The notes beneath the pieces were generated by a model. The model made no database searches and had not been told where the DNA came from. It saw nothing but the letters and a program-made list of their open reading frames with translations. Positions 1-64,000 of a stretch of DNA of 64,000 nt are shown here, one piece after another. How positions within the stretch are numbered: position 1 is the first letter of the stretch; every line of letters starts with the position of its first letter. The position numbers were made by a program, and so were the translations under genes. Source of the DNA: Dehalococcoidia bacterium (GTDB lineage Bacteria; Chloroflexota; Dehalococcoidia; UBA2979); contig OZ244720.1 in assembly GCA_965219085.1 (NCBI GenBank), forward strand, positions 672,001-736,000, read 5' to 3'.

Positions 1-2
1 AC

Positions 3-3000
3 CGGCCGGTCCCGGCCGACCTGGGCCAGACGCTGCGGGTGCGGCTCGACTACGACGACAACGCCGAGTTCGTCGAGACGCTGACCAGCGCGGCGACGGC
101 GGCGGTGCAAGAGTCCCCCTACGGGGAGATCGTCTGGGCCGCCACGCTCACGGCGGGGCAGGCGGGCACGACCCTCGGCTTCAACAGCACCGGCCCGGTC
201 GGCTCCTTGGAGGCGAAAACGTTCGCGCCCGGCGCCATCACGGTGAGCCAGCTCACCTACGACGGCGGCGCGGGGACGTTCGCCGTCACGGGCTTGGGTT
301 CGGGCGACTACATCCTCTATCTCGGCAGCGGGCCGCAAGGCGCGCACGCGCTGATCGTGGATCCGGCGTCGGACGCCGACGACGTCTTCGACTTCTCCAG
401 CACCGGGCTGAGCTGGAGCGCCGGTCAAGCGGTGGAAGTGCGGCTGACGCTGAACCGCGAGCCCGTGGGCGTGCCCTTGATCAGCGGCGCGGCCGTCGAG
501 GGGACAACCCTGACGGCCGGGATCGAGAACGTCACGGACGCCGACGGCCTGCCCGCCTCCGATCAGTTCCGCTACCAGTGGATCGTGACCGACGGGGGGA
601 CCGAGTCCGAGATCACGGGGGCGACCGGCACGACCTATACGCCGGAGCTGACCGACCTCGGCAAGACCTACACGGTGCGGGTCGACTACACCGACAACGC
701 CAACTTCCCCGAGTCGCTGACCAGCGCGCCCACGGATCCGATCGAGGTACGCGGGCAGGTCATCTGGTCGGCGGAGCTGACCGTCGAGGGCTGGGGCCCG
801 ACAGACTCCAGATCGTCGGGTTTCGATGCATCATCCGCGCCCGTCCGTGGGGCGCTGCAGCCGGAGAGCATCACCTACAACAACGTCACCTACCAGGTCG
901 AATCCCTGTTCTACTTCGGCTTGCGGAACCCGCAGACCGGCAACGTGCTCCGCAAGACGATGTTCTTCTCGACGACCGCCGAGCTGCCGGCGGGCGACTA
1001 TGCCCTCTGGGTGGTGGATGACGACGGCGACGACGATCTGGGCGATCTTCCGTTCATCTTCCCGGCAGCCGATTCGGATGGATTCACTCAGACGCCCACC
1101 GAGCTCGACTGGGAACACGATGACACGGTGGACGTGCGGCTCACGGTCAACCGCCTGCCCGGCGGCGCGCTCACGATCAGCGGCCAGGCCAAGGTGGGCA
1201 CCACGGCGACGGCGGACGTCTCGGGCGTCACCGACGCCGACGGCCTGCCCGCCAGCGGCGAGTTCCAGTACCAGTGGTTCACCGTTGACAGCGGCTCCAA
1301 CACGTTGATCGGCGGTGCGACGGATCAGAACTACACGCCGGTGAGCGCCGATCTCGGGAAGTCGATCAGGGTGCGGCTGCGCTACACCGACGACGCCTTC
1401 TTCACCAACACCGTGTTCAGCGCCGCGGCGGTGGTGGCCTCGGGCACGGGCAACCACCCGCCGCAGTTTTCCACCACCTCCACGTCGCGGCCGTTGACCG
1501 AGAACACGGGGGCGGGCGTGAACGTCGGCGCGGCCGTCAGCGCCAGCGACGCCGACAGCGGCGACAGCCTGACCTACACGCTGGAGGGGACGGACGCCGG
1601 CTCGTTCGACATCGTCTCGACGAGCGGGCAGATCCAGACCAAGACGGGCGTGACCTACGACTTCGAGACGCAGTCGAGCTACTCCGTGACGGTCAAGGCC
1701 GACGACGGCAACGGTGGCACGGACACCGTCGCGGTGACCATCAACGTCGTGAACGTCAACGAGCCGCCGGTGATCAGCGGGGTGTCCAGTGTGAGCTACG
1801 CCGAGGGAGGCACGGCAGAGGTCGCCAGCTACAGCGCGACGGACGAGGAGGGGGCCACGATCACATGGTCGCTCTCGGGCACGGACGCCGGCGACTTCGA
1901 GATCGGCGCCAACAGCGGTGTGCTGACCTTCAAGACCTCGCCGGACCACGACAACCCCGCGGATGGGAACCGCGACAACGACTACGTCATCAGGGTGCAG
2001 GCCTCGGACGGGGCGAACCTGGTTCCGTTCGACGTGACCGTGACCGTCACCGGGGTGGACGAACTCCCGACCATCCCCAGCGGTCCGGCCAGCGTGGACT
2101 ACGCCGAGAACGGCACGGCGGCGGTCGCGACCTACAGCGCGACGGACCCGGAGGGCGACACGATCAGCTGGGCGCTGATAGGCCCCGACGCCGGCGCCTT
2201 CGCGATCGACGCCGGCGGCGTGCTGACGTTCGCCGCTACGCCCGACTACGAGAACCCCAGCGACCAGGGCGGCCAGTCCGGCGACAACGAGTACAGCCTG
2301 CTCGTCGTGGCCTCGGACGCCGGGAACAACACCGCCACGCTGGCCGTGACCGTGACCGTCACGCCCGTGGACGAGACTCCCGTGGTCGGCGGCCAGGCGA
2401 ACGTGAACTACGCAGAGAACGGCACGGCGGCCGTCGCGACCTACAGCGCGGCGGACCCGGAGGGCGACCCGATCACGTGGTCGCTGGCGGGCGCCGACGC
2501 CGGCGCCTTCGAGATCGACGCCACCGGCGTGCTGACGTTCGCCGCCCCGCCCGACTTCGAGAACCCCAGCGACCAGGGCGGCGACAACGAGTACGTCGTG
2601 ACGGTGCAGGCCTTCGACGGGACGAACATGGGCACGCGCGACGTGACCGTGACGGTCACCGACGCCAATGAGGATCCGGTCCTGAGCGGGCCGGCCGGCG
2701 TCGGCCACGACGAGCACGACATGGGCGACGTCGCGGTCTACGACGCGAGCGACCCCGAGGGCGCCATCATCATCTGGACGCTGGCGGGGACGGACAGCGG
2801 GTTCTTCTCCCTCAGCGGCGGCGTGCTGACGTTCAACACGCCGCCCAACTTCGAGCTCCCACAGGACGCGAACTTCAGCAACGACTACGAGATCACGATC
2901 GGGGCCTCCGACGGGGCCAACCCGGTGAGCCGGGCGGTGACCGTCACGGTGGTCGACCTCGAGGAGCCGGGGACGATCAGCCTCTCCTCGCCGCAGCCGC

Positions 3001-5792
3001 AGGTCGGGACCGGGCTGACGTCCACGCTCGATGAGCTCGACGCGATTGTCGGCGCCCCCGCCCGGACGTGGCATCGCTCGCCGGACGGGAGCACCGCCTG
3101 GAGCCTCATCACGGGGGCCACGGCGAGCAGCTACACGCCCGTGCAAGGCGATCTGAACTATTACCTGCGGGTGACGGTGTCGTACACCGACACGCACGGC
3201 CCCAAGACGCTGGAGGCCGTCTCGGCGAACGCGGTGCGGCCGGTGCCGACCGGCGCCAACAGTCGTCCCGAGTTCGACGAGGGCTTCAGCACGACCCGAT
3301 CCGTCGCCGAGAACTCGGCCGGCGACACGCTCATCGGCGACCCGGTGGAAGCTACCGACGCCGACCCCGACGACGTCGACGCACTGACCTACTCGTTCTC
3401 GGTCTCGGACCTCTTCACGGTCGACCCCGCCACGGGGCAGATCTCGGTCGCGGAGGGCGCGGTGCTCGACCACGAGGCGCAGCCTTCGCACACGGTCACG
3501 CTGACCGTCGCTGATCCCGGCCTCCTGGAAGACACCATCGCCGTCACCATCACCATCACCGACGTGAACGAAGCGCCCGTGGCGGTGCGCGACGTCGCCA
3601 CGACCGTCGAGGACACGCCGGTCACGATCGACGTGCTCACCAACGACAGCGACCCCGAGGATGACGCCCTGACCGTCACGGTGAGCACCCCGCCGAGCGA
3701 CGGCCTCGCCGAGGTCGATGCCGCCACCAACGAGATCACCTACAGGCCCAATACCGACTTCGAGGGTACGGACTCGTTCGGCTACCAGGTGACCGACGGC
3801 ATGTTCTTCTCCGCCGAGGCCACGGTCGTCGTGACCGTCACCGCGGTGAACGACGCGCCGGCGTTCCCGGAAGGTTCGGGCGAGCGCGAGGTCTACACGG
3901 GCGCCGCGGTGGACACGAAGGTGGGCGACCCGGTGGAGGCCACCGACCCGGATGTCGGCGACACGCTGACGTACGCACTCTCGGGCATCGACGCGAGCAG
4001 CTTCGAGATCGACGGGGACACGGGCCAGATCACTGTCGGCGCGGACACCGACATCGACCCCGAGGTCCAGGACACCTACGTGGTGACGGTCACCGCCTCC
4101 GACGGCACGCTCATGACGCCGATCGAGGTCACCATCACCGTCACGGAGCGCCCGGCGATCACCACCGGTGGCGGTGGCGGCGGTGGCGGCGGCGGGCCAT
4201 CGCCGAGCGAGTTGGACTTCGAGTGGAACGTGAAGCGCGACCTCGAGGCGCTGGACGGCGGCCACGACACGCCGACCGGCTCCTGGTCCGACGGCACAAC
4301 CCTCTGGGTACTCGAAAACGGCTCCGGCGCCGACGATGCCATCTACGCCTACGACCTGAAGACGGGCGAACGCCTGGAGGAGCGCGAGTTCGAACTCGAC
4401 GAGCGCAACCGTGCGCCGCGCGGCGTCTGGTCCGACGGCACGGTCATCTGGGTCTCCGACAGCGGCCAGGACCGCCTCTTCGCCTACGACCTCGAGACGG
4501 GCGAGCGGCTGCCGGAGCGCGACCTCGAGCTCGATGAGGACAACGGCGCCGCCCGCGGCATCTGGTCCGACGGCGTCACGATGTGGGTGCTCGACAGCCT
4601 CTTCGCCTACGACCTCGGGAGCGGCGAGCTACTCGCCGAGTACGCCCTCGACGACGCTAACGGCGACCCCTACGGGATCTGGTCCGACGGCGTCACCCTC
4701 TGGGTCTCCGACCACGGGGCGAAGCGGCTCTTCGCGTACCGGCTGCCGGAGGCGCCCGGCGGCTCGGTGGCCGACGACGCCGAGGTCACCTCGCTCGTGC
4801 GCATCCGCGAGGAGGAGTTCACGGAGCTGAGCAAGGCCTCCAACAACAGCCCGCGCGGTATCTGGTCGGACGGCGAGGTGATCTACGTGGCCGACGAGAG
4901 CGACGACAAGGTCTACAGCTACAACATGCCCGACGCGATCGACGCGCGCCTCGCCTCGCTCACGCTCAGCGGCATCGAGATCGGGGAGTTCACGGGGGAC
5001 CGCACGGAGTACGAAGGCGTCGCCGCCGAGGGGGTGACGGAGACGACCGTCGAGGCGGAGGCGCTGCAGCGCCGCACGACCGTCCTCATCGAGCCGGCCG
5101 ACGCCGACGGCGACGACACGAACGGCCACCAGCTGGCGCTGGAGGGGGTCACGGAGATCACGGTGACGGTGACCTCGGCGGACGGCAGCCGCACGCGCGT
5201 CTACGGCGTGCGGCTTGAGGGCGGCGCGGCGCAGGAAACGCCCTGGACGCACTGCTTGCGCGGCGACATCGCCGAGGGCTTCAGCCTCGTCGTCTATGAG
5301 GGCGGCAGCGTCGAGGACCTGGCCCTGTGCGCGGAGAGCCGCGATGTCGCGGCCCTCTACGCGCTGCACGGCGGCGTCTACGTCTCGTACATCCTCGGAG
5401 CGCCGGAGTTCGTGAACCAACCGTTCGCCGAGCTGTTCGCCGATGGCGTCCCCCCGGTCATGCCGCTGGTCGCTGGGAGCAGCGGACCGCCATCAGCGGA
5501 CCCGAACCTCGGCGACGGCGCCCTGTTGCCGTGGCCGGAGTGCCTGCGCGGCGAGATCGCCGAGGGCTTCAGCCTCGTCATCTACGAGGGCGGAAGCGTC
5601 GATGATCTCGTGGCCTGCGCGGAGAGCCTGGACGTCACGGCCCTCTACGCCCTGCACGACGACCAGTGGGTCTCCTACATCCTCGGAGCGCCGGAGTTCG
5701 TGAACCGCCCCTTCCGTGAGCTGTTCACTGAGGGCCTGCCCGCCATCGCAGCACTGGTCGCCAGGAGCGAGGGGGCTCCCGCAGCCAACTGA
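3..5792 (+). CDS. Giant secreted/surface protein, 5'-truncated by window edge: Ig-like (AIR9-type) repeats, about 8 cadherin repeats, Big_9, poly-Gly linker, shared constant C-terminal module
   Basis: Frame is open from position 3 (RPVPADLGQTLRVRLDY), so GTG at 39 is not the true start. Cadherin motifs (ATDPEGD..TWSL.G.DA..F.ID, PDFENPSD..DNEY), Big_9 (DVLTNDSDPE..ITYRPNTDFEGTDSF), and the constant C-module from ~4167. Confidence 0.9.
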   Translation, partial: RPVPADLGQTLRVRLDYDDNAEFVETLTSAATAAVQESPYGEIVWAATLTAGQAGTTLGFNSTGPVGSLEAKTFAPGAITVSQLTYDGGAGTFAVTGLGSGDYILYLGSGPQGAHALIVDPASDADDVFDFSSTGLSWSAGQAVEVRLTLNREPVGVPLISGAAVEGTTLTAGIENVTDADGLPASDQFRYQWIVTDGGTESEITGATGTTYTPELTDLGKTYTVRVDYTDNANFPESLTSAPTDPIEVRGQVIWSAELTVEGWGPTDSRSSGFDASSAPVRGALQPESITYNNVTYQVESLFYFGLRNPQTGNVLRKTMFFSTTAELPAGDYALWVVDDDGDDDLGDLPFIFPAADSDGFTQTPTELDWEHDDTVDVRLTVNRLPGGALTISGQAKVGTTATADVSGVTDADGLPASGEFQYQWFTVDSGSNTLIGGATDQNYTPVSADLGKSIRVRLRYTDDAFFTNTVFSAAAVVASGTGNHPPQFSTTSTSRPLTENTGAGVNVGAAVSASDADSGDSLTYTLEGTDAGSFDIVSTSGQIQTKTGVTYDFETQSSYSVTVKADDGNGGTDTVAVTINVVNVNEPPVISGVSSVSYAEGGTAEVASYSATDEEGATITWSLSGTDAGDFEIGANSGVLTFKTSPDHDNPADGNRDNDYVIRVQASDGANLVPFDVTVTVTGVDELPTIPSGPASVDYAENGTAAVATYSATDPEGDTISWALIGPDAGAFAIDAGGVLTFAATPDYENPSDQGGQSGDNEYSLLVVASDAGNNTATLAVTVTVTPVDETPVVGGQANVNYAENGTAAVATYSAADPEGDPITWSLAGADAGAFEIDATGVLTFAAPPDFENPSDQGGDNEYVVTVQAFDGTNMGTRDVTVTVTDANEDPVLSGPAGVGHDEHDMGDVAVYDASDPEGAIIIWTLAGTDSGFFSLSGGVLTFNTPPNFELPQDANFSNDYEITIGASDGANPVSRAVTVTVVDLEEPGTISLSSPQPQVGTGLTSTLDELDAIVGAPARTWHRSPDGSTAWSLITGATASSYTPVQGDLNYYLRVTVSYTDTHGPKTLEAVSANAVRPVPTGANSRPEFDEGFSTTRSVAENSAGDTLIGDPVEATDADPDDVDALTYSFSVSDLFTVDPATGQISVAEGAVLDHEAQPSHTVTLTVADPGLLEDTIAVTITITDVNEAPVAVRDVATTVEDTPVTIDVLTNDSDPEDDALTVTVSTPPSDGLAEVDAATNEITYRPNTDFEGTDSFGYQVTDGMFFSAEATVVVTVTAVNDAPAFPEGSGEREVYTGAAVDTKVGDPVEATDPDVGDTLTYALSGIDASSFEIDGDTGQITVGADTDIDPEVQDTYVVTVTASDGTLMTPIEVTITVTERPAITTGGGGGGGGGGPSPSELDFEWNVKRDLEALDGGHDTPTGSWSDGTTLWVLENGSGADDAIYAYDLKTGERLEEREFELDERNRAPRGVWSDGTVIWVSDSGQDRLFAYDLETGERLPERDLELDEDNGAARGIWSDGVTMWVLDSLFAYDLGSGELLAEYALDDANGDPYGIWSDGVTLWVSDHGAKRLFAYRLPEAPGGSVADDAEVTSLVRIREEEFTELSKASNNSPRGIWSDGEVIYVADESDDKVYSYNMPDAIDARLASLTLSGIEIGEFTGDRTEYEGVAAEGVTETTVEAEALQRRTTVLIEPADADGDDTNGHQLALEGVTEITVTVTSADGSRTRVYGVRLEGGAAQETPWTHCLRGDIAEGFSLVVYEGGSVEDLALCAESRDVAALYALHGGVYVSYILGAPEFVNQPFAELFADGVPPVMPLVAGSSGPPSADPNLGDGALLPWPECLRGEIAEGFSLVIYEGGSVDDLVACAESLDVTALYALHDDQWVSYILGAPEFVNRPFRELFTEGLPAIAALVARSEGAPAAN

Positions 5793-6034
5793 TCTCCCCG
5801 CGCAACCTGCGTCTGCTGGGCGAGACGTGCGTCCGTGCCGTCGGGTTCGTCGGGCTCCGGGCCACGGGCTCGCGCTCCAGCTCGAGGGGCTCCTCGACCG
5901 TCGCGGGCGGGAAGAAGCGCTGCTGCGGACCGGTGCCCAGCTCCGCCAGACGATGCGGGCGGCTGTCCGCGGGCGACCCCGTTGGACGGAGGCCCGGCGA
6001 CGGCCATGCGCAACACACACCAGGAGGGGACACG

Positions 6035-6121
6035 ATGACTCGCACAGCCAGACCCAGGCTCGCCATCCTGTTCGTCGCCCTGGCCGCGCTGCTCGCACTG
6101 TCCCGCAGGACTACAACGTGA
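6035..6121 (+). pseudogene. 28-aa stub of the array signal peptide (MTRTARPRLAILFVALAALLALSRRTTT*) with its conserved upstream leader/RBS
   Basis: 5977-6103 closely matches the leader and start of the genes at 19066 and 32871 (CCCCGTTGGACGGAGGC...GCCATGCGCAACAC.CACCAGGAGG...ACGATG; MAHTARPRLAILFAALAALLALS). It then stops with a TGA overlapping the GTG at 6118. Confidence 0.8.
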
Positions 6122-8055
6122 CGACAAACAGTGAGGGTGAGGTACTGCGAGAGCGCCAGTCCCGATGGCGCGAGGTCACTCTTCGCATCTACCGAAACCT
6201 CGATCTCGATGCTGTTCAGCGCGAGATCGCCTCAGGCGCACGCGTGCTCACAGGCGCCCGGTACAGTGGGATTACGACGCTCGACGACTCAGGGCAGCTG
6301 CAGGACTTCATTATTTCCGGTTTGACCCCAGACGACCGCCGGCGGTTCCTGAGTCAGCCCGGTGTTCAGGCATTCATTGATCACCTGAGCAAGATTTCGG
6401 AACCGGTGCGGGTCGAGGATCTCGGTAGCTACGTCCGCTCGGTCGGCGTGCCCGGCATTCAACTGCCCGCGAGTACCTTTCTGTCCGTACCGATCCATCA
6501 GCAGCGCAAGCCCATCGCCGGCATCCACCTCGCTCGGGAGAGGAGCGGTGACGCGTTCAGTGAGGAAGACGAAGAGAACGTGCGCCTGTTCACCGCGCAT
6601 GCTGCACAGGCCATCGCCAACGCCGCTCGCTTCGCGGCAACCAGCAAGACCCCGCAGGAGGACTTGACACGGCCCGAAGAGGTGGAGCGGCTGCGTGCAC
6701 AGCTCCTCGGCGGGGTCTACTACGACCTGAGCGTCCCGTTGACCTCGATCAAGGGATCCGTCGCCACCTTGCTGGACGGCTTCTCCGCCGACCTGGACCC
6801 TGCCGACATGCTTCCGTTTCTCCGGATTATCGACACGCACGCCAACCACATGCGCGGCCTACTCAGCAACCTGGTCGACAAGCCGGGGACGCTGCCGCTC
6901 TCTGCCGAACGGACGCAGGTGGCCAGCCTGGTGGACGAGGCCAGGACCCTGTTCCTCAGCAGAGGCGTCGGGAACAACATCCGGATCGACCTCGAGCCGG
7001 ACCTGCCCGCGGTCACGGTCGACAGGTGGCGCGTCATCCAGGTGTTGGACATCCTCCTGGTCAAAGCATCCAGGTACTCGCACGATTCGTCGGTCATCCG
7101 CGTGACCGCCGTACGAGACGCCGCTCACGTGACGTTGTCCATCACGAGCGAAGGCGAGGAGCGGGCACGTGACACTGTGCAAGACTCGGGTGGCCTGGCC
7201 TTCTGCAGAGGCGTCGTGGAGGCGCACGGCGGCCGCCTGTCGGCCGGGAGCGCGGGCCCCGGCCGCGGTGTGCAGTTCAGCGTCGTCATCCCCCTGATCG
7301 AGGCGGCCGGGGCGGGCCCCGCCGTAAGCTCCGCCCGGAGTTCTGACCCAGACCCGACGGCGCGCGAGCGAACTCGCATTCTCGTGATAGACAGCAACCC
7401 GCAGACACAGCCGTCCCTTCAGGACACGCTCACGAACGCGGGCTTCATGCCGATCATGACCGCCGAACCGGAGGAAGTTCCTGCTCTATTGAAGACGCAC
7501 GAACCGCACCTGGCATTGCTCGACGTGGTGCTACCCGCGACCGACGGAATCGACCTGATGCAGGAGATCCTCGCGATCGCCCGCATCCCGGTCATCTTCT
7601 TGTCCAGCTACCGCAGAGATCAGATTGTCGCAGAGGCCTTCGAACTGGGCGCCGCCGACTACATCCTCAAGCCCGCCTTGCCGCTCGAGTTGGTGGCGAG
7701 GATCAAGGCGGCGTTGCGCGAGCCCGTGGGGCGCGAGCAGGCCGAGCCGCCCGAACCCTATCTGCTCAAGGACCTCACCATCGACTACGCCCAACGCCGC
7801 GTGACGGTGGCTGGCCGTCCTGTGCGCCTGTCCGCCCTCGAGTACGAATTGCTCTTCGAGCTGAGCTCGCACGCCGGCCTCGTCATGACCCATGCCCAGC
7901 TGCTGAAACGCGTCTGGGCGGAGCGCAATACCCACGACCCGCGGACGGTCCGCACCGCCGTGAGGAGGCTCCGCCGCAAGCTGGGTGACGACGGCAAGAG
8001 CCGAACCTACATCTCGACCGAACCTCAAGTGGGCTACCGTATGGCGAAGCCCTAG
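6118..8055 (+). CDS. Hybrid regulator: GAF, degenerate HisKA/HATPase, receiver, OmpR/PhoB winged-helix DNA-binding domain
   Basis: Part of ORF 5716..8055; GTG at 6118 has AGGA 7 nt upstream. GAF (FLSVPI...IHLA...FSEEDEE), HisKA-like (DLSVPLTSIKGS), HATPase remnant (VEAHGGRL), REC (LALLDVVLP, ADYILKP), Trans_reg_C (LSALEYELLFEL, RTVRTAVRRLRRKLGD, TEPQVGYRM). Confidence 0.88.
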   Translation: MTTNSEGEVLRERQSRWREVTLRIYRNLDLDAVQREIASGARVLTGARYSGITTLDDSGQLQDFIISGLTPDDRRRFLSQPGVQAFIDHLSKISEPVRVEDLGSYVRSVGVPGIQLPASTFLSVPIHQQRKPIAGIHLARERSGDAFSEEDEENVRLFTAHAAQAIANAARFAATSKTPQEDLTRPEEVERLRAQLLGGVYYDLSVPLTSIKGSVATLLDGFSADLDPADMLPFLRIIDTHANHMRGLLSNLVDKPGTLPLSAERTQVASLVDEARTLFLSRGVGNNIRIDLEPDLPAVTVDRWRVIQVLDILLVKASRYSHDSSVIRVTAVRDAAHVTLSITSEGEERARDTVQDSGGLAFCRGVVEAHGGRLSAGSAGPGRGVQFSVVIPLIEAAGAGPAVSSARSSDPDPTARERTRILVIDSNPQTQPSLQDTLTNAGFMPIMTAEPEEVPALLKTHEPHLALLDVVLPATDGIDLMQEILAIARIPVIFLSSYRRDQIVAEAFELGAADYILKPALPLELVARIKAALREPVGREQAEPPEPYLLKDLTIDYAQRRVTVAGRPVRLSALEYELLFELSSHAGLVMTHAQLLKRVWAERNTHDPRTVRTAVRRLRRKLGDDGKSRTYISTEPQVGYRMAKP

Positions 8056-8796
8056 CAGCCCCGCCGGCAACGCAATCGCAGCCAACGCGGGCGCGGCCGG
8101 CCTGCGGTTCCACCAGGGTCTCGAACTCGATGCGGCGCCGGGCGTGGTCACCGCGCTCGTGCAGGATGCAGCTGGACTCGGTTGCGCCCAGGCCCGCGAT
8201 GTCCTGCCGCGACAGGGCCTTGTGGAGGTCCCGTCGGGCGGAGACCGGCCCTGGCCGGCCCGCCTTTCTCCCGACCCGCGTGGGAGTCCATCCCGACTCC
8301 CTCGTCACGGTGCGCTCCGCTGGCCTCGCGCAGCGTGGTGGTGGGCTCATCGAGGCCGGGTTTGGCGCCCCGGCAACGAGGAGGCATGCAGCTGCGGTGG
8401 ATGGACTTGCGAGAGGCGTTGTCACACCTGGCGCCCGCGCTGACCGGTTCCTGCTCCCGCTCCTGATCCAGTCTGAGCGCCCGGCGGCTACGCGGCCTGT
8501 TCCCCCCGGCGTCCAGAGTTCCTCAAACCAGGCTTTCGGCGACCGCTTCGCCGTGGGGCCACTGGGCGGGCGCGGCTCGCCGGGCGCGAGCCGGGCGCTC
8601 GCAAGACCTGAGGCGGGGGCGCGAACTGGCGAGCTGAGCGGCCGCCGTCCAGAGGGCGGGGACGCCGTCCAGAAGCCGTGGCCGGACGACGATCCCGGCC
8701 CCGTCGAGGCATTGGCTGATGCGTGGTCCGGGCGCGTTCGGCTGGGCTGTACGCCCGAGAATCTGACGCAACATTGGTACGCGTCGTGGGCTTGAA

Positions 8797-8829
8797 TGTC
8801 ACACCCGTGCCACATCGGTCGTACACCAT
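8797..8829 (+). promoter_or_regulatory. Candidate OmpR/PhoB-type operator: 11-bp-period direct repeat followed by a -10-like hexamer
   Basis: TGTCACA (8797) and TGCCACA (8808) are 11 bp apart; CACCAT at 8824-8829; upstream of the ATG at 8865. Confidence 0.4.
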
Positions 8830-8864
8830 TGTCCTCTGTCGCAACACGCAGCGGAGGCACGACG

Positions 8865-11495
8865 ATGACGCTCAGCACTAGGTTGTCCTGGTTCTCGCTC
8901 CTGTTCACGGTCCTGGCCGTGCTCGCCACGCTGGCGCTGTTGGCCGGTGGCGGCCGCCCCGCGGGGGCCCAGCAAGGCGCCGTCCCCGCCCCGCCCACCG
9001 GTCTCACGGCGACCCAGGTCACGCATGACTCGGTCTCGCTCAGCTGGGACGACCCCGGCGACTCCAGCATCACCGGCTACGAGGTGCTGCAGCGCGACCG
9101 CGACGTGCACCGCGCCGGCCTGTTCATCCCGGTCCAGGCCAACACCGGCTCGGCCGCGACGAGCTACACCGACGACCAGGTCGTGGCCGGCGCGCGCTAC
9201 ATCTACCGGATCAAGGCGATCAACGCCCACGGCGTCAGCACCTGGTCGGCGCCCGCCCGGGCCAACACCCTCGCCGTACCGGCGCCTGGCTCCACCCCGA
9301 CTCCGGCGCCGGAGCCGGCGCCTGGCTCCACCCCGACCCCGGCGCCGGAGCCGGCGCCTGAGTTGGTCGAGGACAGCTCCGTTCCCGATCAGCCCACGGG
9401 ACTGGCCAGTGAAGCGTCCCACGACTCGGTCAGCCTGACCTGGGACGATCCCGGCGACGCCGGCATCAGCCACTACCAGATCCTGAGGCGGGACCGCGAC
9501 ATCCACGCCTCAGGTGAGTTCGTCACCATCAACTCCAACACCAACTCGGCGGCGAGGAGCTACACGGACGACAGCGCGGAGCCGGAGCAGCGCTACGTGT
9601 ACCGGGTCCAGGCGGTCAACCAGCACGGGGCCAGCAAGTGGTCGAGCTTCGCCAGAGCCAACACCCCAGCGGCGCCCACCCCGGCTGCGGGACCGACGCC
9701 GACACCGACCCCGGAGCCCACTCCAGCGCCCACGCCTGAGACGGACGGCGACGCGGCGGGCGGGACGGACGCGGGCGAGCGCCGGTGCAGCGCCACCGGT
9801 CCCTGCACCGGGCTCGACGAGAGTCCCGGCGTGACCCACGTGCCGGCGCTCGAGCTGACCAACGTGAGCCACGATTCGGTGACGCTGGAGTGGACCGCGC
9901 CCGCGGGCGCGCCGCCGCTGGGCTACGTCATCGTGCGCACCGAGGACGGGGCTGCGCCCACGCTGTCGTCGATCATCGTGGGCAACACCGAGTCGCAGCA
10001 GACGAGCTACACCGACCGCGGCATCGAGCCGCGGACGCTCTACACGTACTGGGTCTCGGCGCTGCGCGACACGGGCGTCTCGGCGTTCAAGCATGCGCCC
10101 AGCGCCTCGGCAACGACGGCGGCCGCGCCGGACAGCGTGACTGAGCCCGCGCCGGCGGTAGTGCCCTATGCCGGTTCGCCGCTGGCCCCCAGCGGGCTCA
10201 GCGCCGTGCTGGTGACCGACGGCGCCGTGCCGCCCACGCTCGGGGGCGTGCAGCTCGACTGGGGCGCCCCGGCCGAGGACGCCAGGTCGGTGACCGGCTA
10301 TCAGATCCGCCGCGGCCCCGTGGGCGACCAGCACACCGTGGTGCTCGTCGACGACACCGCCACCGCGGACACCGCCTACCTCGACGCCAGCGCCACCGAT
10401 CAGAGCTACTACTTCTACGAAGTCGTCGCACTGCGCGGCGCCGAGCCCAGCGAGCCCTCCGAGACCGTGTATGTGTCGCTGCCCACGGTCATCCCCCCGC
10501 CCCCGCTCGAGACCGCCCCCGCCAGCGGACATGTCTCCTGCGGCAGCAGCGACCCCGTAATCCCAGGCTTGGAGATCGAGCACCGGCTGCGCCACGTCAG
10601 CCACATCAATGGCGGCAAGCCCTTCGTCGACGCCAGAGTCGTGCTGACCGACGTGGACGGGGCCGACACCTGGAACCTGAGCGACAACGTGCGGTTCCTG
10701 CGGATCGGTTACAACTGGGACAGCAACCGCTGGCACAGTGTCTACCCGGTGTTCTGGCACACCGTGGAGGCCGACGAGATCGGCGACTGGAAGGCACTGC
10801 GCCAGGTGCCCTACGGCGACGAGGTAGAACTGTTCGCCTACGTCGTCCGCGACTCCGACAGCACGATCGTGCCCGTCCACACGAACGGCAAGGCACTCCG
10901 CAAGTGCTTCACGGTGCGCAGAAGCGACACCGTCGGCGACCCCCAGCCGCCGCAACCAGCTGCTGGGGCGGCATTCGACGAAAGCACCGTCGTCTACTTC
11001 GCCGGCCCCACCGTGGAGGTCGACGTTTCCGGCTGGTTCACCGACCCCCAGGGGCTGTCGATGAACTACTACCTGTGCGACCAATGCGACTTCTACTCCT
11101 GGAGGAGCGCAACCTCCGACAACGGTCGAGACTACTACCTCTTCCCGACGGGGAAACCGTTGGCGTGGAGCTGGATCAGCGGCAGCACGTTGCACATTCG
11201 GCCCACGAACAATCTCTCCATGTTCGGCCGCAGCGGAGGGCTCTGGGGGCCGACGGACTACGGCAACATATACAACAAGGGCAAGGGATTCGTCACGGTC
11301 GCAGCGATCAACAGCGCCGGGGCGGTCGGCGTCCTCGACATCTGCTTCACGCTGGAGTACGACGCCGCAGAAGCCAACAGGTCAACCGTCAAGTGGGCGG
11401 TAAACAAGCGGTGGCCACAAACCGGAACCCTCACACCCTGCAGTACAACTTTCCTGAAGGTTGCGGAGGGGATAGCACTTGGTCAGCAGCCATAA
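8865..11495 (+). CDS. Secreted fibronectin type III repeat protein (4 FN3) with a unique Cys/aromatic-rich C-terminal region; lacks the constant C-module
   Basis: ATG at 8865 after GGAGG; signal peptide MTLSTRLSWFSLLFTVLAVLATLALLAGGGRPAGA; FN3 motifs (SVSLSWDDP...YIYRIKAIN); Pro-rich 36-bp repeat linker PAPGSTPTPAPE x2. Confidence 0.88.
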   Translation: MTLSTRLSWFSLLFTVLAVLATLALLAGGGRPAGAQQGAVPAPPTGLTATQVTHDSVSLSWDDPGDSSITGYEVLQRDRDVHRAGLFIPVQANTGSAATSYTDDQVVAGARYIYRIKAINAHGVSTWSAPARANTLAVPAPGSTPTPAPEPAPGSTPTPAPEPAPELVEDSSVPDQPTGLASEASHDSVSLTWDDPGDAGISHYQILRRDRDIHASGEFVTINSNTNSAARSYTDDSAEPEQRYVYRVQAVNQHGASKWSSFARANTPAAPTPAAGPTPTPTPEPTPAPTPETDGDAAGGTDAGERRCSATGPCTGLDESPGVTHVPALELTNVSHDSVTLEWTAPAGAPPLGYVIVRTEDGAAPTLSSIIVGNTESQQTSYTDRGIEPRTLYTYWVSALRDTGVSAFKHAPSASATTAAAPDSVTEPAPAVVPYAGSPLAPSGLSAVLVTDGAVPPTLGGVQLDWGAPAEDARSVTGYQIRRGPVGDQHTVVLVDDTATADTAYLDASATDQSYYFYEVVALRGAEPSEPSETVYVSLPTVIPPPPLETAPASGHVSCGSSDPVIPGLEIEHRLRHVSHINGGKPFVDARVVLTDVDGADTWNLSDNVRFLRIGYNWDSNRWHSVYPVFWHTVEADEIGDWKALRQVPYGDEVELFAYVVRDSDSTIVPVHTNGKALRKCFTVRRSDTVGDPQPPQPAAGAAFDESTVVYFAGPTVEVDVSGWFTDPQGLSMNYYLCDQCDFYSWRSATSDNGRDYYLFPTGKPLAWSWISGSTLHIRPTNNLSMFGRSGGLWGPTDYGNIYNKGKGFVTVAAINSAGAVGVLDICFTLEYDAAEANRSTVKWAVNKRWPQTGTLTPCSTTFLKVAEGIALGQQP

Positions 11496-11619
11496 GGTGG
11501 TGGTCCGTGGCGCTCGCCGTGCGGGCTCGTTGACACGCAGGTCGGTCCCAGTCGCCAACTCAACACATGACGCAGGCCGAGACTAGAACCCATGCCATCA
11601 CAAGGAGGCAAAAGCATGG

Positions 11620-11666
11620 GTCAAGCACGTGTATCGGGTCAAGGCGATCAACGCGGCGGGCGTGGT
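11620..11666 (+). pseudogene. FN3 remnant (HVYRVKAINAAGV) in the spacer before the protease gene
   Basis: In frame with ORF 11629..18372 but upstream of its signal peptide; matches the YVYRVKAVNAHG strand of the array's FN3 domains. Confidence 0.5.
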
Positions 11667-11748
11667 CGCTGGACCTGGCGAACGCCCTGGCCGGTCAGGA
11701 CGGGGTGCTGAGCTCGAGCCCGAACTGGCGCAGGGAAGTGGTCGCCAG

Positions 11749-14700
11749 GTGAGGTGGCCGGCGCTGCTGGCTGCCTGCGTCCTCCTTGGCGTCATGGCCG
11801 CGCCCGGCCTCGCGCGAGCGCAGAGACCGCCGCCCGTCGCCGCCCCGACCATCGACTCGGTCACCCGCGGCGACGAATCGCTGATCGTGGACTGGACGGC
11901 GCCCGCCAGCGTCGACGCGGCCGATATCAGCGCCTACGACCTGCGCTCCATCGAGAGCGACGCCCCGGACAAGGCCGCCGGCCTCTGGACCGTCGTGTTG
12001 GACGCCTGGAGCGCGGGCGACCTGCGCTACCTCCTCAGCGGCCTGACCAACGACACGCAGTACGACGTGCAGGTGCGCGCGGTCACGATGGGTCGCCTGG
12101 GCGACTGGTCGGCCACCGCCACCGGCGCGCCTGCCGACCACAGCGGCGCGACCGCCGGCGCGACCGCGCTGGCGCTGGACTCCACGGCGACCGGCGTCAT
12201 CGAGTCGGGCGACGACGAGGATTTCTTCAAGATCGTGCTGACCAGCGCCGCCGACCTGTGGCTCTACACGACCAGCAATCTCGACACCAAGGGCGCACTG
12301 TACGACTCCGGCGGCGGCCACCTCAAGACCCACAAAGGCGGCGGCGGGTGGCCCGGCCAGCTGTGGGACTTCGAGATCCGCGCCGAGCTGGAGGCGGGAA
12401 CCTACTATGTCAGCGTCGGCGTTAACCACTCGAAGGTCACCGGGCCGTACACGCTGCATGCGCGAACGGCGACCGCCCCCGGCGGCTCCCTCGCCGACGC
12501 GACGGCCATCACCCTCGGGGCCCCGGCGCCGGGGCGGATCGACGCGGCGGACGACCGCGACGTCTTCAAGATCGTGCTGACCAGCGCCGCCGATCTGTGG
12601 ATCGTCTCCAGCGGCAGTATGGATCTCGTCGGGCAGCTGCTCGATGCCGACGGGGTTGTCATCGCCGAAAATGACGACAGCTCCCTCGCGTACAGCCGCT
12701 ACAACTTCGGGATCTGGCGCGAGGTGGAGGCGGGAACCTATTACATCAGGGTGCGCGCGCTCCTTTATGGATGGGGGATAGAAACGTACACGCTCCACGC
12801 CCGAACGGTCACGCCACCGGGTGGGTCGATCGCCGGCGCCGTGGACATCGACCTGCTGCAAACTGCGGCGCGGCTGAACGCGGCGACCGACGAGCACTAC
12901 TTCGCCCTCACGATCGCCGCCACCGAATACATTTACATGCATGCCAGGGTCAGCCATACCTTATTCCGTCCCAACGACCCCGCGTCGCTGGCTGCGGAGG
13001 TCTTCGACCAGGCTGGCAACCCGGTGGACATCTATTGGATCCCCCACAGCGCCTTCATCGAGGATGGCCGTTCGTTTTTCAGCTTTGCGATCTTCGGCAA
13101 GCTCAGCGCCGGCACGAACTACCTCAAAATCTCGTCTCCCTCCGGCAAGCCCGGACCGTACCTACTCACGATCCTTGACGATACCGCGTACACCAGCTTC
13201 ATCAATGAATGCACCGCCAAGGAGACCCCCGTCAGCGACCCCCTGTACGGATGTCAGTGGCACCTGCGCAACAGCGGTCAGTACCCCGGAGGGGCAGGAC
13301 AGGACATCAACGTCGAAGACGTCTGGAAGACCAACATGGGAGCCGGCGTGAACGTCACCGTGGTCGACGACGGGATGCACTTCGAGCACGAAGACCTGAC
13401 GGACAACGCCGACCCATCCCGCAACCGGAACTACTCCACTCGCGCCAGCATATTCAACCCCTTCGAGACCCACGGGACGCGCGTGGCCGGCCTGATCGCG
13501 GCGCGGGACAACAATATCGGCATGCGCGGCGTCGCGCCCCAAGCCACGATCTACGGCTACAACCTGTTGGCGGACTCTACGGCTGCGAATGCGGCGGACG
13601 CCATGTTCAGGATCGGCGAGGGGTCCACGACGGGCGACGAGGACACCGCCGTGTCCAACAACAGCTGGGGACCATCACACCTCTTCGGCCCGGCCCCCGC
13701 GTCCGCCGCCTGGGAGCTGGCCGTCCAGAACGGGGTGACGAGCGGCAACCACGGCAAGGGAGTCTTCTACGTTTTCTCCGCCGGCAATGGAGGGACCTTC
13801 ACCAGCGCCAACCTCAACGGATACGCGAACTACTACGCCGTCACCGCCGTCTGTGCCGTCAACTACGACGATCTAAGAAGCAGCTACTCGGAATTGGGCG
13901 CGAACCTGTGGGTATGCGCTCCATCCAATGAGGTCGTCGCAGATCTGCCCGCGATCGCGACGACCGATAACGGCGACCAATATACGCCCAACTTCGGCGG
14001 CACGTCCGCGGCCGCTCCGATCGTCTCCGGCGTGGCCGCGCTGCTGCGCAGCGCAGACGACAGTCTGACCTGGCGCGACCTGAAGCTCATCCTCGCGGCG
14101 TCCGCGCGCAAGAACAATCCGCGGAACACCGGCTGGGCGCAGGGCGCGCTGGAATACGGATCCGACAGCGAGCGCTACTTCTTCAACCACAAGTACGGCT
14201 TTGGCATGGTGGACGCCGGGGCCGCCGTCGCTCTGGCCGGCGACTGGACCAAGGTGCCGGCGCTGCGCGAGATCAGCGCGGAATCGGCCGACAAGAACTT
14301 GGAGATTCCCGACCGTCCCTCCGGTGGCGCCCCGATCACGGTCCGCAGCCGCGTGACCGTCGACAACCATGTGGGATTCGTCGAGTTCGTCGAGATCAAC
14401 GTCACGTTCGACCACGCGTCCTTCAATGATCTCGAGGTGCAGCTGGTATCCCCCTCCGGCGCCAGATCCAGGCTCACCTATGCCAACGGCCACTCTCGCG
14501 TGCCCGTGGAGCAGACCATCCGCTTCGGCTCGGCCCGGCACCTCGGTGAGAACGCCGCCGGCACGTGGACGCTTCACATCACCGACCACAGGCCCACGCG
14601 GACGGGAACGCTCGATGGGTGGAGTCTGACCGTCTACGGACATGGATTCTCGCCCGGTCGCCCCGACATCGGCATGGTGGTTCCCGGCATCCGCGCGCTC

Positions 14701-17700
14701 ACGGTTGACTGGACCGCCCCCGCCGACACCGGCGGCTCGGCCGTCACCGCCTACGACCTGCGCTATATCGAGAGCGCCGCCGCCGAAAGGTCAGGCGACA
14801 ACTGGAGCGTGGCGGAAAGCATCGGGACCGTCGGCAACCTGCAATACACCGTCACTGGTGTCACCGGAGGTGTCGGGTACGACCTGCAGCTGCGGGCGGT
14901 CAACGAGGACGGCCCCGGCCCCTGGTCCGCCGCGACCACGGGAGTGCCCATGATGAACGCGCGGCCCTGGTTCCCGGGGGGGGCGAACATATTTCGGTCC
15001 GTGGCCAAGAACTCTCGCGGGGGGGCACCCGTCGGCGCGCCGGTCACGGCCAGCGACCCCGAGGGCGACACCTTGATCTACACGGTCTCGGGCTTCCACG
15101 CGGACCTGTTCGCTATCGAGAGCCGGAGCGGGCAGATCCGGGTTGCGCCGGACACGACGGTAGGCAACGAGCCAGGGACGGTATACATCGTTGAGGCGAC
15201 TGCCGCCGACCCCTTTGGCCTCGGGGACCCCACCTTAGTCATCATCGCCGTCACCGACGAGAACGAGGCGCCGGTCGTGAGTGGTCTCGCCCGCGTGGAC
15301 TACGCCGAGCAGGGCACGGCCGACGTGGCGATCTACAGCGCGGAGGATCCAGAGCACGCCACGATCGCCTGGTCGTTGGAGGGGACGGACAGCGATCAGT
15401 TCCGCATTAGCGACAACGGCGTGCTGGGCTTCGTCGCGCCGCCCGACTTCGAGTCGCCGGCGGACGCGGGCGGGAACAACGAGTACCTGGTGCGAGTGCG
15501 GGTCTCCGACGGCCAGCAGAGCGACGCCCTGGATGTGACGGTGACCGTCACCAACGAAGAGGAGGCGGGGACGCTCACGCTGTCCTCGCAGCAGCCGCTG
15601 GTGGGCACCTTGCTGACCGCCACGCTCGACGACCCCGACGGCGACATCACGAGCCTGTCGTGGACATGGGAGCGCTCGCAGAACCGGAGCAACTGGAGCG
15701 AGATCGACGGCGCCACGACCGAGAGCTACACGCCCGCCGACGCCGACCTGGACCACTACCTGCGGGTGACGGCCTCGTATGACGACGGCGAGGGCGCCGG
15801 CAAGAGCGCGCAGGAGACCTCGGACGAGCCGACGCAGGCCGCGCCGGTGATGAACGAGCCCCCCGCGTTCGTCGCCCAGACCACGCCCCGCTCGATCGAG
15901 GAGAACTCGGCCGAAGGCACGCCCGTCGGCGACCCGGTCACGGCCACGGACCCCGACGCCGACACGCTGGCCTACACGCTCTCGGGCATCGATGCGGCCC
16001 TCTTCACCATCGAGGGCGGCAGCGGTCAGATTCGGGTCGGGCAGGGCGCCGTGCTGGACTACGAAGACTCCAACTCCTACTCCGTGACCGTCACCGCCGC
16101 CGACCCATCCACGGCCAGCGACAGCATCGCTGTCGACATCACCGTCAGGAACGTGAACGAGGCGCCGGAGGCGACCGGCGACACGGTCACGACCGACGAG
16201 GACACGCCGGTGACGATCGATGTCCTCATCAACGACAGCGACCCCGAGGGTGACGCCCTGACCGTCTCGGTGAGCACGCAGCCTGCCAACGGCGTCGCCG
16301 AGGTCGATGCCGCCAGCAACGAGATCACGTACACGCCCAAGGCCGACTACCACGGCGCGGACAGCTTCAGCTACGCCGTCTCCGACGGGAGCCTCTCCGC
16401 CGAGGCCACCGTCGCGGTGACCATCGACCCGCTCAACGACGCCCCCGAGTTCGCGGGGGCCACGGCCGGGCGCTCGGTCTCCGAGAGCGCGCAGGAAGGG
16501 GACGACGTCGGCGCGCCGGTCACCGCCAGCGACGTGGACGGCGACGAGCTCACCTACCGGCTGACCGGCGCCGCTGCCTCGGACTTCGAGATCGAGGAGC
16601 ACACTGCCCAGGTCACCGTGCGCGACGGGGTCGTGCTGGACGCCGCGAACCGGCCCGCCTACGCGGGCACGGTGATCGCAGAGGACGGGAACGGCGGGAC
16701 GGCGAGCATCGAGGTCACCATCACCGTGTCCAGCGCCGGCCCCACCGGCCCCGGCCCCGGCGGCGGGGGCGGCGGAGGCGGTGGTGGTGGTGGTGGCCCG
16801 TCGGGGCCCTCGCCGAGCGAGCTGGACTTCGAGTGGAACGTGAAGCGCGACCTCGAAGCGCTGGACGGCGGCCACGACACGCCGACCGGCGCCTGGTCGG
16901 ACGGCACAACCCTCTGGGTACTCGAGAACGGAGACGGCGCCGGCGACGCCATCTACGCCTACGACCTGAACACGGGCGAACGCCTGGAGGAGCGCGAGTT
17001 CGAACTCGACGAGCGCAACCGCGCACCGCGCGGCGTCTGGTCCGGCGGCACGGTCATCTGGGTCTCCGACAGCGGCCAGGACCGCCTGTTCGGCCATGAC
17101 CTCGAGACGGGCGAGCGCCTGCCGGAGCGCGACCTCGAGTTCGACGAGGACAACGGCGCCGCCCGCGGCATCTGGTCGGATGGCGAGAGGATGTGGGTGC
17201 TGGACCGGGACGAGGACAGCGTCTTCGTCTACGACCTCGGGAGCGGCGAGCTGGTGGCCGAGTACGCCCTCGACGACGCCAACGGGAGTCCCCACGGGAT
17301 CTGGTCGGACGGGGTGACGATCTGGGTCTCGGACCACGGCGCGAAGCGGCTCTTCGCCTACCGCCTCGAGGATGGGGCGCTCGTACGCAACAGCGAGGAG
17401 GAGTTCACGGAGCTGAGCAAGGCCTCCAACAACAGCCCGCGCGGCATCTGGTCGGACGGCGAGGTGATCTACGTGGCCGACGAGAGCGACGACAAGGTCT
17501 ACAGCTACAACATGCCCGACGCGATCGACGCGCGCCTCGCCTCACTGTCGCTGAGCGGCATCGAGATCGGGGAGTTCTCGGGGGACCGCACGGAGTACGA
17601 CGGCGTCGCCGCCGAGGGCGTGACGGAGACGACGGTCGAGGCGGAGGCGCTGCAGCGCCGCACGACCGTCCTCATCGAGCCGGCCGACGCCGGCGGCGAC

Positions 17701-18372
17701 GACACGAACGGCCACCAGCTGGCGCTGGAGGGCATCGACGCGATCACGGTCACCGTGACCTCGGCGGACGGCAGCCGCACGCGTGTCTACCGCGTGCGCC
17801 TGGGAGACCCGGACCGGCAGGCGACGCCCGATCCCTGGACGCACTGCTTGCGCGGCGACGTCGCCGAGGGCTTCAGCCTCGTCGTCTATGAGGGTGGCAG
17901 CGTCGAGGAGCTGGTCACCTGCGCGGAGAGTCGCGATGTCGTGGCCCTCTACGCGCTGCACGGCGGCGTCTACGTCTCGTACATCCTTGGAGCGCCGGGG
18001 TTCGTGAACCAACCATTCGCCGAGCTGTTCGCCGATGGTGTCCCCCCGGTCATGCCGCTGGTCGCTGGGAGCAGCGGACCGCCATCAGCGGACCCGAACC
18101 AAGGCGACGGCGCCCTGTTGCCGTGGCCGGAGTGCCTGCGCGGCGAGATCGCCGCGGGCTTCAGCCTCGTCATCTACGAGGGCGGTAGCGTCGATGATCT
18201 CGTGGCCTGCGCGCAGAGCCTGGCCGTCACGGCCCTCTACACGCTCGACGAGGGCGAGTTCGTCTCCTACATCCTCGGAGCGCCCGAGTTCGTGAACCGC
18301 AAGTTCAGGGAGTTGTTCCCGCACGGCGTTCCGCCCCTCACGCCGCTGGTCGCCGCAAGCGACGGGCGGTAG
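11749..18372 (+). CDS. Giant secreted S8 (kexin/furin-like) serine protease with P-domain, PPC-like domains, FN3, cadherin/Big_9 repeats and constant C-terminal module
   Basis: Probable start GTG 11749 (VRWPALLAACVLLGVMAAPGLARA signal). Catalytic D (VTVVDDGM), H (HGTRVAG), oxyanion N (FSAGNG), S (GGTSAAAP); LTWRDLKLIL and KYGFGMVDA kexin-type motifs; P-domain (GENAAGTWTLHITD). Confidence 0.92.
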   Translation: MRWPALLAACVLLGVMAAPGLARAQRPPPVAAPTIDSVTRGDESLIVDWTAPASVDAADISAYDLRSIESDAPDKAAGLWTVVLDAWSAGDLRYLLSGLTNDTQYDVQVRAVTMGRLGDWSATATGAPADHSGATAGATALALDSTATGVIESGDDEDFFKIVLTSAADLWLYTTSNLDTKGALYDSGGGHLKTHKGGGGWPGQLWDFEIRAELEAGTYYVSVGVNHSKVTGPYTLHARTATAPGGSLADATAITLGAPAPGRIDAADDRDVFKIVLTSAADLWIVSSGSMDLVGQLLDADGVVIAENDDSSLAYSRYNFGIWREVEAGTYYIRVRALLYGWGIETYTLHARTVTPPGGSIAGAVDIDLLQTAARLNAATDEHYFALTIAATEYIYMHARVSHTLFRPNDPASLAAEVFDQAGNPVDIYWIPHSAFIEDGRSFFSFAIFGKLSAGTNYLKISSPSGKPGPYLLTILDDTAYTSFINECTAKETPVSDPLYGCQWHLRNSGQYPGGAGQDINVEDVWKTNMGAGVNVTVVDDGMHFEHEDLTDNADPSRNRNYSTRASIFNPFETHGTRVAGLIAARDNNIGMRGVAPQATIYGYNLLADSTAANAADAMFRIGEGSTTGDEDTAVSNNSWGPSHLFGPAPASAAWELAVQNGVTSGNHGKGVFYVFSAGNGGTFTSANLNGYANYYAVTAVCAVNYDDLRSSYSELGANLWVCAPSNEVVADLPAIATTDNGDQYTPNFGGTSAAAPIVSGVAALLRSADDSLTWRDLKLILAASARKNNPRNTGWAQGALEYGSDSERYFFNHKYGFGMVDAGAAVALAGDWTKVPALREISAESADKNLEIPDRPSGGAPITVRSRVTVDNHVGFVEFVEINVTFDHASFNDLEVQLVSPSGARSRLTYANGHSRVPVEQTIRFGSARHLGENAAGTWTLHITDHRPTRTGTLDGWSLTVYGHGFSPGRPDIGMVVPGIRALTVDWTAPADTGGSAVTAYDLRYIESAAAERSGDNWSVAESIGTVGNLQYTVTGVTGGVGYDLQLRAVNEDGPGPWSAATTGVPMMNARPWFPGGANIFRSVAKNSRGGAPVGAPVTASDPEGDTLIYTVSGFHADLFAIESRSGQIRVAPDTTVGNEPGTVYIVEATAADPFGLGDPTLVIIAVTDENEAPVVSGLARVDYAEQGTADVAIYSAEDPEHATIAWSLEGTDSDQFRISDNGVLGFVAPPDFESPADAGGNNEYLVRVRVSDGQQSDALDVTVTVTNEEEAGTLTLSSQQPLVGTLLTATLDDPDGDITSLSWTWERSQNRSNWSEIDGATTESYTPADADLDHYLRVTASYDDGEGAGKSAQETSDEPTQAAPVMNEPPAFVAQTTPRSIEENSAEGTPVGDPVTATDPDADTLAYTLSGIDAALFTIEGGSGQIRVGQGAVLDYEDSNSYSVTVTAADPSTASDSIAVDITVRNVNEAPEATGDTVTTDEDTPVTIDVLINDSDPEGDALTVSVSTQPANGVAEVDAASNEITYTPKADYHGADSFSYAVSDGSLSAEATVAVTIDPLNDAPEFAGATAGRSVSESAQEGDDVGAPVTASDVDGDELTYRLTGAAASDFEIEEHTAQVTVRDGVVLDAANRPAYAGTVIAEDGNGGTASIEVTITVSSAGPTGPGPGGGGGGGGGGGGGPSGPSPSELDFEWNVKRDLEALDGGHDTPTGAWSDGTTLWVLENGDGAGDAIYAYDLNTGERLEEREFELDERNRAPRGVWSGGTVIWVSDSGQDRLFGHDLETGERLPERDLEFDEDNGAARGIWSDGERMWVLDRDEDSVFVYDLGSGELVAEYALDDANGSPHGIWSDGVTIWVSDHGAKRLFAYRLEDGALVRNSEEEFTELSKASNNSPRGIWSDGEVIYVADESDDKVYSYNMPDAIDARLASLSLSGIEIGEFSGDRTEYDGVAAEGVTETTVEAEALQRRTTVLIEPADAGGDDTNGHQLALEGIDAITVTVTSADGSRTRVYRVRLGDPDRQATPDPWTHCLRGDVAEGFSLVVYEGGSVEELVTCAESRDVVALYALHGGVYVSYILGAPGFVNQPFAELFADGVPPVMPLVAGSSGPPSADPNQGDGALLPWPECLRGEIAAGFSLVIYEGGSVDDLVACAQSLAVTALYTLDEGEFVSYILGAPEFVNRKFRELFPHGVPPLTPLVAASDGR

Positions 18373-18498
18373 GCCCCCTCGGAGCGCGACACCGCTGCCA
18401 CTGAGCGCGGCCGAGTTCGCTCCGCCTTCCGCGCAGAACGCTCTTGCCCGGCAAGCGGCGTGACGGCTGCACTCCGCAGCGCGCCACCGCGTCGCTGG

Positions 18499-18527
18499 TT
18501 CTCAGGCAGTCGCTCATTGCCTGAGAA
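18499..18527. terminator. 10-bp-stem hairpin downstream of the protease gene (also at 32308-32336)
   Basis: TTCTCAGGCA-N9-TGCCTGAGAA perfect inverted repeat; no U-tract, so its function is uncertain. Confidence 0.4.
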
Positions 18528-18781
18528 GAGGCCACACGGCCCTCAATCCATGACATTCACGATATGTTCATAGAGCAGAGTCGTAAGTTCACGCCCCGTG
18601 CACTGACACCGAGCCAACGAACAGGAAGAATTGCCCCGTTGAACCCGGGAGAGCGCAACACGCTCGCGCGAGGGGGGCACTGGTGCGTCCGATGGTCGCG
18701 AAGTCGAACGGGAACGCGCGGCAGGCAAGCGCAACGGCGCTGCTGACCGCGTCCGGCGCTGCCTGCGCGCATCGCGCTACT

Positions 18782-18795
18782 AGAACAAACGTACC
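18782..18795. promoter_or_regulatory. LexA/SOS-box-like site (one mismatch) abutting the poly-C tract
   Basis: AGAACAAACGTACC vs GAAC-N4-GTTC consensus; identical copy at 32591-32604. Confidence 0.45.
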
Positions 18796-18815
18796 CCCCC
18801 CCCCCCCCCCCCCCC
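18794..18815. repeat. C22 homopolymer in the upstream region of the 4371-aa gene
   Basis: 22 consecutive C; the homologous position upstream of the next gene has 19. Confidence 0.9.
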
Positions 18816-19065
18816 ATTTTTCCGTCGGCGGCCCGTAGCCGGGCCTCGCTCGTTCGCTTCAACCGCCTCCGCCGCAGCGCCGCACGCCCGGAGCACACGC
18901 CCGTCCGCCGTCTCTCATCCGAACCGTCGCCGCCCCCGGCGCTCCAGTAGGGGCGCGCCCGTGCGTACCACGCCTCGTCTGCCGGCGTAGGCGCACGCCG
19001 CCGCCCCCGTTGGACGGAGGCTTGACGACGGGGGCCATGCGCAACACGCACCAGGAGGAGCAACG

Positions 19066-22000
19066 ATGGCCCACACAGCCAGACCCAGGCTCGCCATCCT
19101 CTTCGCCGCCCTGGCCGCGCTGCTCGCACTGTCCCTCTCCGGCGCGCCGGCCCAGGCCCAGGACGGCTCCGTTCCCGGGAAGCCCACGGGACTCTCCAGC
19201 GAGGCGTCCCACGACTCGGTCAGCCTGACCTGGGACGATCCCGGCGACGGCAGCATCACCCACTACCAGGTCTTCCGGCGCGACCGCGACGTCCACGCCG
19301 CCGGCGAGTTCGTCACCGTCACGGAGCACACGGGCTCGGCGGCAACGAGCTACACCGACGACACCGTGGAACCCGAGCGGCGCTACGTGTACCGGGTCAA
19401 GGCCGTCAACGCCCACGGCGCGAGCACGTGGTCGGGTCACCGCAGGGCCAGCACCCCGGCGGCCACTCCCACCCCGACGCCGGCACCTGAGCCGGAGCCG
19501 ACTCCGGACCCCGCAGACCTGGACCCCGCCGACCTGGCCCCCAGCGGCCTCGAGGCCAGCCTGGCGGAGAACCGGGTCACCCTCACCTGGACCGCCCCCG
19601 CCGAGGACGCCGCTTCCGTGACCGGGTACGAGGTCCTGCGCGCCCAGGGCAGCGCCGCGCTGACCACCCTGGCGGCCGACACCGGCAACACCGACACCAC
19701 CTACACCGACTCTGGCGTGACCGGAGACCTGGACGGCTACCGCTACCAAGTCAAGGCGCTGCGCGGCGGGGACGCCAGCCAGGGCTCCAACGTGGCCGGC
19801 GTCATCCCGTCCGCCCACGCCGGTGCCATCGTTCCGCTCGCCGACGTCACCCTGATCAGCAATCTAGTGCTGAACGACGGCACGAACGACCTGACCCTCA
19901 CGCCGACCTTCGCCACGGACACGACGAGCTACGCGGCCTCGGTCGGCGGCGCCGTCTCGCAGATCACGGTGACGCCGACGAAGAGCGACACGGACGCCTC
20001 GGTGGAGTATCTCGACGCGAAGGACGCGGCGATCGCCGACGCCGACGGGACGGCCACCGGCCAGCAGGTGGATCTCGCGGTGGGCACGACCACGATCAAG
20101 GTCGAGGTCACCGCCGGGGACGCGATGACGACCGAGACCTACACGGTCGTCGTGACCCGCGCGGCGACGAGGCCCGCTCCTCCATCGGGGAAGGCGTGGG
20201 TCGAAGTCTGGAGCGATGACTTCGACGGTGACGTTCTGGACGCCACGAAGTGGCTTCCACGACGCGAGTCGCAGAATCTGAAAACCAGGACACACCATGG
20301 AAACACGATCTACTACCGTCGGGAAACAGACAACATAAGTGTCGCAGACGGCAAACTGGTCTTGAAGAACACTCAGAGGCGTCTCAGCGACACATCGAGT
20401 GAAGTGTTGACCGCGTCGATCTACACCCAGGACACCTACCGAAGAAAGTACGGGTACTTCGAGGCCAGTCTGAGGATCGCTCCGACCGCGGATGGCATCC
20501 ATACGGGATTCTGGATGCAGAGCCTGCTTTCGGGTTCCCATTCCGAGAATGGCGGTGTCGAGGGAGCTGCCGACGGTGGGGAAATCGACATCCTGGAGTC
20601 CGCGCTTATCAGGGACAGATTCTATCATGCATTGCATTGGGATAATGGCGGGTCAAGAAGTCGCACAAGTGCGTCCAGGCGGGTCGATGTTACCTTGCAT
20701 GACGGCGAGTACCACGTCTACGCGGTGGAGTGGAGTGCGGGTCGGTACAGGTTCTATGTTGACGGAAAGTTGACCTGGACGTATACGGGGGAAGGCGTAT
20801 CCGACGGAGACGAGTACATCATATTGGCGACAAATGTGAGCTGGGCCGGCGGCAATGCGCACACGGGTGATTTCCCGGTCGAGGCTCTGGTCGATTGGGT
20901 CAGGGTATACGAGTTGCAGGACAGCACGTCCGTCGATGCGCAAGCGGCGGAGCCCGGCTTCGGGACCCTCGGGGGGAGTGTTGCGCCGTCTGTCGCCCCC
21001 CCGCGGCTTTCGGCGCCGCCGCCTGTCGTTCCCGGTACCGGGAACGCCTTGAGCCGTGGGTCCCGCCCGGCCATCTCGTCAGTGGAGTTCGCCTACGATC
21101 CTGACTACGCCAGCTACGATCCTCACTACGCCGGCCCGGACGACGACACTTATCCGCTGGCCTGGACGGTGAGCGTCGAGGTGAACTTCGATCAGGACAT
21201 CGATGTCCAGGATCTGGAGGACGGAGGCCCGCGCCTGGAACTGGACATCGGCGGCGTGCCGAAACAGGCCCTCTACTACAGCAAATCGTCCCGCGCGATT
21301 GTCTTCTTCTACAGAATCCAGGACGGCGACGAAGACATGGACGGCATTTCGATCGGCGCGGACAAGCTGGCTCTCAACGGCGCCAGCATCGTCGGGACAA
21401 CAGGCACGGACGCCGTCTTGGACCACGCCGCCGTGCCCGACGATGCCGGCCACAAGGTGGACGGCGTGCGGCCGGTCCTCCAAGCCGCCGAGACATCGAC
21501 GGACGGCGCGGCGATCGTCCTCACCTACGATGAGGCTCTTCAACCCACCATGAACCTGTCCAAGGAGCAGCAGCGCACGACGGCTACTCCGTATGACTAC
21601 ACGGTCAGTGTCGACGGCGTTCCCCGCGGGGTCAGCGACGTTTCAGCGAGTGGTAGCACCGTGACGCTGGAGCTCGAATCCGCGGTGACGGCCGGCCAGA
21701 CGGTCGCCGTGAGCTACCGCGAACCGAGCGTTCACGACGATACGAGGGCGGTGCAGAACCTGCGCGGCACCGACGCGGCGAGCTTCACGAACCGTACGGT
21801 GACCGTCGCCGACGACGACCCGCAGGTGACCGTCGGCTTCGAGCACTCGGCCTACAGCGTTGCCGAGGGCGCCAGCGTCGCGGTCAGCGTGGTGCTGAGC
21901 GCGGACCCCGAGCGCACCGTCACCATCCCGCTGACCAGCACCAACCAGGGCGGCGCGTCGGCTGCGGACTTCTCCGGAGTGCCCGCGAGTCTGGAGTTCT

Positions 22001-25000
22001 CGACAACGGCCATGTCGCGGACGTTTGCCTTCGCGGCTGCTGATGACGACGTCGATGACGACGGTGAGGGCGTCACGGTGGGCTTCGGGACGCTGCCTGC
22101 CGGGGTGAACGCGGGTACGCCCGCGACGGCTGCTGTGTCGATCATTGACGGTGATGTGCCGACGGTGTCGGTGAGCTTCGGGTCTGGTCCGTACTCGGTG
22201 GACGAGGGCGAAACGGTGACGGTGACGGTGTCGCTGGACGAGGATCCTGAGCGCACGGTGGTGATCCCGCTGACCACGACGCTGGCGGGCGGCGCGTCGG
22301 CTGCGGACTTCTCCGTGCCGGCGAACGTGACGTTCGCGGCGGGCGAGACGTCCAAGACGTTCGAGTTCGATGCTGCTGACGACGACGTCGATGACGACGG
22401 TGAGGGCGTCACGGTGGGCTTCGGGACGCTGCCCGCCGGGGTGAACGCGGGCACGCCCGCGATGGTTGCTTTCGAGATCGGCGACGATGACGTGCCGACG
22501 GTGTCGGTGAGCTTCGTGGCGTCGACGTACAGCGTCGCCGAGGGCGGCTCGGTGACGGTGACGGTGTCGTTGAGCGCTGATCCTGAACGCACCGTGGTGA
22601 TCCCGCTGACCACGACGCTGGGGGGCGGCGCGTCGGCTGCGGACTTCTCCGTGCCGGCGAACGTGACCTTCGACGCAGGCGACACGTCCCAGGCGTTCAC
22701 CTTCGCGGCTGCTGACGACGGGGAGGATGATGACGGTGAGGGCGTCACGGTGGGCTTCGGGACGCTGCCTGCCGGGGTGAACGCGGGTACGCCCGCGACG
22801 GCTGCTGTGTCGATCATTGACGGTGATGTGCCGATTGTGTCGGTGAGTTTCGGGTCTGGTTCGTACTCGGTGGACGAGGGCGGCTCGGTGACGGTGACGG
22901 TGTCGTTGAGCGCTGATCCTGAACGCACCGTGGTGATCCCGCTGACCACGACGCTGGGGGGCGGCGCGTCGGCTGCGGACTTCTCCGTGCCGGCGAACGT
23001 GACCTTCGACGCAGGCGACACGTCCCAGGCGTTCACCTTCGCGGCTGCTGACGACGGGGAGGATGATGACGGTGAGGGCGTCACGGTGGGCTTCGGGACG
23101 CTGCCTGCCGGGGTGAACGCGGGTACGCCCGCGACGGCTGCTGTGTCGATCATTGACGATGATGTGCCGATTGTGTCGGTGAGTTTCGGGTCTGGTTCGT
23201 ACTCGGTGGACGAGGGCGGCTCGGTGACGGTGACGGTGTCGTTGAGCGCTGATCCTGAACGCACCGTGGTGATCCCGCTGACCACGACGCTGGGGGGCGG
23301 CGCGTCGGCTGCGGACTTCTCCGTGCCGGCGAACGTGACGTTCGCGGCGGGCGAGACGTCCAAGACGTTCGAGTTCGATGCTGCTGACGACGGGGAGGAT
23401 GATGACGGTGAGGGCGTCACGGTGGGCTTCGGGACGCTGCCCGCCGGGGTGAACGCGGGTGCGCCCGCGATGGTTGCTTTCGAGATCGGCGACGATGACG
23501 TGCCGATTGTGTCCAACAGATCCCCGGCCTTCAGCGAGGGATCCTCGACGACGCGGGACGTGCCCGAGAACAGCAGCGCGGGTACCGCCCTCGGCACGGC
23601 GGTCGCCGCCTCGGACGCAGAGGGCGACACGCTGACCTACGCCCTCGGTGGGACGGACGCCGCCTCGTTCGACTTCAGCACGGCCACCGGGCAGATCTCG
23701 ACCGGGTCGGGCGTGACCTACGACCACGAGGCAAAGGCGACCTACACGGTCACGGTGACGGTGGACGACGGCAACGGCGGCGCCGCCGGCATCGACGTGA
23801 CCATCAACGTCACGGACGAGCCCGAGCCGCCGAACGCACCCGCCGCGCCAACGGTGTCAAGGACGGCGGACGCGAACGACAGCCTCGACGTGAGCTGGAC
23901 CGCGCCCGCCAACGACGGCAGGCCGGCCCTCAAGCACTACGACATCCAGTATCGGGAAGGCGGCGGCGCCTGGGAAACCGGGCCCCAGACCCAGACCGGC
24001 ACGACCGCGAAGATCACCTCCCTGAACGCGGGAACCTCGTACGAGGTGCAGGTGCGCGCCGCCAACGACGAAGGTAATGGCGCCTGGTCCCCGGCGGGAA
24101 CGGGTTCGACCAACGCCGCGCCGGTCTTCGACGACGGCGAGGAGACGACGCGTGAGGTGGCGGAGAACACGGCCTCGGGCGCGGACATCGGCGCGGCCGT
24201 CGCGGCCACGGACGCGGACAACGACACGCTCAGCTACTCGCTCGGCGGGACGGACGCAGCCTCGTTCGCCATCGTCTCGACCAGCGGCCAGATCCAAACG
24301 AAGGCGGCCCTCGACTACGAGGAGGACGACGAGTACTCGGTGACGGTCACGGTCACGGATGGCAGTGGCGGCGAAGCCAGCATCGACGTGACCATCGACG
24401 TCACGGACGAGGACGAGCCGCCGTCGAAGCCCGAGGCGCCGACGGTGACGGGAGCGGGCCCGAGCAGCGTCACGGCGACCTGGCTGGCGCCGGCCAACGC
24501 GGGCAAGCCGGACATCAGCGACTACGACGTGCAGTACCGGCAGCAGGGCGGCACCGCCTGGACCGACTGGACCCACACCAGCACGGACACCTCGGCGACG
24601 ATCACCGGCCTCAGCGCGAACACCTCCTACGAGGTGCAGGTGCGGGCCACCAACGACGAGGGCACGAGTAACTGGTCCGACTCGGACAGCGGGGCGACCT
24701 CGACCAAGCCGGTGGTGACCCTGTCGCTGTCGTCCCACTCGATCGTGGAAGGCGGAGTCACCACGGTGACGGGAACGGTCTCGCCCGCATCCGCGACGCC
24801 GTTCACGGTGACGGTCTCGGTGACGCCCGTGGCCCCGGCGGTGGCGGCCGACTTCACGCCGAGCGCGAACGCCAACCTGACCTTCGCCGCGAACGCGACC
24901 GCGAGCACCGGCGGCGTAACGATCACGGCGACGGCGAACACGGTACACACGGAGGACAAGACGCTGACGGTGTCGGGCGCGACCACGGCGGCGGCGGTGA

Positions 25001-28000
25001 CGGCGCCGGCCAACGTCACGCTGACGGTCGCAGACGACGACGCCCCGTCGTGGACCGTGGAGGTGGGCTCCGCCTCGATCGCAGAGGACGCGGGCTCCAC
25101 GACGCTGACCGTGAGCACGGGCGGCGTGAGCTTCGCCGACGACCAGACGATCACGCTCGATCTCGGGGGCACGGCCACGGTGACGGACGACTACACGGTC
25201 AGTCCCGCGACGCTCACGCTGAAGGCGGGCAACAGCTCGGCCATGACGACCATCACCGCGGTCGACGACGCACTGGACGACGAGGCCGAGACGATCGTGA
25301 TCGCGGCCATGCACGGCGGCGCCCAGGTGGGCGCCTCGCGGACCATCACGATCACCGACGACGATGCCGCCAACAGGGCGCCCACCTTCGCCGAAGGCGC
25401 CTCGACGACGCGCGACGTGGCGGAGAACACGGCGTCGGGCCAGAACGTGGGCGCTGCGGTCGCCGCGACGGACCCGGACAGCGACGCACTGACCTACACC
25501 CTCGGCGGCACGGACGCGGTGTCGTTCGACATCGATTCGGCGAGCGGCCAGCTCCAGACCGCGACCGGGACGGTCCTCGACTACGAGGCCAGGACGAGCT
25601 ACTCGGTGACGGTCACGGTCACGGACAGCAAGGGCGGCAGCGCCGCCATCGATGTGACCATCAACGTCACGGACGAGGACGAGCCGCCGTCCGCGCCCAC
25701 GGAGCTGAGCGGGCTAGTGCTGAACGACGGCGCGAACGACCTGACCCTCACGCCGACCTTCGCCACGGACACGACGAGCTACGCGGCCTCGGTCGGCGGC
25801 GCCGTCTCGCAGATCACGGTGACGCCGACGAAGAGCGACACGGACGCCTCGGTGGAGTATCTCGACGCGAGAGACGCGGCGATTACCGACGCCGACGGGA
25901 CGGCCACCGGCCAGCAGGTGGATCTCGCGGTGGGCACGACCACGATCAAGGTCAAGGTCACCGCCGGGGACGCGATGACGACCGAGACCTACACGGTCGT
26001 CGTGACCCGCGCGGCGACGAGGCCCGCTCCTCCATCCGGGAAGGCGTGGGTCGAAGTCTGGAGCGATGACTTCGACGGTGACGTTCTGGACGCCACGAAG
26101 TGGCGTCCACAACGCGAGTCGCAGGATCTGAGTACCAGGACACACCATGGAAACACGATCTACTACCGTGGGGAAACAGACAACGTAGGTGTCGCAGACG
26201 GCAAACTGGTCTTGAAGAACACTCAGAGGCGTCTCAGCGCCACATCGAGTGAAGTGTTGACCGCGCGGATCTCGACCATGGACATCTACCACAGAAAGTA
26301 CGGGTACTTCGAGGCCAGTGTGAGGATCGCTCCGACCGCGGATGGCATCGATACGGTATTCTGGATGCAGGGCCCGCTTACGCACCGCCATTCCGAGAAT
26401 GGCGGTGTCGAGGGAGCTGCCGACGGTGGGGAAATCGACATCCTGGAGTCCTCGTTTATCAGGGACGGATTCTATCATGCATTGCATTGGGATTATGGCG
26501 GGTCAAGAAGGCGCAAAAGTGCGTCCGAGTGGGTCGATGTTACCTTGCATGATGGCGAGTACCACGTCTACGCGGTGGAGTGGAGTGCGGATCGGTACAG
26601 GTTCTATATTGACGGAAAGTTAACCTGGACCTATACGGGGGAAGGCGTATCCGGCGGAGACGAGTACATCGTATTGTCGACAGGTGTGAGCTGGGCCGGC
26701 GGCAATGCGCACACGGGTGATTTCCCGGTCGAGGCTCTGTTCGATTGGGTCAGGGTATATGAGTTGCAGGACAGCACGTCCGTCGATGCGCAAGCGGCGG
26801 AGCTCGGCTTTGGGACCCTCGGGGGGAGTGTTGCGCCGTCTGTCGCCCCCCCGCTTTCGGCGCCGGCGCCTGTCGCCCCCCCGCTTTCGGCGCCGCCGCC
26901 TGTCGCCCCCTCCCGGCTTTCGGCGCCGCCGCCTGTCGTTCCCGGTACCGGGAACGCCTTGACCCATGAGTCCCCCCCGGCCATCTCGTCGGTGGAGTTC
27001 GCTTACGATCCTGACTACGACGGCGATCCTGACTTCGACGGCCCGGACGACGACACTTATCCGCTGGCCTGGACGGTGAGCGTCGAGGTGAAGTTCGATC
27101 GGGACATCCATGTCCAGGATCTGGAGAACGGAGGCCCGCGCCTGGAACTGGACATCGGCGGCGTGCCCAAACAGGCCCTCTATTACAGCAAATCGTCCCG
27201 CGCGATTGTCTTCTTCTACAGAATCCAGGACGGCGACGAAGACATGGACGGCATTTCGATCGGCGCGGACAAGCTGGATCTCAACGGCGCCAGCATCGTC
27301 GGGACAACAGGCACGGACGCCGTCTTGGGCCACGCCGCCGTGCCCGACGATGCCGGCCACAAGGTGGACGGCGTGCGGCCGGTCCTCCAAGCCGCCGAGA
27401 TATCGACGGACGGCGCGACGATCGTCCTCACCTACGACGAGGCTCTTCAGACCACCATCAACAACCCGTCTAACCCCAAGAAGCGGCGCACGACGGCTAC
27501 TCCGTATCGCTACACGGTCAGCGTCGACGGCGTTCCCCGCGGGGTCAGCGACGTTTCAGCGAGTGGCAGCACCGTGACGCTGGAGCTCGAATCCGCGGTG
27601 ACGGCCGGCCAGACGGTCGCCGTGAGCTACCGCGAACCGAGCGTTCACGACGATAGGAAGGCGGTGCAGAACCTGCGCGGCACCGACGCGGCGAGCTTCA
27701 CGAACCGTACGGTGACCGTCGCCGGCGACGACACGGCGGGGGTGGTGGTGGTCCCGACGGTGGTGTCGGTGGCCGAGGGCGGCGCGGCGGGCAGCTACAC
27801 GGTGGTGCTGGCCACGCAGCCGCCGGGGACGGTGACGGTGACGGTGGGCGGCGCCGGCGACGACGTCGCCGCGGAGCCCGCCGCGCTGACGTTCACGGCC
27901 TCGACGTGGGACACCGCGCAGACGGTGACGGTGACCGCGGTCGACGACAGCGTCGCCGAGGGCGAGGAGACGGCGACGCTGACCCACGCGGTGAGCGGCT

Positions 28001-31000
28001 ACGGGGCCGTCACCTCCGCCGACAGCGTGACGGTGTCCATCACCGACGACGACGGAAACACCCCGCCCACGGCCTCCGCGTCCGTCACGCCGGACGCCCC
28101 GGCCGAGTTGACACCCGAGATGAAGGTCGAGGTGCTCGGCGGCAACACGGTGTCGCTGGACGGCGGCGGGAACGACCCCGACGTTGGCGAAGTCCTGAGC
28201 TACGCCTGGACCAGCGACGGAGGCGGCACGTTCGCCGACGCGGCGGCGGCGGACACCACGTGGACCGCGCCGGCGGCCACGGCCGACGAGCAGACGGTTA
28301 CGCTCACCCTCACCGTCAGCGACAGCGCCTCGGCCACGGCCGAGGCGAGCGTCGAGGTAACGGTGGCGGACAACGTCCCGCTGACGGCCAGCTTCGACAC
28401 CATTCCCGTCATGCCGCACGCAGGGAACAACTTCGCCGTGAGGATCCTGTTCAGCGAACGGATCCGCGCAGGGCTGACCGACTTCAGGAATCACGCAGTC
28501 GAGGTGACGAACGGCACGGTGTACGACGGAAGACGAGTGGATGGCCGGCGCGACCTGCTGGAGCTCGAGATCGACCCGGACAGCGCCTCGGCGGACGTGA
28601 CCATCGTGCTCGCCCCGAGCCGGGCCTGCCCGCAGAGCAACTCGATCTGTACCTACGCCGGAAAGCAGCTCTCGGCCGAGCTGCGGGGGGTCGTCGAGTC
28701 CACCAACACCCCGGTCTTCAGCGAAGGGGCCACGGCCACGCGCGAGGTCGCCGAGAACACTGCGGCGGACACCGACATCGGGGGGGCGGTGACGGCCACC
28801 GACGTGGACAACGACACGCTCAGCTACTCGCTCGGCGGGACGGACGCAGCCTCGTTCGCCATCGTCTCGACCAGCGGCCAAGTCCAGACGAAGGCGGACC
28901 TCGACCACGAGACGAAGTCGAGCTACGCGGTCACGGTCACGGTCACGGATGGCAAGGGCGGCAGCGCCAGCATCGAGGTGACCATCAACGGCACGGACGA
29001 GGACGAGCCGCCGTCGAAGCCCGAGGCGCCGACGGTGACGGGAGCGGGCCCGAGCAGCGTCACGGCGACCTGGCTGGCGCCGGCCAACGCGGGCAAGCCG
29101 GACATCAGCGACTACGACGTGCAGTACCGGGAGGCAGGCACGACCGGGTCGTGGAGTGACGGGAGCCACACCGGCACGGACACCTCGGCGACGATCACGG
29201 GCCTCAGCGCGAACACCTCCTACGACGTGCAGGTGCGGGCCACCAACGACGAGGGCACGAGCGACTGGTCCGACTCGGGCAGCGGGGCGACCTCCACCAA
29301 GCCGGTGGTGACCCTGTCGCTGTGGTCCGACTCGATCGCGGAAGGCGGAGTCACCACGGTGAGGGGAACGGTCTCGCCCGCATCCGCGACGCAGTTCACG
29401 GTGACGGTCTCGGTGACGCCCGTGGCCCCGGCGGTGGCGGCCGACTTCACGCTGAGCGCGAACACCAACCTGACCTTCGCCGCGAACGCGACCGCGAGCA
29501 CCGGCATCGTAACGATCACGGCGACGGCGAACACGGTACACACGGAGGACAAGACGCTGACGGTGTCGGGCGCGACCACGGCGGCGGCGGTGACGGCGCC
29601 GGCCAACGTCACGCTGACGGTCGAAGACGACGACGCCCCGTCGTGGACCGTGGAGGTGGGCTCCGCCTCGATCGCAGAGGACGCGGGCTTCACGGCCGTG
29701 ACCGTGAGCACGGGCGGCGTGACCTTCGCCGACGACCAGACGATCACGCTCGATCTCTCGGGCACGGCCACGGAAACGGACGACTACACGGTCAGTCCCG
29801 CGACGCTCACGCTGACGGCGGGCAACAGCTCGGCCATGACGACCATCACCGCGGTCGACGACGCACTGGACGACGAGGCCGAGACGATCGTGATCGCGGC
29901 CATGCACGGCGGCGCCCAGATCGGCGCCTCGCGGACCATCACGATCACCGACGACGATGCCGCCAACAGGGCGCCCACCTTCGCCGAAGGCGCCTCGACC
30001 ACGCGCAAGGTGGCGGAGAACACGGCCTCGGGCGAGGACATCGGCGCGCCGGTCTCGGCCACGGACGCGGACAGCGACGCACTGACCTACACCCTCGGCG
30101 GCACGGACGCGGCGTCGTTCGACATCGATCCGGCGAGCGGCCAGCTCCAGACGAGTGCGGCCCTCGACCACGAGACGGCGCCGAGCCACACGGTGACCGT
30201 GACCGCGGACGACGACAAGGGCGGGACCGCCACCATCTCCGTGACCATCGAGGTCACGAACGAGACTGAGCCGCCGGAAGAGCCCGGCGCGCCCGACAAC
30301 GTGCGGGCATTGTCGGGCAACGCCGAGCTCGTCGTCACCTGGGGCGAACCCAACGACGGCGGCAGCGCCATCACCGAGTACACCCTGCAATGGAAGTCCG
30401 GCGGCGAGAGCTTCAGCTCGTCCCGGCAGAGGACGATTGCCGCGCCGTCACGCAGCGACACGATCCCGTCTCTGACCAACGGCACCGAGTACGCGGTGCG
30501 GGTTAAGGCCACGAACACCCACGGCGACAGCGACTGGTCCGTCGAGGCGACGGGCACCCCCCGTTCCAGCATCACCACCGGTGGCGGGGGCGGCGGTGGT
30601 GGTGGCCCGTCGGGGCCCTCGCCGAGCGAGTTGGACTTCGAGTGGAACGTGAAGCGCGACCTCGAAGCGCTGGACGGCGGCCACGACACGCCGACCGGCG
30701 CCTGGTCGGACGGCACCGTCCTCTGGGTACTCGAGAACGGAGACGGCGCCGGCGACGCCGTCTACGCCTACGACCTGAACACGGGCGAACGCCTGGAGGA
30801 GCGCGAGTTCGAACTCGACGAGCGCAACCGCGCGCCGCGCGGCGTCTGGTCCGGCGGCACGGTCATCTGGGTCTCCGACAGCGGCCAGGACCGCCTCTTC
30901 GGCCATGACCTCGAGACGGGCGAGCGGCTGCCGGAGCGCGACCTCGAGCTCGGCGAGCGCAACGGCGACGCCCGCGGGATCTGGTCCGATGGTGAGACGA

Positions 31001-32181
31001 TGTGGGTGCTCGATGGCGGCAAGGACAGCGTCTTCGCCTACGACCTCGGGAGCGGCGAGCTGGTGGCGGAGTACGCCCTCGACGACGCCAACGGCGACCC
31101 TCACGGGATCTGGTCGGACGGGGTGACGATCTGGGTCTCGGACCACGGCGCGAAGCGGCTCTTCGCCTACCGCCTCGAGGATGGGGAGCTCGTGCGCAAC
31201 AGCGAGGAGGAGTTCACGGAACTGAGCAAGGCGAGCAACAACAGTCCGCGGGGCATCTGGGGGAACGCCGACGTGATCTACGTGGCCGACGAGAGCGACG
31301 ACAAGGTCTACAGCTACAACATGCCCGACGCGATCGACGCGCGGCTCGCCTCGCTCACGCTCAGCGGCATCGAGATCGGGGAGTTCTCGGGGGACCGCAC
31401 GGAGTACGACGGCGTCGCCGCCGAGGGCGTGACGGAGACGACGGTCGAGGCGGAGGCGCTGCAGCGCCGCACGACCGTCCTCATCGAGCCGGCCGACGCC
31501 GGCGGCGACGACACGAACGGCCACCAGCTGGCGCTGGAGGGCATCGACGCGATCACGGTCACCGTGACCTCGGCCGACGGCAGCCGCACGCGTGTCTACC
31601 GCGTGCGCCTGGGAGACCCGGACCGGCAGGCGACGCCCGATCCCTGGACGCACTGCTTGCGCGGCGACGTCGCCGAGGGCTTCAGCCTCGTCGTCTATGA
31701 GGGTGGCAGCGTCGAGGAGCTGGTCACCTGCGCGGAGAGTCGCGATGTCGTGGCCCTCTACGCGCTGCACGGCGGCGTCTACGTCTCGTACATCCTTGGA
31801 GCGCCGGGGTTCGTGAACCAACCATTCGCCGAGCTGTTCGCCGATGGTGTCCCCCCGGTCATGCCGCTGGTCGCTGGGAGCAGCGGACCGCCATCAGCGG
31901 ACCCGAACCAAGGCGACGGCGCCCTGTTGCCGTGGCCGGAGTGCCTGCGCGGCGAGATCGCCGCGGGCTTCAGCCTCGTCATCTACGAGGGCGGTAGCGT
32001 CGATGATCTCGTGGCCTGCGCGCAGAGCCTGGCCGTCACGGCCCTCTACACGCTCGACGAGGGCGAGTTCGTCTCCTACATCCTCGGAGCGCCCGAGTTC
32101 GTGAACCGCAAGTTCAGGGAGTTGTTCCCGCACGGCGTTCCGCCCCTCACGCCGCTGGTCGCCGCAAGCGACGGGCGGTAG
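19066..32181 (+). CDS. Giant secreted protein (4371 aa): FN3, cadherin-like beta-sandwich, two GH16 glycoside hydrolase domains, SwmB-like repeats, Calx-beta array, cadherins, PKD-like domain, constant C-terminal module
   Basis: AGGAGG RBS, signal peptide. GH16 motifs twice (WSDDFDG, YGYFEA, FWMQ, catalytic EIDILE, YHVYAVEW, DWVRVY); SwmB-like LTYDEAL...VTLEL...VAVSY; Calx-beta DDDVDDDGE.VTV. Confidence 0.93.
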   Translation: MAHTARPRLAILFAALAALLALSLSGAPAQAQDGSVPGKPTGLSSEASHDSVSLTWDDPGDGSITHYQVFRRDRDVHAAGEFVTVTEHTGSAATSYTDDTVEPERRYVYRVKAVNAHGASTWSGHRRASTPAATPTPTPAPEPEPTPDPADLDPADLAPSGLEASLAENRVTLTWTAPAEDAASVTGYEVLRAQGSAALTTLAADTGNTDTTYTDSGVTGDLDGYRYQVKALRGGDASQGSNVAGVIPSAHAGAIVPLADVTLISNLVLNDGTNDLTLTPTFATDTTSYAASVGGAVSQITVTPTKSDTDASVEYLDAKDAAIADADGTATGQQVDLAVGTTTIKVEVTAGDAMTTETYTVVVTRAATRPAPPSGKAWVEVWSDDFDGDVLDATKWLPRRESQNLKTRTHHGNTIYYRRETDNISVADGKLVLKNTQRRLSDTSSEVLTASIYTQDTYRRKYGYFEASLRIAPTADGIHTGFWMQSLLSGSHSENGGVEGAADGGEIDILESALIRDRFYHALHWDNGGSRSRTSASRRVDVTLHDGEYHVYAVEWSAGRYRFYVDGKLTWTYTGEGVSDGDEYIILATNVSWAGGNAHTGDFPVEALVDWVRVYELQDSTSVDAQAAEPGFGTLGGSVAPSVAPPRLSAPPPVVPGTGNALSRGSRPAISSVEFAYDPDYASYDPHYAGPDDDTYPLAWTVSVEVNFDQDIDVQDLEDGGPRLELDIGGVPKQALYYSKSSRAIVFFYRIQDGDEDMDGISIGADKLALNGASIVGTTGTDAVLDHAAVPDDAGHKVDGVRPVLQAAETSTDGAAIVLTYDEALQPTMNLSKEQQRTTATPYDYTVSVDGVPRGVSDVSASGSTVTLELESAVTAGQTVAVSYREPSVHDDTRAVQNLRGTDAASFTNRTVTVADDDPQVTVGFEHSAYSVAEGASVAVSVVLSADPERTVTIPLTSTNQGGASAADFSGVPASLEFSTTAMSRTFAFAAADDDVDDDGEGVTVGFGTLPAGVNAGTPATAAVSIIDGDVPTVSVSFGSGPYSVDEGETVTVTVSLDEDPERTVVIPLTTTLAGGASAADFSVPANVTFAAGETSKTFEFDAADDDVDDDGEGVTVGFGTLPAGVNAGTPAMVAFEIGDDDVPTVSVSFVASTYSVAEGGSVTVTVSLSADPERTVVIPLTTTLGGGASAADFSVPANVTFDAGDTSQAFTFAAADDGEDDDGEGVTVGFGTLPAGVNAGTPATAAVSIIDGDVPIVSVSFGSGSYSVDEGGSVTVTVSLSADPERTVVIPLTTTLGGGASAADFSVPANVTFDAGDTSQAFTFAAADDGEDDDGEGVTVGFGTLPAGVNAGTPATAAVSIIDDDVPIVSVSFGSGSYSVDEGGSVTVTVSLSADPERTVVIPLTTTLGGGASAADFSVPANVTFAAGETSKTFEFDAADDGEDDDGEGVTVGFGTLPAGVNAGAPAMVAFEIGDDDVPIVSNRSPAFSEGSSTTRDVPENSSAGTALGTAVAASDAEGDTLTYALGGTDAASFDFSTATGQISTGSGVTYDHEAKATYTVTVTVDDGNGGAAGIDVTINVTDEPEPPNAPAAPTVSRTADANDSLDVSWTAPANDGRPALKHYDIQYREGGGAWETGPQTQTGTTAKITSLNAGTSYEVQVRAANDEGNGAWSPAGTGSTNAAPVFDDGEETTREVAENTASGADIGAAVAATDADNDTLSYSLGGTDAASFAIVSTSGQIQTKAALDYEEDDEYSVTVTVTDGSGGEASIDVTIDVTDEDEPPSKPEAPTVTGAGPSSVTATWLAPANAGKPDISDYDVQYRQQGGTAWTDWTHTSTDTSATITGLSANTSYEVQVRATNDEGTSNWSDSDSGATSTKPVVTLSLSSHSIVEGGVTTVTGTVSPASATPFTVTVSVTPVAPAVAADFTPSANANLTFAANATASTGGVTITATANTVHTEDKTLTVSGATTAAAVTAPANVTLTVADDDAPSWTVEVGSASIAEDAGSTTLTVSTGGVSFADDQTITLDLGGTATVTDDYTVSPATLTLKAGNSSAMTTITAVDDALDDEAETIVIAAMHGGAQVGASRTITITDDDAANRAPTFAEGASTTRDVAENTASGQNVGAAVAATDPDSDALTYTLGGTDAVSFDIDSASGQLQTATGTVLDYEARTSYSVTVTVTDSKGGSAAIDVTINVTDEDEPPSAPTELSGLVLNDGANDLTLTPTFATDTTSYAASVGGAVSQITVTPTKSDTDASVEYLDARDAAITDADGTATGQQVDLAVGTTTIKVKVTAGDAMTTETYTVVVTRAATRPAPPSGKAWVEVWSDDFDGDVLDATKWRPQRESQDLSTRTHHGNTIYYRGETDNVGVADGKLVLKNTQRRLSATSSEVLTARISTMDIYHRKYGYFEASVRIAPTADGIDTVFWMQGPLTHRHSENGGVEGAADGGEIDILESSFIRDGFYHALHWDYGGSRRRKSASEWVDVTLHDGEYHVYAVEWSADRYRFYIDGKLTWTYTGEGVSGGDEYIVLSTGVSWAGGNAHTGDFPVEALFDWVRVYELQDSTSVDAQAAELGFGTLGGSVAPSVAPPLSAPAPVAPPLSAPPPVAPSRLSAPPPVVPGTGNALTHESPPAISSVEFAYDPDYDGDPDFDGPDDDTYPLAWTVSVEVKFDRDIHVQDLENGGPRLELDIGGVPKQALYYSKSSRAIVFFYRIQDGDEDMDGISIGADKLDLNGASIVGTTGTDAVLGHAAVPDDAGHKVDGVRPVLQAAEISTDGATIVLTYDEALQTTINNPSNPKKRRTTATPYRYTVSVDGVPRGVSDVSASGSTVTLELESAVTAGQTVAVSYREPSVHDDRKAVQNLRGTDAASFTNRTVTVAGDDTAGVVVVPTVVSVAEGGAAGSYTVVLATQPPGTVTVTVGGAGDDVAAEPAALTFTASTWDTAQTVTVTAVDDSVAEGEETATLTHAVSGYGAVTSADSVTVSITDDDGNTPPTASASVTPDAPAELTPEMKVEVLGGNTVSLDGGGNDPDVGEVLSYAWTSDGGGTFADAAAADTTWTAPAATADEQTVTLTLTVSDSASATAEASVEVTVADNVPLTASFDTIPVMPHAGNNFAVRILFSERIRAGLTDFRNHAVEVTNGTVYDGRRVDGRRDLLELEIDPDSASADVTIVLAPSRACPQSNSICTYAGKQLSAELRGVVESTNTPVFSEGATATREVAENTAADTDIGGAVTATDVDNDTLSYSLGGTDAASFAIVSTSGQVQTKADLDHETKSSYAVTVTVTDGKGGSASIEVTINGTDEDEPPSKPEAPTVTGAGPSSVTATWLAPANAGKPDISDYDVQYREAGTTGSWSDGSHTGTDTSATITGLSANTSYDVQVRATNDEGTSDWSDSGSGATSTKPVVTLSLWSDSIAEGGVTTVRGTVSPASATQFTVTVSVTPVAPAVAADFTLSANTNLTFAANATASTGIVTITATANTVHTEDKTLTVSGATTAAAVTAPANVTLTVEDDDAPSWTVEVGSASIAEDAGFTAVTVSTGGVTFADDQTITLDLSGTATETDDYTVSPATLTLTAGNSSAMTTITAVDDALDDEAETIVIAAMHGGAQIGASRTITITDDDAANRAPTFAEGASTTRKVAENTASGEDIGAPVSATDADSDALTYTLGGTDAASFDIDPASGQLQTSAALDHETAPSHTVTVTADDDKGGTATISVTIEVTNETEPPEEPGAPDNVRALSGNAELVVTWGEPNDGGSAITEYTLQWKSGGESFSSSRQRTIAAPSRSDTIPSLTNGTEYAVRVKATNTHGDSDWSVEATGTPRSSITTGGGGGGGGGPSGPSPSELDFEWNVKRDLEALDGGHDTPTGAWSDGTVLWVLENGDGAGDAVYAYDLNTGERLEEREFELDERNRAPRGVWSGGTVIWVSDSGQDRLFGHDLETGERLPERDLELGERNGDARGIWSDGETMWVLDGGKDSVFAYDLGSGELVAEYALDDANGDPHGIWSDGVTIWVSDHGAKRLFAYRLEDGELVRNSEEEFTELSKASNNSPRGIWGNADVIYVADESDDKVYSYNMPDAIDARLASLTLSGIEIGEFSGDRTEYDGVAAEGVTETTVEAEALQRRTTVLIEPADAGGDDTNGHQLALEGIDAITVTVTSADGSRTRVYRVRLGDPDRQATPDPWTHCLRGDVAEGFSLVVYEGGSVEELVTCAESRDVVALYALHGGVYVSYILGAPGFVNQPFAELFADGVPPVMPLVAGSSGPPSADPNQGDGALLPWPECLRGEIAAGFSLVIYEGGSVDDLVACAQSLAVTALYTLDEGEFVSYILGAPEFVNRKFRELFPHGVPPLTPLVAASDGR
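19864..21815 (+). repeat. Internal ~1.95-kb duplication (beta-sandwich, GH16, Ig, SwmB-like), copy 1; copy 2 at ~25714-27725
   Basis: Colinear at offset 5850; copy 2 has an expanded 30-bp VAPPLSAP.P micro-repeat at ~26840-26935. Confidence 0.92.
21817..23514 (+). repeat. Five tandem Calx-beta coding repeats (336-bp period)
   Basis: GA(T/C)GTGCCG unit starts at 22153, 22489, 22825, 23161, 23497; first unit 339 bp. Confidence 0.9.
24115..25560 (+). repeat. Internal duplication (cadherin, FN3, two Calx-like domains), copy 1; copy 2 at ~28710-30150
   Basis: Near-identical DNA/protein (EDEPPSKPEAPTVTGAGPSSVTATW...ANRAPTFAEGASTTR); boundaries approximate. Confidence 0.85.
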
Positions 32182-33265
32182 GCCCCCTCGGAGCGCGACA
32201 CCGCTGCCACTGAGCGCGGCCGAGTTCGCTCCGCCTTCCGCGCAGAACGCTCTTGCCCGGCAAGCGGCGTGACGGCTGCACTCCGCAGCGCGCCACCGCG
32301 TCGCTGGTTCTCAGGCAGTCGCTCATTGCCTGAGAAGAGGCCACACGGCCCTCAATCCATGACATTCACGATATGTTCATAGAGCAGAGTCGTAAGTTCA
32401 CGCCCCGTGCACTGACACCGAGCCAACGAACAGGAAGAATTGCCCCGTTGAACCCGGGAGAGCGCAACACGCTCGCGCGAGGGGGGCACTGGTGCGTCCG
32501 ATGGTCGCGAAGTCGAACGGGAACGCGCGGCAGGCAAGCGCAACGGCGCTGCTGACCGCGTCCGGCGCTGCCTGCGCGCATCGCGCTACTAGAACAAACG
32601 TACCCCCCCCCCCCCCCCCCCATTTTTCCGTCGGCGGCCCGTAGCCGGGCCTCGCTCGTTCGCTTCAACCGCCTCCGCCGCAGCGCCGCACGCCCGGAGC
32701 ACACGCCCGTCCGCCGTCTCTCATCCGAACCGTCGCCGCCCCCGGCGCTCCAGTAGGGGCGCGCCCGTGCGTACCACGCCTCGTCTGCCGGCGTAGGCGC
32801 ACGCCGCCGCCCCCGTTGGACGGAGGCTTGACGACGGGGCCATGCGCAACACGCACCAGGAGGAGCAACGATGGCCCACACAGCCAGACCCAGGCTCGCC
32901 ATCCTCTTCGCCGCCCTGGCCGCCCTCTTCCTGTGCCTCACCGGCCCGCCGGCCCAGGCCCAGGGCGGCTCCGTTCCCGAGAAGCCCACGGGACTCTCCA
33001 GCGAGGCGTCCCACGACTCGGTCAGCCTGACCTGGGACGACCCCGGCGACGACAGCATCACCCACTACCAGGTCTTCCGGCGCGACCGCGACGTCCACGC
33101 CGCCGGCGAGTTCGTCACCATCACGGAGAACACGGGCTCGGCGGCAACGGGCTACACCGACGACACCGTGGAACCCGAGCGGCGCTACGTGTACCGGGTG
33201 AAGGCCGTCAACGCCCACGGCGCGAGCACTTGGTCGGGGTACCGCAGGGCCAGCACCCCGGCGGC
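30607..33265 (+). repeat. Long direct repeat copy 2 (constant C-module, spacer, constant N-terminus)
   Basis: Matches 16798-19463. Confidence 0.95.
32603..32621. repeat. C19 homopolymer upstream of the 4679-aa gene
   Basis: 19 consecutive C after AGAACAAACGTA. Confidence 0.9.
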
Positions 33266-36200
33266 GCCCGCGCCCGATCCCACTCCCACCCCGACGCCGA
33301 CCCCGGACCCCGCCGACCTGGCCCCCAGCGGCCTGACCGCCGAGCCCGCCAGAGGGCGGGGGGTGGCGTTGCGCTGGACCGCCCCCGCCGAGGACGCCGC
33401 TTCCGTGACCGGGTACGAGGTCCTGCGCGCCCAGGGCAAGGCGGAGTTGACGACCCTGGCGGACACCGACAGCACGGACACGACCTATACCGACGAGACG
33501 GCCACCGCGGCCGGGGAGACCTACGCCTACCAGGTCAAGGCGCTGCGGGGCGAGGAGAAGAGCCAGGGGTCCAACTACGCGGTGGCCGGGATCCCCGCAG
33601 TGCGCGAGCGGAACGATCCCCCGATCGCCGTGCGGCAGAGCGGCATGACGAAGGTTCTCCCCAGCTGGAGCCTGATACCCAGCGGCGTCGGCCCTGGCGA
33701 CCAGTTCCGCCTGATGTTCCTAACCACCAACAGAGACGCCAGGCCAACAGACATCGATGTCTATAACGAGTGGGTGCAGGGCCGGGCCGCTGGCGGCCAT
33801 GACGACGTCCGGTATTACGCCGAGACCTTCAAGGCGCTCGGTTGTACCGCCGCCGACGACGCCCGAGACAACACGGGCACCACCCACACCAACGACGATA
33901 AGGGCGTGCCCATCTACTGGCTGAACGGCCCCAAGGTTGCTGACGAATACGACGACCTGTACGACGGGGATTGGGACGAAGAGGCGAAGATGCGGACCCG
34001 GGGCGGCAGTGAAAGGAACAATCCCCAGTATGTTTGGACGGGCTGCAACCACAATGGTACCAAGTATTCAGGCGCCCATTTGGGTTCCACCGAACCGTTG
34101 CTTGGAAGGCCGAATACTTCGGACGGCCCTCTCTCCAGTAGCAACGTCCTGCATAAGGCGAACGATCTTAACTTGTACGCCCTTTCCGACGTGTTCGAGA
34201 CGGCCTTCCCCAGTTATGCCGTGTGGTCTGCCACCCTCACGGTGGGAACCGAAAGCGCGACGCCCGACGACTTCTACGGATTCATGGGCAGCACCGGCGA
34301 CCTCGACCCGGACAACTTTATCTATGACACGTCCACGGTCACCGTCACGGAGCTGGGGTACCGGGGCGATACGGCCTACTTCGATATCGGCAGCGGCAAG
34401 GACGCGCTGGGATCGGGCGAATTCAGCCTGTACGTGGGCGGGACCTATCTGCGGATCTCCAACCCTGCCGCGGACTCCGACGGTCGACTCACGCTGCAGG
34501 ACCACGGGCTCAGCTGGAGCGCCGGCGACACGGTTGTTGTCTTTCTGACGGAGAACCAGGAAGCGTCGGGCGAGCCCACCATCATTGGCGCCCCCCAGGT
34601 CGGCGAGAGATTGAGCGCCGACACCTCGTCCGGCATCACCGACCCCAACAATAGCCCGCCCACTGCCGACGGATTCAGCTACCAGTGGATCCTCGTGGAT
34701 GGGGGCGTCGAGACCGACGTCCCCGGCGCCACGGCCTCCATCTACTGGCCCTCGCCGGCTGACGTGGGCAAGCGCCTGAAGCTGAAGGTCAGCTTCACCG
34801 ACGATGCCGGCTTCGACGAGGAGGTCACCAGCGAGGCCACCAACCCGGTGGCGCCGGTGGCGGTGACATGGGTGTCGTCCGACTGGAGCCTGATCCCCGA
34901 CGGCCTCGGCGCGGGCGACCAGTTCCGGCTGCTGTTCGTCTCCTCGGATGACCGCAAGGCTGGCGCTTCGGACATCGACGACTACAACGACTGGATCCAA
35001 CAGCAGGTGGCCGACAACGGCCATGCCGGCATCCAGGGCTACAACGGGCTGTTCCGTGCAGTGGGCAGCACGAACGACGTGGACGCCCGGGACAACACCG
35101 GCACGCGGTTCACCGCCGGCGAGACTGGCGTGCCCATCTACTGGCTCAATGGCGCCCAGGTGGCTGACGACTACGAGGACTTCTACGACGGGGATTGGGA
35201 CGACGAGGTGGATGTGCGCGACGAGACCGGCGCGGCGCCCACCAGCATCGGCCGGGTATGGACAGGCAGCGACCACGACGGTACGGAGCAGTTCACAAAT
35301 GGCGCCAGCCGCGCCCTGGGCAACAGCGGGGGCGCCTGGGTCAGGCAGGGCAGCCTGAATTCCGCCAGCGGCGGGCCGCTGTCGCGCGACACCGCCGACA
35401 GAAACAGTAACAACGAAATGTACGGCCTGTCGGGCGTGTTCCGGGTCGCCGACGCGCCGGTGGTTCCCTTGGACTGGGGCCTGCTACCCAGCCGCCTCAG
35501 CGAGGGCGACCAGTTCCGGCTGCTGTTCCTTTCTTCGGAAACGCGCACCGCCGAGTCTACGGACATCGCCGACTACAACACCTGGGTCCAGGCTCTGGCC
35601 GGCGCGGGCCATACCGACATCCAGGGCTACAGGCCGTATTTCCGCGTCGTCGGCAGCACTGCCGACGTGGACGCCCGGGACAACACCGGCACCACCTTCA
35701 CCGACGCCGACACTGGCGTGCCCATCTACTGGCTGAACGGCAGCAAGGCAGCCGACCACTACCGGGACTTCTATAACGGCAATTGGGACCAAGAGGCGTC
35801 CATGCGGGACGAAGCGGGAACCATCGTTTTCACTTTTCACCCCTGGACGGGCAGCAAACACGACGGCACCGAGGCGTTCAGCAGTGGCGACAGCCGCGCC
35901 CTGGGCGCAGCTTCCGTGAGGCGGGGTCAGCCAAACTCGACCGTAGCGGGGAGCGGCCCCCTGTCCAGCAATTCCGACGCGTCAGCCAGCGAGGTTGGGA
36001 AATTCTACGCCCTCTCGGACGTGTTCGAGGTATTCACGAACAGCCGGCCCACGGCCGGGCCCACGATCAGCGGCTTCCCCCAGCTGGGGATGACGCTCAC
36101 CGCCGACGCCTCGACCATCGTCGACCCCGACGGCACGAGCGGCGCCAGCTTCAGCTACCAGTGGGTGCGCAGCGAGGCGGGGACCGACAGCGAGATCAGC

Positions 36201-39200
36201 GGCGCGACCGCGACCAGCTACACCCTGGTGGAAGCCGACGTGGGCACGTTGATCAAGGTGACCGTGAGCTACAGCGACGGTGAAGACATGGCCGAGACGG
36301 CGACCAGCGAGCCGCTGGGTCCGGTGGGGCGCGTGGTGATCGACTCGGCCGGCAACGTCGACGCCAGGGGCGTCTGGCTCGAGAGCGCCGCCGCAGGAGG
36401 CTTCATCATCCGCTTGAGCGATGACGAGGACGACCGGGTCTACGGCTACACCACCGGCCCCCTGACGCACAGTCCCGCCCATGGCTTCGACCTGCACGCG
36501 GACAACGGCGACGCCACAGGCATCGCCGCCGCGGACGGCGTGCTGTGGGTGGCCGACCGCGGCGATGACCAGCTCTTCGCCTACAACGTGGGCGCCAGCG
36601 GCACGTTCGGCGCGCGGCTGACGGCCAAGGAGTTCGACCTGCACGCGGACAACCAGCGGCCCGCCGGCGTCTGGACGGACGGCGAGACCCTCTACGTCGC
36701 CGACCCGGACGAAGCCAAGCTCTTCGCCTACCGCGTGGGCGCCGGCGGCACGTTCGGAGAGTCGCTGGCGGACCAGGACGTGGCGCTGCACGCGGACAAC
36801 GACGCCCCCTGGGGCGTCTGGTCGACCGGCACGGTGATCTGGGTGGCGGACCGGTCCGACGACTTCATCTACGCCTACAGCCTCAGCGCCGGCGGCGCGC
36901 GGCTCGACGCCGTCGCCCTGCGCTGGGAGTGGCCTCTCGACACGGCCGACGGCAACACCGACCCCTGGGGCATGTGGTCCGACGACGACAGGCTGTGGGT
37001 GCTTGACGATGGCCGATCGAAGCTCTTCGCGTACTACCTGCCGCTGCCCTCGGCGCCGGACCCGCCGGCTGCAGTCGCGATCAGCGGCGATGGGGTCGGC
37101 GAGCTGACCGTGGAGTGGGAGGCGCCCGGCGACGACGGCGGCAGCGCCATCAGCGGCTACACGGTGCAGTGGAAATCGGGCGCCGAGAGCTTCGATTCGT
37201 CGCGCGAAGGGACGGCCGCCGCGACGGCCCGGTCGCAGACCATCCCGAACCTGACCAACGACACCGAGTACACGCTGCGGGTGCAGGCGACCAACGCGAA
37301 CGGCGGCAGCGACTGGGCCGAGACCACGGGCACGCCGCGCGCGGCGGCGGTCTCGATCACGGGGGATACGGAGTTCGTGCGGGAAGGCACGGCGGCGGCC
37401 TTCACGCTGTCGCGCACGGGCCCGGCCGCGGCGGCGCTGACGGTGAGCGTGCTGGTGACGCAGGAGGGCAGCTTCATCGACGGCACGCTGCCGACGTCGG
37501 TGACCATCGCGGCGGGCGATGCCGAGGCGCCGCTGCGCATCGCCACCGAGGACGACGACCTGGGCGAGGACGACGGGTCGATCAAGGTGACCATCACGGG
37601 CGTCTCGTCCGCCATCGCGATCAGCCAGACGGCGGGCTCGGCCACGGTGGCGGTGCGTGATGACTCGGACCTCAAGGCGAAGGTGTCGGTGGACGTGGAG
37701 TCGCTGACCTTCGCGGAGAGCGTCGGCACGGTGACGCTGAAGTACGCCGCGCGCATGGAGCCGAACGTGTCGCCGTTCGCGTTCGCGGTGTCCGTCCTGA
37801 CCGACCGCGGCACGGCGAGGACCCTCGACGGTGACTTCGAGGGCTTTTCCGAACACGTCACGGTCGCCGCGACCGATTTCCAGATCGAGAACGGGCAGCA
37901 GGTGGCGCACAAGACGGTCGACATCACGATCAACAACAACCATGCCGGGCGCTGGGAGGGCGACGAGACGTTCGACTTCCTGGTGCAGCGCGCTCCCGGC
38001 ACTCCCGGGTCCGTCCTGGTCGTCGACGGCGACGGGAACAACGCCGTGGGCGGCGCGACCACGACGATCACGATCGCCGACAACGATGCGGCGCCGTCGC
38101 TGGATATGTCAGTCAGCCCGTCGCTCGTCGAGGAGGGCGACAGCGCGACGCTGACGGTGACGATCGCCGACGGGTCGGCGTTCGCGGCGGACCAGACCAT
38201 CGCCCTGACCTTCTCGGGGACCGCGACGCGGGACGTGGATTACACCGCCGACCTCGCTACCGCCGACGTCGATGCGCTGACCCTCGCGGCGGGCCTGACC
38301 GAGGTCGCCGCAACCGTCACCGTTCTCGACGACGCCATCGACGACGATACGGGCGAGACGATCGTGATCGAGGCCGCGCACGCCGGCACGTCGTTCTCCG
38401 AGACCTACACGCTGACGATCGGCGTCGCGTCGCTCGCCAGCGACACGGCGCTGAGCGCTCTGGTGCTGAACGACGGCACGGACGACCTGACGCTCACCCC
38501 GGCCTTCGCCAGCGGGACGACGAGCTATGCGGCCTCGGTCGGCAACGCCGTCGCGCAGATCACGGTGACGCCGGCGAAGCGCGACACGGACGCCTCGCTT
38601 GAGTATCTCGACGCGGACGACGCGACCATCAGCGACGCCGATGGCATGACCGCCGGCCAGCAGGTCGATCTGATCGAGGGCGAGAACACGATCAAGGTCA
38701 AGGTCACCGCCGAGGACGACGCTACGACCGAGACCTACACGGTCGTCGTGACCCGCGCGCAGCGCTGCGATGGAACCCAGCTGTGGTGCGAAACGATGAC
38801 TGTTGGGACCGGCGCCGGGACGATCCTTGGTTGGTCTGCATCTGGGATAGTAATTGCCGGAGGTTCCCTCGGCGGCGGCGACCAGGATTTCGACTACGGC
38901 ACGCATACGTACAGTTTCGCAATCATTTTCTTGAGCGGCACAACGTTGGGTATCGAATTCGGCGCAGGCGCGGCAGGCGACCTCGCGAGCACGAGGACCC
39001 GGGACAAACTGGTGTTCACCGTGGACGGCCAGGCGTTCGGGCTGGGGGCGGGAAACCTTGCTGCCAATGGCAGAGGCGTGAACTGGACCTCGACCGGCCT
39101 GACCTGGATGGCCGGCGGCACGGTGGATCTCGAAGTCGTCGAGGCCGCCGTGTCCACCGACGCAGCGCTCAGCGACCTGAGCCTGAGCGACGGCACGCTC

Positions 39201-42200
39201 GCCCCCGCGTTCGCGAGCGATACGAACACCTACACCGTTGGAGTCGCGAACAGCGTCGAGACGATCACGCTGACGCCGGCGGCGAGCCACTCGTGGGCCT
39301 CGGTCGAGTATCTCGACGCGAGCGACCTGCCGATCACCGACGCCGACGGAATGACCGATGGCCAGCAGGTGGCGCTCGTGGTGGGTGCGAACACGATCAA
39401 GGTCAAGGTCACGGCCGAGGACGACGCCACGACCCAGACCTACACGCTGACGGTCACCCGAGCGGTGGCGGGGGCTGCCACCGAGGCGACGCTGAGCGAT
39501 CTGGTGCTGGACGACGGCACGAGCGAACTGGCGCTCACGCCGGCCTTCGCCAGCGGGACGACGAGCTACACGCGCTGGGTCGGCAACGGCATCGATCAGA
39601 TCACGGTGACGCCGGAGACGAGCGATGCGAATGCATCGGTCGAGTATCTCGACGCGGGCGACGCGACCATCAGCGACGCCGACACCATGACCACCGGCCA
39701 GCAGATCGATCTCATCGAGGGCGAGAACACGATCAAGGTCAAGGTCACCGCCGAGGACGACGCCACGACCGAGACCTACACGGTCGTCGTGACCCGCGCG
39801 GCCCCTGCCGCCTCGACCGACGCAACACTGAGCGGCCTGGTGCTGAACGACGGCGCCAACGACCTGACGCTCACCCCGGCCTTCGCCTCGGGGACGACGA
39901 GCTACGCGGCTTCGGTCGGCAACGCCGTCTCGCAGATCACGGTGACGCCCACAAAGAGCGACACGGACGCCTCGGTCGAATATCTGGACGCGAGCGACGG
40001 GGCCATCACCGACGCCGATGGCATGACCGCCGGCCAGCAGGTGGCGCTCGTCGAGGGCGCGAACACGATCAAGGTGAAGGTCACCGCGGAGGACGTGATC
40101 ACGACCGAGACCTACACGGTCGTCGTGACCCGCGCGGCCCCCGCCGCCTCGACCGACGCGACCTTGGTCTCGAACGAAGACGCAACGGCTGGGACGGGTA
40201 ACTCAAGCGTCATTCATGCGCAGAGCTTCGTCACCGGAACCAATGCCGGCGGATACACGCTCTCCGAAATCCAGATCCGGCTAGGAGATTCCAGTGCGGT
40301 GCCAGGCGTTACCGGCGTCATCGCGGCCGTCAAGGCCGATGACTCCGGCGCACCGGGCGCCCTCGTCGCCAATCTCGTCAATCCCGGCAGTCTGACCGCG
40401 GACGCATTCAATGCGTTCACCGCGCCGGCCGGCACGACGCTCTCCGCGAACACGACGTACTGGGTGGTGATAAACGAGGAGCGGAGCAGCAACTCCGACC
40501 GGGTGAGGTTGTTCTCTACCGCAGACGATGACGAGGACATAGCCCTGACGGGGTGGAGCATCGGGGACGGCCGCCTGTGGAAGTCCAACGCATCAGACGC
40601 CAGTTGGAACACCTCCGCTGACTCGAATCTGATCATCGTCAAGGGCACCGTGAAGGGGGGCGCCACCAACAACGCGCCGGTCTTCGCCGACGCCACGACG
40701 ACGCGCAGCGTGCCCGAGAACAGCGCCGTGGGCACGAACGTCGGGAGCGCGGTCACCGCCACCGACGCCGACAGCGACACGCTGGAGTACACCCTGGAGG
40801 GGACGGATGCCGCGTCCTTCACCATCGTCTCGACTTCCGGCCAGATCCAGACCAAGACGGGGGTGACCTACAACCACGAGGGCACGTCCAGCTATTCGGT
40901 GACGGTCAAAGCCGACGACGGCAACGGCGGGACCGACACGATCGGGGTGACGGTCACGGTCAGCGACGTGAACGAGGTGCCGTCGGCGCCGGAAGCGCCG
41001 GACGTTACGGCGGCCTCGGGGACGACGGACAGCCTGGTCGTGGACTGGAAGGAGCCGGCCAACACCGGACCGGCGATCACCGACTACGACGTGCAGTACC
41101 GAAAAGGCAACAGCGGCGCCTTCACCGCCTGGAGCCACACGGACGCCACCACGTCCGCGACGATCACGGGGCTGGAGGCGAGCACGTCCTACCAGGTGCA
41201 GGTGAAGGCCCGCAACGACGAGGGAGCGAGCGCCTGGTCGGCCAGCGGCACGGGGAGCACCGGGTCGCCAGCCAGCGACGCGGCGCTGACCGCTCTGGTG
41301 CTGAACGACGGCGCCAACGACCTGACGCTGACGCCGACCTTCGCCAGCGGGACGACGAGCTACGCGGCCTCGGTCGGCAACGGCATCGATCAGATCACGG
41401 TGACGCCGGAGAAGAGCGACACTGACGCCTCGGTGGAGTACCTCGACGCGAGCGACGGGGCCATCAGCGATGCCGACGGGTCGGCCAGCGGCCAGCAGGT
41501 GGCGCTCGATGTGGGCGCGAACACGATCAAGGTCAAGGTCACCGCCGAGGACGCGACGACGACCCAGACCTACACGGTCGTCGTGACCCGCGCGGCCCCC
41601 GCCGCCTCGACCGACGCGGCGCTGAGCGGTCTGGTGCTGAACGACGGCGCCAACGACCTGACGCTCACCCCGGCCTTCGCCTCGGGGACGACGAGCTACG
41701 CGGCTTCGGTCGGCAACGGCATCGATCAGATCACGGTGACGCCAACCAAGAGCGACACGAACGCCTCGCTCGAGTATCTCGACGCGAACGGCGCGATCAT
41801 CAGCGACGCCGACGGGTCGGCCAGCGGCCAGCAGGTGGCGCTCGATGTGGGCGCGAACACGATCAAGGTCAAGGTCACCGCCGAGGACGCGACGACGACC
41901 CAGACCTACACGGTCGTCGTGACCCGCGCGGCCCCCGCCGCCTCGACCGACGCGGCGCTGAGCGGTCTGGTGCTGAACGACGGCGCCAACGACCTGACGC
42001 TCACCCCGGCCTTCGCCTCGGGGACGACGAGCTACGCGGCTTCGGTCGGCAACGGCATCGATCAGATCACGGTGACGCCAACCAAGAGCGACACGAACGC
42101 CTCGCTCGAGTATCTCGACGCGAACGGCGCGATCATCAGCGACGCCGACGGGTCGGCCAGCGGCCAGCAGGTGGCGCTGGAGGTGGGCGCGAACACGATC

Positions 42201-45200
42201 AAGGTGAAGGTCACCGCCGAGGACGCGACGACGACCGAGACCTATACGGTCGTCGTGACCCGCGCGGCCCCCGCCGCCTCGACCGACGCGGCGCTGAGCG
42301 GTCTGGTGCTGAACGGCGGCGCCAACGACCTGACGCTCACGCCGGCCTTCGCCAGCGGGACGACGAGCTACGCGGCCTCGGTCGGCAACGGCATCGATCA
42401 GATCACGGTGACGCCAACCAAGAGCGACACGAACGCCTCGCTCGAGTATCTCGACGCGAACGGCGCGATCATCAGCGACGCCGACGGGTCGGCCAGCGGC
42501 CAGCAGGTGGCGCTGGAGGTGGGCGCGAACACGATCAAGGTGAAGGTCACCGCCGAGGACGCGACGACGACCGGGACCTACACGGTCGTCGTGACGCGCG
42601 CGGCCCCCGCCGCCTCGACTGACGCGGCGCTGAGCGGTCTGGTGCTGAACGACGGGACGAACGACCTGACGCTCACCCCGGCCTTCGCCTCGGGGACGAC
42701 GAGCTACGCGGCCTCGGTCGGCAACGGCATCGATCAGATCACGGTGACGCCGGAGAAGAGCGACACGGACGCCTCGGTCGAGTATCTGGACGGTAACGAC
42801 GCGGCGATCAGCGACGCCGACGGGTCGGCCGCCGGCCAGCAGGTGGCGCTCGATGTGGGCGCGAACACGATCAAGGTCATGGTCACCGCCGAGGACGCGA
42901 CGACGACCGAGACCTACACGGTCGTCGTGACCCGCGCCATGGCGGGTCCGGTGGCGCCGCTGCCGCGGCCAGACACGCTGGTCAGCAATATCGGTAAAGC
43001 TAACACCGGCATCGCCCCCCTGGACGCATATGATTTTACCCAGGAGTTTACGACCGGCGACAACAGCGACGGCTATACGCTAACCAGCGTCGACATCGAG
43101 TTTGGCCAAGTTGAGGAAGCCAGGATCACCTACGCGGTCAGCATCCGGGAAGACAAGACCGGCGAGCCGGGAAGGAAAATCGAAAGGCTCACCGACCCGG
43201 CCAGGCTCTCGGCCAACGCCCTCAATACGTACACGACATCCGGCATCGCTCTGGCGGCGAACACGACCTACTTCGTACTGGTGAACAGTAGCACTACCCA
43301 CACTACCTATCTGCGGTACACCAGTTCGGATGCGGAGGATTCCGGGGCTGCGAGCGATTGGACGATTGGCGACGCCAGCCTCTTACGGTTCCAGCACGGA
43401 GGCACCTGGGGCACTTCTTCCGAGACCATCAAAATCCGCATCAACGGCACGGTGACGGGGGCCGACGCGACGCTGAGCGGTCTGGCGCTGCACGACGGCG
43501 CCAACGAGCTGACGCTCACGCCGACGTTCTCCTCGGGGACGACGAGCTACGCGGCCTCGGTCGGCGACGCCGTCTCGCAGATCACGGTGACGCCCACGAA
43601 GAGCGACGCGGACGCCTCGGTGGAGTACCTCGACGCGAGCGACGGGGCCATCAGCGACGCCGACGGGATGGCCAGCGGCCAGCAGGTGGCGCTCGTCTTG
43701 GGCGCGAACACGATCAAGCTCAGGGTCACCGCCGCGGACGCGATGACGACCGTGACCTACACGGTCGTCGTCACCCGCGCGGCGACGGCCTCGAGCGACG
43801 CAACGCTGAGCGGTCTGCTGCTGAACGACGGCGCCAACGAGCTGACGCTCACCCCAAGCTTCGCCTCCGGAACGACGAGCTACGCGGCCTCGGTCGGCAA
43901 CGCTGTCTCGCGGATCACGGTGACGCCGGAGAAGAGCCACACGGACGCCTCGCTCGAGTATCTCGACGGAAACGATGCGGCGATCAGCGACGCCGACGGG
44001 GCGGCCAGCGGCCAGCAGGTGGCGCTCGTGGTGGGCGCGAACACGATCAAGGTCGAAGTCACCGCCGCGGACGCGATGACGACCGTGACCTACACGATCG
44101 TCGTGACCCGCACCACTGGCCCCGGCACGGAGCCCGGCCCGCCCACCAACGTGCAGGCGTCGGGCAACGCCGAGCTCGGCGTCACCTGGGACGCCCCCGA
44201 CGACGGCGGCAGCGCCATCAGCGGCTACACGCTGCAGTGGAAGTCGGGCGCCGAGAGCTACAGCACGACGCGGCAAGCCACTGTCACGACCACCACCCAC
44301 ACCATCCCGGCGCTGACCAACGGCACGACCTACACGGTGCGGGTCAAGGCGACCAACACCCACGGCGACAGCGGCTGGACCGAGATCACGGCCACGCCGG
44401 GATCCGGCGCCGGCGTGGCGTCGGTGACGGTGGACCAGGCCAGCATCACCCAGACCAGCGCAGACGTCATCGTGACGGTGGAGAACCTCCAGGGCGTAGG
44501 CCACACGGTGTACGTGCGCTACCGGGAGGCGGGCGCTAACTGGCCGGGGAGCGCGAACCTGCTCCTGGCGACCAGCGGGACTGCCATCACCGTCACCCTG
44601 GCCGGCCTGAGCGGGAACACGGACTACGACGTGGCGGCGTCCCTGGACAGCGGCATCGCCCCGGGAGTCCGGACCGCCAGCTTCACGACCTTGCGCACGA
44701 AGCCGGGTAAGACCAGGGCGGTGAACGTCACCTTCGAAGGGGACGGCCAGTTCAGCATCGGCTGGACCCAGCCCGAGAACGACGGCGGGTCGCCCATCAC
44801 CGGTTACCAGGTGCAGTGGAAGTCGGGCAGCCAGAGCTTCGGCGGCGATCCGTCGCGGGAGGACACCACCGGGGCTTCGCCGAGGACCTACGTCGTCACC
44901 GGGCTGACCAACGGCACCGCGTACACGGTGCGGGTGATTGCGGTGAACGCCGTCGGCGACGGCCCGCCGTCCGATGAGCAGACAGCCACCCCCGTCGTCG
45001 GCAAGCCGGACGCGCCCGGCAACGTGCAGGCATTGTCGGGCAACGCCGAGCTGACCGTGACCTGGGACGGCCCCTACGACGGCGGCAGCGCCATCACCGA
45101 GTACACCCTGCAGTGGAAGTCGGGCAACCAGAGCTTCGGGGGCGATCCGTCGCGGGAGGACACCACCGGGGCTTCGCCGAGGACCTACGTCGTCACCGGG

Positions 45201-46910
45201 CTGGCCAACGGCACCCAGTACGCGGTGCGGGTCAAGGCGACCAACACCAACGGCGACAGCGGCTGGTCCGTCGAGGCGACGGGCACTCCCCGTTCCAGCA
45301 TCACCACCGGCGGCGGAGGCGGCGGTGGTGGTGGTGGCCCGTCGGGGCCCTCGCCGAGCGAGCTGGACTTCGAGTGGAACGTGAAGCGCGACCTCGAAGC
45401 GCTGGACGGCGGCCACGACACGCCGACCGGCTCCTGGTCCGACGGCACGGTCCTCTGGATCGCCGAGAACGGCCCGGGCGCCGGCGACGCCGTCTACGCC
45501 TACGACCTCCAGACCGGCGAACGGGTGGAGGAGCGCGAGTTCGAACTCGACGAGCGCAACCGCGCGCCGCGCGGCGTCTGGTCCGACGGCGAGACGGTGT
45601 GGGTCTCCGACAGCGGCCAGGACCGCCTCTTCGGCCATGACCTCGAGACGGGCGAGCGGCTGCCGGAGCGCGACCTCGAGCTCGACGAGGACAACGGCGC
45701 CGCCCGCGGCATCTGGTCGGATGGCGAGAGGATGTGGGTGCTCGACGGCGGCAAGGACAGCCTCTTCGCCTACGACCTCGGGAGCGGCGCGCTGGTGGCC
45801 GAGTACGCCCTCGACGACGCCAACGGCGACCCCCACGGCATCTGGTCGGACGGCGTCACGATCTGGGTCTCGGACCACGGCGCGAAGCGGCTCTTCGCCT
45901 ACCGCCTCGATGATGGGGCGCTCGTACGCAACAGCGAGGAGGAGTTCACGGAGCTGAGCAAGGCCTCCAACAACAGCCCGCGCGGCATCTGGTCGGACGG
46001 CGAGGTGATCTACGTGGCCGACGAGAGCGACGACAAGGTCTACAGCTACAACATGCCCGACGCGATCGACGCGCGCCTCGCCTCGCTGACGCTGAGCGGC
46101 ATCGAGATCGGGGAGTTCTCGGGGGACCGCACGGAGTACGACGGCGTCGCCGCCGAGGGCGTGACGGAGACGACGGTCGAGGCGGAGGCGCTGCAGCGCC
46201 GCACGACCGTCCTCATCGAGCCGGCCGACGCCGGCGGCGACGACACGAACGGCCACCAGCTGGCGCTGGAGGGCATCGACGCGATCACGGTCACCGTGAC
46301 CTCGGCCGACGGCAGCCGCACGCGCGTCTATCGCGTGCGGCTTGAGGGCGGCGCGGCGCAGGAAGCGCCCTGGACGCACTGCTTGCGCGGCGACATCGCT
46401 GAGGGCTTCAGCCTCGTCGTCTATGAGGGCGGCGGCGTCGAGGAACTGGTCACCTGCGCGGAGAGCCGCGATGTCGTGGCCCTCTACGCGCTGCACGGCG
46501 GCGAGTTCGTCTCGTACATCCTTGGAGCGCCGGAGTTCGTGAACCAACCGTTCGTCGAGCTGTTCGCCGATGGCGTCCCCCCGGTCACGCCGCTGGTCGC
46601 TGGGAGCAGCGGACCGCCATCAACGGACCCGAACCTCGGCGACGGCGCCCTGTTGCCCTGGCCGGAGTGCCTGCGCGGCGAGATCGCCGCGGGCTTCAGC
46701 CTCGTCATCTATGAGGGCGGTAGCGTCGATGATCTCGTGGCCTGCGCGCAGAGCCTGGCCGTCACGGCCCTCTACGCGCTCCACGACGGCGAGTTCGTTC
46801 CCTACATCCTTGGTGCGCCCGACTTCGTGAACCGCGACTTCAGGGAGTTGTTCGCCGACGGCCTGCCCGCCATCGCAGCACTGGTCGCCAGGAGCGAGGG
46901 GCACCCGTAG
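32871..46910 (+). CDS. Giant secreted protein (4679 aa): FN3, three GDQFRL lectin-fold-like domains, Ig, internal NHL-like propeller, Calx-beta, about 11 cadherin-like beta-sandwich repeats, two TLVSN..Q.F.TG domains, FN3s, constant C-terminal module
   Basis: AGGAGG RBS, signal peptide; repeated W.L.P....GDQFRL.F...DARDNTGT...GVPIYWLNG...Y.G.WD...WTG; LVLNDG.NDLTLTPAFASGTTSY...NTIKVKVTAED repeats. Confidence 0.93.
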   Translation: MAHTARPRLAILFAALAALFLCLTGPPAQAQGGSVPEKPTGLSSEASHDSVSLTWDDPGDDSITHYQVFRRDRDVHAAGEFVTITENTGSAATGYTDDTVEPERRYVYRVKAVNAHGASTWSGYRRASTPAAPAPDPTPTPTPTPDPADLAPSGLTAEPARGRGVALRWTAPAEDAASVTGYEVLRAQGKAELTTLADTDSTDTTYTDETATAAGETYAYQVKALRGEEKSQGSNYAVAGIPAVRERNDPPIAVRQSGMTKVLPSWSLIPSGVGPGDQFRLMFLTTNRDARPTDIDVYNEWVQGRAAGGHDDVRYYAETFKALGCTAADDARDNTGTTHTNDDKGVPIYWLNGPKVADEYDDLYDGDWDEEAKMRTRGGSERNNPQYVWTGCNHNGTKYSGAHLGSTEPLLGRPNTSDGPLSSSNVLHKANDLNLYALSDVFETAFPSYAVWSATLTVGTESATPDDFYGFMGSTGDLDPDNFIYDTSTVTVTELGYRGDTAYFDIGSGKDALGSGEFSLYVGGTYLRISNPAADSDGRLTLQDHGLSWSAGDTVVVFLTENQEASGEPTIIGAPQVGERLSADTSSGITDPNNSPPTADGFSYQWILVDGGVETDVPGATASIYWPSPADVGKRLKLKVSFTDDAGFDEEVTSEATNPVAPVAVTWVSSDWSLIPDGLGAGDQFRLLFVSSDDRKAGASDIDDYNDWIQQQVADNGHAGIQGYNGLFRAVGSTNDVDARDNTGTRFTAGETGVPIYWLNGAQVADDYEDFYDGDWDDEVDVRDETGAAPTSIGRVWTGSDHDGTEQFTNGASRALGNSGGAWVRQGSLNSASGGPLSRDTADRNSNNEMYGLSGVFRVADAPVVPLDWGLLPSRLSEGDQFRLLFLSSETRTAESTDIADYNTWVQALAGAGHTDIQGYRPYFRVVGSTADVDARDNTGTTFTDADTGVPIYWLNGSKAADHYRDFYNGNWDQEASMRDEAGTIVFTFHPWTGSKHDGTEAFSSGDSRALGAASVRRGQPNSTVAGSGPLSSNSDASASEVGKFYALSDVFEVFTNSRPTAGPTISGFPQLGMTLTADASTIVDPDGTSGASFSYQWVRSEAGTDSEISGATATSYTLVEADVGTLIKVTVSYSDGEDMAETATSEPLGPVGRVVIDSAGNVDARGVWLESAAAGGFIIRLSDDEDDRVYGYTTGPLTHSPAHGFDLHADNGDATGIAAADGVLWVADRGDDQLFAYNVGASGTFGARLTAKEFDLHADNQRPAGVWTDGETLYVADPDEAKLFAYRVGAGGTFGESLADQDVALHADNDAPWGVWSTGTVIWVADRSDDFIYAYSLSAGGARLDAVALRWEWPLDTADGNTDPWGMWSDDDRLWVLDDGRSKLFAYYLPLPSAPDPPAAVAISGDGVGELTVEWEAPGDDGGSAISGYTVQWKSGAESFDSSREGTAAATARSQTIPNLTNDTEYTLRVQATNANGGSDWAETTGTPRAAAVSITGDTEFVREGTAAAFTLSRTGPAAAALTVSVLVTQEGSFIDGTLPTSVTIAAGDAEAPLRIATEDDDLGEDDGSIKVTITGVSSAIAISQTAGSATVAVRDDSDLKAKVSVDVESLTFAESVGTVTLKYAARMEPNVSPFAFAVSVLTDRGTARTLDGDFEGFSEHVTVAATDFQIENGQQVAHKTVDITINNNHAGRWEGDETFDFLVQRAPGTPGSVLVVDGDGNNAVGGATTTITIADNDAAPSLDMSVSPSLVEEGDSATLTVTIADGSAFAADQTIALTFSGTATRDVDYTADLATADVDALTLAAGLTEVAATVTVLDDAIDDDTGETIVIEAAHAGTSFSETYTLTIGVASLASDTALSALVLNDGTDDLTLTPAFASGTTSYAASVGNAVAQITVTPAKRDTDASLEYLDADDATISDADGMTAGQQVDLIEGENTIKVKVTAEDDATTETYTVVVTRAQRCDGTQLWCETMTVGTGAGTILGWSASGIVIAGGSLGGGDQDFDYGTHTYSFAIIFLSGTTLGIEFGAGAAGDLASTRTRDKLVFTVDGQAFGLGAGNLAANGRGVNWTSTGLTWMAGGTVDLEVVEAAVSTDAALSDLSLSDGTLAPAFASDTNTYTVGVANSVETITLTPAASHSWASVEYLDASDLPITDADGMTDGQQVALVVGANTIKVKVTAEDDATTQTYTLTVTRAVAGAATEATLSDLVLDDGTSELALTPAFASGTTSYTRWVGNGIDQITVTPETSDANASVEYLDAGDATISDADTMTTGQQIDLIEGENTIKVKVTAEDDATTETYTVVVTRAAPAASTDATLSGLVLNDGANDLTLTPAFASGTTSYAASVGNAVSQITVTPTKSDTDASVEYLDASDGAITDADGMTAGQQVALVEGANTIKVKVTAEDVITTETYTVVVTRAAPAASTDATLVSNEDATAGTGNSSVIHAQSFVTGTNAGGYTLSEIQIRLGDSSAVPGVTGVIAAVKADDSGAPGALVANLVNPGSLTADAFNAFTAPAGTTLSANTTYWVVINEERSSNSDRVRLFSTADDDEDIALTGWSIGDGRLWKSNASDASWNTSADSNLIIVKGTVKGGATNNAPVFADATTTRSVPENSAVGTNVGSAVTATDADSDTLEYTLEGTDAASFTIVSTSGQIQTKTGVTYNHEGTSSYSVTVKADDGNGGTDTIGVTVTVSDVNEVPSAPEAPDVTAASGTTDSLVVDWKEPANTGPAITDYDVQYRKGNSGAFTAWSHTDATTSATITGLEASTSYQVQVKARNDEGASAWSASGTGSTGSPASDAALTALVLNDGANDLTLTPTFASGTTSYAASVGNGIDQITVTPEKSDTDASVEYLDASDGAISDADGSASGQQVALDVGANTIKVKVTAEDATTTQTYTVVVTRAAPAASTDAALSGLVLNDGANDLTLTPAFASGTTSYAASVGNGIDQITVTPTKSDTNASLEYLDANGAIISDADGSASGQQVALDVGANTIKVKVTAEDATTTQTYTVVVTRAAPAASTDAALSGLVLNDGANDLTLTPAFASGTTSYAASVGNGIDQITVTPTKSDTNASLEYLDANGAIISDADGSASGQQVALEVGANTIKVKVTAEDATTTETYTVVVTRAAPAASTDAALSGLVLNGGANDLTLTPAFASGTTSYAASVGNGIDQITVTPTKSDTNASLEYLDANGAIISDADGSASGQQVALEVGANTIKVKVTAEDATTTGTYTVVVTRAAPAASTDAALSGLVLNDGTNDLTLTPAFASGTTSYAASVGNGIDQITVTPEKSDTDASVEYLDGNDAAISDADGSAAGQQVALDVGANTIKVMVTAEDATTTETYTVVVTRAMAGPVAPLPRPDTLVSNIGKANTGIAPLDAYDFTQEFTTGDNSDGYTLTSVDIEFGQVEEARITYAVSIREDKTGEPGRKIERLTDPARLSANALNTYTTSGIALAANTTYFVLVNSSTTHTTYLRYTSSDAEDSGAASDWTIGDASLLRFQHGGTWGTSSETIKIRINGTVTGADATLSGLALHDGANELTLTPTFSSGTTSYAASVGDAVSQITVTPTKSDADASVEYLDASDGAISDADGMASGQQVALVLGANTIKLRVTAADAMTTVTYTVVVTRAATASSDATLSGLLLNDGANELTLTPSFASGTTSYAASVGNAVSRITVTPEKSHTDASLEYLDGNDAAISDADGAASGQQVALVVGANTIKVEVTAADAMTTVTYTIVVTRTTGPGTEPGPPTNVQASGNAELGVTWDAPDDGGSAISGYTLQWKSGAESYSTTRQATVTTTTHTIPALTNGTTYTVRVKATNTHGDSGWTEITATPGSGAGVASVTVDQASITQTSADVIVTVENLQGVGHTVYVRYREAGANWPGSANLLLATSGTAITVTLAGLSGNTDYDVAASLDSGIAPGVRTASFTTLRTKPGKTRAVNVTFEGDGQFSIGWTQPENDGGSPITGYQVQWKSGSQSFGGDPSREDTTGASPRTYVVTGLTNGTAYTVRVIAVNAVGDGPPSDEQTATPVVGKPDAPGNVQALSGNAELTVTWDGPYDGGSAITEYTLQWKSGNQSFGGDPSREDTTGASPRTYVVTGLANGTQYAVRVKATNTNGDSGWSVEATGTPRSSITTGGGGGGGGGGPSGPSPSELDFEWNVKRDLEALDGGHDTPTGSWSDGTVLWIAENGPGAGDAVYAYDLQTGERVEEREFELDERNRAPRGVWSDGETVWVSDSGQDRLFGHDLETGERLPERDLELDEDNGAARGIWSDGERMWVLDGGKDSLFAYDLGSGALVAEYALDDANGDPHGIWSDGVTIWVSDHGAKRLFAYRLDDGALVRNSEEEFTELSKASNNSPRGIWSDGEVIYVADESDDKVYSYNMPDAIDARLASLTLSGIEIGEFSGDRTEYDGVAAEGVTETTVEAEALQRRTTVLIEPADAGGDDTNGHQLALEGIDAITVTVTSADGSRTRVYRVRLEGGAAQEAPWTHCLRGDIAEGFSLVVYEGGGVEELVTCAESRDVVALYALHGGEFVSYILGAPEFVNQPFVELFADGVPPVTPLVAGSSGPPSTDPNLGDGALLPWPECLRGEIAAGFSLVIYEGGSVDDLVACAQSLAVTALYALHDGEFVPYILGAPDFVNRDFRELFADGLPAIAALVARSEGHP
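41277..42940 (+). repeat. Five tandem near-identical 336-bp cadherin-like beta-sandwich coding repeats
   Basis: GACGCGGCGCTG unit starts at 41277, 41613, 41949, 42285, 42621. Confidence 0.92.
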
Positions 46911-47244
46911 GTGGCTCGACGGGGACTACGGGTGATGCGCTGTCCGGGTAGGCGCTCGCACCTGCGCGTATGAGGGCCGTTCTCCCCGAGGACAACCCGG
47001 GATGAGGCCGTCCGTTCGGCCTCACGTTCGCGTACGGGATGGCAGCGCAGACGGTCGCCGAAGGCTCGCGGTGACCGCGGTCGAGGACAGCGACCGGCCG
47101 AACCTGGCCTACGGCGCGCCCGGGCCGGCTCAGGCTCATACGGGGTGCTGGAGTAGGGGCAGCGACCCGGCCTGAGCGGGCCGGGACCTGCCGCTGTGCG
47201 GCGTCCGTGGCTGTCCGGCAGGGTTTCGGGCGACAAAGGAGCCC

Positions 47245-47340
47245 GCATACATGGACGTGCCCCGTGTCTTGCGGCCTTGCGGCCTTGCGCCCGCGCCGGC
47301 CGGCTCCTTAACGGCGAAACGGCTGCATACATGGACGTGC
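47245..47340. repeat. Perfect 16-bp direct repeat pair flanking a short CTTGCGGC tandem, at the junction of the array and the conjugative element
   Basis: GCATACATGGACGTGC at 47245-47260 and 47325-47340; CTTGCGGC x2.7 at ~47268-47290. Confidence 0.8.
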
Positions 47341-47394
47341 GGGGGAGGCCATCGCTCTGACAGCAATGGCCTCCCCTCCCTCGTGCCCCCCGGC

Positions 47395-49677
47395 CTATCC
47401 GGGTGTGCCGACCAGGCCCTCCTCGTGTTCCCGCTCCAGCGCCCACTCGAACAGGGAGAGCGTCGGAGCCTCGTCCCGACGCCGGCGCTTCGGATCGCCG
47501 GGCTCCCCGGCCATGAACTCCGCCCACGAGAACAGCGTCTGCTGCCGCTCCGGGGTTTCGTCATCGGCGTTGCCGCCAATGGGAAGGGCGGTGTGGCCGT
47601 TGCCATCGGCCCTGTTGGCGTGGACCTCGACGATCACCGGCTCGGGCGCACGCCAGCCGTCGTCGACCAGCAGCGCCTCGGCCTCCGCCGCGACCTGCTG
47701 CGCCTGGGCGAACACCGACTCGACCGAGCCGGCGTCCTCCTCCCCGGCGACGATCTTCCTCGCGAGCGCGAGCATCAGGTCGTCACCGTCGTCCCCATAG
47801 GCGGCGAGGCCGTCCTCGGGCAGCTCACCCTCAACCGCCAGCGACGATTGGAGCTTCTTCGCCACGAGCTTGAGGGCGTCGGCCTGCAGGGTGTTCCGGT
47901 AGGCCATGAAGACGACCTGCACGGGCTGCGTCTGGCCGATGCGCCAGGACCTGCGGGAGGCCTGGCGCATGGTGTACACGCTGTAATCCGTTTCGTACCA
48001 GCAAATCGTCGGGAACTCCACGAGGTCGAGTCCCGTCTGCACCAGCCGCGGGTGGCAGACGAGCACGTCGACGCCCTCCTCGACCCGCTGCGCCACCCAC
48101 GCCTCGCGGCGCTCGGGCGGCACGGCGTCCGCCTTCATCACCGCGACCCGGAAGCCGTGGCGGCCGAGGAACTCCTCCATGCGCCCGGTGATGTCGCGCG
48201 TGCCCGTGTGGGTCGCGTAGACGAGCACCCTCCGGCCCGCCAGACGCTCGGCGGCGACGAGGTCGACGAGCGCCTGCTCCTTCGGGTAGAGCTTTTCCGC
48301 AGGGAGGGGCGGCACCTGCACGAGCAGCTCCTCGGTCTCCGGGTCGAAGACCGCCTCGCCGCGCGTGCAGCCGTCGGGGTAGGCGAGCAGCGTCTGCAGG
48401 TAGGTGGCCAGCAGCCGCCGCGAGCCCTTCGAGAGCGCGTCCGCGAGCGCCGCCCGCAGCGTCTCGAAGAGCGTGTCGTAGCCACTGCGCTGGGAGAGCC
48501 CCGTCGCATCGGCTTCCGTGTCCATCGAGGAGAGCAGCACGCGCTCCTCGTAGGGCGGGAGCCCCGAGGCCACGTCCGAGAGCCGCAGGAACACCGCGTT
48601 GCCGATGAGGTGGAAGAGGGCGGCGGGGGCGAGCCCCGGCCGCTCCCTGATCACCTTCCGGTACTTGCGGCGGCGGCTCGTGCGTCCGTCCTCCTCCGCG
48701 ATGTCGTCGTCCCTGCCGATCGTGTGCTCGACGAAGCCGTAGCGCTCGATCCAGCGGCCCTCCTCGGAGCGCCCGAACTCCCCCCGGATCTCCGGGCTGA
48801 ACCGGTAGAGCAGGTGGAAGAGCGTCGAGGAGTAGCCGCCCATCAGGGTTCCGCTGAGGCTGAGCGACTTGCCGCAGACGTCGGCGAGGATGCCGGCGGC
48901 GATGCCCTGGGCGGAGCCGCGCCCCTTGTACTCGTGCACCTCGTCACCGACCAGCAGGTCGAAGAACCGCTTCAGGCGGAGCTTCACGTAGTCCGCCAGC
49001 GGGTAGCGCTTCGGGCCCGAGCGGTCGGCCTGCCAGAGGCCGGAGCCGCACTCGCCGCAGCGGCGCTTGCGGCGGGCGAGGTCGCGGGCGAGCAGGGGCA
49101 CGCCGTCCTTGTCCACGATCTGCGCATGGCAGTCCGGGCAGCACGGCACCTGGAACGGCTCGCCCGTCTCCTCGTGGCGCACCAGTCCCCGCGCGGTGGT
49201 GGCCCAGCGCTGCACGACGGCGGGCTGCCAGCGGTAGGAGAGCTTGGCGCGCTCGCGCGACATGATCGCGAAGAGCGGCCCGGTGCCGGTCGTGGCGCGC
49301 AGCCGCTCCAGGTCGGTGATCGAGGCGACGATCACGGCGCGGGCGCCGGGCACCGTCGCCTCGACCTCGCGCTTCCACTTGCGCGTGAGGTGCGGCGGGC
49401 AGAGCACGAGCACCCGCTCGAAGCCGGCCATATAGGCCGCCGAGGCGGCGATGAAGGTCTTGCCTGTGCCCATCTCCCCGACGACGGTCGTGCCGCGCTG
49501 CGCCTCGAGCGAGAGCGCCGCGCCGCGGATGGCGTCGGCCTGCGCGCCCAGGGGAGCGCGTAGCAGGGGCGGGAGCGCCCGGTCCTGCTCGGAGGGCCGA
49601 TAGCGGGGCGGGTACGACTCCACCACCCGCCGGGCGATGGCGTCGCGGTAGGCGTCGATGAATCCTGCGAGGTCCAT
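47395..49677 (-). CDS. SF2 (SNF2-like/DExH) helicase of conjugative elements with Zn-ribbon insertion
   Basis: ATG 49677 after AAGGA (MDLAGFIDAY); Walker A GEMGTGKT, DEVH, SLSGT, TGLDL, QASRRSWRIGQ; CCPDC...CGEC. Confidence 0.88.
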   Translation of the reverse strand: MDLAGFIDAYRDAIARRVVESYPPRYRPSEQDRALPPLLRAPLGAQADAIRGAALSLEAQRGTTVVGEMGTGKTFIAASAAYMAGFERVLVLCPPHLTRKWKREVEATVPGARAVIVASITDLERLRATTGTGPLFAIMSRERAKLSYRWQPAVVQRWATTARGLVRHEETGEPFQVPCCPDCHAQIVDKDGVPLLARDLARRKRRCGECGSGLWQADRSGPKRYPLADYVKLRLKRFFDLLVGDEVHEYKGRGSAQGIAAGILADVCGKSLSLSGTLMGGYSSTLFHLLYRFSPEIRGEFGRSEEGRWIERYGFVEHTIGRDDDIAEEDGRTSRRRKYRKVIRERPGLAPAALFHLIGNAVFLRLSDVASGLPPYEERVLLSSMDTEADATGLSQRSGYDTLFETLRAALADALSKGSRRLLATYLQTLLAYPDGCTRGEAVFDPETEELLVQVPPLPAEKLYPKEQALVDLVAAERLAGRRVLVYATHTGTRDITGRMEEFLGRHGFRVAVMKADAVPPERREAWVAQRVEEGVDVLVCHPRLVQTGLDLVEFPTICWYETDYSVYTMRQASRRSWRIGQTQPVQVVFMAYRNTLQADALKLVAKKLQSSLAVEGELPEDGLAAYGDDGDDLMLALARKIVAGEEDAGSVESVFAQAQQVAAEAEALLVDDGWRAPEPVIVEVHANRADGNGHTALPIGGNADDETPERQQTLFSWAEFMAGEPGDPKRRRRDEAPTLSLFEWALEREHEEGLVGTPG

Positions 49678-49798
49678 GGTTCCGTTCCTTTCGTCCTGTA
49701 GGGTTTGGCGAGCCGCGCGATGCGGCTTGTGACAGAGCGAGGCCCCGTCCCACGCGGGTGGTGGGGCGGGGCCTCGTGGTGCCGCTCGGAGTGAGCGG

Positions 49799-50832
49799 TC
49801 AGGCGGCGATGTCGGTGATCTCGCCGATGTCGAGGTCGAGAGCGACGACGGTGGTGCGCAGCCGCTCCCGGTAGACCTCTTTCTCAGGCGTGGTTTCCAC
49901 CAGCACCATCTCCTTTGATGTCTTCCCCTTGACGAGGATGCGACTGCCCTCGGCCTCGAGTTGCAGGTTGTCGAGGAAGCCGGCCGCCACCAGCATCGCG
50001 AGGTGGCCGCGGCGCAGCGGCATGAGTGGCGCGTGCGCCCGTCCTCGGCCGGCCAGAGCGCGTCGGTCACCGTCGCGCTGACCCAGAGCCCGGAGCGCCG
50101 CGACTCCGCAGCCGCGGCCACCGGGTCGATAGTGCGGGTGGCGAAGAGCACCTCGCCGCCGGCGGTCGCCCGGGCGTTGTAGACCGGATAGCGCTGGCGG
50201 CTCAGCTCCTCGACGTTGCCCTCCATGCACTCCTGCAGCCGCACGGCGCTGTACTGGTCGTACTGCACCTCGGCCTTGCGCGTGCCCATGACGACGACCT
50301 GGTCGAAGGCCTCACGCTCCGGGTCCGGGAAGGCCCAGCAGCGCAGCCGCGCGTAGTGCGAGGCGAGGTAGTTGGCGGAGCCCGCCAGCCGCCGCCTCGG
50401 CACGACGAACACGAGCAGCCCGTGCTCGGCCAGGTAGCGCGTGCAGTGCCTGAGGAACGCGTGCTCGGTGCGCTTCTCCTCGCCGGCGTCGTCGTCGTAC
50501 GGGGGATTCAGGTAGAGCAGCCCGAACGCCCCGTTGGCGATCGACGTCTGGAAGAGGTCCGTGCCGAGCACGTGGTCGAGGCGGTCCTGCGCCTCCTTCG
50601 CGCGCTCGGCGTGGAGCTCCACTCCGTAGGTCTCGACGGCGGAGCCGTCGGGACGGTCGATGCGGGCGGCGAGCTGCGCGAGCGCATCCCCGGCCCCGCA
50701 GCAGGGGTCGAGGATGCGCAGCGTGGTCTCGCCGCGGGCAGTGCTGCGAGCCTGCATCAGGCTCGCGATCATCTCGGTGACGCGTGGCGGCGTCGGGTAG
50801 AAACCGCCCTTCGCCTGGGCTGCCAGTCTCAT
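49799..50832 (-). pseudogene. ICE-type DNA methyltransferase (DUF6094-like) with a single frameshift near 50028 (real or sequencing error)
   Basis: N-part GFYPTP, ILDPCCGAG, YGVEL, LYLNPPY lies in ORF 47395..51222; C-part PLMPLRRGHLAMLVAAG...ITDIAA* lies in ORF 49799..50230. Adding one C at ACG CGC [C]CA CTC ATG joins them. Confidence 0.8.
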
Positions 50833-51494
50833 CTCGTGTCTCCTTCCCTGGTCAGGGTTGTCGTGGGCTCCGCGGGCTCCTCCCGCGGCAGCGTGAGCGT
50901 CCCGGCCGCCACGGCGTGCGAGAGGTCCTCGCGCAGCGCCTCGGCATTCGGGGTGCAGCGGTAGGCGGCGATGCCTGCCGACTGCAGCGGTACGACCTCG
51001 GCCTCCGCCAGTCCCCGGTGCCACAGCCAGTCCGCCCAGCTGCGGTGCAGGGGCAGCGGGCTGCGACGATCGAGGAAGCGGTGGTGCAGGGCGGGTGCCT
51101 CCTCCTCGCCCGGGGCGAGCAGCAGGAACGCATCCCGCTCGAAGGCGTACTCGGCCATGCGCGTGTAGACGAGGGCGTGCCAGCCTCCCGAGACGGGCAG
51201 GCGGCCGATCTTCGTCGTCCACGTGCCGAGCGTCTCGTAGGGGACCTCGCAGCGGTGGAATCCGCCCGAGAGCACCGCCCCGTCCGTGCCGGCGAGCAGG
51301 TGCGCGGTCTCCGGCGGGTGCTTGAGGAGGGCGGCCCAGATTGCCTTGAGGGCGCTCTGGGCTCCGACCATCGAGAGGAACCAGAGTCCCTCCGAGTCGG
51401 GGTCGCGCGCGAAGGCGTCGGCCGTGGCCGAGAAGCCGTTCGCGCTGATCGTGTAGAGGTCCTGGGTGTCCGGGGCGGCGTGCGCCACGAGCAT
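50829..51494 (-). CDS. Hypothetical protein translationally coupled to the methylase
   Basis: 221-aa ORF, AAGGAG RBS, ATGA overlap with the methylase start. Confidence 0.8.
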   Translation of the reverse strand: MLVAHAAPDTQDLYTISANGFSATADAFARDPDSEGLWFLSMVGAQSALKAIWAALLKHPPETAHLLAGTDGAVLSGGFHRCEVPYETLGTWTTKIGRLPVSGGWHALVYTRMAEYAFERDAFLLLAPGEEEAPALHHRFLDRRSPLPLHRSWADWLWHRGLAEAEVVPLQSAGIAAYRCTPNAEALREDLSHAVAAGTLTLPREEPAEPTTTLTREGDTR

Positions 51495-51556
51495 GGGCTG
51501 TCTCCTTCCGTACGTATCTGGTTGGTGGATTGCGCGGGCGAGCGCCCGCGTCTGCG

Positions 51557-52054
51557 TCAGCCGCCGAAGAGCCCGCGCTCCCGGAGGCTGACGGCTTCGT
51601 CGCCGATCACGATGTGGTCGAGCAACTCGATGCCGAGCAGCGTCGCCGCCTCCTCCAGCGCCTTCGTGACGTCGACGTCGTTCGTGCTCGGCGTCGCGTC
51701 TCCGCTGGGGTGGTTGTGGACGACGATCAGGTTCGGGACGGCCTCGACGACCGCCGGGCGCAGCACCTCGGCCAGCCTCACGACCGCCGAGTAGCAGTTG
51801 CCGAGGTAGATCACCCGCTGGCCGACGACGCGGTTGCGGCGGTCGAGCAACAGCACGCGCAGTTGCTCCTGCGCGAGCGTCCCCATCTCCGGCCCCAGCA
51901 GGCGCTGCACGTCCTCGGGAGAGCCGATGATCGGAGCGTCGGGCTCGCGGTCGGGCCGCGTCTCGACCTCGTAGCGCACCGCCAGCTCGTTGAGGACATC
52001 GAGGTTGCTGCGCAGCGCCGCGAGCAGCGCGTCGGCGTGCCCGGTGGCGGTCAT
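51557..52054 (-). CDS. radC: RadC-family JAB/MPN domain protein
   Basis: QEQLRVLLLD, HNHPSGDATPS..D, LLDHIVIG; ATG 52054 overlaps the upstream TGA. Confidence 0.92.
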   Translation of the reverse strand: MTATGHADALLAALRSNLDVLNELAVRYEVETRPDREPDAPIIGSPEDVQRLLGPEMGTLAQEQLRVLLLDRRNRVVGQRVIYLGNCYSAVVRLAEVLRPAVVEAVPNLIVVHNHPSGDATPSTNDVDVTKALEEAATLLGIELLDHIVIGDEAVSLRERGLFGG

Positions 52055-52587
52055 GCCGCCACCTCCACGGGCAGCGCCTGCCCGAGCGGGCAGATGCAGT
52101 CCTGGTGGTCGGGAGAAGCGTCGTCGTCGCAGTCGAGGCAGTTGCCGCAGTTGCGGCAGGCCACCCGCTGGTGCGCCGCGTCGCGGGCGTGACGCCGGGC
52201 GACGGTGTCCTCCCAGCAGCAGTTCAGCTCGCAGTTGTCGCCGTGGTCGTCCCCTGCCGCGGCGGCGTCCTGCTCGCAGTCGCGGCAGTGCGTGCGCCCG
52301 CGCACGACGGGGTGGCCGCAGCCGGCGCAGTCCCCGCCGTAGTCGCCTGTGGCCTCGAGCTCGGCCCTCACCGTCCTCTGGATGAGGGGGTGGCCGTCGG
52401 GGCCTTCGGACTCGGCGACGTAGTGCCAGGCCCACTTCATCCCGAGGTCGGCCCAGTCCGCGGTGCGGTAGGACCAGCGGTCGCAGGTGCAGTGGCCGTT
52501 GAAGTGGTCGGGACCCTCGAGCAGGGTCATGACCAGGTCGTGCCTGCTCACGACCGGCAGCTCGTGGTGATTGGTCGTCCGTGACAT
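52051..52587 (-). CDS. Cys/His-rich putative zinc-binding protein of unknown function
   Basis: 178 aa, AAGGAG RBS; HCTC, CAGC, CRDC, CELNCC, CRNCGNCLDC, CIC motifs. Confidence 0.75.
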   Translation of the reverse strand: MSRTTNHHELPVVSRHDLVMTLLEGPDHFNGHCTCDRWSYRTADWADLGMKWAWHYVAESEGPDGHPLIQRTVRAELEATGDYGGDCAGCGHPVVRGRTHCRDCEQDAAAAGDDHGDNCELNCCWEDTVARRHARDAAHQRVACRNCGNCLDCDDDASPDHQDCICPLGQALPVEVAA

Positions 52588-52706
52588 GGTCGGGTTCTCC
52601 TTCGTGGTTGATGGTGTCCGTGATGGATGCGGCGAGGCCGCCCCCTGAGGGAGCGGCCCCGTGTGCGCCCGCGTGTCGGCGGGCGGCGTCTGTGTGCCGT
52701 GGGTGG

Positions 52707-53105
52707 CTAGAAGGGCTGGTCGTCCGCCGTCGCGGCGGCGGCCTCCCGGCTGCCGTTCCCGTTGCCGTTCGTGCGCCCGTTGCCGTTTGAGTCGAGGAAG
52801 ATGACCTCCTGCGCGTGCACCTCGCTGCGGTGGCGGCGCTGGCCGTCCTGCGTCTCGTAGCTGTTCTGCGCGAGCGAGCCCGCGACGAAGATGCGGTTGC
52901 CCTTCTTCACGTACTCGGCGACGGCCTCGGCCTGCTTGCCCCAGCAGACGACGCTGTGCCAGTCGGCCTCGGTCTCGCCGTTCTGACGGCGGCGGTCGGT
53001 CGCCAGCCTGAGCTGGCAGATCGCCGTGCCGTTCTGGCTGTACTTGAGCTCGGGCTCCGTGCCCACGCGGCCCAGCAGCTCGATGCGGTTGATCGTGCGT
53101 GACAT
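52707..53105 (-). CDS. ssb: Single-stranded DNA-binding protein (copy 2)
   Basis: NRIELLGRVG.EPELKY, LATD, WH.VVCWGKQAE, KG..IFV.G.L, acidic tail DDQPF; ATG 53105 with AAGGAG. Confidence 0.95.
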   Translation of the reverse strand: MSRTINRIELLGRVGTEPELKYSQNGTAICQLRLATDRRRQNGETEADWHSVVCWGKQAEAVAEYVKKGNRIFVAGSLAQNSYETQDGQRRHRSEVHAQEVIFLDSNGNGRTNGNGNGSREAAAATADDQPF

Positions 53106-53251
53106 GTTCAGTCTCCTTCTGGTGATGGTTGTCACCGTGGCGGTGCGGCCTCGCCGCACCTGGTTCGAAACGACGGCGGGGCCGCCCCCGTCAGGGAGCG
53201 GCCCCGTGTGCGCCCGCGCGCGGCGGGCGGCGTCTGTGTGCCGGTGGTTGG

Positions 53252-53644
53252 CTAGAAGGGCTGGTCGTCCGCGACCTCGGCGGCGGCCTGCTGGCCACCG
53301 TTGCCGTTGGAGCGCCCGGTGCCGTTCGAGTCGAGGAAGATGACCTCCTGCGCGTGGACCTCGGTGCGGTAGCGGCGCTGGCCGTCCTGCGTCTCGTAGC
53401 TGTTCTGGGCGAGCGAGCCCGCGACGAAGATGCGATTGCCCTTCTTCACGTACTCGGCCACGGCCTCGGCCTGCTTGCCCCAGCAGACGACGTTGTGCCA
53501 GTCGGCGTCGGTCTCGCCGTTCTGGCGGCGGCGGTCGGTCGCCAGCCTGAGCTGGCAGATCGCGGTGCCGTTCTGGCTGTACTTCAGCTCGGGGTCGGTC
53601 CCGACCCGGCCCAGCAGCTCGATGCGGTTGATCGTCCGTGACAT
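53252..53644 (-). CDS. ssb: Single-stranded DNA-binding protein (copy 1)
   Basis: Same OB-fold motifs and DDQPF tail; tandem duplicate at ~545-bp spacing. Confidence 0.95.
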   Translation of the reverse strand: MSRTINRIELLGRVGTDPELKYSQNGTAICQLRLATDRRRQNGETDADWHNVVCWGKQAEAVAEYVKKGNRIFVAGSLAQNSYETQDGQRRYRTEVHAQEVIFLDSNGTGRSNGNGGQQAAAEVADDQPF

Positions 53645-53837
53645 TTCAGATTCTCCTTTTGGTGTTGGTTGTCACCGTGGTGGTGCGGCCTCGCCGCACC
53701 TGGGTTCGAAACGACGGCGGGGCCGCCCCGAAGGACGGCCCCGTGTGCGCTCCCGGAAGGGAGCGTCTCTGCAGCGCGTGTGCTCCAGGCACCTGCGATG
53801 GGCACCTCCTTCCGTTTGCTTGTTGGCCTTCAGGCGC

Positions 53838-54557
53838 TCAGGCGGCCTTCGGCGTCTCGGTCGCGCCGTCCTCCCGGAGCTTGCCGGCCGCGGCCTCCAC
53901 CAGCGGGGTGAGGGCCGCGACCGGGAGCTCGTCGAGATCCTGGCCCGTGCGCTCGCGCACGGCGGACCGCACCTTCGCCTCGTCGAAGCCGCGGCAGTTG
54001 CCGAGGTCGACGAGGGTCTTGCGCAGCGACGGCGCGAGCTCGCCCGTCGCCCCGTCGCCGTAGAGGCTGTTCCCGAACTGGTCGCCGTAGCTCCGCAGCG
54101 CCCGCTTGAGCGCATCCGTGACCGCGCCCTTGTGCGCGGTCTCGTGGCCCTCGACTGTCTCGTCCGCGACGGCCTGGAAGCCGACGTCGGTACGCGAGGG
54201 CGAGCCGGGAACGGTCACCCGCACGGTCGCGGTGTAGGCGCGCCAGGGCTTGGCCTCGCCCGTCCTCGGGTCGACGCTCTCGCCCTCCCGTAGTTCGACG
54301 GGAGCGACCAGCTCGTAGCCCCAGCCGCCGTGTCCGAAGACGCGGTTGGCCTGGTCGATGACGGTGTACCCCTCGATGTAGGCGTAGCTGCGGTTGCCGC
54401 GCCCCTTGCGCTGCGAGACGAGACCCTCGTCGAGGGGCTCGCCGAGCCGCTGCGTGACGGCGGGTGGGAGGCTGTCCCACACGAGGTCGCGCTCCGGGAC
54501 GGGCTCGGGGTGGACGCCGTTGCGGCTGCCGTTGACGGTCGGTGTTGCGTTCGTCAT
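53838..54557 (-). CDS. Rad52/Rad22-family single-strand annealing protein
   Basis: RKGRGNRSYAYIEGYTVIDQANRVFGHGGW, RTDVG, KGAVTDALKRALRSYGDQFGNSLY; ATG 54557 with AAGGAG. Confidence 0.9.
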   Translation of the reverse strand: MTNATPTVNGSRNGVHPEPVPERDLVWDSLPPAVTQRLGEPLDEGLVSQRKGRGNRSYAYIEGYTVIDQANRVFGHGGWGYELVAPVELREGESVDPRTGEAKPWRAYTATVRVTVPGSPSRTDVGFQAVADETVEGHETAHKGAVTDALKRALRSYGDQFGNSLYGDGATGELAPSLRKTLVDLGNCRGFDEAKVRSAVRERTGQDLDELPVAALTPLVEAAAGKLREDGATETPKAA

Positions 54558-54759
54558 GTGTCGCTCTCCTTCGTGCTGTGCATGGCTGGATGGACTGGTT
54601 GCGGGCCTCCCCAGGGGGAGACCCGTGCGCGGGGCGGAGCCCCGTCGGTCAGCGGTCATCGCGCCTCCTTCCGGTTGGCGGTTGGCCGGCGGGCACACGG
54701 AAGCGGCCCGGCCCCTTCGGGGAGCCGGGCAGTCAATGCCCGTCGGTGGGATGGGTTGG

Positions 54760-55806
54760 TTAGCGGGCGGCGCGAGCCGCCCGTTCGAGCAGGCGCAGGA
54801 AGACTTCCCGCCCCTGCGGCTGGGTCGCAAGTTCGGCCACGTCGGCGATGCCCTGGGGCAGGGCCACGACGGCGGCGCGGCGGCCAAGCAGGCTGGTGAG
54901 CCGCGCCGCCGCCTCGCGTCCGGCGCTGTCTGCATCGAAGGCGATGAAGACGTTGGGGCAGCCCCGCAGGGCGGCGGCCACCCGCTCCATGCCCTGCGTG
55001 CCGAGGGCGGCGCAGGCGGGCAATCCCCACTCGCTCAGGACGAGCCAGTCGAAGACGCCCTCGGTCACGACCGCCCACGGCGAGGCGTGACCGACCCGTC
55101 CCAGCCCGAGCACGGGCTTGGGGCCGGGCAGCGACTGGAAGCGGGGCGAGCGCTCCGGGTCGATGGCGCGTCCCGTGAGCCAGCGGACGCGACCGCCCGC
55201 GACCTCGGGGACGACCACCATGCCGCCGAAGCGCTCGCCGTGCTCCGTGAACAGCCCGCTCTCGCGGATCCGTCCGGAGGTGAAGCCCGCGGACGCAAGT
55301 GCTGTCCGCAGCCCGCGCCCCGGCGCATGGCCGAGGCCGAGCCGCATGGCCGTGTCGAGGTCGATGCCCCGCGAGGCCAGGTACGCCCTCGCCTTGGCAC
55401 TGCGGCGAAGCTGCCCCGCGTAGTACCTCGCCGCCGCCGTCGCGATCGCCGGGTCGGGCGGCGGAACCGCCGTCCGAGCAGCGGCCCGTCGAGAGGCTCC
55501 GAGGTGGGCAGGAGCGGTCGTGGGCGGAGAGGCGTCGAGCCGCCGGATCGCCTCCGGCAGGCTCACGCCCTCGGCGCGCTGGATGAAGTCCAGCACGTCG
55601 CCGCCCTCGCCGCAGCCGAAGCAGTACCAGCGCTCGGTGTCGGCGTAGACGGTGAAGCTGCCCTCGGCCTCCTCGTGGAAGGGGCAGATGCCCTGCCGGA
55701 CGCGGCCCCTGCCGTGCAGGCGAACGCCCGACGCCTCCACCACGTCGCCCAGCGGGTGACGCGCCTTCAGCGCCGCGATGTCGACGCGCGCTTGCGCGGC
55801 GACCAT
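54760..55806 (-). CDS. DnaG-like DNA primase (CHC2 zinc finger plus Toprim)
   Basis: CPFHEE..GSF...WYCFGCGEGGDV, YLASRGI, VTEGVFD, FIAFDADSAG; ATG 55806 overlaps the upstream TGA. Confidence 0.92.
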   Translation of the reverse strand: MVAAQARVDIAALKARHPLGDVVEASGVRLHGRGRVRQGICPFHEEAEGSFTVYADTERWYCFGCGEGGDVLDFIQRAEGVSLPEAIRRLDASPPTTAPAHLGASRRAAARTAVPPPDPAIATAAARYYAGQLRRSAKARAYLASRGIDLDTAMRLGLGHAPGRGLRTALASAGFTSGRIRESGLFTEHGERFGGMVVVPEVAGGRVRWLTGRAIDPERSPRFQSLPGPKPVLGLGRVGHASPWAVVTEGVFDWLVLSEWGLPACAALGTQGMERVAAALRGCPNVFIAFDADSAGREAAARLTSLLGRRAAVVALPQGIADVAELATQPQGREVFLRLLERAARAAR

Positions 55807-56270
55807 CACGAGCTGCCCTTCGCCAGGGGCCGCAGTCCCCGCAGGCTGCGCCGCGAGACGACCTTGCCGGAGTGCCAGCGCATCCCGAGGACGGCCAGCA
55901 CCTCCAGTGCCCCGCCGGGCTGCGGGGCGAGCACCGCCGCTCGCCCGGTGGCGGGGCTGTAGACGACCGCCTCGCGCCCCGCGAAGCGCCGCCGTGTGAC
56001 ATCGAGCCATTCGGCGTACGCCCAGCGCGCCTCCTGCTCCGTGACCCTCTTCAGGTCCGCGCCGGCGAGCACCGCGAGCGCCCCGTCGAGGTCGCCCTGC
56101 CGCCTCAACCGCCGCGCCTCGTGGACGCTGCGGGCGATGCTCGGTTCGGGTTCCGGCGACGCTCCGAGGAGCGCCTCGAAGACCCGGTCCACCAGCTCTT
56201 CGAGGCTGCGGCCGGGGCGGTCTCCCGCCACCTCCGCAGCCGTGTTCAGCGTTCCCGTTGCCATCGTCAT
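55806..56270 (-). CDS. Hypothetical protein coupled to the primase
   Basis: ATG 56270 with AGGAGG (MTMATGTLN...); TGATG overlap with the primase start. Confidence 0.7.
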   Translation of the reverse strand: MTMATGTLNTAAEVAGDRPGRSLEELVDRVFEALLGASPEPEPSIARSVHEARRLRRQGDLDGALAVLAGADLKRVTEQEARWAYAEWLDVTRRRFAGREAVVYSPATGRAAVLAPQPGGALEVLAVLGMRWHSGKVVSRRSLRGLRPLAKGSS

Positions 56271-56394
56271 TTCGTGTCCTCCTGTGGTGTGGTTCCTGGT
56301 GCCGGGTCGTGCGCCCTCGCGGGCATGAAGAGGGCCGCCTCCAAAGAGGCGGCCCCATGGCTGGGTGGATACGGTGGGCCGGAGCCCAGGGTCG

Positions 56395-56898
56395 CTAGCG
56401 CCGGACCACCCTCGTGCGGCGGCGGCCGGCAAGCAGCCGTGCGACGAAGATCGCCCCGGCACCGAGCCCGGCCGCGTTGAGCACGGCCAGTTCACCGCCG
56501 TGGCCGAACAGCAACGGCGCCGCGAGCAGCGCCACCAACCCGACGACCACCGCGGGCTTCCGCCCACGCCTCGTTGGGCGAACTGCGGGAGCCTCGGGCA
56601 TCAGCTCGTAGGCCGTCCAGATGGGCAGCCCGATGACGCCCTCGACCGCGGTGACGGCGTGGGCGCGCGTGCAGCCGCCGGTGTGGCAGCGCACATCGAT
56701 GCCGTTGCCGTCGGGCCGCTGCCGGAACGCCAGCCCGTCCGACGCGCCGCCGTGGCAGATGGCGGTAGTCGTCCAGAACCAGCCCCGCTCGAAGCTCACC
56801 CGCTGCGGGATGAGGTTCGCGATGCGGCCGGCGCTCGGTCCTGTGTACTGCTGCGCCGTGGCTCGCATCTCCATGGCGTCCCTCTGCTCTGTGTTCAT
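56395..56898 (-). CDS. Hypothetical protein: primase-Zn-ribbon-like N-terminus plus two C-terminal transmembrane helices
   Basis: AAGGAGG RBS; AICHGG...LAF...DG..IDVRCHTGGC; hydrophobic AVVVGLVALLAAPLLF and AAGLGAGAIFVARLL. Confidence 0.7.
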   Translation of the reverse strand: MNTEQRDAMEMRATAQQYTGPSAGRIANLIPQRVSFERGWFWTTTAICHGGASDGLAFRQRPDGNGIDVRCHTGGCTRAHAVTAVEGVIGLPIWTAYELMPEAPAVRPTRRGRKPAVVVGLVALLAAPLLFGHGGELAVLNAAGLGAGAIFVARLLAGRRRTRVVRR

Positions 56899-57473
56899 GT
56901 CTCGTGACCTCCTTCGTCACTGCTGCGTTGCTGGTGACCCGTGTCGGCATCCGTGGCTCGGGTAATGGCTGGGTTGTCGCTGCACGCACTCCGCCCACGG
57001 TCGGATGCCGGACCGGGGAACGGGGTGGCTGGGCCGCGCTCGTGCGAAGCGGCCGGCCTGCGAATCACTCGCGGACGGGCTCGGTGCAGGGGCGGCGGAC
57101 GTGAGGAACGGGCCGAGCGCAGGACGCACTCCGCCCAGAGACTCCGGGGCCGAGTGCAGGATGCAACTCGCCCGCGGTCTCCCGGCGTTCGAGGCAACGT
57201 CGGGGGAGCAGCGCTCGACCCTTCTGCTGCCTCCCGCTGCGGGAAGGCGGTTGTCCCTCACTGGATCGCCGTCGGGAGAGCAGGGCTCTATCCGTCGGGT
57301 CGGTCCGGGTCCGGGATGGACCCTCCAGGTTTCTACGGCAGGAAACGCTGGCAAAGCCGGAAACTGCTTGGCAGTGTCGCCTAGTCCCCGCACCGATGGA
57401 AGGGGGTTTGGGCCTCCCGCGCCGAATCACTTGCTGCGATGTAGCTGCGATGTAGCGGGGGCCGACCGGGGCC

Positions 57474-58382
57474 CTACTTCCGCCACAACCCGAGGGTCAG
57501 CACGCGGCGGACGCAGCGCCAGAACAGCGCCCAGCGGCGCTCCGCCCGCGCGTCTGCCAGCGACTGCTCGCGCCGCCACATCTCCTTGTCGCGTTCGAGG
57601 CGGTCCCAGGGGTAGTAGGCCGGCAGCAGCGTCAGTGCGTGCTCCCGGATGAGGACGAGCTCCAGCTCCCGCATGCGCACCCAGGCGGTGGCGCGGGCCA
57701 GCCTGCTTCTGCCCTGGTCGATGTGCTCGACCCGCACCCGCCGCCACTCCACGATGAGCGGCATCGCCTCGCAGTAGACGAGCTCCTCGCCGGGCTCCGG
57801 CTCCAGCGTGACGATGTCAGGGTACGTTCGCCGGGGCGGGGTGCCCGCCGGTTCCCCGCCGACCGCCGGCCGTGTGTCCGGGTCGACCGGGGGCAAGGTT
57901 GCCAGCCGCCGTTCCCACTGCCTGAGTGTCTGCGCCTGCGCCTCCCGCAGATCCGCGAGGTCGCCGCGGACGGCGTCGAGCCCGCTTCGCACCGTCTCCT
58001 CCAGCGCTCCCGTGCGCTGCTCGAGGGCGCTGAGGCGCTCGCCTTGCCGCACCACCTCGGAGCGCTGATCGGCCAGCAGCCGCCGCTCCAGTGCCGAAGC
58101 CAGGCGCGGCACGAGCCGCCCCGAATTCATGCTCCGCCAGAGCGTCTTGCGGTCGACGCCCAGTTCCTCCGCCGCCTTCACGCGGCCCACCCGCTTCACG
58201 AGGTCGTGCAGCAGCGCCATCAGCCGCAGCTCGCGCACGCTCTCCAAGCTCGGCGTCTCGCCCGTTGCGTCCGGCGCTCCGCCGTTTGCCGCGCCTCCGT
58301 CCATGTTCCCGTTTGCCCCATTTCCCGGCTGTTCTGGAACATCGCCCCGCGCCCGGGGATGTGCCCGATGCCCCATATCCCG
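57474..58382 (-). CDS. Helix-turn-helix and coiled-coil protein, probable element regulator (start uncertain)
   Basis: Within ORF 57474..58439; Fis-like HTH GRVKAAEELGVDRKTLWRSM, heptad-rich LSALEQRTGALEE. Confidence 0.65.
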   Translation of the reverse strand, partial: RDMGHRAHPRARGDVPEQPGNGANGNMDGGAANGGAPDATGETPSLESVRELRLMALLHDLVKRVGRVKAAEELGVDRKTLWRSMNSGRLVPRLASALERRLLADQRSEVVRQGERLSALEQRTGALEETVRSGLDAVRGDLADLREAQAQTLRQWERRLATLPPVDPDTRPAVGGEPAGTPPRRTYPDIVTLEPEPGEELVYCEAMPLIVEWRRVRVEHIDQGRSRLARATAWVRMRELELVLIREHALTLLPAYYPWDRLERDKEMWRREQSLADARAERRWALFWRCVRRVLTLGLWRK

Positions 58383-58555
58383 GCGCTCCTGCCCCATGGC
58401 GGTGGAATCCGCACTGGAACCGGATTGCTTGCTCGTCACGTCCTGTAGGGGCGCTTTCCCCTTGTCCTGCCTGGGTTCTGACCGCTGGGCCGTTCCGTTA
58501 CCAACGTCGCTTCTCCTTACACGGCTACCACACCACGACCGGCCCCGTGCCGGCC

Positions 58556-58599
58556 ATGCCTCATAAGGGAGGTCACGCGTGACCTCCCTTATGAGGCAT
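58556..58599. repeat. Perfect loopless 44-bp palindrome
   Basis: ATGCCTCATAAGGGAGGTCACG|CGTGACCTCCCTTATGAGGCAT. Confidence 0.95.
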
Positions 58600-58640
58600 T
58601 ACCTCGCGCCGGCTGAGCCGCGACACTCCTCACCCCTGCA

Positions 58641-58654
58641 AGAACGCTCGTTCT
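58641..58654. promoter_or_regulatory. Perfect LexA (SOS) box, GAAC-N4-GTTC type
   Basis: AGAACGCTCGTTCT, 5 nt upstream of the AAGGAGG RBS of the first T4SS-operon gene. Confidence 0.7.
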
Positions 58655-58671
58655 GTAACAAGGAGGCGTCC

Positions 58672-59289
58672 ATGAGGCGGCAACCAGGAACAACAGCCGG
58701 TAGGGCGAGGCGGCTGAGGACGCTGGCGGCGGCGCTGCTGCTGGCGGCGCTCGCCACCATCCCCTCGAGCGGCGTCGCCCTCGCCCAGGAGCCGCCCGCG
58801 GAGGCCATCGTGCTCGTCAACGAGACCGCCGAGGATCTCGTCGAGCGCAAGGACGACGGACGCTTCATCGCACGCCCCGTCTTCGACCGCGAGGTCCCGC
58901 TCCTCTACTACGGCGTGCGCGACGGCGACACGGGCGATTGGCTCACCGTCGTCTTCCGGGTGCGCGACGACGGCGAGGAGCGGCGCGACGGCCGCGAGTA
59001 CTCCTTCGAGTACCCCTTCGAGAACGGCCAGCCCGAACTCGACCCGGAGCGTCCCTACCTGCTGGTGATGCTCGCGGGCGAGCTGGCGGAGTCGCCGCAG
59101 CCCTTCTACGCCGTCATCCCGCCCCACCAGCCCGGCGGTCTCTGGAACAGGGTTCTCGGCGCGCTCGACCCCGAGCGCTGGGGCAAGGCCGTCGCCCGCT
59201 GGGTGATCGAGGGCGCGCACGGGACGCTCTGCGGCGTCGTGGAGCGCGCCTCAGGCGACGACACCGATGTCTGCGAGGTCGCCCCGTGA
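58672..59289 (+). CDS. Secreted/membrane-associated protein, first gene of the transfer operon
   Basis: ATG 58672 with AAGGAGG; signal peptide ...RLRTLAAALLLAALATIPSSGVALA; GTGA overlap with the next gene. Confidence 0.8.
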   Translation: MRRQPGTTAGRARRLRTLAAALLLAALATIPSSGVALAQEPPAEAIVLVNETAEDLVERKDDGRFIARPVFDREVPLLYYGVRDGDTGDWLTVVFRVRDDGEERRDGREYSFEYPFENGQPELDPERPYLLVMLAGELAESPQPFYAVIPPHQPGGLWNRVLGALDPERWGKAVARWVIEGAHGTLCGVVERASGDDTDVCEVAP

Positions 59290-60272
59290 GCGACATCTTC
59301 ACGGGCACGCCGCCCGGCCTCACCTACGACCACGAGATCGTCCGCCAGGCGTGGACGGCGGTCTGGATCATCACCTCCGGCGCGCTCGTCGTGATCATCG
59401 GCTGGATGGGGCTGAGCCTCATCATCGGCGACCACCTCGGCCGCGCGCAGGCGGGCTGGCGCGAGCTGGTCCCGCGCCTCGGGCTGGGACTCGTGGCCGC
59501 CGCCGCCTCGCTGTGGTGGTGCGCGCTCGTCATCGACGTGGCCGACGCCATCTCCGGCTTCATCGCCGCCGAGCTGGGCGTGACCGCCGGCGACATGCTG
59601 CGCTCGACGCTGCGCACGCTGCTGACGGCGGTGGCGGCGGGCAGCGTGGGCATGGGCCTGCTGCTGGCCTTGCTCTACCTCGTCTACGGCTTCTTCGTGC
59701 TCTACCTCGTGGTGCAGATGGTGCTGCGCCTCGCGCTGATCGACATCCTGCTGGCGCTCGCGCCGATCGCCCTCGGGCTCTGGATCCTCCCGCACACGGC
59801 GGGCTGGGGCCGGCACTGGCTGCGCCTCTTCATGACGACCGTCTTCCAGCAGGCGATCCAGCTGATCGCGCTGGCCCTCGGCATCGGCTTCCTCAACGAG
59901 TACGCCGCGATCGGCGGCGGCGAGCCGATCCAGGACCTCGTCTGGAAGCTGCTGATGTCGCTGGCCTTCATCTACCTGGCGACGCGCGTGCCCTCGCTGC
60001 TCGGCAACGTCGGGACCTTCGATGCCTGGCTGCACACCCTCCACTTCGGCATGTCCCTGCCCGGCTCGATGGCCCGCTCGGCGCGCTCCGTGGGGCTGCT
60101 GGTGGGCGGCGGCGCGGCGGGCGGCCCGGTGGGTGCGGCGGTTGCCGCCGGGGCCGCGGGCGGAGTGGCCTCGGCGGCGACCTCGGGCGTGCGCTCGGCG
60201 GCCGAGCTGGCGACCCCCTCTTCGGGCGGTGGCGCCGCTGGCGGCGGCGCGCCCAGGAGCAGCAGCGAGTAG
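59286..60272 (+). CDS. TrbL/VirB6-like polytopic T4SS membrane protein
   Basis: Multiple TM helices, RLALIDILLALAPIAL..WILP.T..W...W, Gly/Ala-rich tail. Confidence 0.8.
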   Translation: MSDIFTGTPPGLTYDHEIVRQAWTAVWIITSGALVVIIGWMGLSLIIGDHLGRAQAGWRELVPRLGLGLVAAAASLWWCALVIDVADAISGFIAAELGVTAGDMLRSTLRTLLTAVAAGSVGMGLLLALLYLVYGFFVLYLVVQMVLRLALIDILLALAPIALGLWILPHTAGWGRHWLRLFMTTVFQQAIQLIALALGIGFLNEYAAIGGGEPIQDLVWKLLMSLAFIYLATRVPSLLGNVGTFDAWLHTLHFGMSLPGSMARSARSVGLLVGGGAAGGPVGAAVAAGAAGGVASAATSGVRSAAELATPSSGGGAAGGGAPRSSSE

Positions 60273-60417
60273 CGACAACAACAACCGCAACCAGGCAGCG
60301 CGGCCTCTTCGCGCCGATCGAGACGCAAACGGAGGTGGGAGATGTGCCGGTAGGCGAACGAGCAGCAGCACCGAGAGACGAACGAGAACACGCAAACGCG
60401 AGAGGAGCGAAACACAA

Positions 60418-60711
60418 GTGGAAGACCTGACTCAGACCATCTCCAACCTGGTGGGCATCCTGCTCGGGGTCGTCGGCGCGATCGGCGTCGGCTTCTTCAT
60501 CTACGGGTCCTACCTCTACCTCACCGCCTCGGGCGCACCGCACCAGATGGAGCGCGGCAAGAGCGCGATGATGACCGCTTTGGCCGGGATCGTCCTGGCG
60601 ATGGTGGCCTTCGGCGTCGTCGAACTGGTGATGGACGCCGTCGTCAACCCCGTCGTGGATGTCGACGTCCCCGAGCCCACGGGCGCGACCACGACCACAG
60701 AGGGGGGATAG
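60418..60711 (+). CDS. TrbC/VirB2-like pilin
   Basis: GTG 60418 after AGGAG; two TM helices around IYGSYLYLTASG.P...ERGK. Confidence 0.75.
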   Translation: MEDLTQTISNLVGILLGVVGAIGVGFFIYGSYLYLTASGAPHQMERGKSAMMTALAGIVLAMVAFGVVELVMDAVVNPVVDVDVPEPTGATTTTEGG

Positions 60712-60714
60712 GCC

Positions 60715-62472
60715 ATGCGAGAACACGAGGTTCCCACCCACGTGCAGGCCGAGGACCGCGTCCTGCTGTGGTTCACGTTTCCCCAGATCGTGGCGATGAC
60801 GGCCGTCTGCGCCCTCGCCTACGGCGTCTACCGCTACGCCCCGTTCGGTCCTTCCGAGGTGCGCATGGCGCTGGCCGTGCTCTTCGGGCTGGCGGGGCTG
60901 GCGGTCGTCGCGGGGCGGATCGGCGGCAGGCGGCTGCCGCTCGTGGCGGCCGACCTGCTGCGGTACGGGCTGGGGGCGCGGCGCTACGCCGGGCCTCCGG
61001 CCGAGCTGGTGCGCAGCGAACAGCCCGCGCCGGCGCAGCCCGCCGAGCGGAATGCCGATCCCGTGCGGCTGCTGGCGCGGCGCGTGCTGCGCCGGACCCG
61101 CCGCGTGAGCCAGCGGCGCAAGGAGGGCGAGCGCCGCAACGGGCGCATGCCCTTCCGCCCCCACCGCCTCTTCGGCAAGCGCCGCCGCGGCGGCGAGGAG
61201 CCCGAGAGCGACAAGCGGGCAGCGACCCGGGAGGACCGGGAGCAGCGGCTCGGCTCGCAGCGGCGAGGCCGGCGCGGCTTCTGGAAGACCTTCCTGGCGG
61301 CGGCCGCGCTGGCGCTGGTCGTCCTCACCGCCCTGCCGCTCGCGGCGGCGCTCGCCCAGGAGCCCGGCGGGGAGGGCTGGAGCTCGGACGAGATCGAGTT
61401 CCAGCCCCCGCCGGAGGTTCCCGGGCGGCGGCTCTTCGTCGAGGAGCTGACCGTCGGCGGCGAGCGGGCCGAGGTCGTCCTGCGGGCGGCCACCGACCTG
61501 GACCTGCGGGTGCGGGCCTACGGCGGAGCCGAGGGGCGCTCGTCCCGCTACTACGCGCTGGCCTCGCTGGAGGCGGGCGAGCGCGTCCGCTACGACCTGC
61601 CCCTGCATGGCCCTTCCCCTTCGCTTGTCTTCTCCTGGCAGGACGAACTGGGGCAGGCCGGGGCCGTCAGCCTCGACGGTGAGCGGCTCCCCTGGCCGCT
61701 GCCCGCCGTCACGGGCGAGCTGTGCGTCCTGCGCGTCGTCTCGCTCGGCTGGACGCCGGGGGCCGTCGAGGGGGCGATCACCTCGGAGTGCGTGAGCACG
61801 ACCGAGGAAGCGGTCGTCCTGCAGACGGTCACCGGGCACGCCGACGTGACCACGACGGCCCTGCTGGAAGGCGAGGTCGTTGCCGTCACCGGGACCATCA
61901 CGGTCGGCGGAGACGGCTCTGAGACGAGCGTCACGTTTGTCACCGGCGGCAAGACCCGCTTCCGGCTCCCGGTCGCGGCGGGCGAGGCCGTCCACGCCCT
62001 CGCCATCGAGGCGGACCTGGAGGCGTCGCTGCGCATCGCTCTGCCGCCGCTCGTGGAGCTGACGCACTACCCGCGGCGCGTCGAGCAACTCACGGAGACG
62101 GCGGAGGTCAGCATCCCCGCCTTCGGCGACACCGTGACGGAGACGTTCGCGGTGCCCGGCGAGGACGGCGCCTTCACGGAGCACAGCGTGACGGCCAGCT
62201 GCCACGTCCCCGCCTCGACCGTCCGCCAGGACGTCGTCTTCAGCGTCGTCCACGACGAGCGCGTCGAGGCCGCGGTCACGGAGCGGGCGCCGCTCGCGCG
62301 CAGCCGCGAAGAGGCCCTGGCGCTGGCATCGAGCATCCGGGCAGACGACGCCTACGTGGCGCTGGTCGTGCCGGAGCCCGAGCCCGAGCCGGACCCGGTC
62401 ACGCAGACGCCCGCCGGAGACGGCGAGCTGCGGGGTCTCTTCGACCAGCTCGGCTGGGAGTGGGTCTGGTGA
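60715..62472 (+). CDS. PrgI-family protein fused to a large C-terminal beta-rich extracellular-type domain
   Basis: HEVPTHVQAEDRVLLWFTFPQI plus 2 TM helices and GGRRL motif; internal basic stretch and signal-like helix (FLAAAALALVVLTALPLAAALAQE). Confidence 0.75.
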   Translation: MREHEVPTHVQAEDRVLLWFTFPQIVAMTAVCALAYGVYRYAPFGPSEVRMALAVLFGLAGLAVVAGRIGGRRLPLVAADLLRYGLGARRYAGPPAELVRSEQPAPAQPAERNADPVRLLARRVLRRTRRVSQRRKEGERRNGRMPFRPHRLFGKRRRGGEEPESDKRAATREDREQRLGSQRRGRRGFWKTFLAAAALALVVLTALPLAAALAQEPGGEGWSSDEIEFQPPPEVPGRRLFVEELTVGGERAEVVLRAATDLDLRVRAYGGAEGRSSRYYALASLEAGERVRYDLPLHGPSPSLVFSWQDELGQAGAVSLDGERLPWPLPAVTGELCVLRVVSLGWTPGAVEGAITSECVSTTEEAVVLQTVTGHADVTTTALLEGEVVAVTGTITVGGDGSETSVTFVTGGKTRFRLPVAAGEAVHALAIEADLEASLRIALPPLVELTHYPRRVEQLTETAEVSIPAFGDTVTETFAVPGEDGAFTEHSVTASCHVPASTVRQDVVFSVVHDERVEAAVTERAPLARSREEALALASSIRADDAYVALVVPEPEPEPDPVTQTPAGDGELRGLFDQLGWEWVW

Positions 62473-62786
62473 GGCGGCTCACGACCGCCCTGCTCTTCGC
62501 CGGGGTCGCGCTGGTCACCACCGGCGCGGCCCCGGCCGAGGAGCTGGCAATGCTCAACGCCTTCGACGAGGCGCTGACGGCGATGGCCTACGCCGCCGCC
62601 GGGGTCTGCGTCTTCGCCATCGTCTGGGCGGGCTTCCTGCTCATGGCCGACGGCGCCGACGAGCGCGGCGGCGGACGCGCGAAGAGCGCTGTCTTCCTCG
62701 CGGTGTTTGGGCTCGCCCTCGTGCTCTCGGCCAAGGGCGTGGCCGCGCTGCTGCGCCTGGGCGTCGTCCCGATCCCGATCCCCTAG
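62469..62786 (+). CDS. Second TrbC/VirB2-like pilin
   Basis: GTGA overlap; signal-like N-terminus, IVWAGFLLM.DG...RAK..V..AVFGLALVL. Confidence 0.65.
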   Translation: MRRLTTALLFAGVALVTTGAAPAEELAMLNAFDEALTAMAYAAAGVCVFAIVWAGFLLMADGADERGGGRAKSAVFLAVFGLALVLSAKGVAALLRLGVVPIPIP

Positions 62787-62805
62787 CACCAAGGAGCACA
62801 CCCCC

Positions 62806-64000
62806 ATGAGACCACTACTCGAACTCGCGAAGCGCGCGGCGGCGATCCTGCCCGGCGGGGCCGCCGCCCAACGGATCGAACCCGAGGCGGAGACCCCGGT
62901 GCCGAAGCCCCCGCCGGGGCTGCCGCTCGCCTTCATGCTCTCGCACCTGGAGGAGGACGGCCCGGTACGCCTCGACGGCGTGAAGCTCGGCGTCTGCGAG
63001 GTGCTGGGCCTCGAGCTGGACGAGCCGAAGCTGGGGGCCTTCGCGGGCGCGCTCAACGCCTGCGACTTCCCGTTGCAGCTGCTCGTGCGCCAGCACCCAC
63101 CCGGGCTCGGGAAGCTGCGGGAGGATCTCGCGGAGTCACAGCCCGAGGACCTGCCCCCGCAGACGGAGGCCGCCGCGGACTCGCTGCGGCGACTGCTGGG
63201 CGAGCTGGAGCGCCGCGACGGCATCCTCGACCGCCGCTTCTACGCTGTCTGCGAGCACGAGCGGATAGGCGAGCTGCGGGGCCTGCTGGCGCGGGCCGGA
63301 CTCTCCGTCCACCCGCTTGTGGGCCGCCAGTTGCGCATGCTGCTGCTCGCCTCGGCCCTCGGCGGCTCGCCGCGCGAGATCGACGAAGACACGCCCACCG
63401 AGGTCACGGTCAACCGCCGCGACATCCGCGTCGGGGACCGCCTCGTGCGCTCGCTGCATCTCGGGAAGTGGCCGCGCTCCCTCTCGCCCGGCTTCCTCCA
63501 GAACCTGATGGCGACCGGCGCGCCGATGGACCTCTCCCTCCACCTCGGGCCGATCCCCGCCGCGCAGGCGGCGCGCACGCTGGAGTGGCAGAAGGTCCGC
63601 TTCGAGTCGGCGCAGAGCCTCTCCTTCAAGCGCGGGCGCTCGATGTCCTCGGAGGCGGAGATCGCCCTCGAGGACGTGATGCGGCTGCGCGACGAGGTGC
63701 AGCGCGGGCGCGAACGCCTCTTCCACGCCTCCCTCTCGGTCACGCTCCACGCCGATGACGAGGAGTCCCTGAAGGAGCTGACCCAGCGGGCCAAGGCCCA
63801 CTTCGCGGCCTCCCTGGGGAAGCTGGACGCCCTTCCCTTCCGCCAGCGCGAGGGCCTGCTCGCGACGCTGCCGCTGGCGCTCAACGCCGTCGCCGTCTGG
63901 CGCACGCTCGACACCTCGTCGCTGGCCCGTCTCTACCCCTTCTCCCCGCCCGACCTCGACACCCGTGGCGGCACGCTCTACGGCATCGACATGCGGGCGT
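62806..64000 (+). CDS. VirB4-like conjugative ATPase, N-terminal part (truncated by window edge)
   Basis: ATG 62806 after AAGGAG; frame open to the edge (absent from the ORF track): LNACDFPLQLLVR, RRFY, WPRSLSPGFL, GRERLF, Q.EGLLATLPL, LARLYPFSPPDL...GTLYGID. The Walker A motif lies beyond the window. Confidence 0.8.
   Translation, partial: MRPLLELAKRAAAILPGGAAAQRIEPEAETPVPKPPPGLPLAFMLSHLEEDGPVRLDGVKLGVCEVLGLELDEPKLGAFAGALNACDFPLQLLVRQHPPGLGKLREDLAESQPEDLPPQTEAAADSLRRLLGELERRDGILDRRFYAVCEHERIGELRGLLARAGLSVHPLVGRQLRMLLLASALGGSPREIDEDTPTEVTVNRRDIRVGDRLVRSLHLGKWPRSLSPGFLQNLMATGAPMDLSLHLGPIPAAQAARTLEWQKVRFESAQSLSFKRGRSMSSEAEIALEDVMRLRDEVQRGRERLFHASLSVTLHADDEESLKELTQRAKAHFAASLGKLDALPFRQREGLLATLPLALNAVAVWRTLDTSSLARLYPFSPPDLDTRGGTLYGIDMRA

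Follow-up and report, generated by a model that had tools for sequence, protein, structure and literature searches.

Families of paralogous proteins which carry a common wall-binding module are known from Clostridioides difficile (Cwp proteins, with the CWB2 module) and from Bacillus and Clostridium (SLH proteins), and constant C-terminal modules, the dockerins, are found on cellulosomal enzymes. Cassette-based antigenic variation is known from Neisseria (pilE/pilS), Borrelia (vlsE) and Mycoplasma genitalium (MgPar). Contingency loci are a strategy known mainly from host-adapted pathogens, and the fim genes of Bordetella show poly-C phase variation. For H. pylori sabA and N. meningitidis nspA, the available parts of the reports describe phase variation by homopolymers in the promoter or 5' region (PMC2715451, PMC6389960). 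The locus described here is contained in a window of 64,000 nt (the whole stretch of DNA analysed) of a Dehalococcoidia bacterium and shows five genes for putative surface proteins, four of them giant, and one regulator gene in the ORF list, all on the + strand (Table 1). Its best explanation, which we regard as probable though by no means certain, is a joint one: a tandem cluster of paralogous genes whose products would be giant, multi-domain, Sec-exported surface proteins, with a homogenised C-terminal tail (the C-module) and hypermutable poly-C switching. As in the Cwp/CWB2 and SLH families, unrelated functional domains are combined with one repeated module, and the genes are clustered and co-oriented. 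The locus thus resembles a new gene family for the display of adhesins and enzymes, possibly switched on and off, more than a machine for the shuffling of payloads.

Table 1. Position and content of the features of the array (nucleotide positions in the window).
Feature	Position	Strand	Content	Basis
Gene 1	3..5792	+	Ig-like/cadherin/Big_9 stalk and C-module; 5' end outside the window	ORF, Pfam
C-module copy A	4158..5792	+	In gene 1	blastn, alignment
Leader stub	5968..6121	+	Matches the 5' region of genes 5 and 6	
Hybrid sensor kinase/OmpR-type response regulator	6118..8055	+	GAF-HisKA-HATPase-REC-Trans_reg_C	Pfam
Gene 3	8865..11495	+	Signal peptide, three FN3 (two of leader type), without C-module	Pfam, alignment
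Gene 4	11749..18372	+	Own signal peptide, PPC, S8 protease, P-domain, FN3, cadherin, Big_9, C-module	
C-module copy B	16768..18372	+	In gene 4	blastn, alignment
Repeat copy 1	16770..19791	+	C-module B, spacer, leader/N-module of gene 5	
Spacer copy 1	18373..19065	+	693 nt; 99.4% identical to 32182-32870	
Poly-C tract C22	18794..18815	+	22 nt; lies 251 nt 5' of ATG 19066 (gene 5)	
Gene 5	19066..32181	+	4371 aa; leader/FN3 N-module at 19066-19470	
C-module copy C	30577..32181	+	In gene 5	blastn, alignment
Repeat copy 2	30579..33575	+	C-module C, spacer, leader/N-module of gene 6	
Poly-C tract C19	32603..32621	+	19 nt; lies 250 nt 5' of ATG 32871 (gene 6)	
Gene 6	32871..46910	+	4679 aa; leader/FN3 N-module, FN3, C-module	
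C-module copy D	45309..46910	+	In gene 6	blastn, alignment

An earlier note on this DNA had described five co-oriented secreted genes; the orientation holds, and signal peptides, assigned by eye from the translations, are present in four of them (genes 3, 4, 5 and 6), the 5' end of gene 1 being outside the window. The C-terminal half of gene 3 gives no significant Pfam match. Gene 4, whose start codon is uncertain, shows the S8 protease at 13339-14139 (134 bits) and the P-domain (68 bits), and gene 5 shows two GH16 domains, at 20329-20835 and 26224-26652 (79.5 bits), all above the Pfam gathering score; these two genes encode predicted S8 peptidase and GH16 payload domains. Gene 5 also contains a Calx-beta array (~21811-23600), SWM, cadherin, FN3 and PKD domains upstream of the C-module in the Pfam search, and large internal duplications. 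Gene 6 shows 12 PF12733 domains in Pfam (38441-44130), a divergent copy of the C-module propeller (36354-37109), two choice-of-anchor-R stretches (the best at ~40173-40649) and an internal repeat (34881-35321 versus 35472-35906). Among the payloads previously named, the S8 protease, both GH16 domains and the cadherin stalk were recovered, but the three lectin-like domains of gene 6 were not: 33471-35400 shows nothing significant in Pfam, and residues ~200-1160 have no match in a PDB sequence search. No Rfam family and no tRNA or tmRNA were found within the window, and a terminator scan of both gene ends found none.

The C-terminal block of ~1.6 kb, correctly recognised before in four of the genes, encodes a composite tail, about 520 aa long, in which a poly-Gly hinge is followed by a 5-bladed propeller, a PF12733 cadherin-like sandwich and a terminal domain pair. 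All four copies in the window show propeller, PF12733 and terminal pair in this order at the extreme C-terminus, with a pairwise nucleotide identity of 87-94% over 1.6-3.0 kb and a mean column identity of 89% at the protein level. The propeller model superposes on 5-bladed glutaminyl cyclases (TM 0.68-0.74, rmsd 3.0-3.2 Å, Foldseek), a likeness of fold at 14-16% identity, with no profile match. Its top local Foldseek match (E 1.7e-10) is PDB 1l0q, a surface-layer protein of archaeal origin in which YVTN propeller and PKD domains are arranged in tandem; as in this cell-surface protein, the propeller of the array is followed by an Ig-like sandwich, but the global TM is 0.27/0.35 at 14% identity, the array's propeller is 5-bladed and the terminal pair has no counterpart in 1l0q. 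The terminal pair consists of two tandem beta-alpha-beta-beta-alpha-beta domains of ~80 aa, each with two Cys, whose predicted structure reaches a pLDDT of 88.5 and a pTM of 0.83; all 30 sequences compared have both Cys in each repeat. The terminal pair is matched by no model of Pfam or NCBIfam, its best Foldseek hit in the PDB has an E of 0.55 and a protein-atlas search gave no usable match; it is a new domain pair, without Pfam model or solved structural neighbour. A SPOR-like reading of the repeats found support in none of the analyses. Unlike the Cwp/CWB2 and SLH proteins, the tail carries no CWB2, SLH, LysM or other anchor domain (no Pfam/NCBIfam match to SLH, CWB2, LysM, LPXTG, PEP-CTERM or T9SS CTD) and is a 520-aa composite with a propeller; the C-module alignment ends in a short polar tail, without a hydrophobic stretch or a hydrophobic helix with sorting motif. 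Like a dockerin, it is an internally duplicated constant C-terminal module on many enzymes and binding domains, but the terminal pair has another fold, with the Cys pair, and no cohesin-like partner was found.

The near-identical repeat of 2.66 kb which had been said to cover C-module, spacer and N-module was reproduced: its core (16770-19430 versus 30579-33235) shows 97.1% identity over 2661 columns, and blastn extends it to 3028 nt at 94.4%. The longest exact run has 1027 nt (17767-18793), and between 17700 and 19100 the two copies show only 5 differences. Kilobase repeats at 87-100% identity exclude chance as their source. The spacer has no homologue outside the window in blastn and tblastx searches against all the related loci gathered, and it contains one sigma-70-like site (18603-18631), the only one found, upstream of the poly-C tract. 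In agreement with the earlier note, leader, signal peptide and FN3 are complete at 19066 and 32871 (90% amino acid identity) and the leader-type FN3 is also present in gene 3, where it is found twice (64% and 71% identity). The leader stub reported at 6035 is also real: 5968-6099 matches the leader region (best window 89%; blastn 84% over 63 nt) and contains a 28-codon ORF that opens with ATG 6035 and closes with TGA 6119-6121; this stop codon and the GTG of the regulator gene overlap.

The four C-modules of the window form one clade (SH-aLRT 99), and their pairs show mosaic blocks of identity in windowed comparison. For four of the six pairs, none of 5000 permutations reached the observed run of clustered concordant sites, and all three incompatible 2:2 site patterns are present among the four copies. 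Such mosaic identity between copies of a single clade, in the permutation and AU tests, indicates gene conversion, and the alignments demonstrate that gene conversion or unequal crossing-over keeps the C-module copies of this genome similar to one another. In one recent event, a single tract copied the end of a C-module, the entire spacer and the leader of the next gene. The dN/dS between copies is 0.30-0.45, so they are under purifying selection. Gene 4 is collinear over its full length with the S8 orthologues of two other genomes (L001 and L027; payload identity 37-40%), and its regulator neighbour is conserved with L001; its C-module, however, groups with the paralogues of the same genome and not with those of the S8 orthologues. 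A single clade of S8-gene C-modules is rejected by the AU test (p 3.6e-5), the S8 group having been named after the tree was seen. The ends of the gene have thus been overwritten and the payload has stayed in place, which makes the locus a clean natural case of concerted evolution on gene ends with payloads still orthologous. In different genomes, the C-modules of FG-GAP genes and those of cadherin genes each remain in a lineage of their own.

The C-module belongs to a large family of the Dehalococcoidia lineage with many different payloads. An HMM of the terminal pair retrieved 826 clusters (50% identity) at E<=1e-3, 179 of them at E<=1e-30. Among the matches listed, the HMM match ends no more than 20 aa from the C-terminus in 90 of 100 proteins of at least 600 aa, and the propeller-sandwich-terminal pair is at the end in 85 of 96 proteins of at least 700 aa; in 27 of 28 full-length genomic matches the stop codon follows the terminal pair within 15 aa. 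The payloads of these relatives include S8 protease, LRR, PKD, FG-GAP (x28), Spondin_N, Calx-beta (x13), GSDH, PPDK_N, arylsulfotransferase, sulfatase, RCC1 and GLUG, and this range supports the view that, over evolutionary time, many kinds of payload have become fused to the C-module. As the module is strictly C-terminal, follows a poly-Gly hinge and is carried by enzymes as well as by adhesins, we infer a role in retention or sorting: the tail would be a shared surface-retention or docking module, which holds the exported protein at the cell surface or docks it onto a common receptor, acting in function like SLH, CWB2 or dockerin modules. To hold the protein on the cell is also the presumed role of the CWB2 and SLH modules. 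Such a role would define how a whole lineage of uncultured Chloroflexota mounts its enzymes and adhesins, some as large as about 5000 aa, on the surface. The tail is absent from gene 3 and from 18 of 18 leader-bearing giants of other genomes, and is therefore not required by all members of the cluster. The C-module could also be the business end of these proteins, where propeller, sandwich and terminal pair would attach to a ligand outside the cell (host matrix, glycan or another cell), with the proteins kept on the cell by other means, or released. The lone propeller occurs in long tandem arrays elsewhere (31-43% identity), at loci labelled Acidimicrobiales, Ca. Poriferisodalis, Limisphaerales, Latescibacterota, Gemmatimonadaceae and Vicinamibacterales, a spread which fits a laterally moved binding domain; a divergent propeller lies inside gene 6, and the propeller may just as well serve as a head that binds ligands. 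PMC8163846 reports cadherin and FN3 genes as enriched and laterally transferred in host-associated MAGs, in line with ligand binding. We consider this unlikely, however, as a C-terminal place on all payload types is the pattern of retention or sorting, and the mature N-terminus would be free after cleavage of the signal peptide, with no other anchor signal seen.

The earlier note read the locus as a shuffling array, in which payloads would regularly be excised, duplicated or exchanged in frame through recombination between N- and C-blocks, giving rise to surface diversity. Its premise that the constant blocks are recombination substrates was borne out, the permutation runs and incompatible site patterns showing that they have recombined. 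In addition, a unit of 13.8 kb has on each side 3 kb that are 94-100% identical, the stub at 6035 resembles what an earlier junction would leave behind, the terminal pair is carried by genes 5 and 6 alone among the 20 leader-bearing proteins compared, and the gene-5 payload has as its closest foreign relative P0161 (78% identity), in which HMMs show neither leader nor tail. Thirteen leader-bearing giants of other assemblies (2735-3767 aa) show another constant C-terminal block of 450 aa, so that a constant-variable-constant arrangement is a recurring layout. Nevertheless, shuffling is quite improbable as an account of the array: its layout is found throughout a large protein family whose members have a C-terminal module in common, collinear S8 genes are present elsewhere, with a conserved regulator as neighbour, the payload architecture is stable, and FG-GAP and cadherin genes hold on to their C-module lineages. 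Tandem direct repeats would predict deletion or amplification of units and not exchange, and unrelated payloads of 5-13 kb would be too long for ordinary conversion tracts. The intergenic gaps leave no room for a recombinase, and neither such a gene nor an ORF of its size was found there; the lone ORF in them (8130-8795) has no Pfam match. The inverted repeats are short, weak and GC-rich, all but one 24-nt pair being 70-82% complementary, and the window shows no silent or promoterless partial cassette, the 28-codon stub being the sole fragment. With neither recombinase nor flanking inverted repeats, the array is not of the site-specific inversion or shufflon class, and it does not belong to the cassette-based antigenic variation class, as every copy is a full ORF. 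It shares with pilE/pilS, vlsE and MgPar conserved blocks which flank variable segments and conversion between copies, but its copies are complete genes, each with a signal peptide of its own where the start is visible, with unrelated payloads of kilobase size and no single expression site. An equally doubtful variant is an unrecognised Dehalococcoidia display system, where a new docking tail, with a disulfide-bearing terminal pair, would plug giant payloads into a common receptor or lattice, with on/off switching of single genes by poly-C and N/C-block recombination; the latter would delete, amplify or re-pair payload units and the displayed set would be combinatorial. That the near-identical repeat is an assembly artefact, with one copy duplicated or alleles or strains joined, is very improbable indeed: homopolymers and an exact run as long as 1027 nt are typical of places where assemblers go wrong, but identity falls off gradually on both flanks of the exact core, the copies lead into different payloads with open frames of 4371 and 4679 aa, the proteins of the window are on a contig of 3,305,961 nt, and other assemblies are also multi-copy, in tandem (L003) or near-identical on separate contigs (L018 and L026).

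In the preferred reading, with stable payloads and converted ends, variation of display would come mainly from the hypermutable C22 and C19 tracts in the duplicated upstream spacer. They differ by 3 nt between two paralogous spacers otherwise 99.4% identical, a difference which could be a homopolymer sequencing error. Runs of at least 19 have an i.i.d. expectation of 1.6e-4 in the window, where only 3 runs of at least 8 are observed versus ~18 expected. A long simple-sequence tract is found in the 5' region of surface-protein genes, as in contingency loci, and points to possible slipped-strand phase variation of genes 5 and 6, which mispairing could switch or tune independently. Like sabA, nspA and fim, as far as the available parts of the reports on the first two go, the array shows a long homopolymer upstream of surface-protein genes, but here about 250 nt separate tract and start codon, and the lineage is new. 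As a further likeness, tract length differs between copies that are otherwise identical (C22 versus C19). In 67 related loci, nine of the 12 tracts of at least 10 nt lie within -350 to +100 of the start of an ORF of at least 800 aa, a zone of 4.9% of the bases; the binomial null takes all bases, and since homopolymers tend to lie in intergenic DNA and each locus has a giant gene at its centre, the true significance is lower. One of these tracts is a C13 upstream of the C-module gene of the closest relative (L050), and another is a C19 upstream of a signal-peptide gene (L013). The 5' G/C tracts of giant secreted genes occur at loci labelled with several phyla and, if they act, would be an early hint of contingency loci in uncultured bacteria; the literature search returned no paper joining homopolymeric tract, phase variation and Chloroflexi.

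The hybrid regulator gene is between gene 1 and gene 3, and as a conserved neighbour its product may add conventional control of the giant genes. Homologues with 46-48% identity adjoin such giant genes in L001 and L043, L050 shows a partial match (49-56% over the last ~210 residues), and distant homologues of about 30-33% identity are present in L037 and L034.

In the first 47 kb of the window, whose overall G+C is 69.5%, ORF calling shows a regulator gene and five ORFs of very large size, all on the + strand (table). Putative Sec signal peptides, judged by eye, are found at the starts of genes 3 to 6. Genes 1, 4, 5 and 6 share a common 3' block, the C-module, starting at 4158, 16768, 30577 and 45309, with 87-94% nucleotide identity and a mean column identity of 89% at the protein level, in agreement with the earlier note, which had described four genes with a common end. 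The near-identical repeat of 2.66 kb and the leader stub described there were also found: the repeat (16770-19430 against 30579-33235) is 97.1% identical, is stretched by blastn to 3028 nt at 94.4%, and takes in the C-module end, the entire 693-nt spacer (99.4% identical) and, from the following gene, the leader/FN3 N-module; the ORF of the stub at 6035, 28 codons long, is a homologue of the leader. The "3x lectin-like" payload attributed to gene 6 was not reproduced by domain or sequence searches. The exact core of the repeat is 1027 nt long (17767-18793), and 17700-19100 holds only five differences. Such near identity could point to a mis-assembly, but genes 5 and 6 are both listed on one contig of 3,305,961 nt and divergence is graded around the exact core, which argues against it. 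Genes 1 and 4 are homologous (78% nt) for a further 1.5 kb on the 5' side of the C-module (2655-5774 against 15250-18366), corresponding to the cadherin/Big_9 stalk, and genes 5 and 6 have about 300 additional nt in common upstream of it, an FN3 (30281 against 45004); therefore, the 5' boundary of the common block varies by gene pair.

Features of the array and of the block downstream, in window coordinates (domains of the giant genes are from Pfam and NCBIfam)
Feature	Position	Strand	Description
Gene 1	3-5792	+	5' end outside window; cadherin/Big_9
Leader stub	6035-6121		
Hybrid regulator	6118-8055	+	GAF-HisKA-HATPase-REC-Trans_reg_C
Gene 3	8865-11495	+	three FN3 domains
Gene 4	11749-18372	+	PPC, S8 protease, P-domain, FN3, cadherin, Big_9
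Poly-C tract C22	18794-18815		251 nt upstream of gene 5 start codon
Gene 5	19066-32181	+	4371 aa; two GH16, ~7 Calx-beta, SWM, cadherin, FN3, PKD
Poly-C tract C19	32603-32621		250 nt upstream of gene 6 start codon
Gene 6	32871-46910	+	4679 aa; two choice-of-anchor-R stretches, twelve PF12733, seven FN3 stretches
DUF6094 methylase-helicase	47395-51222	-	
RadC	51557-52435	-	
SSB	52707-53159	-	
Rad52-family protein	53838-54935	-	
CHC2-Toprim primase	54760-56358	-	
TrbL/VirB6	58938-60272	+	
T4SS pilin	60022-60711	+	
TraC/VirB4	62707-end	+	

Gene 5 has two GH16 copies because of its large internal duplications: 19864-21822 against 25714-27735 (91.7% over 2.0 kb) and, with a different offset, 24106-25689 against 28699-30276 (90.6% over 1.6 kb). 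In gene 4, the frame of the signal peptide continues upstream (11587-11760) into a sequence which resembles the final strand of an FN3 domain; a frameshift or a start called in the wrong place could explain this oddity, as could a relic of recombination. A strong RBS with an ATG at 11616 lies in another frame, with a stop after 30 codons.

The C-module contains, in this order, a poly-Gly hinge, five repeats of ~45 aa that share a WSDG motif, a cadherin-like sandwich (PF12733) and, last, the terminal pair, two ~80-aa repeats in tandem. AlphaFold2, with an alignment of 30 family members, models the terminal pair with confidence (pLDDT 88.5, pTM 0.83): each repeat is beta-alpha-beta-beta-alpha-beta and has two cysteines, invariant in 30/30 sequences. 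Neither a family in Pfam or NCBIfam nor a structural neighbour in the PDB (best E 0.55) was found for this pair, which is undescribed and ranks with the poly-C tracts as the most interesting point. In the model of the whole C-module (pLDDT 81.4), the WSDG repeats fold into a propeller of five blades, which can be superimposed on 5-bladed glutaminyl cyclases with a TM of 0.68-0.74; locally, the best structural match is an archaeal surface-layer protein, in its YVTN-propeller/PKD fragment. Retention or docking modules have this kind of layout, in which one unchanging tail follows a flexible hinge on adhesins as well as on enzymes, so the C-module probably serves for surface retention or docking.

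Among 1.84 billion representatives, the terminal-pair profile matches 826 clusters at 50% identity, 179 of them with E<=1e-30. The match ends within 20 aa of the C-terminus in 112 of the best 150 clusters, and in 90/100 of those whose proteins have at least 600 aa; propeller, sandwich and terminal pair close 85 of the 96 listed proteins of at least 700 aa. The genome scan with the C-module gave 67 related loci (L001-L067), taken from the best 80 of 167 confirmed stretches. Near-full-length C-modules (at least 480 aligned residues) are found in 21 of them, and two others, L009 and L028, show shorter matches still reaching the terminal pair. According to their records, these 23 loci belong to Dehalococcoidia, Tepidiformaceae or Chloroflexi/Chloroflexota MAGs; identity is 53-74%, with several copies per genome, among them three in tandem in L003. 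A stop codon follows within 15 aa in 27 of the 28 full-length genomic matches, and in the remaining one (L013, 10001-12694) the ORF runs 386 aa further. Upstream of the C-module, the length ranges from 0-2 aa, with no payload (one such match is truncated where its locus ends), to over 3300 aa; payloads include S8 protease, LRR+PKD, FG-GAP x28, Spondin_N, Calx-beta x13, GSDH, PPDK_N, arylsulfotransferase, sulfatase, RCC1 and GLUG. PPDK_N, of ATP-grasp type and unexpected in exported proteins, is found in several C-module genes (L003 9164-17976, L008 7256-11602, L006 9077-11548). L008 also shows an internal stop codon inside its first C-module copy. The propeller without the rest of the C-module, often in tandem, is present in loci recorded as Acidimicrobiales, Ca. 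Poriferisodalis, Limisphaerales, Latescibacterota, Gemmatimonadaceae and Vicinamibacterales. Giant genes of L030-L067 contain long tandem WSDG-propeller arrays (e.g. L041 4910-14401, L046 7766-13639); since these arrays, in loci named for several other phyla, are 31-43% identical to the propeller of the window, their sequences suggest that the propeller has spread laterally.

The four C-modules of the window (copies A to D, at the ends of genes 1, 4, 5 and 6) form one clade (SH-aLRT 99), sister to L050. Identity along the copies is mosaic: B and D are 100% identical where C is 90%, and elsewhere B and C are 100% identical. In a recombination test with 1533 codon-aligned positions, 208 polymorphic sites and 5000 permutations, the longest runs of concordant sites lie beyond all permutations in four of the six copy pairs (p 0.003 and 0.03 in the other two), and all three 2:2 site patterns are present (4, 6 and 50 sites). 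The dN/dS of the copies is 0.30-0.45. Along its whole length, gene 4 is collinear with the S8 genes in L001 and L027, with 37-40% identity in the payload and 52-55% in the tail half, and it has, as in L001, a homologous hybrid regulator upstream. Despite these collinear orthologues, its tail clusters with those of its genomic neighbours: when the tails of the four S8 genes are constrained to one group, chosen post hoc after the tree, the log-likelihood drops by 547 units (p-AU 3.6e-5). FG-GAP and cadherin genes elsewhere retain their own tail lineages across genomes. The interpretation in the earlier note is supported in part: recombination among the constant blocks is real, but its effect is homogenisation inside a widespread family with a common tail. 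The most economical interpretation has old payloads that keep their positions while conversion rewrites the ends, above all in this genome.

A dedicated payload-shuffling system is further argued against by the array itself: the gaps are too small for a recombinase-sized ORF and their sole ORF has no Pfam match, inverted repeats are weak and chance-like, and silent cassettes, tRNA genes and Rfam elements are absent from the window; moreover, the outcome expected of tandem direct repeats would chiefly be loss or amplification of the 13.8-kb unit. Re-pairing of modules in the course of evolution is favoured by the relatives of the gene 5 payload (residues 130-700). The same leader motif is present in 20 of 119 relatives, and only the two of the window combine it with the terminal pair. 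Thirteen of the 18 others (P0171, P0187, P0201, P0222, P0223, P0225, P0226, P0227, P0233, P0237, P0238, P0257 and P0259; 2735-3767 aa in total length) show a different constant C-terminal block of 450 aa (79-98% identity) and, as judged from sequence, are a second constant-variable-constant family. P0161, the nearest payload relative (78% identity), shows neither leader nor tail by HMMs.

A feature absent from the earlier note is the poly-C tract in the duplicated spacer. C22 and C19 have identical flanks, and the exact 1027-nt run stops at the tract; their length difference may be a sequencing error. Homopolymers are otherwise rare in the window (3 runs of at least 8 nt, ~18 expected), and the i.i.d. 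expectation of a run of at least 19 is 1.6e-4. The 67 related loci (1.35 Mb) contain 12 tracts of at least 10 nt, nine of them in the zone from -350 to +100 nt around the start of an ORF of at least 800 aa, which makes up 4.9% of the bases (binomial 3e-10, a generous null, since homopolymers favour intergenic DNA and the loci centre on giant genes). Tracts include a C19 in L013, 32 nt before a 1605-aa signal-peptide gene downstream of a C-module gene, a C13 upstream of the C-module gene in L050, the closest relative, two C13 in L040, G14 in L046, G12 in L053, G15 between divergent genes in L031, and C14 and C13 in L064. C tracts as well as G tracts are found on the coding strand, which would point to slipped-strand mispairing, at the level of DNA, rather than to an RNA element. 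The poly-C tracts suggest phase-variable expression. The sole sigma-70-like site found in the spacer is upstream of the tract. Adhesins under promoter or 5' homopolymer control are described as well known in other bacteria (PMC2715451, PMC6389960), and no paper in the literature searched joins homopolymeric tracts, phase variation and Chloroflexi.

The TGA of the stub overlaps the GTG of the regulator by 4 nt, so the 5' region from which the regulator is translated may be of the type that the giant genes have. Regulator homologues are found beside such giant genes in L001 and L043 (46-48% identity), with more distant ones in L037 and L034 (about 30-33%) and a partial match in L050. Immediately after the array, 47395-63999 contains genes of conjugative or mobile-element type, with slightly higher G+C; no integrase or tRNA was seen within the window. 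In host-associated MAGs, Chloroflexota included, cadherin and FN3 genes are described as enriched and laterally transferred (PMC8163846). A tandem direct repeat of ~0.58 kb with 90.7% identity (52630-53213 against 53174-53750) overlaps the SSB gene region.

Follow-up and report, generated by a model that had tools for sequence, protein, structure and literature searches.

The window, a stretch of 64,000 nucleotides, lies within an integrative conjugative element (ICE) of a Dehalococcoidia/Tepidiformaceae-like genome that carries two ICE copies. The hairpins analyzed here belong to a minus-strand operon at 47395-58376, defined by Pfam scan and open reading frames, with the gene order 300-aa gene (weak HTH), 167-aa gene, 154-aa gene, DnaG-type primase (55806-54760, Pfam scan), Rad52-like annealing protein, two ssb genes, Cys-rich 178-aa gene, RadC, 221-aa gene, frameshifted DUF6094 methyltransferase and helicase. 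These genes form the leading-region-type establishment operon of the conjugative element, in keeping with the DNA-processing context that the first-pass annotation had assigned from the sequence. ArdC is present in relatives, and the recombinase of the ICE is a serine recombinase. The Pfam scan recognized no antitermination factor in the establishment operon, and a promoter scan returned no promoter-like sites in 45000-64000.

Six copies of a two-hairpin element had been proposed in the gaps of this operon, and stable minus-strand hairpins were folded in all of these gaps, at 53229-53177 (copy A), 53765-53718 (B), 52685-52633 (C), 54644-54603 (D), 49798-49738 (E) and 56388-56313 (F). Fold z-scores were -4.35 for gap 49678-49810, -3.44 for 52588-52710, -4.22 for 53106-53255 and -3.64 for 53645-53790, with weaker values for 54558-54662 (-1.27) and 56271-56397 (-1.91). 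Copies A, B and C, supported by both fold and a match to covariance model R1, are part of a tandem ssb duplication with a period of 539-545 nt. Copy A (53167-53229), between ssb-1 upstream and ssb-2 downstream, comprises hairpin 1 (53229-53211), a CACA linker, hairpin 2 (53206-53177; 13 bp, one U.G pair) and the tail CCGUCGUUUC at 53176-53167, and is matched by R1 over 53162-53242 with 73.3 bits. Copy B (53708-53765), between the Rad52-like gene upstream and ssb-1 downstream, has a CGCUCCC/GGGAGCG hairpin 1 (53765-53748), a hairpin 2 (53743-53718) with one U.G pair and the single cUUCGg loop already noted, and the same tail at 53717-53708 (R1 match 53703-53778, 75.7 bits). Copy C (52623-52685), between ssb-2 upstream and the 178-aa Cys-rich gene downstream, combines hairpin 1 (52685-52666) with a hairpin 2 (52661-52633) holding two wobble pairs (R1 match 52621-52698, 51.4 bits); its tail CCGCAUCCAU is U-poor, so copy C looks degenerate, and its counterpart in the second ICE copy has the tail GCUCUCGUUCC.

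The remaining copies are more divergent. Copy D (54603-54644, identified by fold), 5' of the Rad52-like gene, consists of hairpins at 54644-54630 and 54624-54603 separated by CGCAC, and has no U-rich tail. It lies directly 3' of a conserved Shine-Dalgarno sequence and ATG (54659-54657) opening a short upstream reading frame, which in 31 loci stands in frame 0, 1 or 2 relative to the Rad52 start in 12, 7 and 12 cases, respectively. Copy D has the architecture common to the other copies, yet is not terminator-like. Copy E (49738-49798, fold z -4.35), between the DUF6094 methyltransferase upstream and the helicase downstream, has hairpin 1 at 49798-49782, a CACCAC linker, a long hairpin-2 stem at 49776-49738 (GAGGCCCCG...CGGGGCCUC) and the tail GCUCUGUCAC; between the two ICE copies the base of this stem is kept and its interior replaced. 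Copy F (56313-56388), 3' of the 167-aa gene, contains a small upstream hairpin (56388-56375), hairpin 2 at 56356-56331 (GGGGCCGCCUC UUUG GAGGCGGCCC), a third small hairpin (56324-56313) and the tail UCUUCAUG, and is supported by fold and a weak R1 match at 56332-56355 (22.2 bits, E 0.022); its position is also matched by R1 in many related loci, near 4160-4250. The strand-specific G.U pairs described earlier in four copies were confirmed for copies A, B, C and D, and also occur in F.

Three of the six window copies (A, B and C; 51-76 bits) are clear homologues by R1, so the proposal of one repeated element holds for these, finds weak backing for F (22 bits) and does not extend to D and E, neither of which reached E<=1 with R1 in the window search; E-type copies from other genomes match R1 weakly. 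Likewise, the two-hairpin layout is present, but hairpin 1 is accessory: it is missing in some copies, and a structured 36-nt upstream segment (z<-1.5) occurs in ~54% of 101 copies. The core unit is hairpin 2 (CGGGGCCG...CGGCCCCG) followed by a tail of ~9 nt. Its stems have 11-14 pairs, with a mean of -26.6 kcal/mol over 103 unique copies, and the outer 8 bp hardly vary between copies, even when elements with Rad52 identities of only 52-66% are compared; the A at -1 is also near-invariant (83% of copies). The motif, with >100 copies and up to six positions per element, is specific to the element and was detected in 15 of a sample of 151 genomes of the class; in its own genome it is confined to the two ICE copies, plus one look-alike chromosomal hairpin. 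Because copies share descent, such counts are higher than the true number of independent events. A blastn search of 52600-53800 against 72,556 plasmid records gave matches confined to ssb coding parts. The structured motif belongs to no known Rfam family, as had been supposed: the whole window has no match at gathering score, and within 49000-57000 no sub-threshold match has an E-value better than 1.

Pairing is strongly maintained. Hairpin-2 cells are paired in 97-99% of cases, compared with at most 60% when the partner is slid by 1-3 columns. The changes between CGCTCCC/GGGAGCG and CGCCCGC/GCGGGCG, cited initially as covariation, proved to be genuinely compensatory in an alignment of 76 copies, although they reduce to two linked stem types and hence represent few independent events; in the same alignment, pair 22-36 is C-G in 26 and U-A in 26 copies, and pair 24-34 is C-G in 26 and G-C in 26. 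Distant copies show compensatory outer-stem changes (GGGGCUG/CAGCCCC, GAGGCC/GGCCUC). Across 44 related loci, 116 of 126 R1 matches lie on the sense strand, and each of the 10 antisense matches overlaps a stronger sense match on the palindromic stem, leaving all 116 independent matches in sense. Wobble cells over 76 copies number 76 for sense-only versus 6 for antisense-only (C.A) pairing, and at least one G.U pair is found in 87 of 103 unique copies. UNCG sequences (UCCG, UUCG, UGCG, UACG) make up 51 of 83 tetraloops, 46 of the 51 with a C-G closing pair. The cUNCGg loop confers special stability in RNA, not DNA. The sense-only wobbles together with the UNCG tetraloops speak for RNA as the folding molecule, as opposed to duplex DNA or the antisense strand, and the conserved, structured and strand-specific element acts on the sense strand, most likely as RNA.

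The tail was re-evaluated over 93 copies. T averages 4.34 in the first 10 nt, versus 0.37 per 10 nt in the 5' flank and 13% across the loci; it is above 50% at +2, +4, +7, +8 and +9, but only 3-5% from +11 onwards. Tail sequences vary by lineage (GCUAUUCAUUUC, GCUCUUUUUCC and the tail of copy F), and U/C-richness is kept. The absence of a U-tract had been reported, and it is correct that in the window copies no U run abuts the stem and no three U follow it directly; positions +2 to +9, however, contain 43% U against a background of 13%, so that the missing U-tract fails as an argument against a terminator once the tail is examined across copies. None of the hairpin sites was found by a simple terminator scan.

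In 44 related loci the motif is placed between the stop codon and the following ribosome-binding site, recurring 3-6 times per operon after genes and not at the operon start. Hairpin 2 lies a median of 45.5 nt after the stop codon and 46 nt before the following start codon, distances that, like the gap statistics below, depend on gene calls by a crude GC3 method; the spacing varies, which speaks against a fixed part in initiating translation. Defining a strong hairpin as one with at least 8 G-C pairs, we found one in 6 of 7 co-directional gaps of the establishment operon; in the host genome they occur in 28 of 146 convergent, 73 of 636 co-directional and 8 of 186 divergent gaps. Strong host hairpins have interrupted-U tails such as UGCUUGUCUG, and one chromosomal convergent gap shares the same stem, GGGGCCGCCC...GGGCGGCCCC, with the tail AUUGAUUG. 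The host's own likely terminators look similar to the motif hairpins; host-wide, the tails of strong hairpins downstream of genes contain 2.35 T in sense versus 2.43 in antisense (n=93), and as these do not differ, terminator rules for the host are not established.

On balance, we lean towards the view that the hairpins are leaky terminator-like RNA elements that give rise to transcript 3' ends within the operon. The data show the structure, strand, placement, conservation and tail composition, whereas termination and its leakiness are what we infer. The element would be part of the polycistronic transcript of the ICE establishment operon, with a very stable hairpin, usually closed by a cUNCGg tetraloop, and an interrupted U-rich stretch of ~9 nt; this may represent the intrinsic-terminator architecture as used in this high-GC lineage. 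A GC-rich stem-loop is present in the transcript, in sense orientation downstream of coding regions according to the crude gene calls. As the next ribosome-binding site follows 12-75 nt on, with no promoter-like site between, the hairpins must be leaky: after each gene some polymerases would stop and the remainder read through. Leaky stops would thin operon transcription stepwise, halt stray transcripts and leave hairpin-capped 3' ends that block exonucleases. Where found, hairpin 1, we infer, probably keeps GC-rich coding RNA from interfering as hairpin 2 folds; alternatively, it may serve as a second protective stem. Counting against termination, the sequence conservation of hairpin 2 exceeds the need of a generic terminator, the stem-adjacent U run is absent in the window copies and the tail of copy C is U-poor. 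In PMC8955417, three U directly after the stem are described as the most conserved and critical terminator feature. The negative terminator scan, the host-wide tail comparison and the Pfam scan, with no antitermination factor recognized, weigh on the same side.

Terminators of this kind have precedents in conjugation operons. Those of the pLS20 family, which contain >20 internal terminators (PMC8955417) and use conAn, and of Tn916 likewise have several signals made of a hairpin and a U-rich stretch, set between co-directional genes of a long operon, and genes further down depend on read-through for their expression; intrinsic terminators inside Gram-positive conjugation operons, on plasmids and ICEs, are also the subject of PMC8191782 and PMC11658703. 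Unlike in these systems, the present motif has an interrupted U tract set off from the stem, a near-invariant lower stem is common to the copies, many of which have a further hairpin upstream, the motif resides in establishment rather than transfer genes, no antitermination system is recognised, and the host belongs to the Chloroflexota. Processive antitermination RNAs (put, EAR, conAn2) are single elements close to the start of an operon that modify the polymerase; the motif differs, occurring 3-6 times per operon after genes and having no Rfam match.

An unlikely but live rival, raised in part by the first-pass annotation as mRNA processing, is that the hairpins stabilize or process the RNA without termination, giving each cistron its own half-life. 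The RNA may be cut in the single-stranded A/C-rich linker or flanks, in which case hairpin 1 would cap the 3' end of the upstream fragment and hairpin 2 the 5' end of the downstream fragment, or the hairpins may simply block 3' exonucleases. The two-hairpin layout with its short conserved unpaired linker (GCRCAC), strand-specific folding as RNA, stems without a directly adjoining U run, and copy D, with two hairpins and no U-rich tail, are all consistent with this, but the U-enriched 9-nt tail would be superfluous for a stabilizer, yet its composition is kept as the sequence drifts; moreover, a sizeable share of copies is devoid of hairpin 1, and there is no recognizable nuclease site. Intercistronic stabilizers (REP-type elements and operon-internal 3' stem-loops) are stable and GC-rich and can set differential expression within an operon. 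The motif is similarly a stable GC-rich stem-loop between cistrons; REP elements occur genome-wide, in contrast to its confinement to one element family and its U-enriched tail.

It is rather improbable that the hairpins serve as sequence-specific recognition sites for a putative factor encoded by the element. Candidates at the RNA level would be an antiterminator, a nuclease or a translational regulator such as SSB; alternatively, hairpins of the transferred single strand could act as ssi/sso-type priming signals for the DnaG-like primase, one per ~0.5 kb of leading DNA. Sites of that type (G4-type ssi, RSF1010 ssiA/B, sso) are hairpins of the strand that is to be copied, lie beside a defined primer start and are bound by a primase or RNA polymerase. 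The lower stem and the A at -1, near-invariant in >100 copies, the limitation of the motif to the element, and its clustering around primase, Rad52 and ssb genes point in this direction, and G.T pairs are likewise strand-specific in single-stranded DNA. However, selection for stability can account for the invariance of G-C pairs, since swapping G-C for C-G has no viable intermediate; stem departures are mostly wobbles, with some A-U in distant copies, one copy at locus L040 combines a different stem with the same tail, cUNCGg loops favor RNA, all copies are intergenic and in the sense of the local gene, and no partner protein is identified.

Recombination is a very improbable function of the hairpins, which would then provide short homologies for duplication, loss and exchange of gene-plus-hairpin modules between elements, much like the regulatory cassettes of T4-type phages. 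Between related loci, ssb varies from 1 to 3 tandem copies, each with one motif, and extra genes (a 347-aa gene; a DUF7007 + TSCPD pair) accompany an extra motif copy in some loci, but identity between the genome's two ICE copies is ~90-95% either side of each hairpin with no breakpoint at the hairpins, and homologous recombination has no need of strand-specific wobbles or UNCG loops. The cassette recombination considered previously gains little from the gene-plus-motif turnover, and any recombination is more probably a by-product of the repeats than the purpose they serve. Integron attC sites are imperfect palindromes with RYYYAAC/GTTRRRY core sites, used by the tyrosine integrase IntI; the conserved ends of the motif are CGGGGCCG/CGGCCCCG, GTTRRRY is absent (alignment A1), and the recombinase is of the serine type.

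The analogy drawn at first with Frpo/ssi elements, i.e. single-strand promoters for early expression from the transferred strand before complementary-strand synthesis, can be given almost no credence: leading-region-type genes (ssb, methyltransferase, ArdC in relatives) and hairpins upstream of ssb, as in some Frpo elements, are shared, but the hairpin of an Frpo imitates a duplex promoter, with -35, -10 and UP elements, on the template strand that is transferred (PMC11541004), whereas the motif stems are short (11-14 bp), almost pure G-C and without -35/-10/UP mimics or hexamers by both promoter scan and stem reading, and fold best on the coding strand, the 76 wobble cells (versus 6) becoming A.C mismatches on the template strand, on which an Frpo must fold. 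The original observation is partly confirmed and its interpretation partly supported.

Repeated conserved intergenic motifs that flank small genes, stem-loop included, are found as promoter-early stem-loop (PeSL) cassettes in T4-type phages and as start-associated sequences in cluster K mycobacteriophages. The motif resembles them as a repeated conserved intergenic stem-loop in a mobile genome, and differs in having no recognizable promoter part and in being tied to stop codons rather than start codons, the distance to the following start being variable. Further hairpins accompany the motif in the operon. A single short hairpin 3' of the RadC-like gene (51533-51550, minus strand; GCGGGCG CUC GCCCGC) was identified by folding, and the stability of the whole gap around it is not above shuffles (z -0.18). 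Directly 3' of the primase stop codon, a hairpin at 54686-54746 (minus strand, fold; strong hairpin at 54717) has the core CCCGGCUCCCC GAA GGGGCCGGG and the tail CCGCUUCCGUGUG. A third conserved hairpin, GGUGCGGC GAG GCCGCACC, lies in the ssb leader at 53142-53160 (minus strand; repeat family D6 and fold), with a second copy at 53682-53700, and is retained in related loci with an altered loop.

The repeated hairpins are a conserved, element-specific RNA motif of about 80 nt with two hairpins, and they mark the establishment operon of an undescribed conjugative-element family in Dehalococcoidia. The genome is a single contig of 3.3 Mb whose nearest relatives in public genomes are Dehalococcoidia/Tepidiformaceae MAGs; the G+C content of the window is 69.5%. 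Based on open reading frames and family matches, the operon occupies 47395-58376 on the minus strand. Its first gene encodes a 300-aa protein that matches an HTH domain weakly, followed by 167-aa and 154-aa proteins of no family, a DnaG-type primase (zinc ribbon and Toprim), a Rad52/22-family annealing protein and two SSBs, and ends with a Cys-rich 178-aa protein, a RadC-like JAB protein, a 221-aa protein, a DUF6094 methyltransferase and a helicase. The plus strand carries a divergent set of genes for TrbL/VirB6, pilin, VirB4, a TrwB-type coupling protein and a Replic_Relax relaxase, 3' of which lie a large serine recombinase and then housekeeping genes; ArdC is additionally present in relatives of the element. 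The establishment gene set, together with the divergent T4SS, coupling and relaxase genes and the serine recombinase, identifies an integrative conjugative element (ICE), with the hairpins located within its leading-region-type operon. The same genome houses another copy of the element (G000:C1:2616826-2632796), which is about 87-89% identical over ~15.5 kb and carries three strong motif copies.

RNA folding of each intergenic gap recovered the hairpins at essentially the positions assigned in the first-pass annotation, all on the minus (sense) strand: copies A (53229-53177), B (53765-53718), C (52685-52633), D (54644-54603), E (49798-49738) and F (56388-56313). The typical layout is hairpin 1, a short A/C-rich linker, hairpin 2 and a tail. 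A hairpin of at least eight G-C pairs is found in six of the seven co-directional operon gaps, compared with 73 of 636 co-directional gaps in the host genome, as counted from crude gene calls. The copies are not equivalent to one another. A, B and C have 20-33 nt of near-identical sequence in common, belong to a tandem duplication of ssb plus leader with a period of 539-545 nt, and score 51-76 bits with a covariance model built from an alignment of 76 copies; F scores 22 bits, and D and E have no match in the window at E ≤ 1, the E-values of this model being rough. A closing helix of the tail (5' GACG / 3' CGUC) appears in the fold of copy A; by eye it is not kept elsewhere, and it was dropped. 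The ssb leaders contain a third conserved hairpin (53142-53160 and 53682-53700, minus strand; GGUGCGGC-loop-GCCGCACC, then ACCACGGUGACAACC), which persists, with an altered loop, in many related loci and possibly serves ssb autoregulation.

Across 44 related loci retrieved with the Rad52-like protein, the covariance model gave 126 matches at E ≤ 0.01, a count of copies related by descent and not of independent events. The gene strand carries 116 of them, and the remaining 10 each overlap a higher-scoring match in sense orientation at the palindromic stem. Hairpin 2 is the conserved core: A-CGGGGCCG-(variable inner stem and loop)-CGGCCCCG, with C(C/U)N-UCGUU(U/C)C or some other stretch rich in pyrimidines after it. 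Within this genome the motif is restricted to the two element copies, one chromosomal hairpin excepted, and in a sample of the class it is present in 15 of 151 genomes from 10 genera, with typical clusters ~500 nt apart, indicating a motif that moves with the element, not a repeat spread through the host. Among the clusters examined there was no natural inversion separating gene sense from one DNA strand; the single match that seemed to lie on the opposite strand, in L065, turned out to have sense orientation. The Rfam comparison suggested in the first-pass annotation returned no known family, with 0 matches at gathering score over the whole window and chance-level matches only (E ≥ 1) within 49000-57000. 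In a plasmid collection, blastn of 52600-53800 found ssb coding sequence only, in four records, and no record with the motif, and tblastn with the Rad52-like protein found four Streptomyces plasmids at 31-33% identity, of no use for the motif. No paper on this element came up in a literature search on ICEs and terminators of Chloroflexi. In practice, metagenomes can be screened for these elements with the covariance model. One distant relative, L040, contains an oligo-G/C palindrome at 10272-10297 (a long C run, G, then C again).

In the alignment of 76 copies, the eight outer pairs of hairpin 2 are unbroken throughout, their sole variation being 11 wobble cells, and the three inner pairs alternate between C-G, U.G and U-A. 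Copies from other families show compensatory outer-stem changes (GGGGCUG/CAGCCCC, GAGGCC/GGCCUC), and one site in L040 combines a different stem with the same tail. The alignment of all 126 matches, which was fitted to the covariance model and includes the 10 antisense shadow matches, has 97.2% of its cells paired, compared with at most 60% when the partner is slid, and 0 of 500 shuffles reach the observed values. The strand-specific wobble pairs described in the first pass were borne out: the 76-copy alignment has 76 sense-only wobble cells versus six (C.A) that would pair on the opposite strand only, and at least one G.U pair occurs in 87 of 103 unique copies. Tetraloops are present in 83 of these 103 copies, 51 of the 83 being UNCG in four variants, 46 of which are closed by C-G. 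Such C-G-closed UNCG loops stabilize RNA, not DNA. Together, the loops and the wobble asymmetry favor RNA over single-stranded DNA as the folding molecule, and make it unlikely that the motif is a palindrome bound by protein as a duplex or that it folds on the antisense strand.

The 36 nt 5' of hairpin 2 are on average more stably folded than shuffles (mean z -1.45), with z < -1.5 in 54% of 101 copies. The stems formed there are diverse (GCUCCC/GGGAGC, GCCCGC/GCGGGC, GCGCCGCC/GGCGUCGC and others), and some copies lack hairpin 1 altogether, so that the description as a two-hairpin element holds for most copies but not for all, and hairpin 1 is accessory. The covariation claimed for the stems is genuine but comprises few events, as the two commonest hairpin 1 types in the 76-copy alignment differ by two fully linked double changes.

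The tail was analyzed in 93 unique copies. The ten bases 3' of the stem contain 4.34 T on average, compared with 0.37 in the ten bases 5' and a T content of 13% in the loci; T exceeds 50% at positions +2, +4, +7, +8 and +9 and amounts to 3-5% from +11 on. Tail sequence varies by lineage while composition is constant, e.g. GCUAUUCAUUUC and GCUUUUCAUUUC in the less GC-rich loci L034-L036. A U-enriched window of ~9 bases immediately after a strong hairpin is an intrinsic-terminator signature. The U stretch is interrupted and no U run contacts the stem, and in these two respects the tail does not reach the canonical terminator rule as given in PMC8955417. The host's own hairpins, which are probably terminators, have the same look: by crude gene calls, strong hairpins are most frequent in convergent gaps (28/146) and rarest in divergent gaps (8/186), with tails such as UGCUUGUCUG and CGUUGUCCGG, and one convergent chromosomal gap reads GGGGCCGCCC-GAA-GGGCGGCCCC, then AUUGAUUG. 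Against this stands a host-wide comparison of sense and antisense tails of gene-proximal hairpins, which gave no T asymmetry (2.35 versus 2.43). The low-GC distant relatives L041 and L043 were uninformative, because terminator-like sites are no commoner there than in shuffles. The host chromosome also contains two further series of near-identical strong hairpins at ~2-5 kb spacing (G000:C1:1018578-1024869 and 1215359-1229233), each with its own tail (GAGGGGCGGCC...GGCCGCCCCUC UUGCGUGUC and GGCGGGCGGCC...GGCCGCCCGCU GCGCGUCC); the ICE is thus not alone in having conserved intergenic hairpins that recur.

Median distances are 45.5 nt from the stop codon to the start of hairpin 2 and 46 nt from its end to the following start codon (25-79 nt between the 10th and 90th percentiles); they form several classes without a single fixed spacing and rest on gene calls by a crude GC3 method. 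At some junctions the tail continues directly into the Shine-Dalgarno sequence (GCUCUCGUUUGAGAGGAGG). A consensus scan of 45000-64000 gave two unrelated terminator-like sites (4.6 expected by chance) and 0 promoters; since no promoter-like site lies between hairpin and gene, the downstream genes would have to be read through the hairpins. On balance, and with confidence a little above even, we interpret the hairpins as leaky intrinsic-terminator-like signals placed after single establishment genes. Such signals would grade expression along the operon, halt stray transcripts and leave transcript 3' ends capped by a hairpin. Structure, strand, placement, tail composition and conservation come directly from the data; termination, leakiness and the part played by hairpin 1 are inferences. 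The pLS20-type conjugation operons, which according to PMC8955417 have many internal terminators, offer a parallel, and the motif may belong to an already known kind, the terminator-like intercistronic hairpins of conjugative operons. If the hairpins are leaky terminators, the many-internal-terminator design of Firmicutes plasmids extends to Chloroflexota and to leading-region genes, and the motif exemplifies the terminator form in a 70% GC lineage in which none has been mapped so far; the finding leaves the present picture of the first expression of conjugative DNA as it was.

The two-hairpin layout and the conserved A/C-rich linker would fit a stabilizer or processing site that acts without termination, a reading that is plausible but unlikely, since the U-rich tail is superfluous to it. 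A factor-specific recognition site would explain why the lower stem is near-invariant and why the motif is confined to the element, with the invariant CGGGGCCG/CGGCCCCG lower stem of hairpin 2, the flanking A and the pyrimidine tail as the signal and an ICE-family factor as its reader. This factor could be an RNA-binding antiterminator or a nuclease timing the early establishment genes, or alternatively the primase of the element, working on the single strand as it enters; in that case no repeated priming signals would have been described before for a conjugative element of Chloroflexota. We consider recognition of this kind rather improbable, given that selection for G-C pairs could also account for the stem invariance and that, for the single-stranded DNA version, the loops indicate RNA. 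The copy number of ssb and the extra genes covary with the motif copies, as would suit the cassette recombination proposed in the first pass, yet comparison of the genome's two element copies shows no identity breakpoint at the hairpins, and we regard recombination cassettes as very improbable. The proposed analogy to Frpo/ssi single-strand promoters has next to no chance of being correct, as the hairpins contain no promoter mimic and fold on the wrong strand.

Copy D stands apart from the other copies. It has two hairpins and a CGCAC joint, without the U-rich tail, and is preceded 5' by a conserved Shine-Dalgarno sequence and an ATG (54659-54657), from which a short reading frame runs through both hairpins (MT[AD][DT]RRG..., 54557-54662, minus strand; also in loci L001-L039 at about 5880-6003). 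The frame relation to the Rad52 start is 0 in 12, 1 in 7 and 2 in 12 of 31 loci, and in several loci the stop of the upstream frame overlaps the Rad52 ATG. This variation in frame led us to reject copy D as extending the Rad52-like protein at its N-terminus; copy D and the upstream frame look more like a leader that is translated, or a device for coupling, ahead of the Rad52-like gene.

Several further features of the element emerged. The 3' end of the helicase gene below position 48024 is unrelated between the two element copies, and the stretch 47288-48000, comprising the helicase end and a hairpin (GGGGAGGCCAUUGC...GCGAUGGCCUCCCC) near 47358, recurs at more than 10 other genomic places with 73-93% identity. 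The DUF6094 methyltransferase gene (49799-50832, minus strand) shifts frame near 50035-50041, so that 264 N-terminal and 78 C-terminal residues lie in separate frames; the gene is a pseudogene, or else the assembly is in error here. The first ~17 codons of the Cys-rich 178-aa gene (52536-52587) resemble the ssb N-terminus at 62-73% nucleotide identity (versus 53054-53105 and 53593-53644) and look like a third, partial ssb tandem unit fused to another gene. The divergent region between the establishment and T4SS operons holds a 44-nt perfect palindrome (58556-58599; core GCCTCATAAGGGAGGTCACG/CGTGACCTCCCTTATGAGGC), a candidate operator or oriT; the gene-poor stretch 3' of the relaxase is another candidate place for oriT. 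On the plus strand, 3-46910 is taken up by five very large open frames, the first of at least 1930 aa and the others of 900, 2262, 4397 and 4693 aa, with internal repeats ~336 nt apart that are visible as shadow ORFs; these presumably encode surface/adhesin proteins of the element. Finally, four related loci (L010, L017, L037 and L039) carry an ORF of ~600 aa for a reverse transcriptase of the group II intron type (RVT_1, maturase, HNH), the site of which varies within the operon, lying in either the ssb or the Rad52-like gene.
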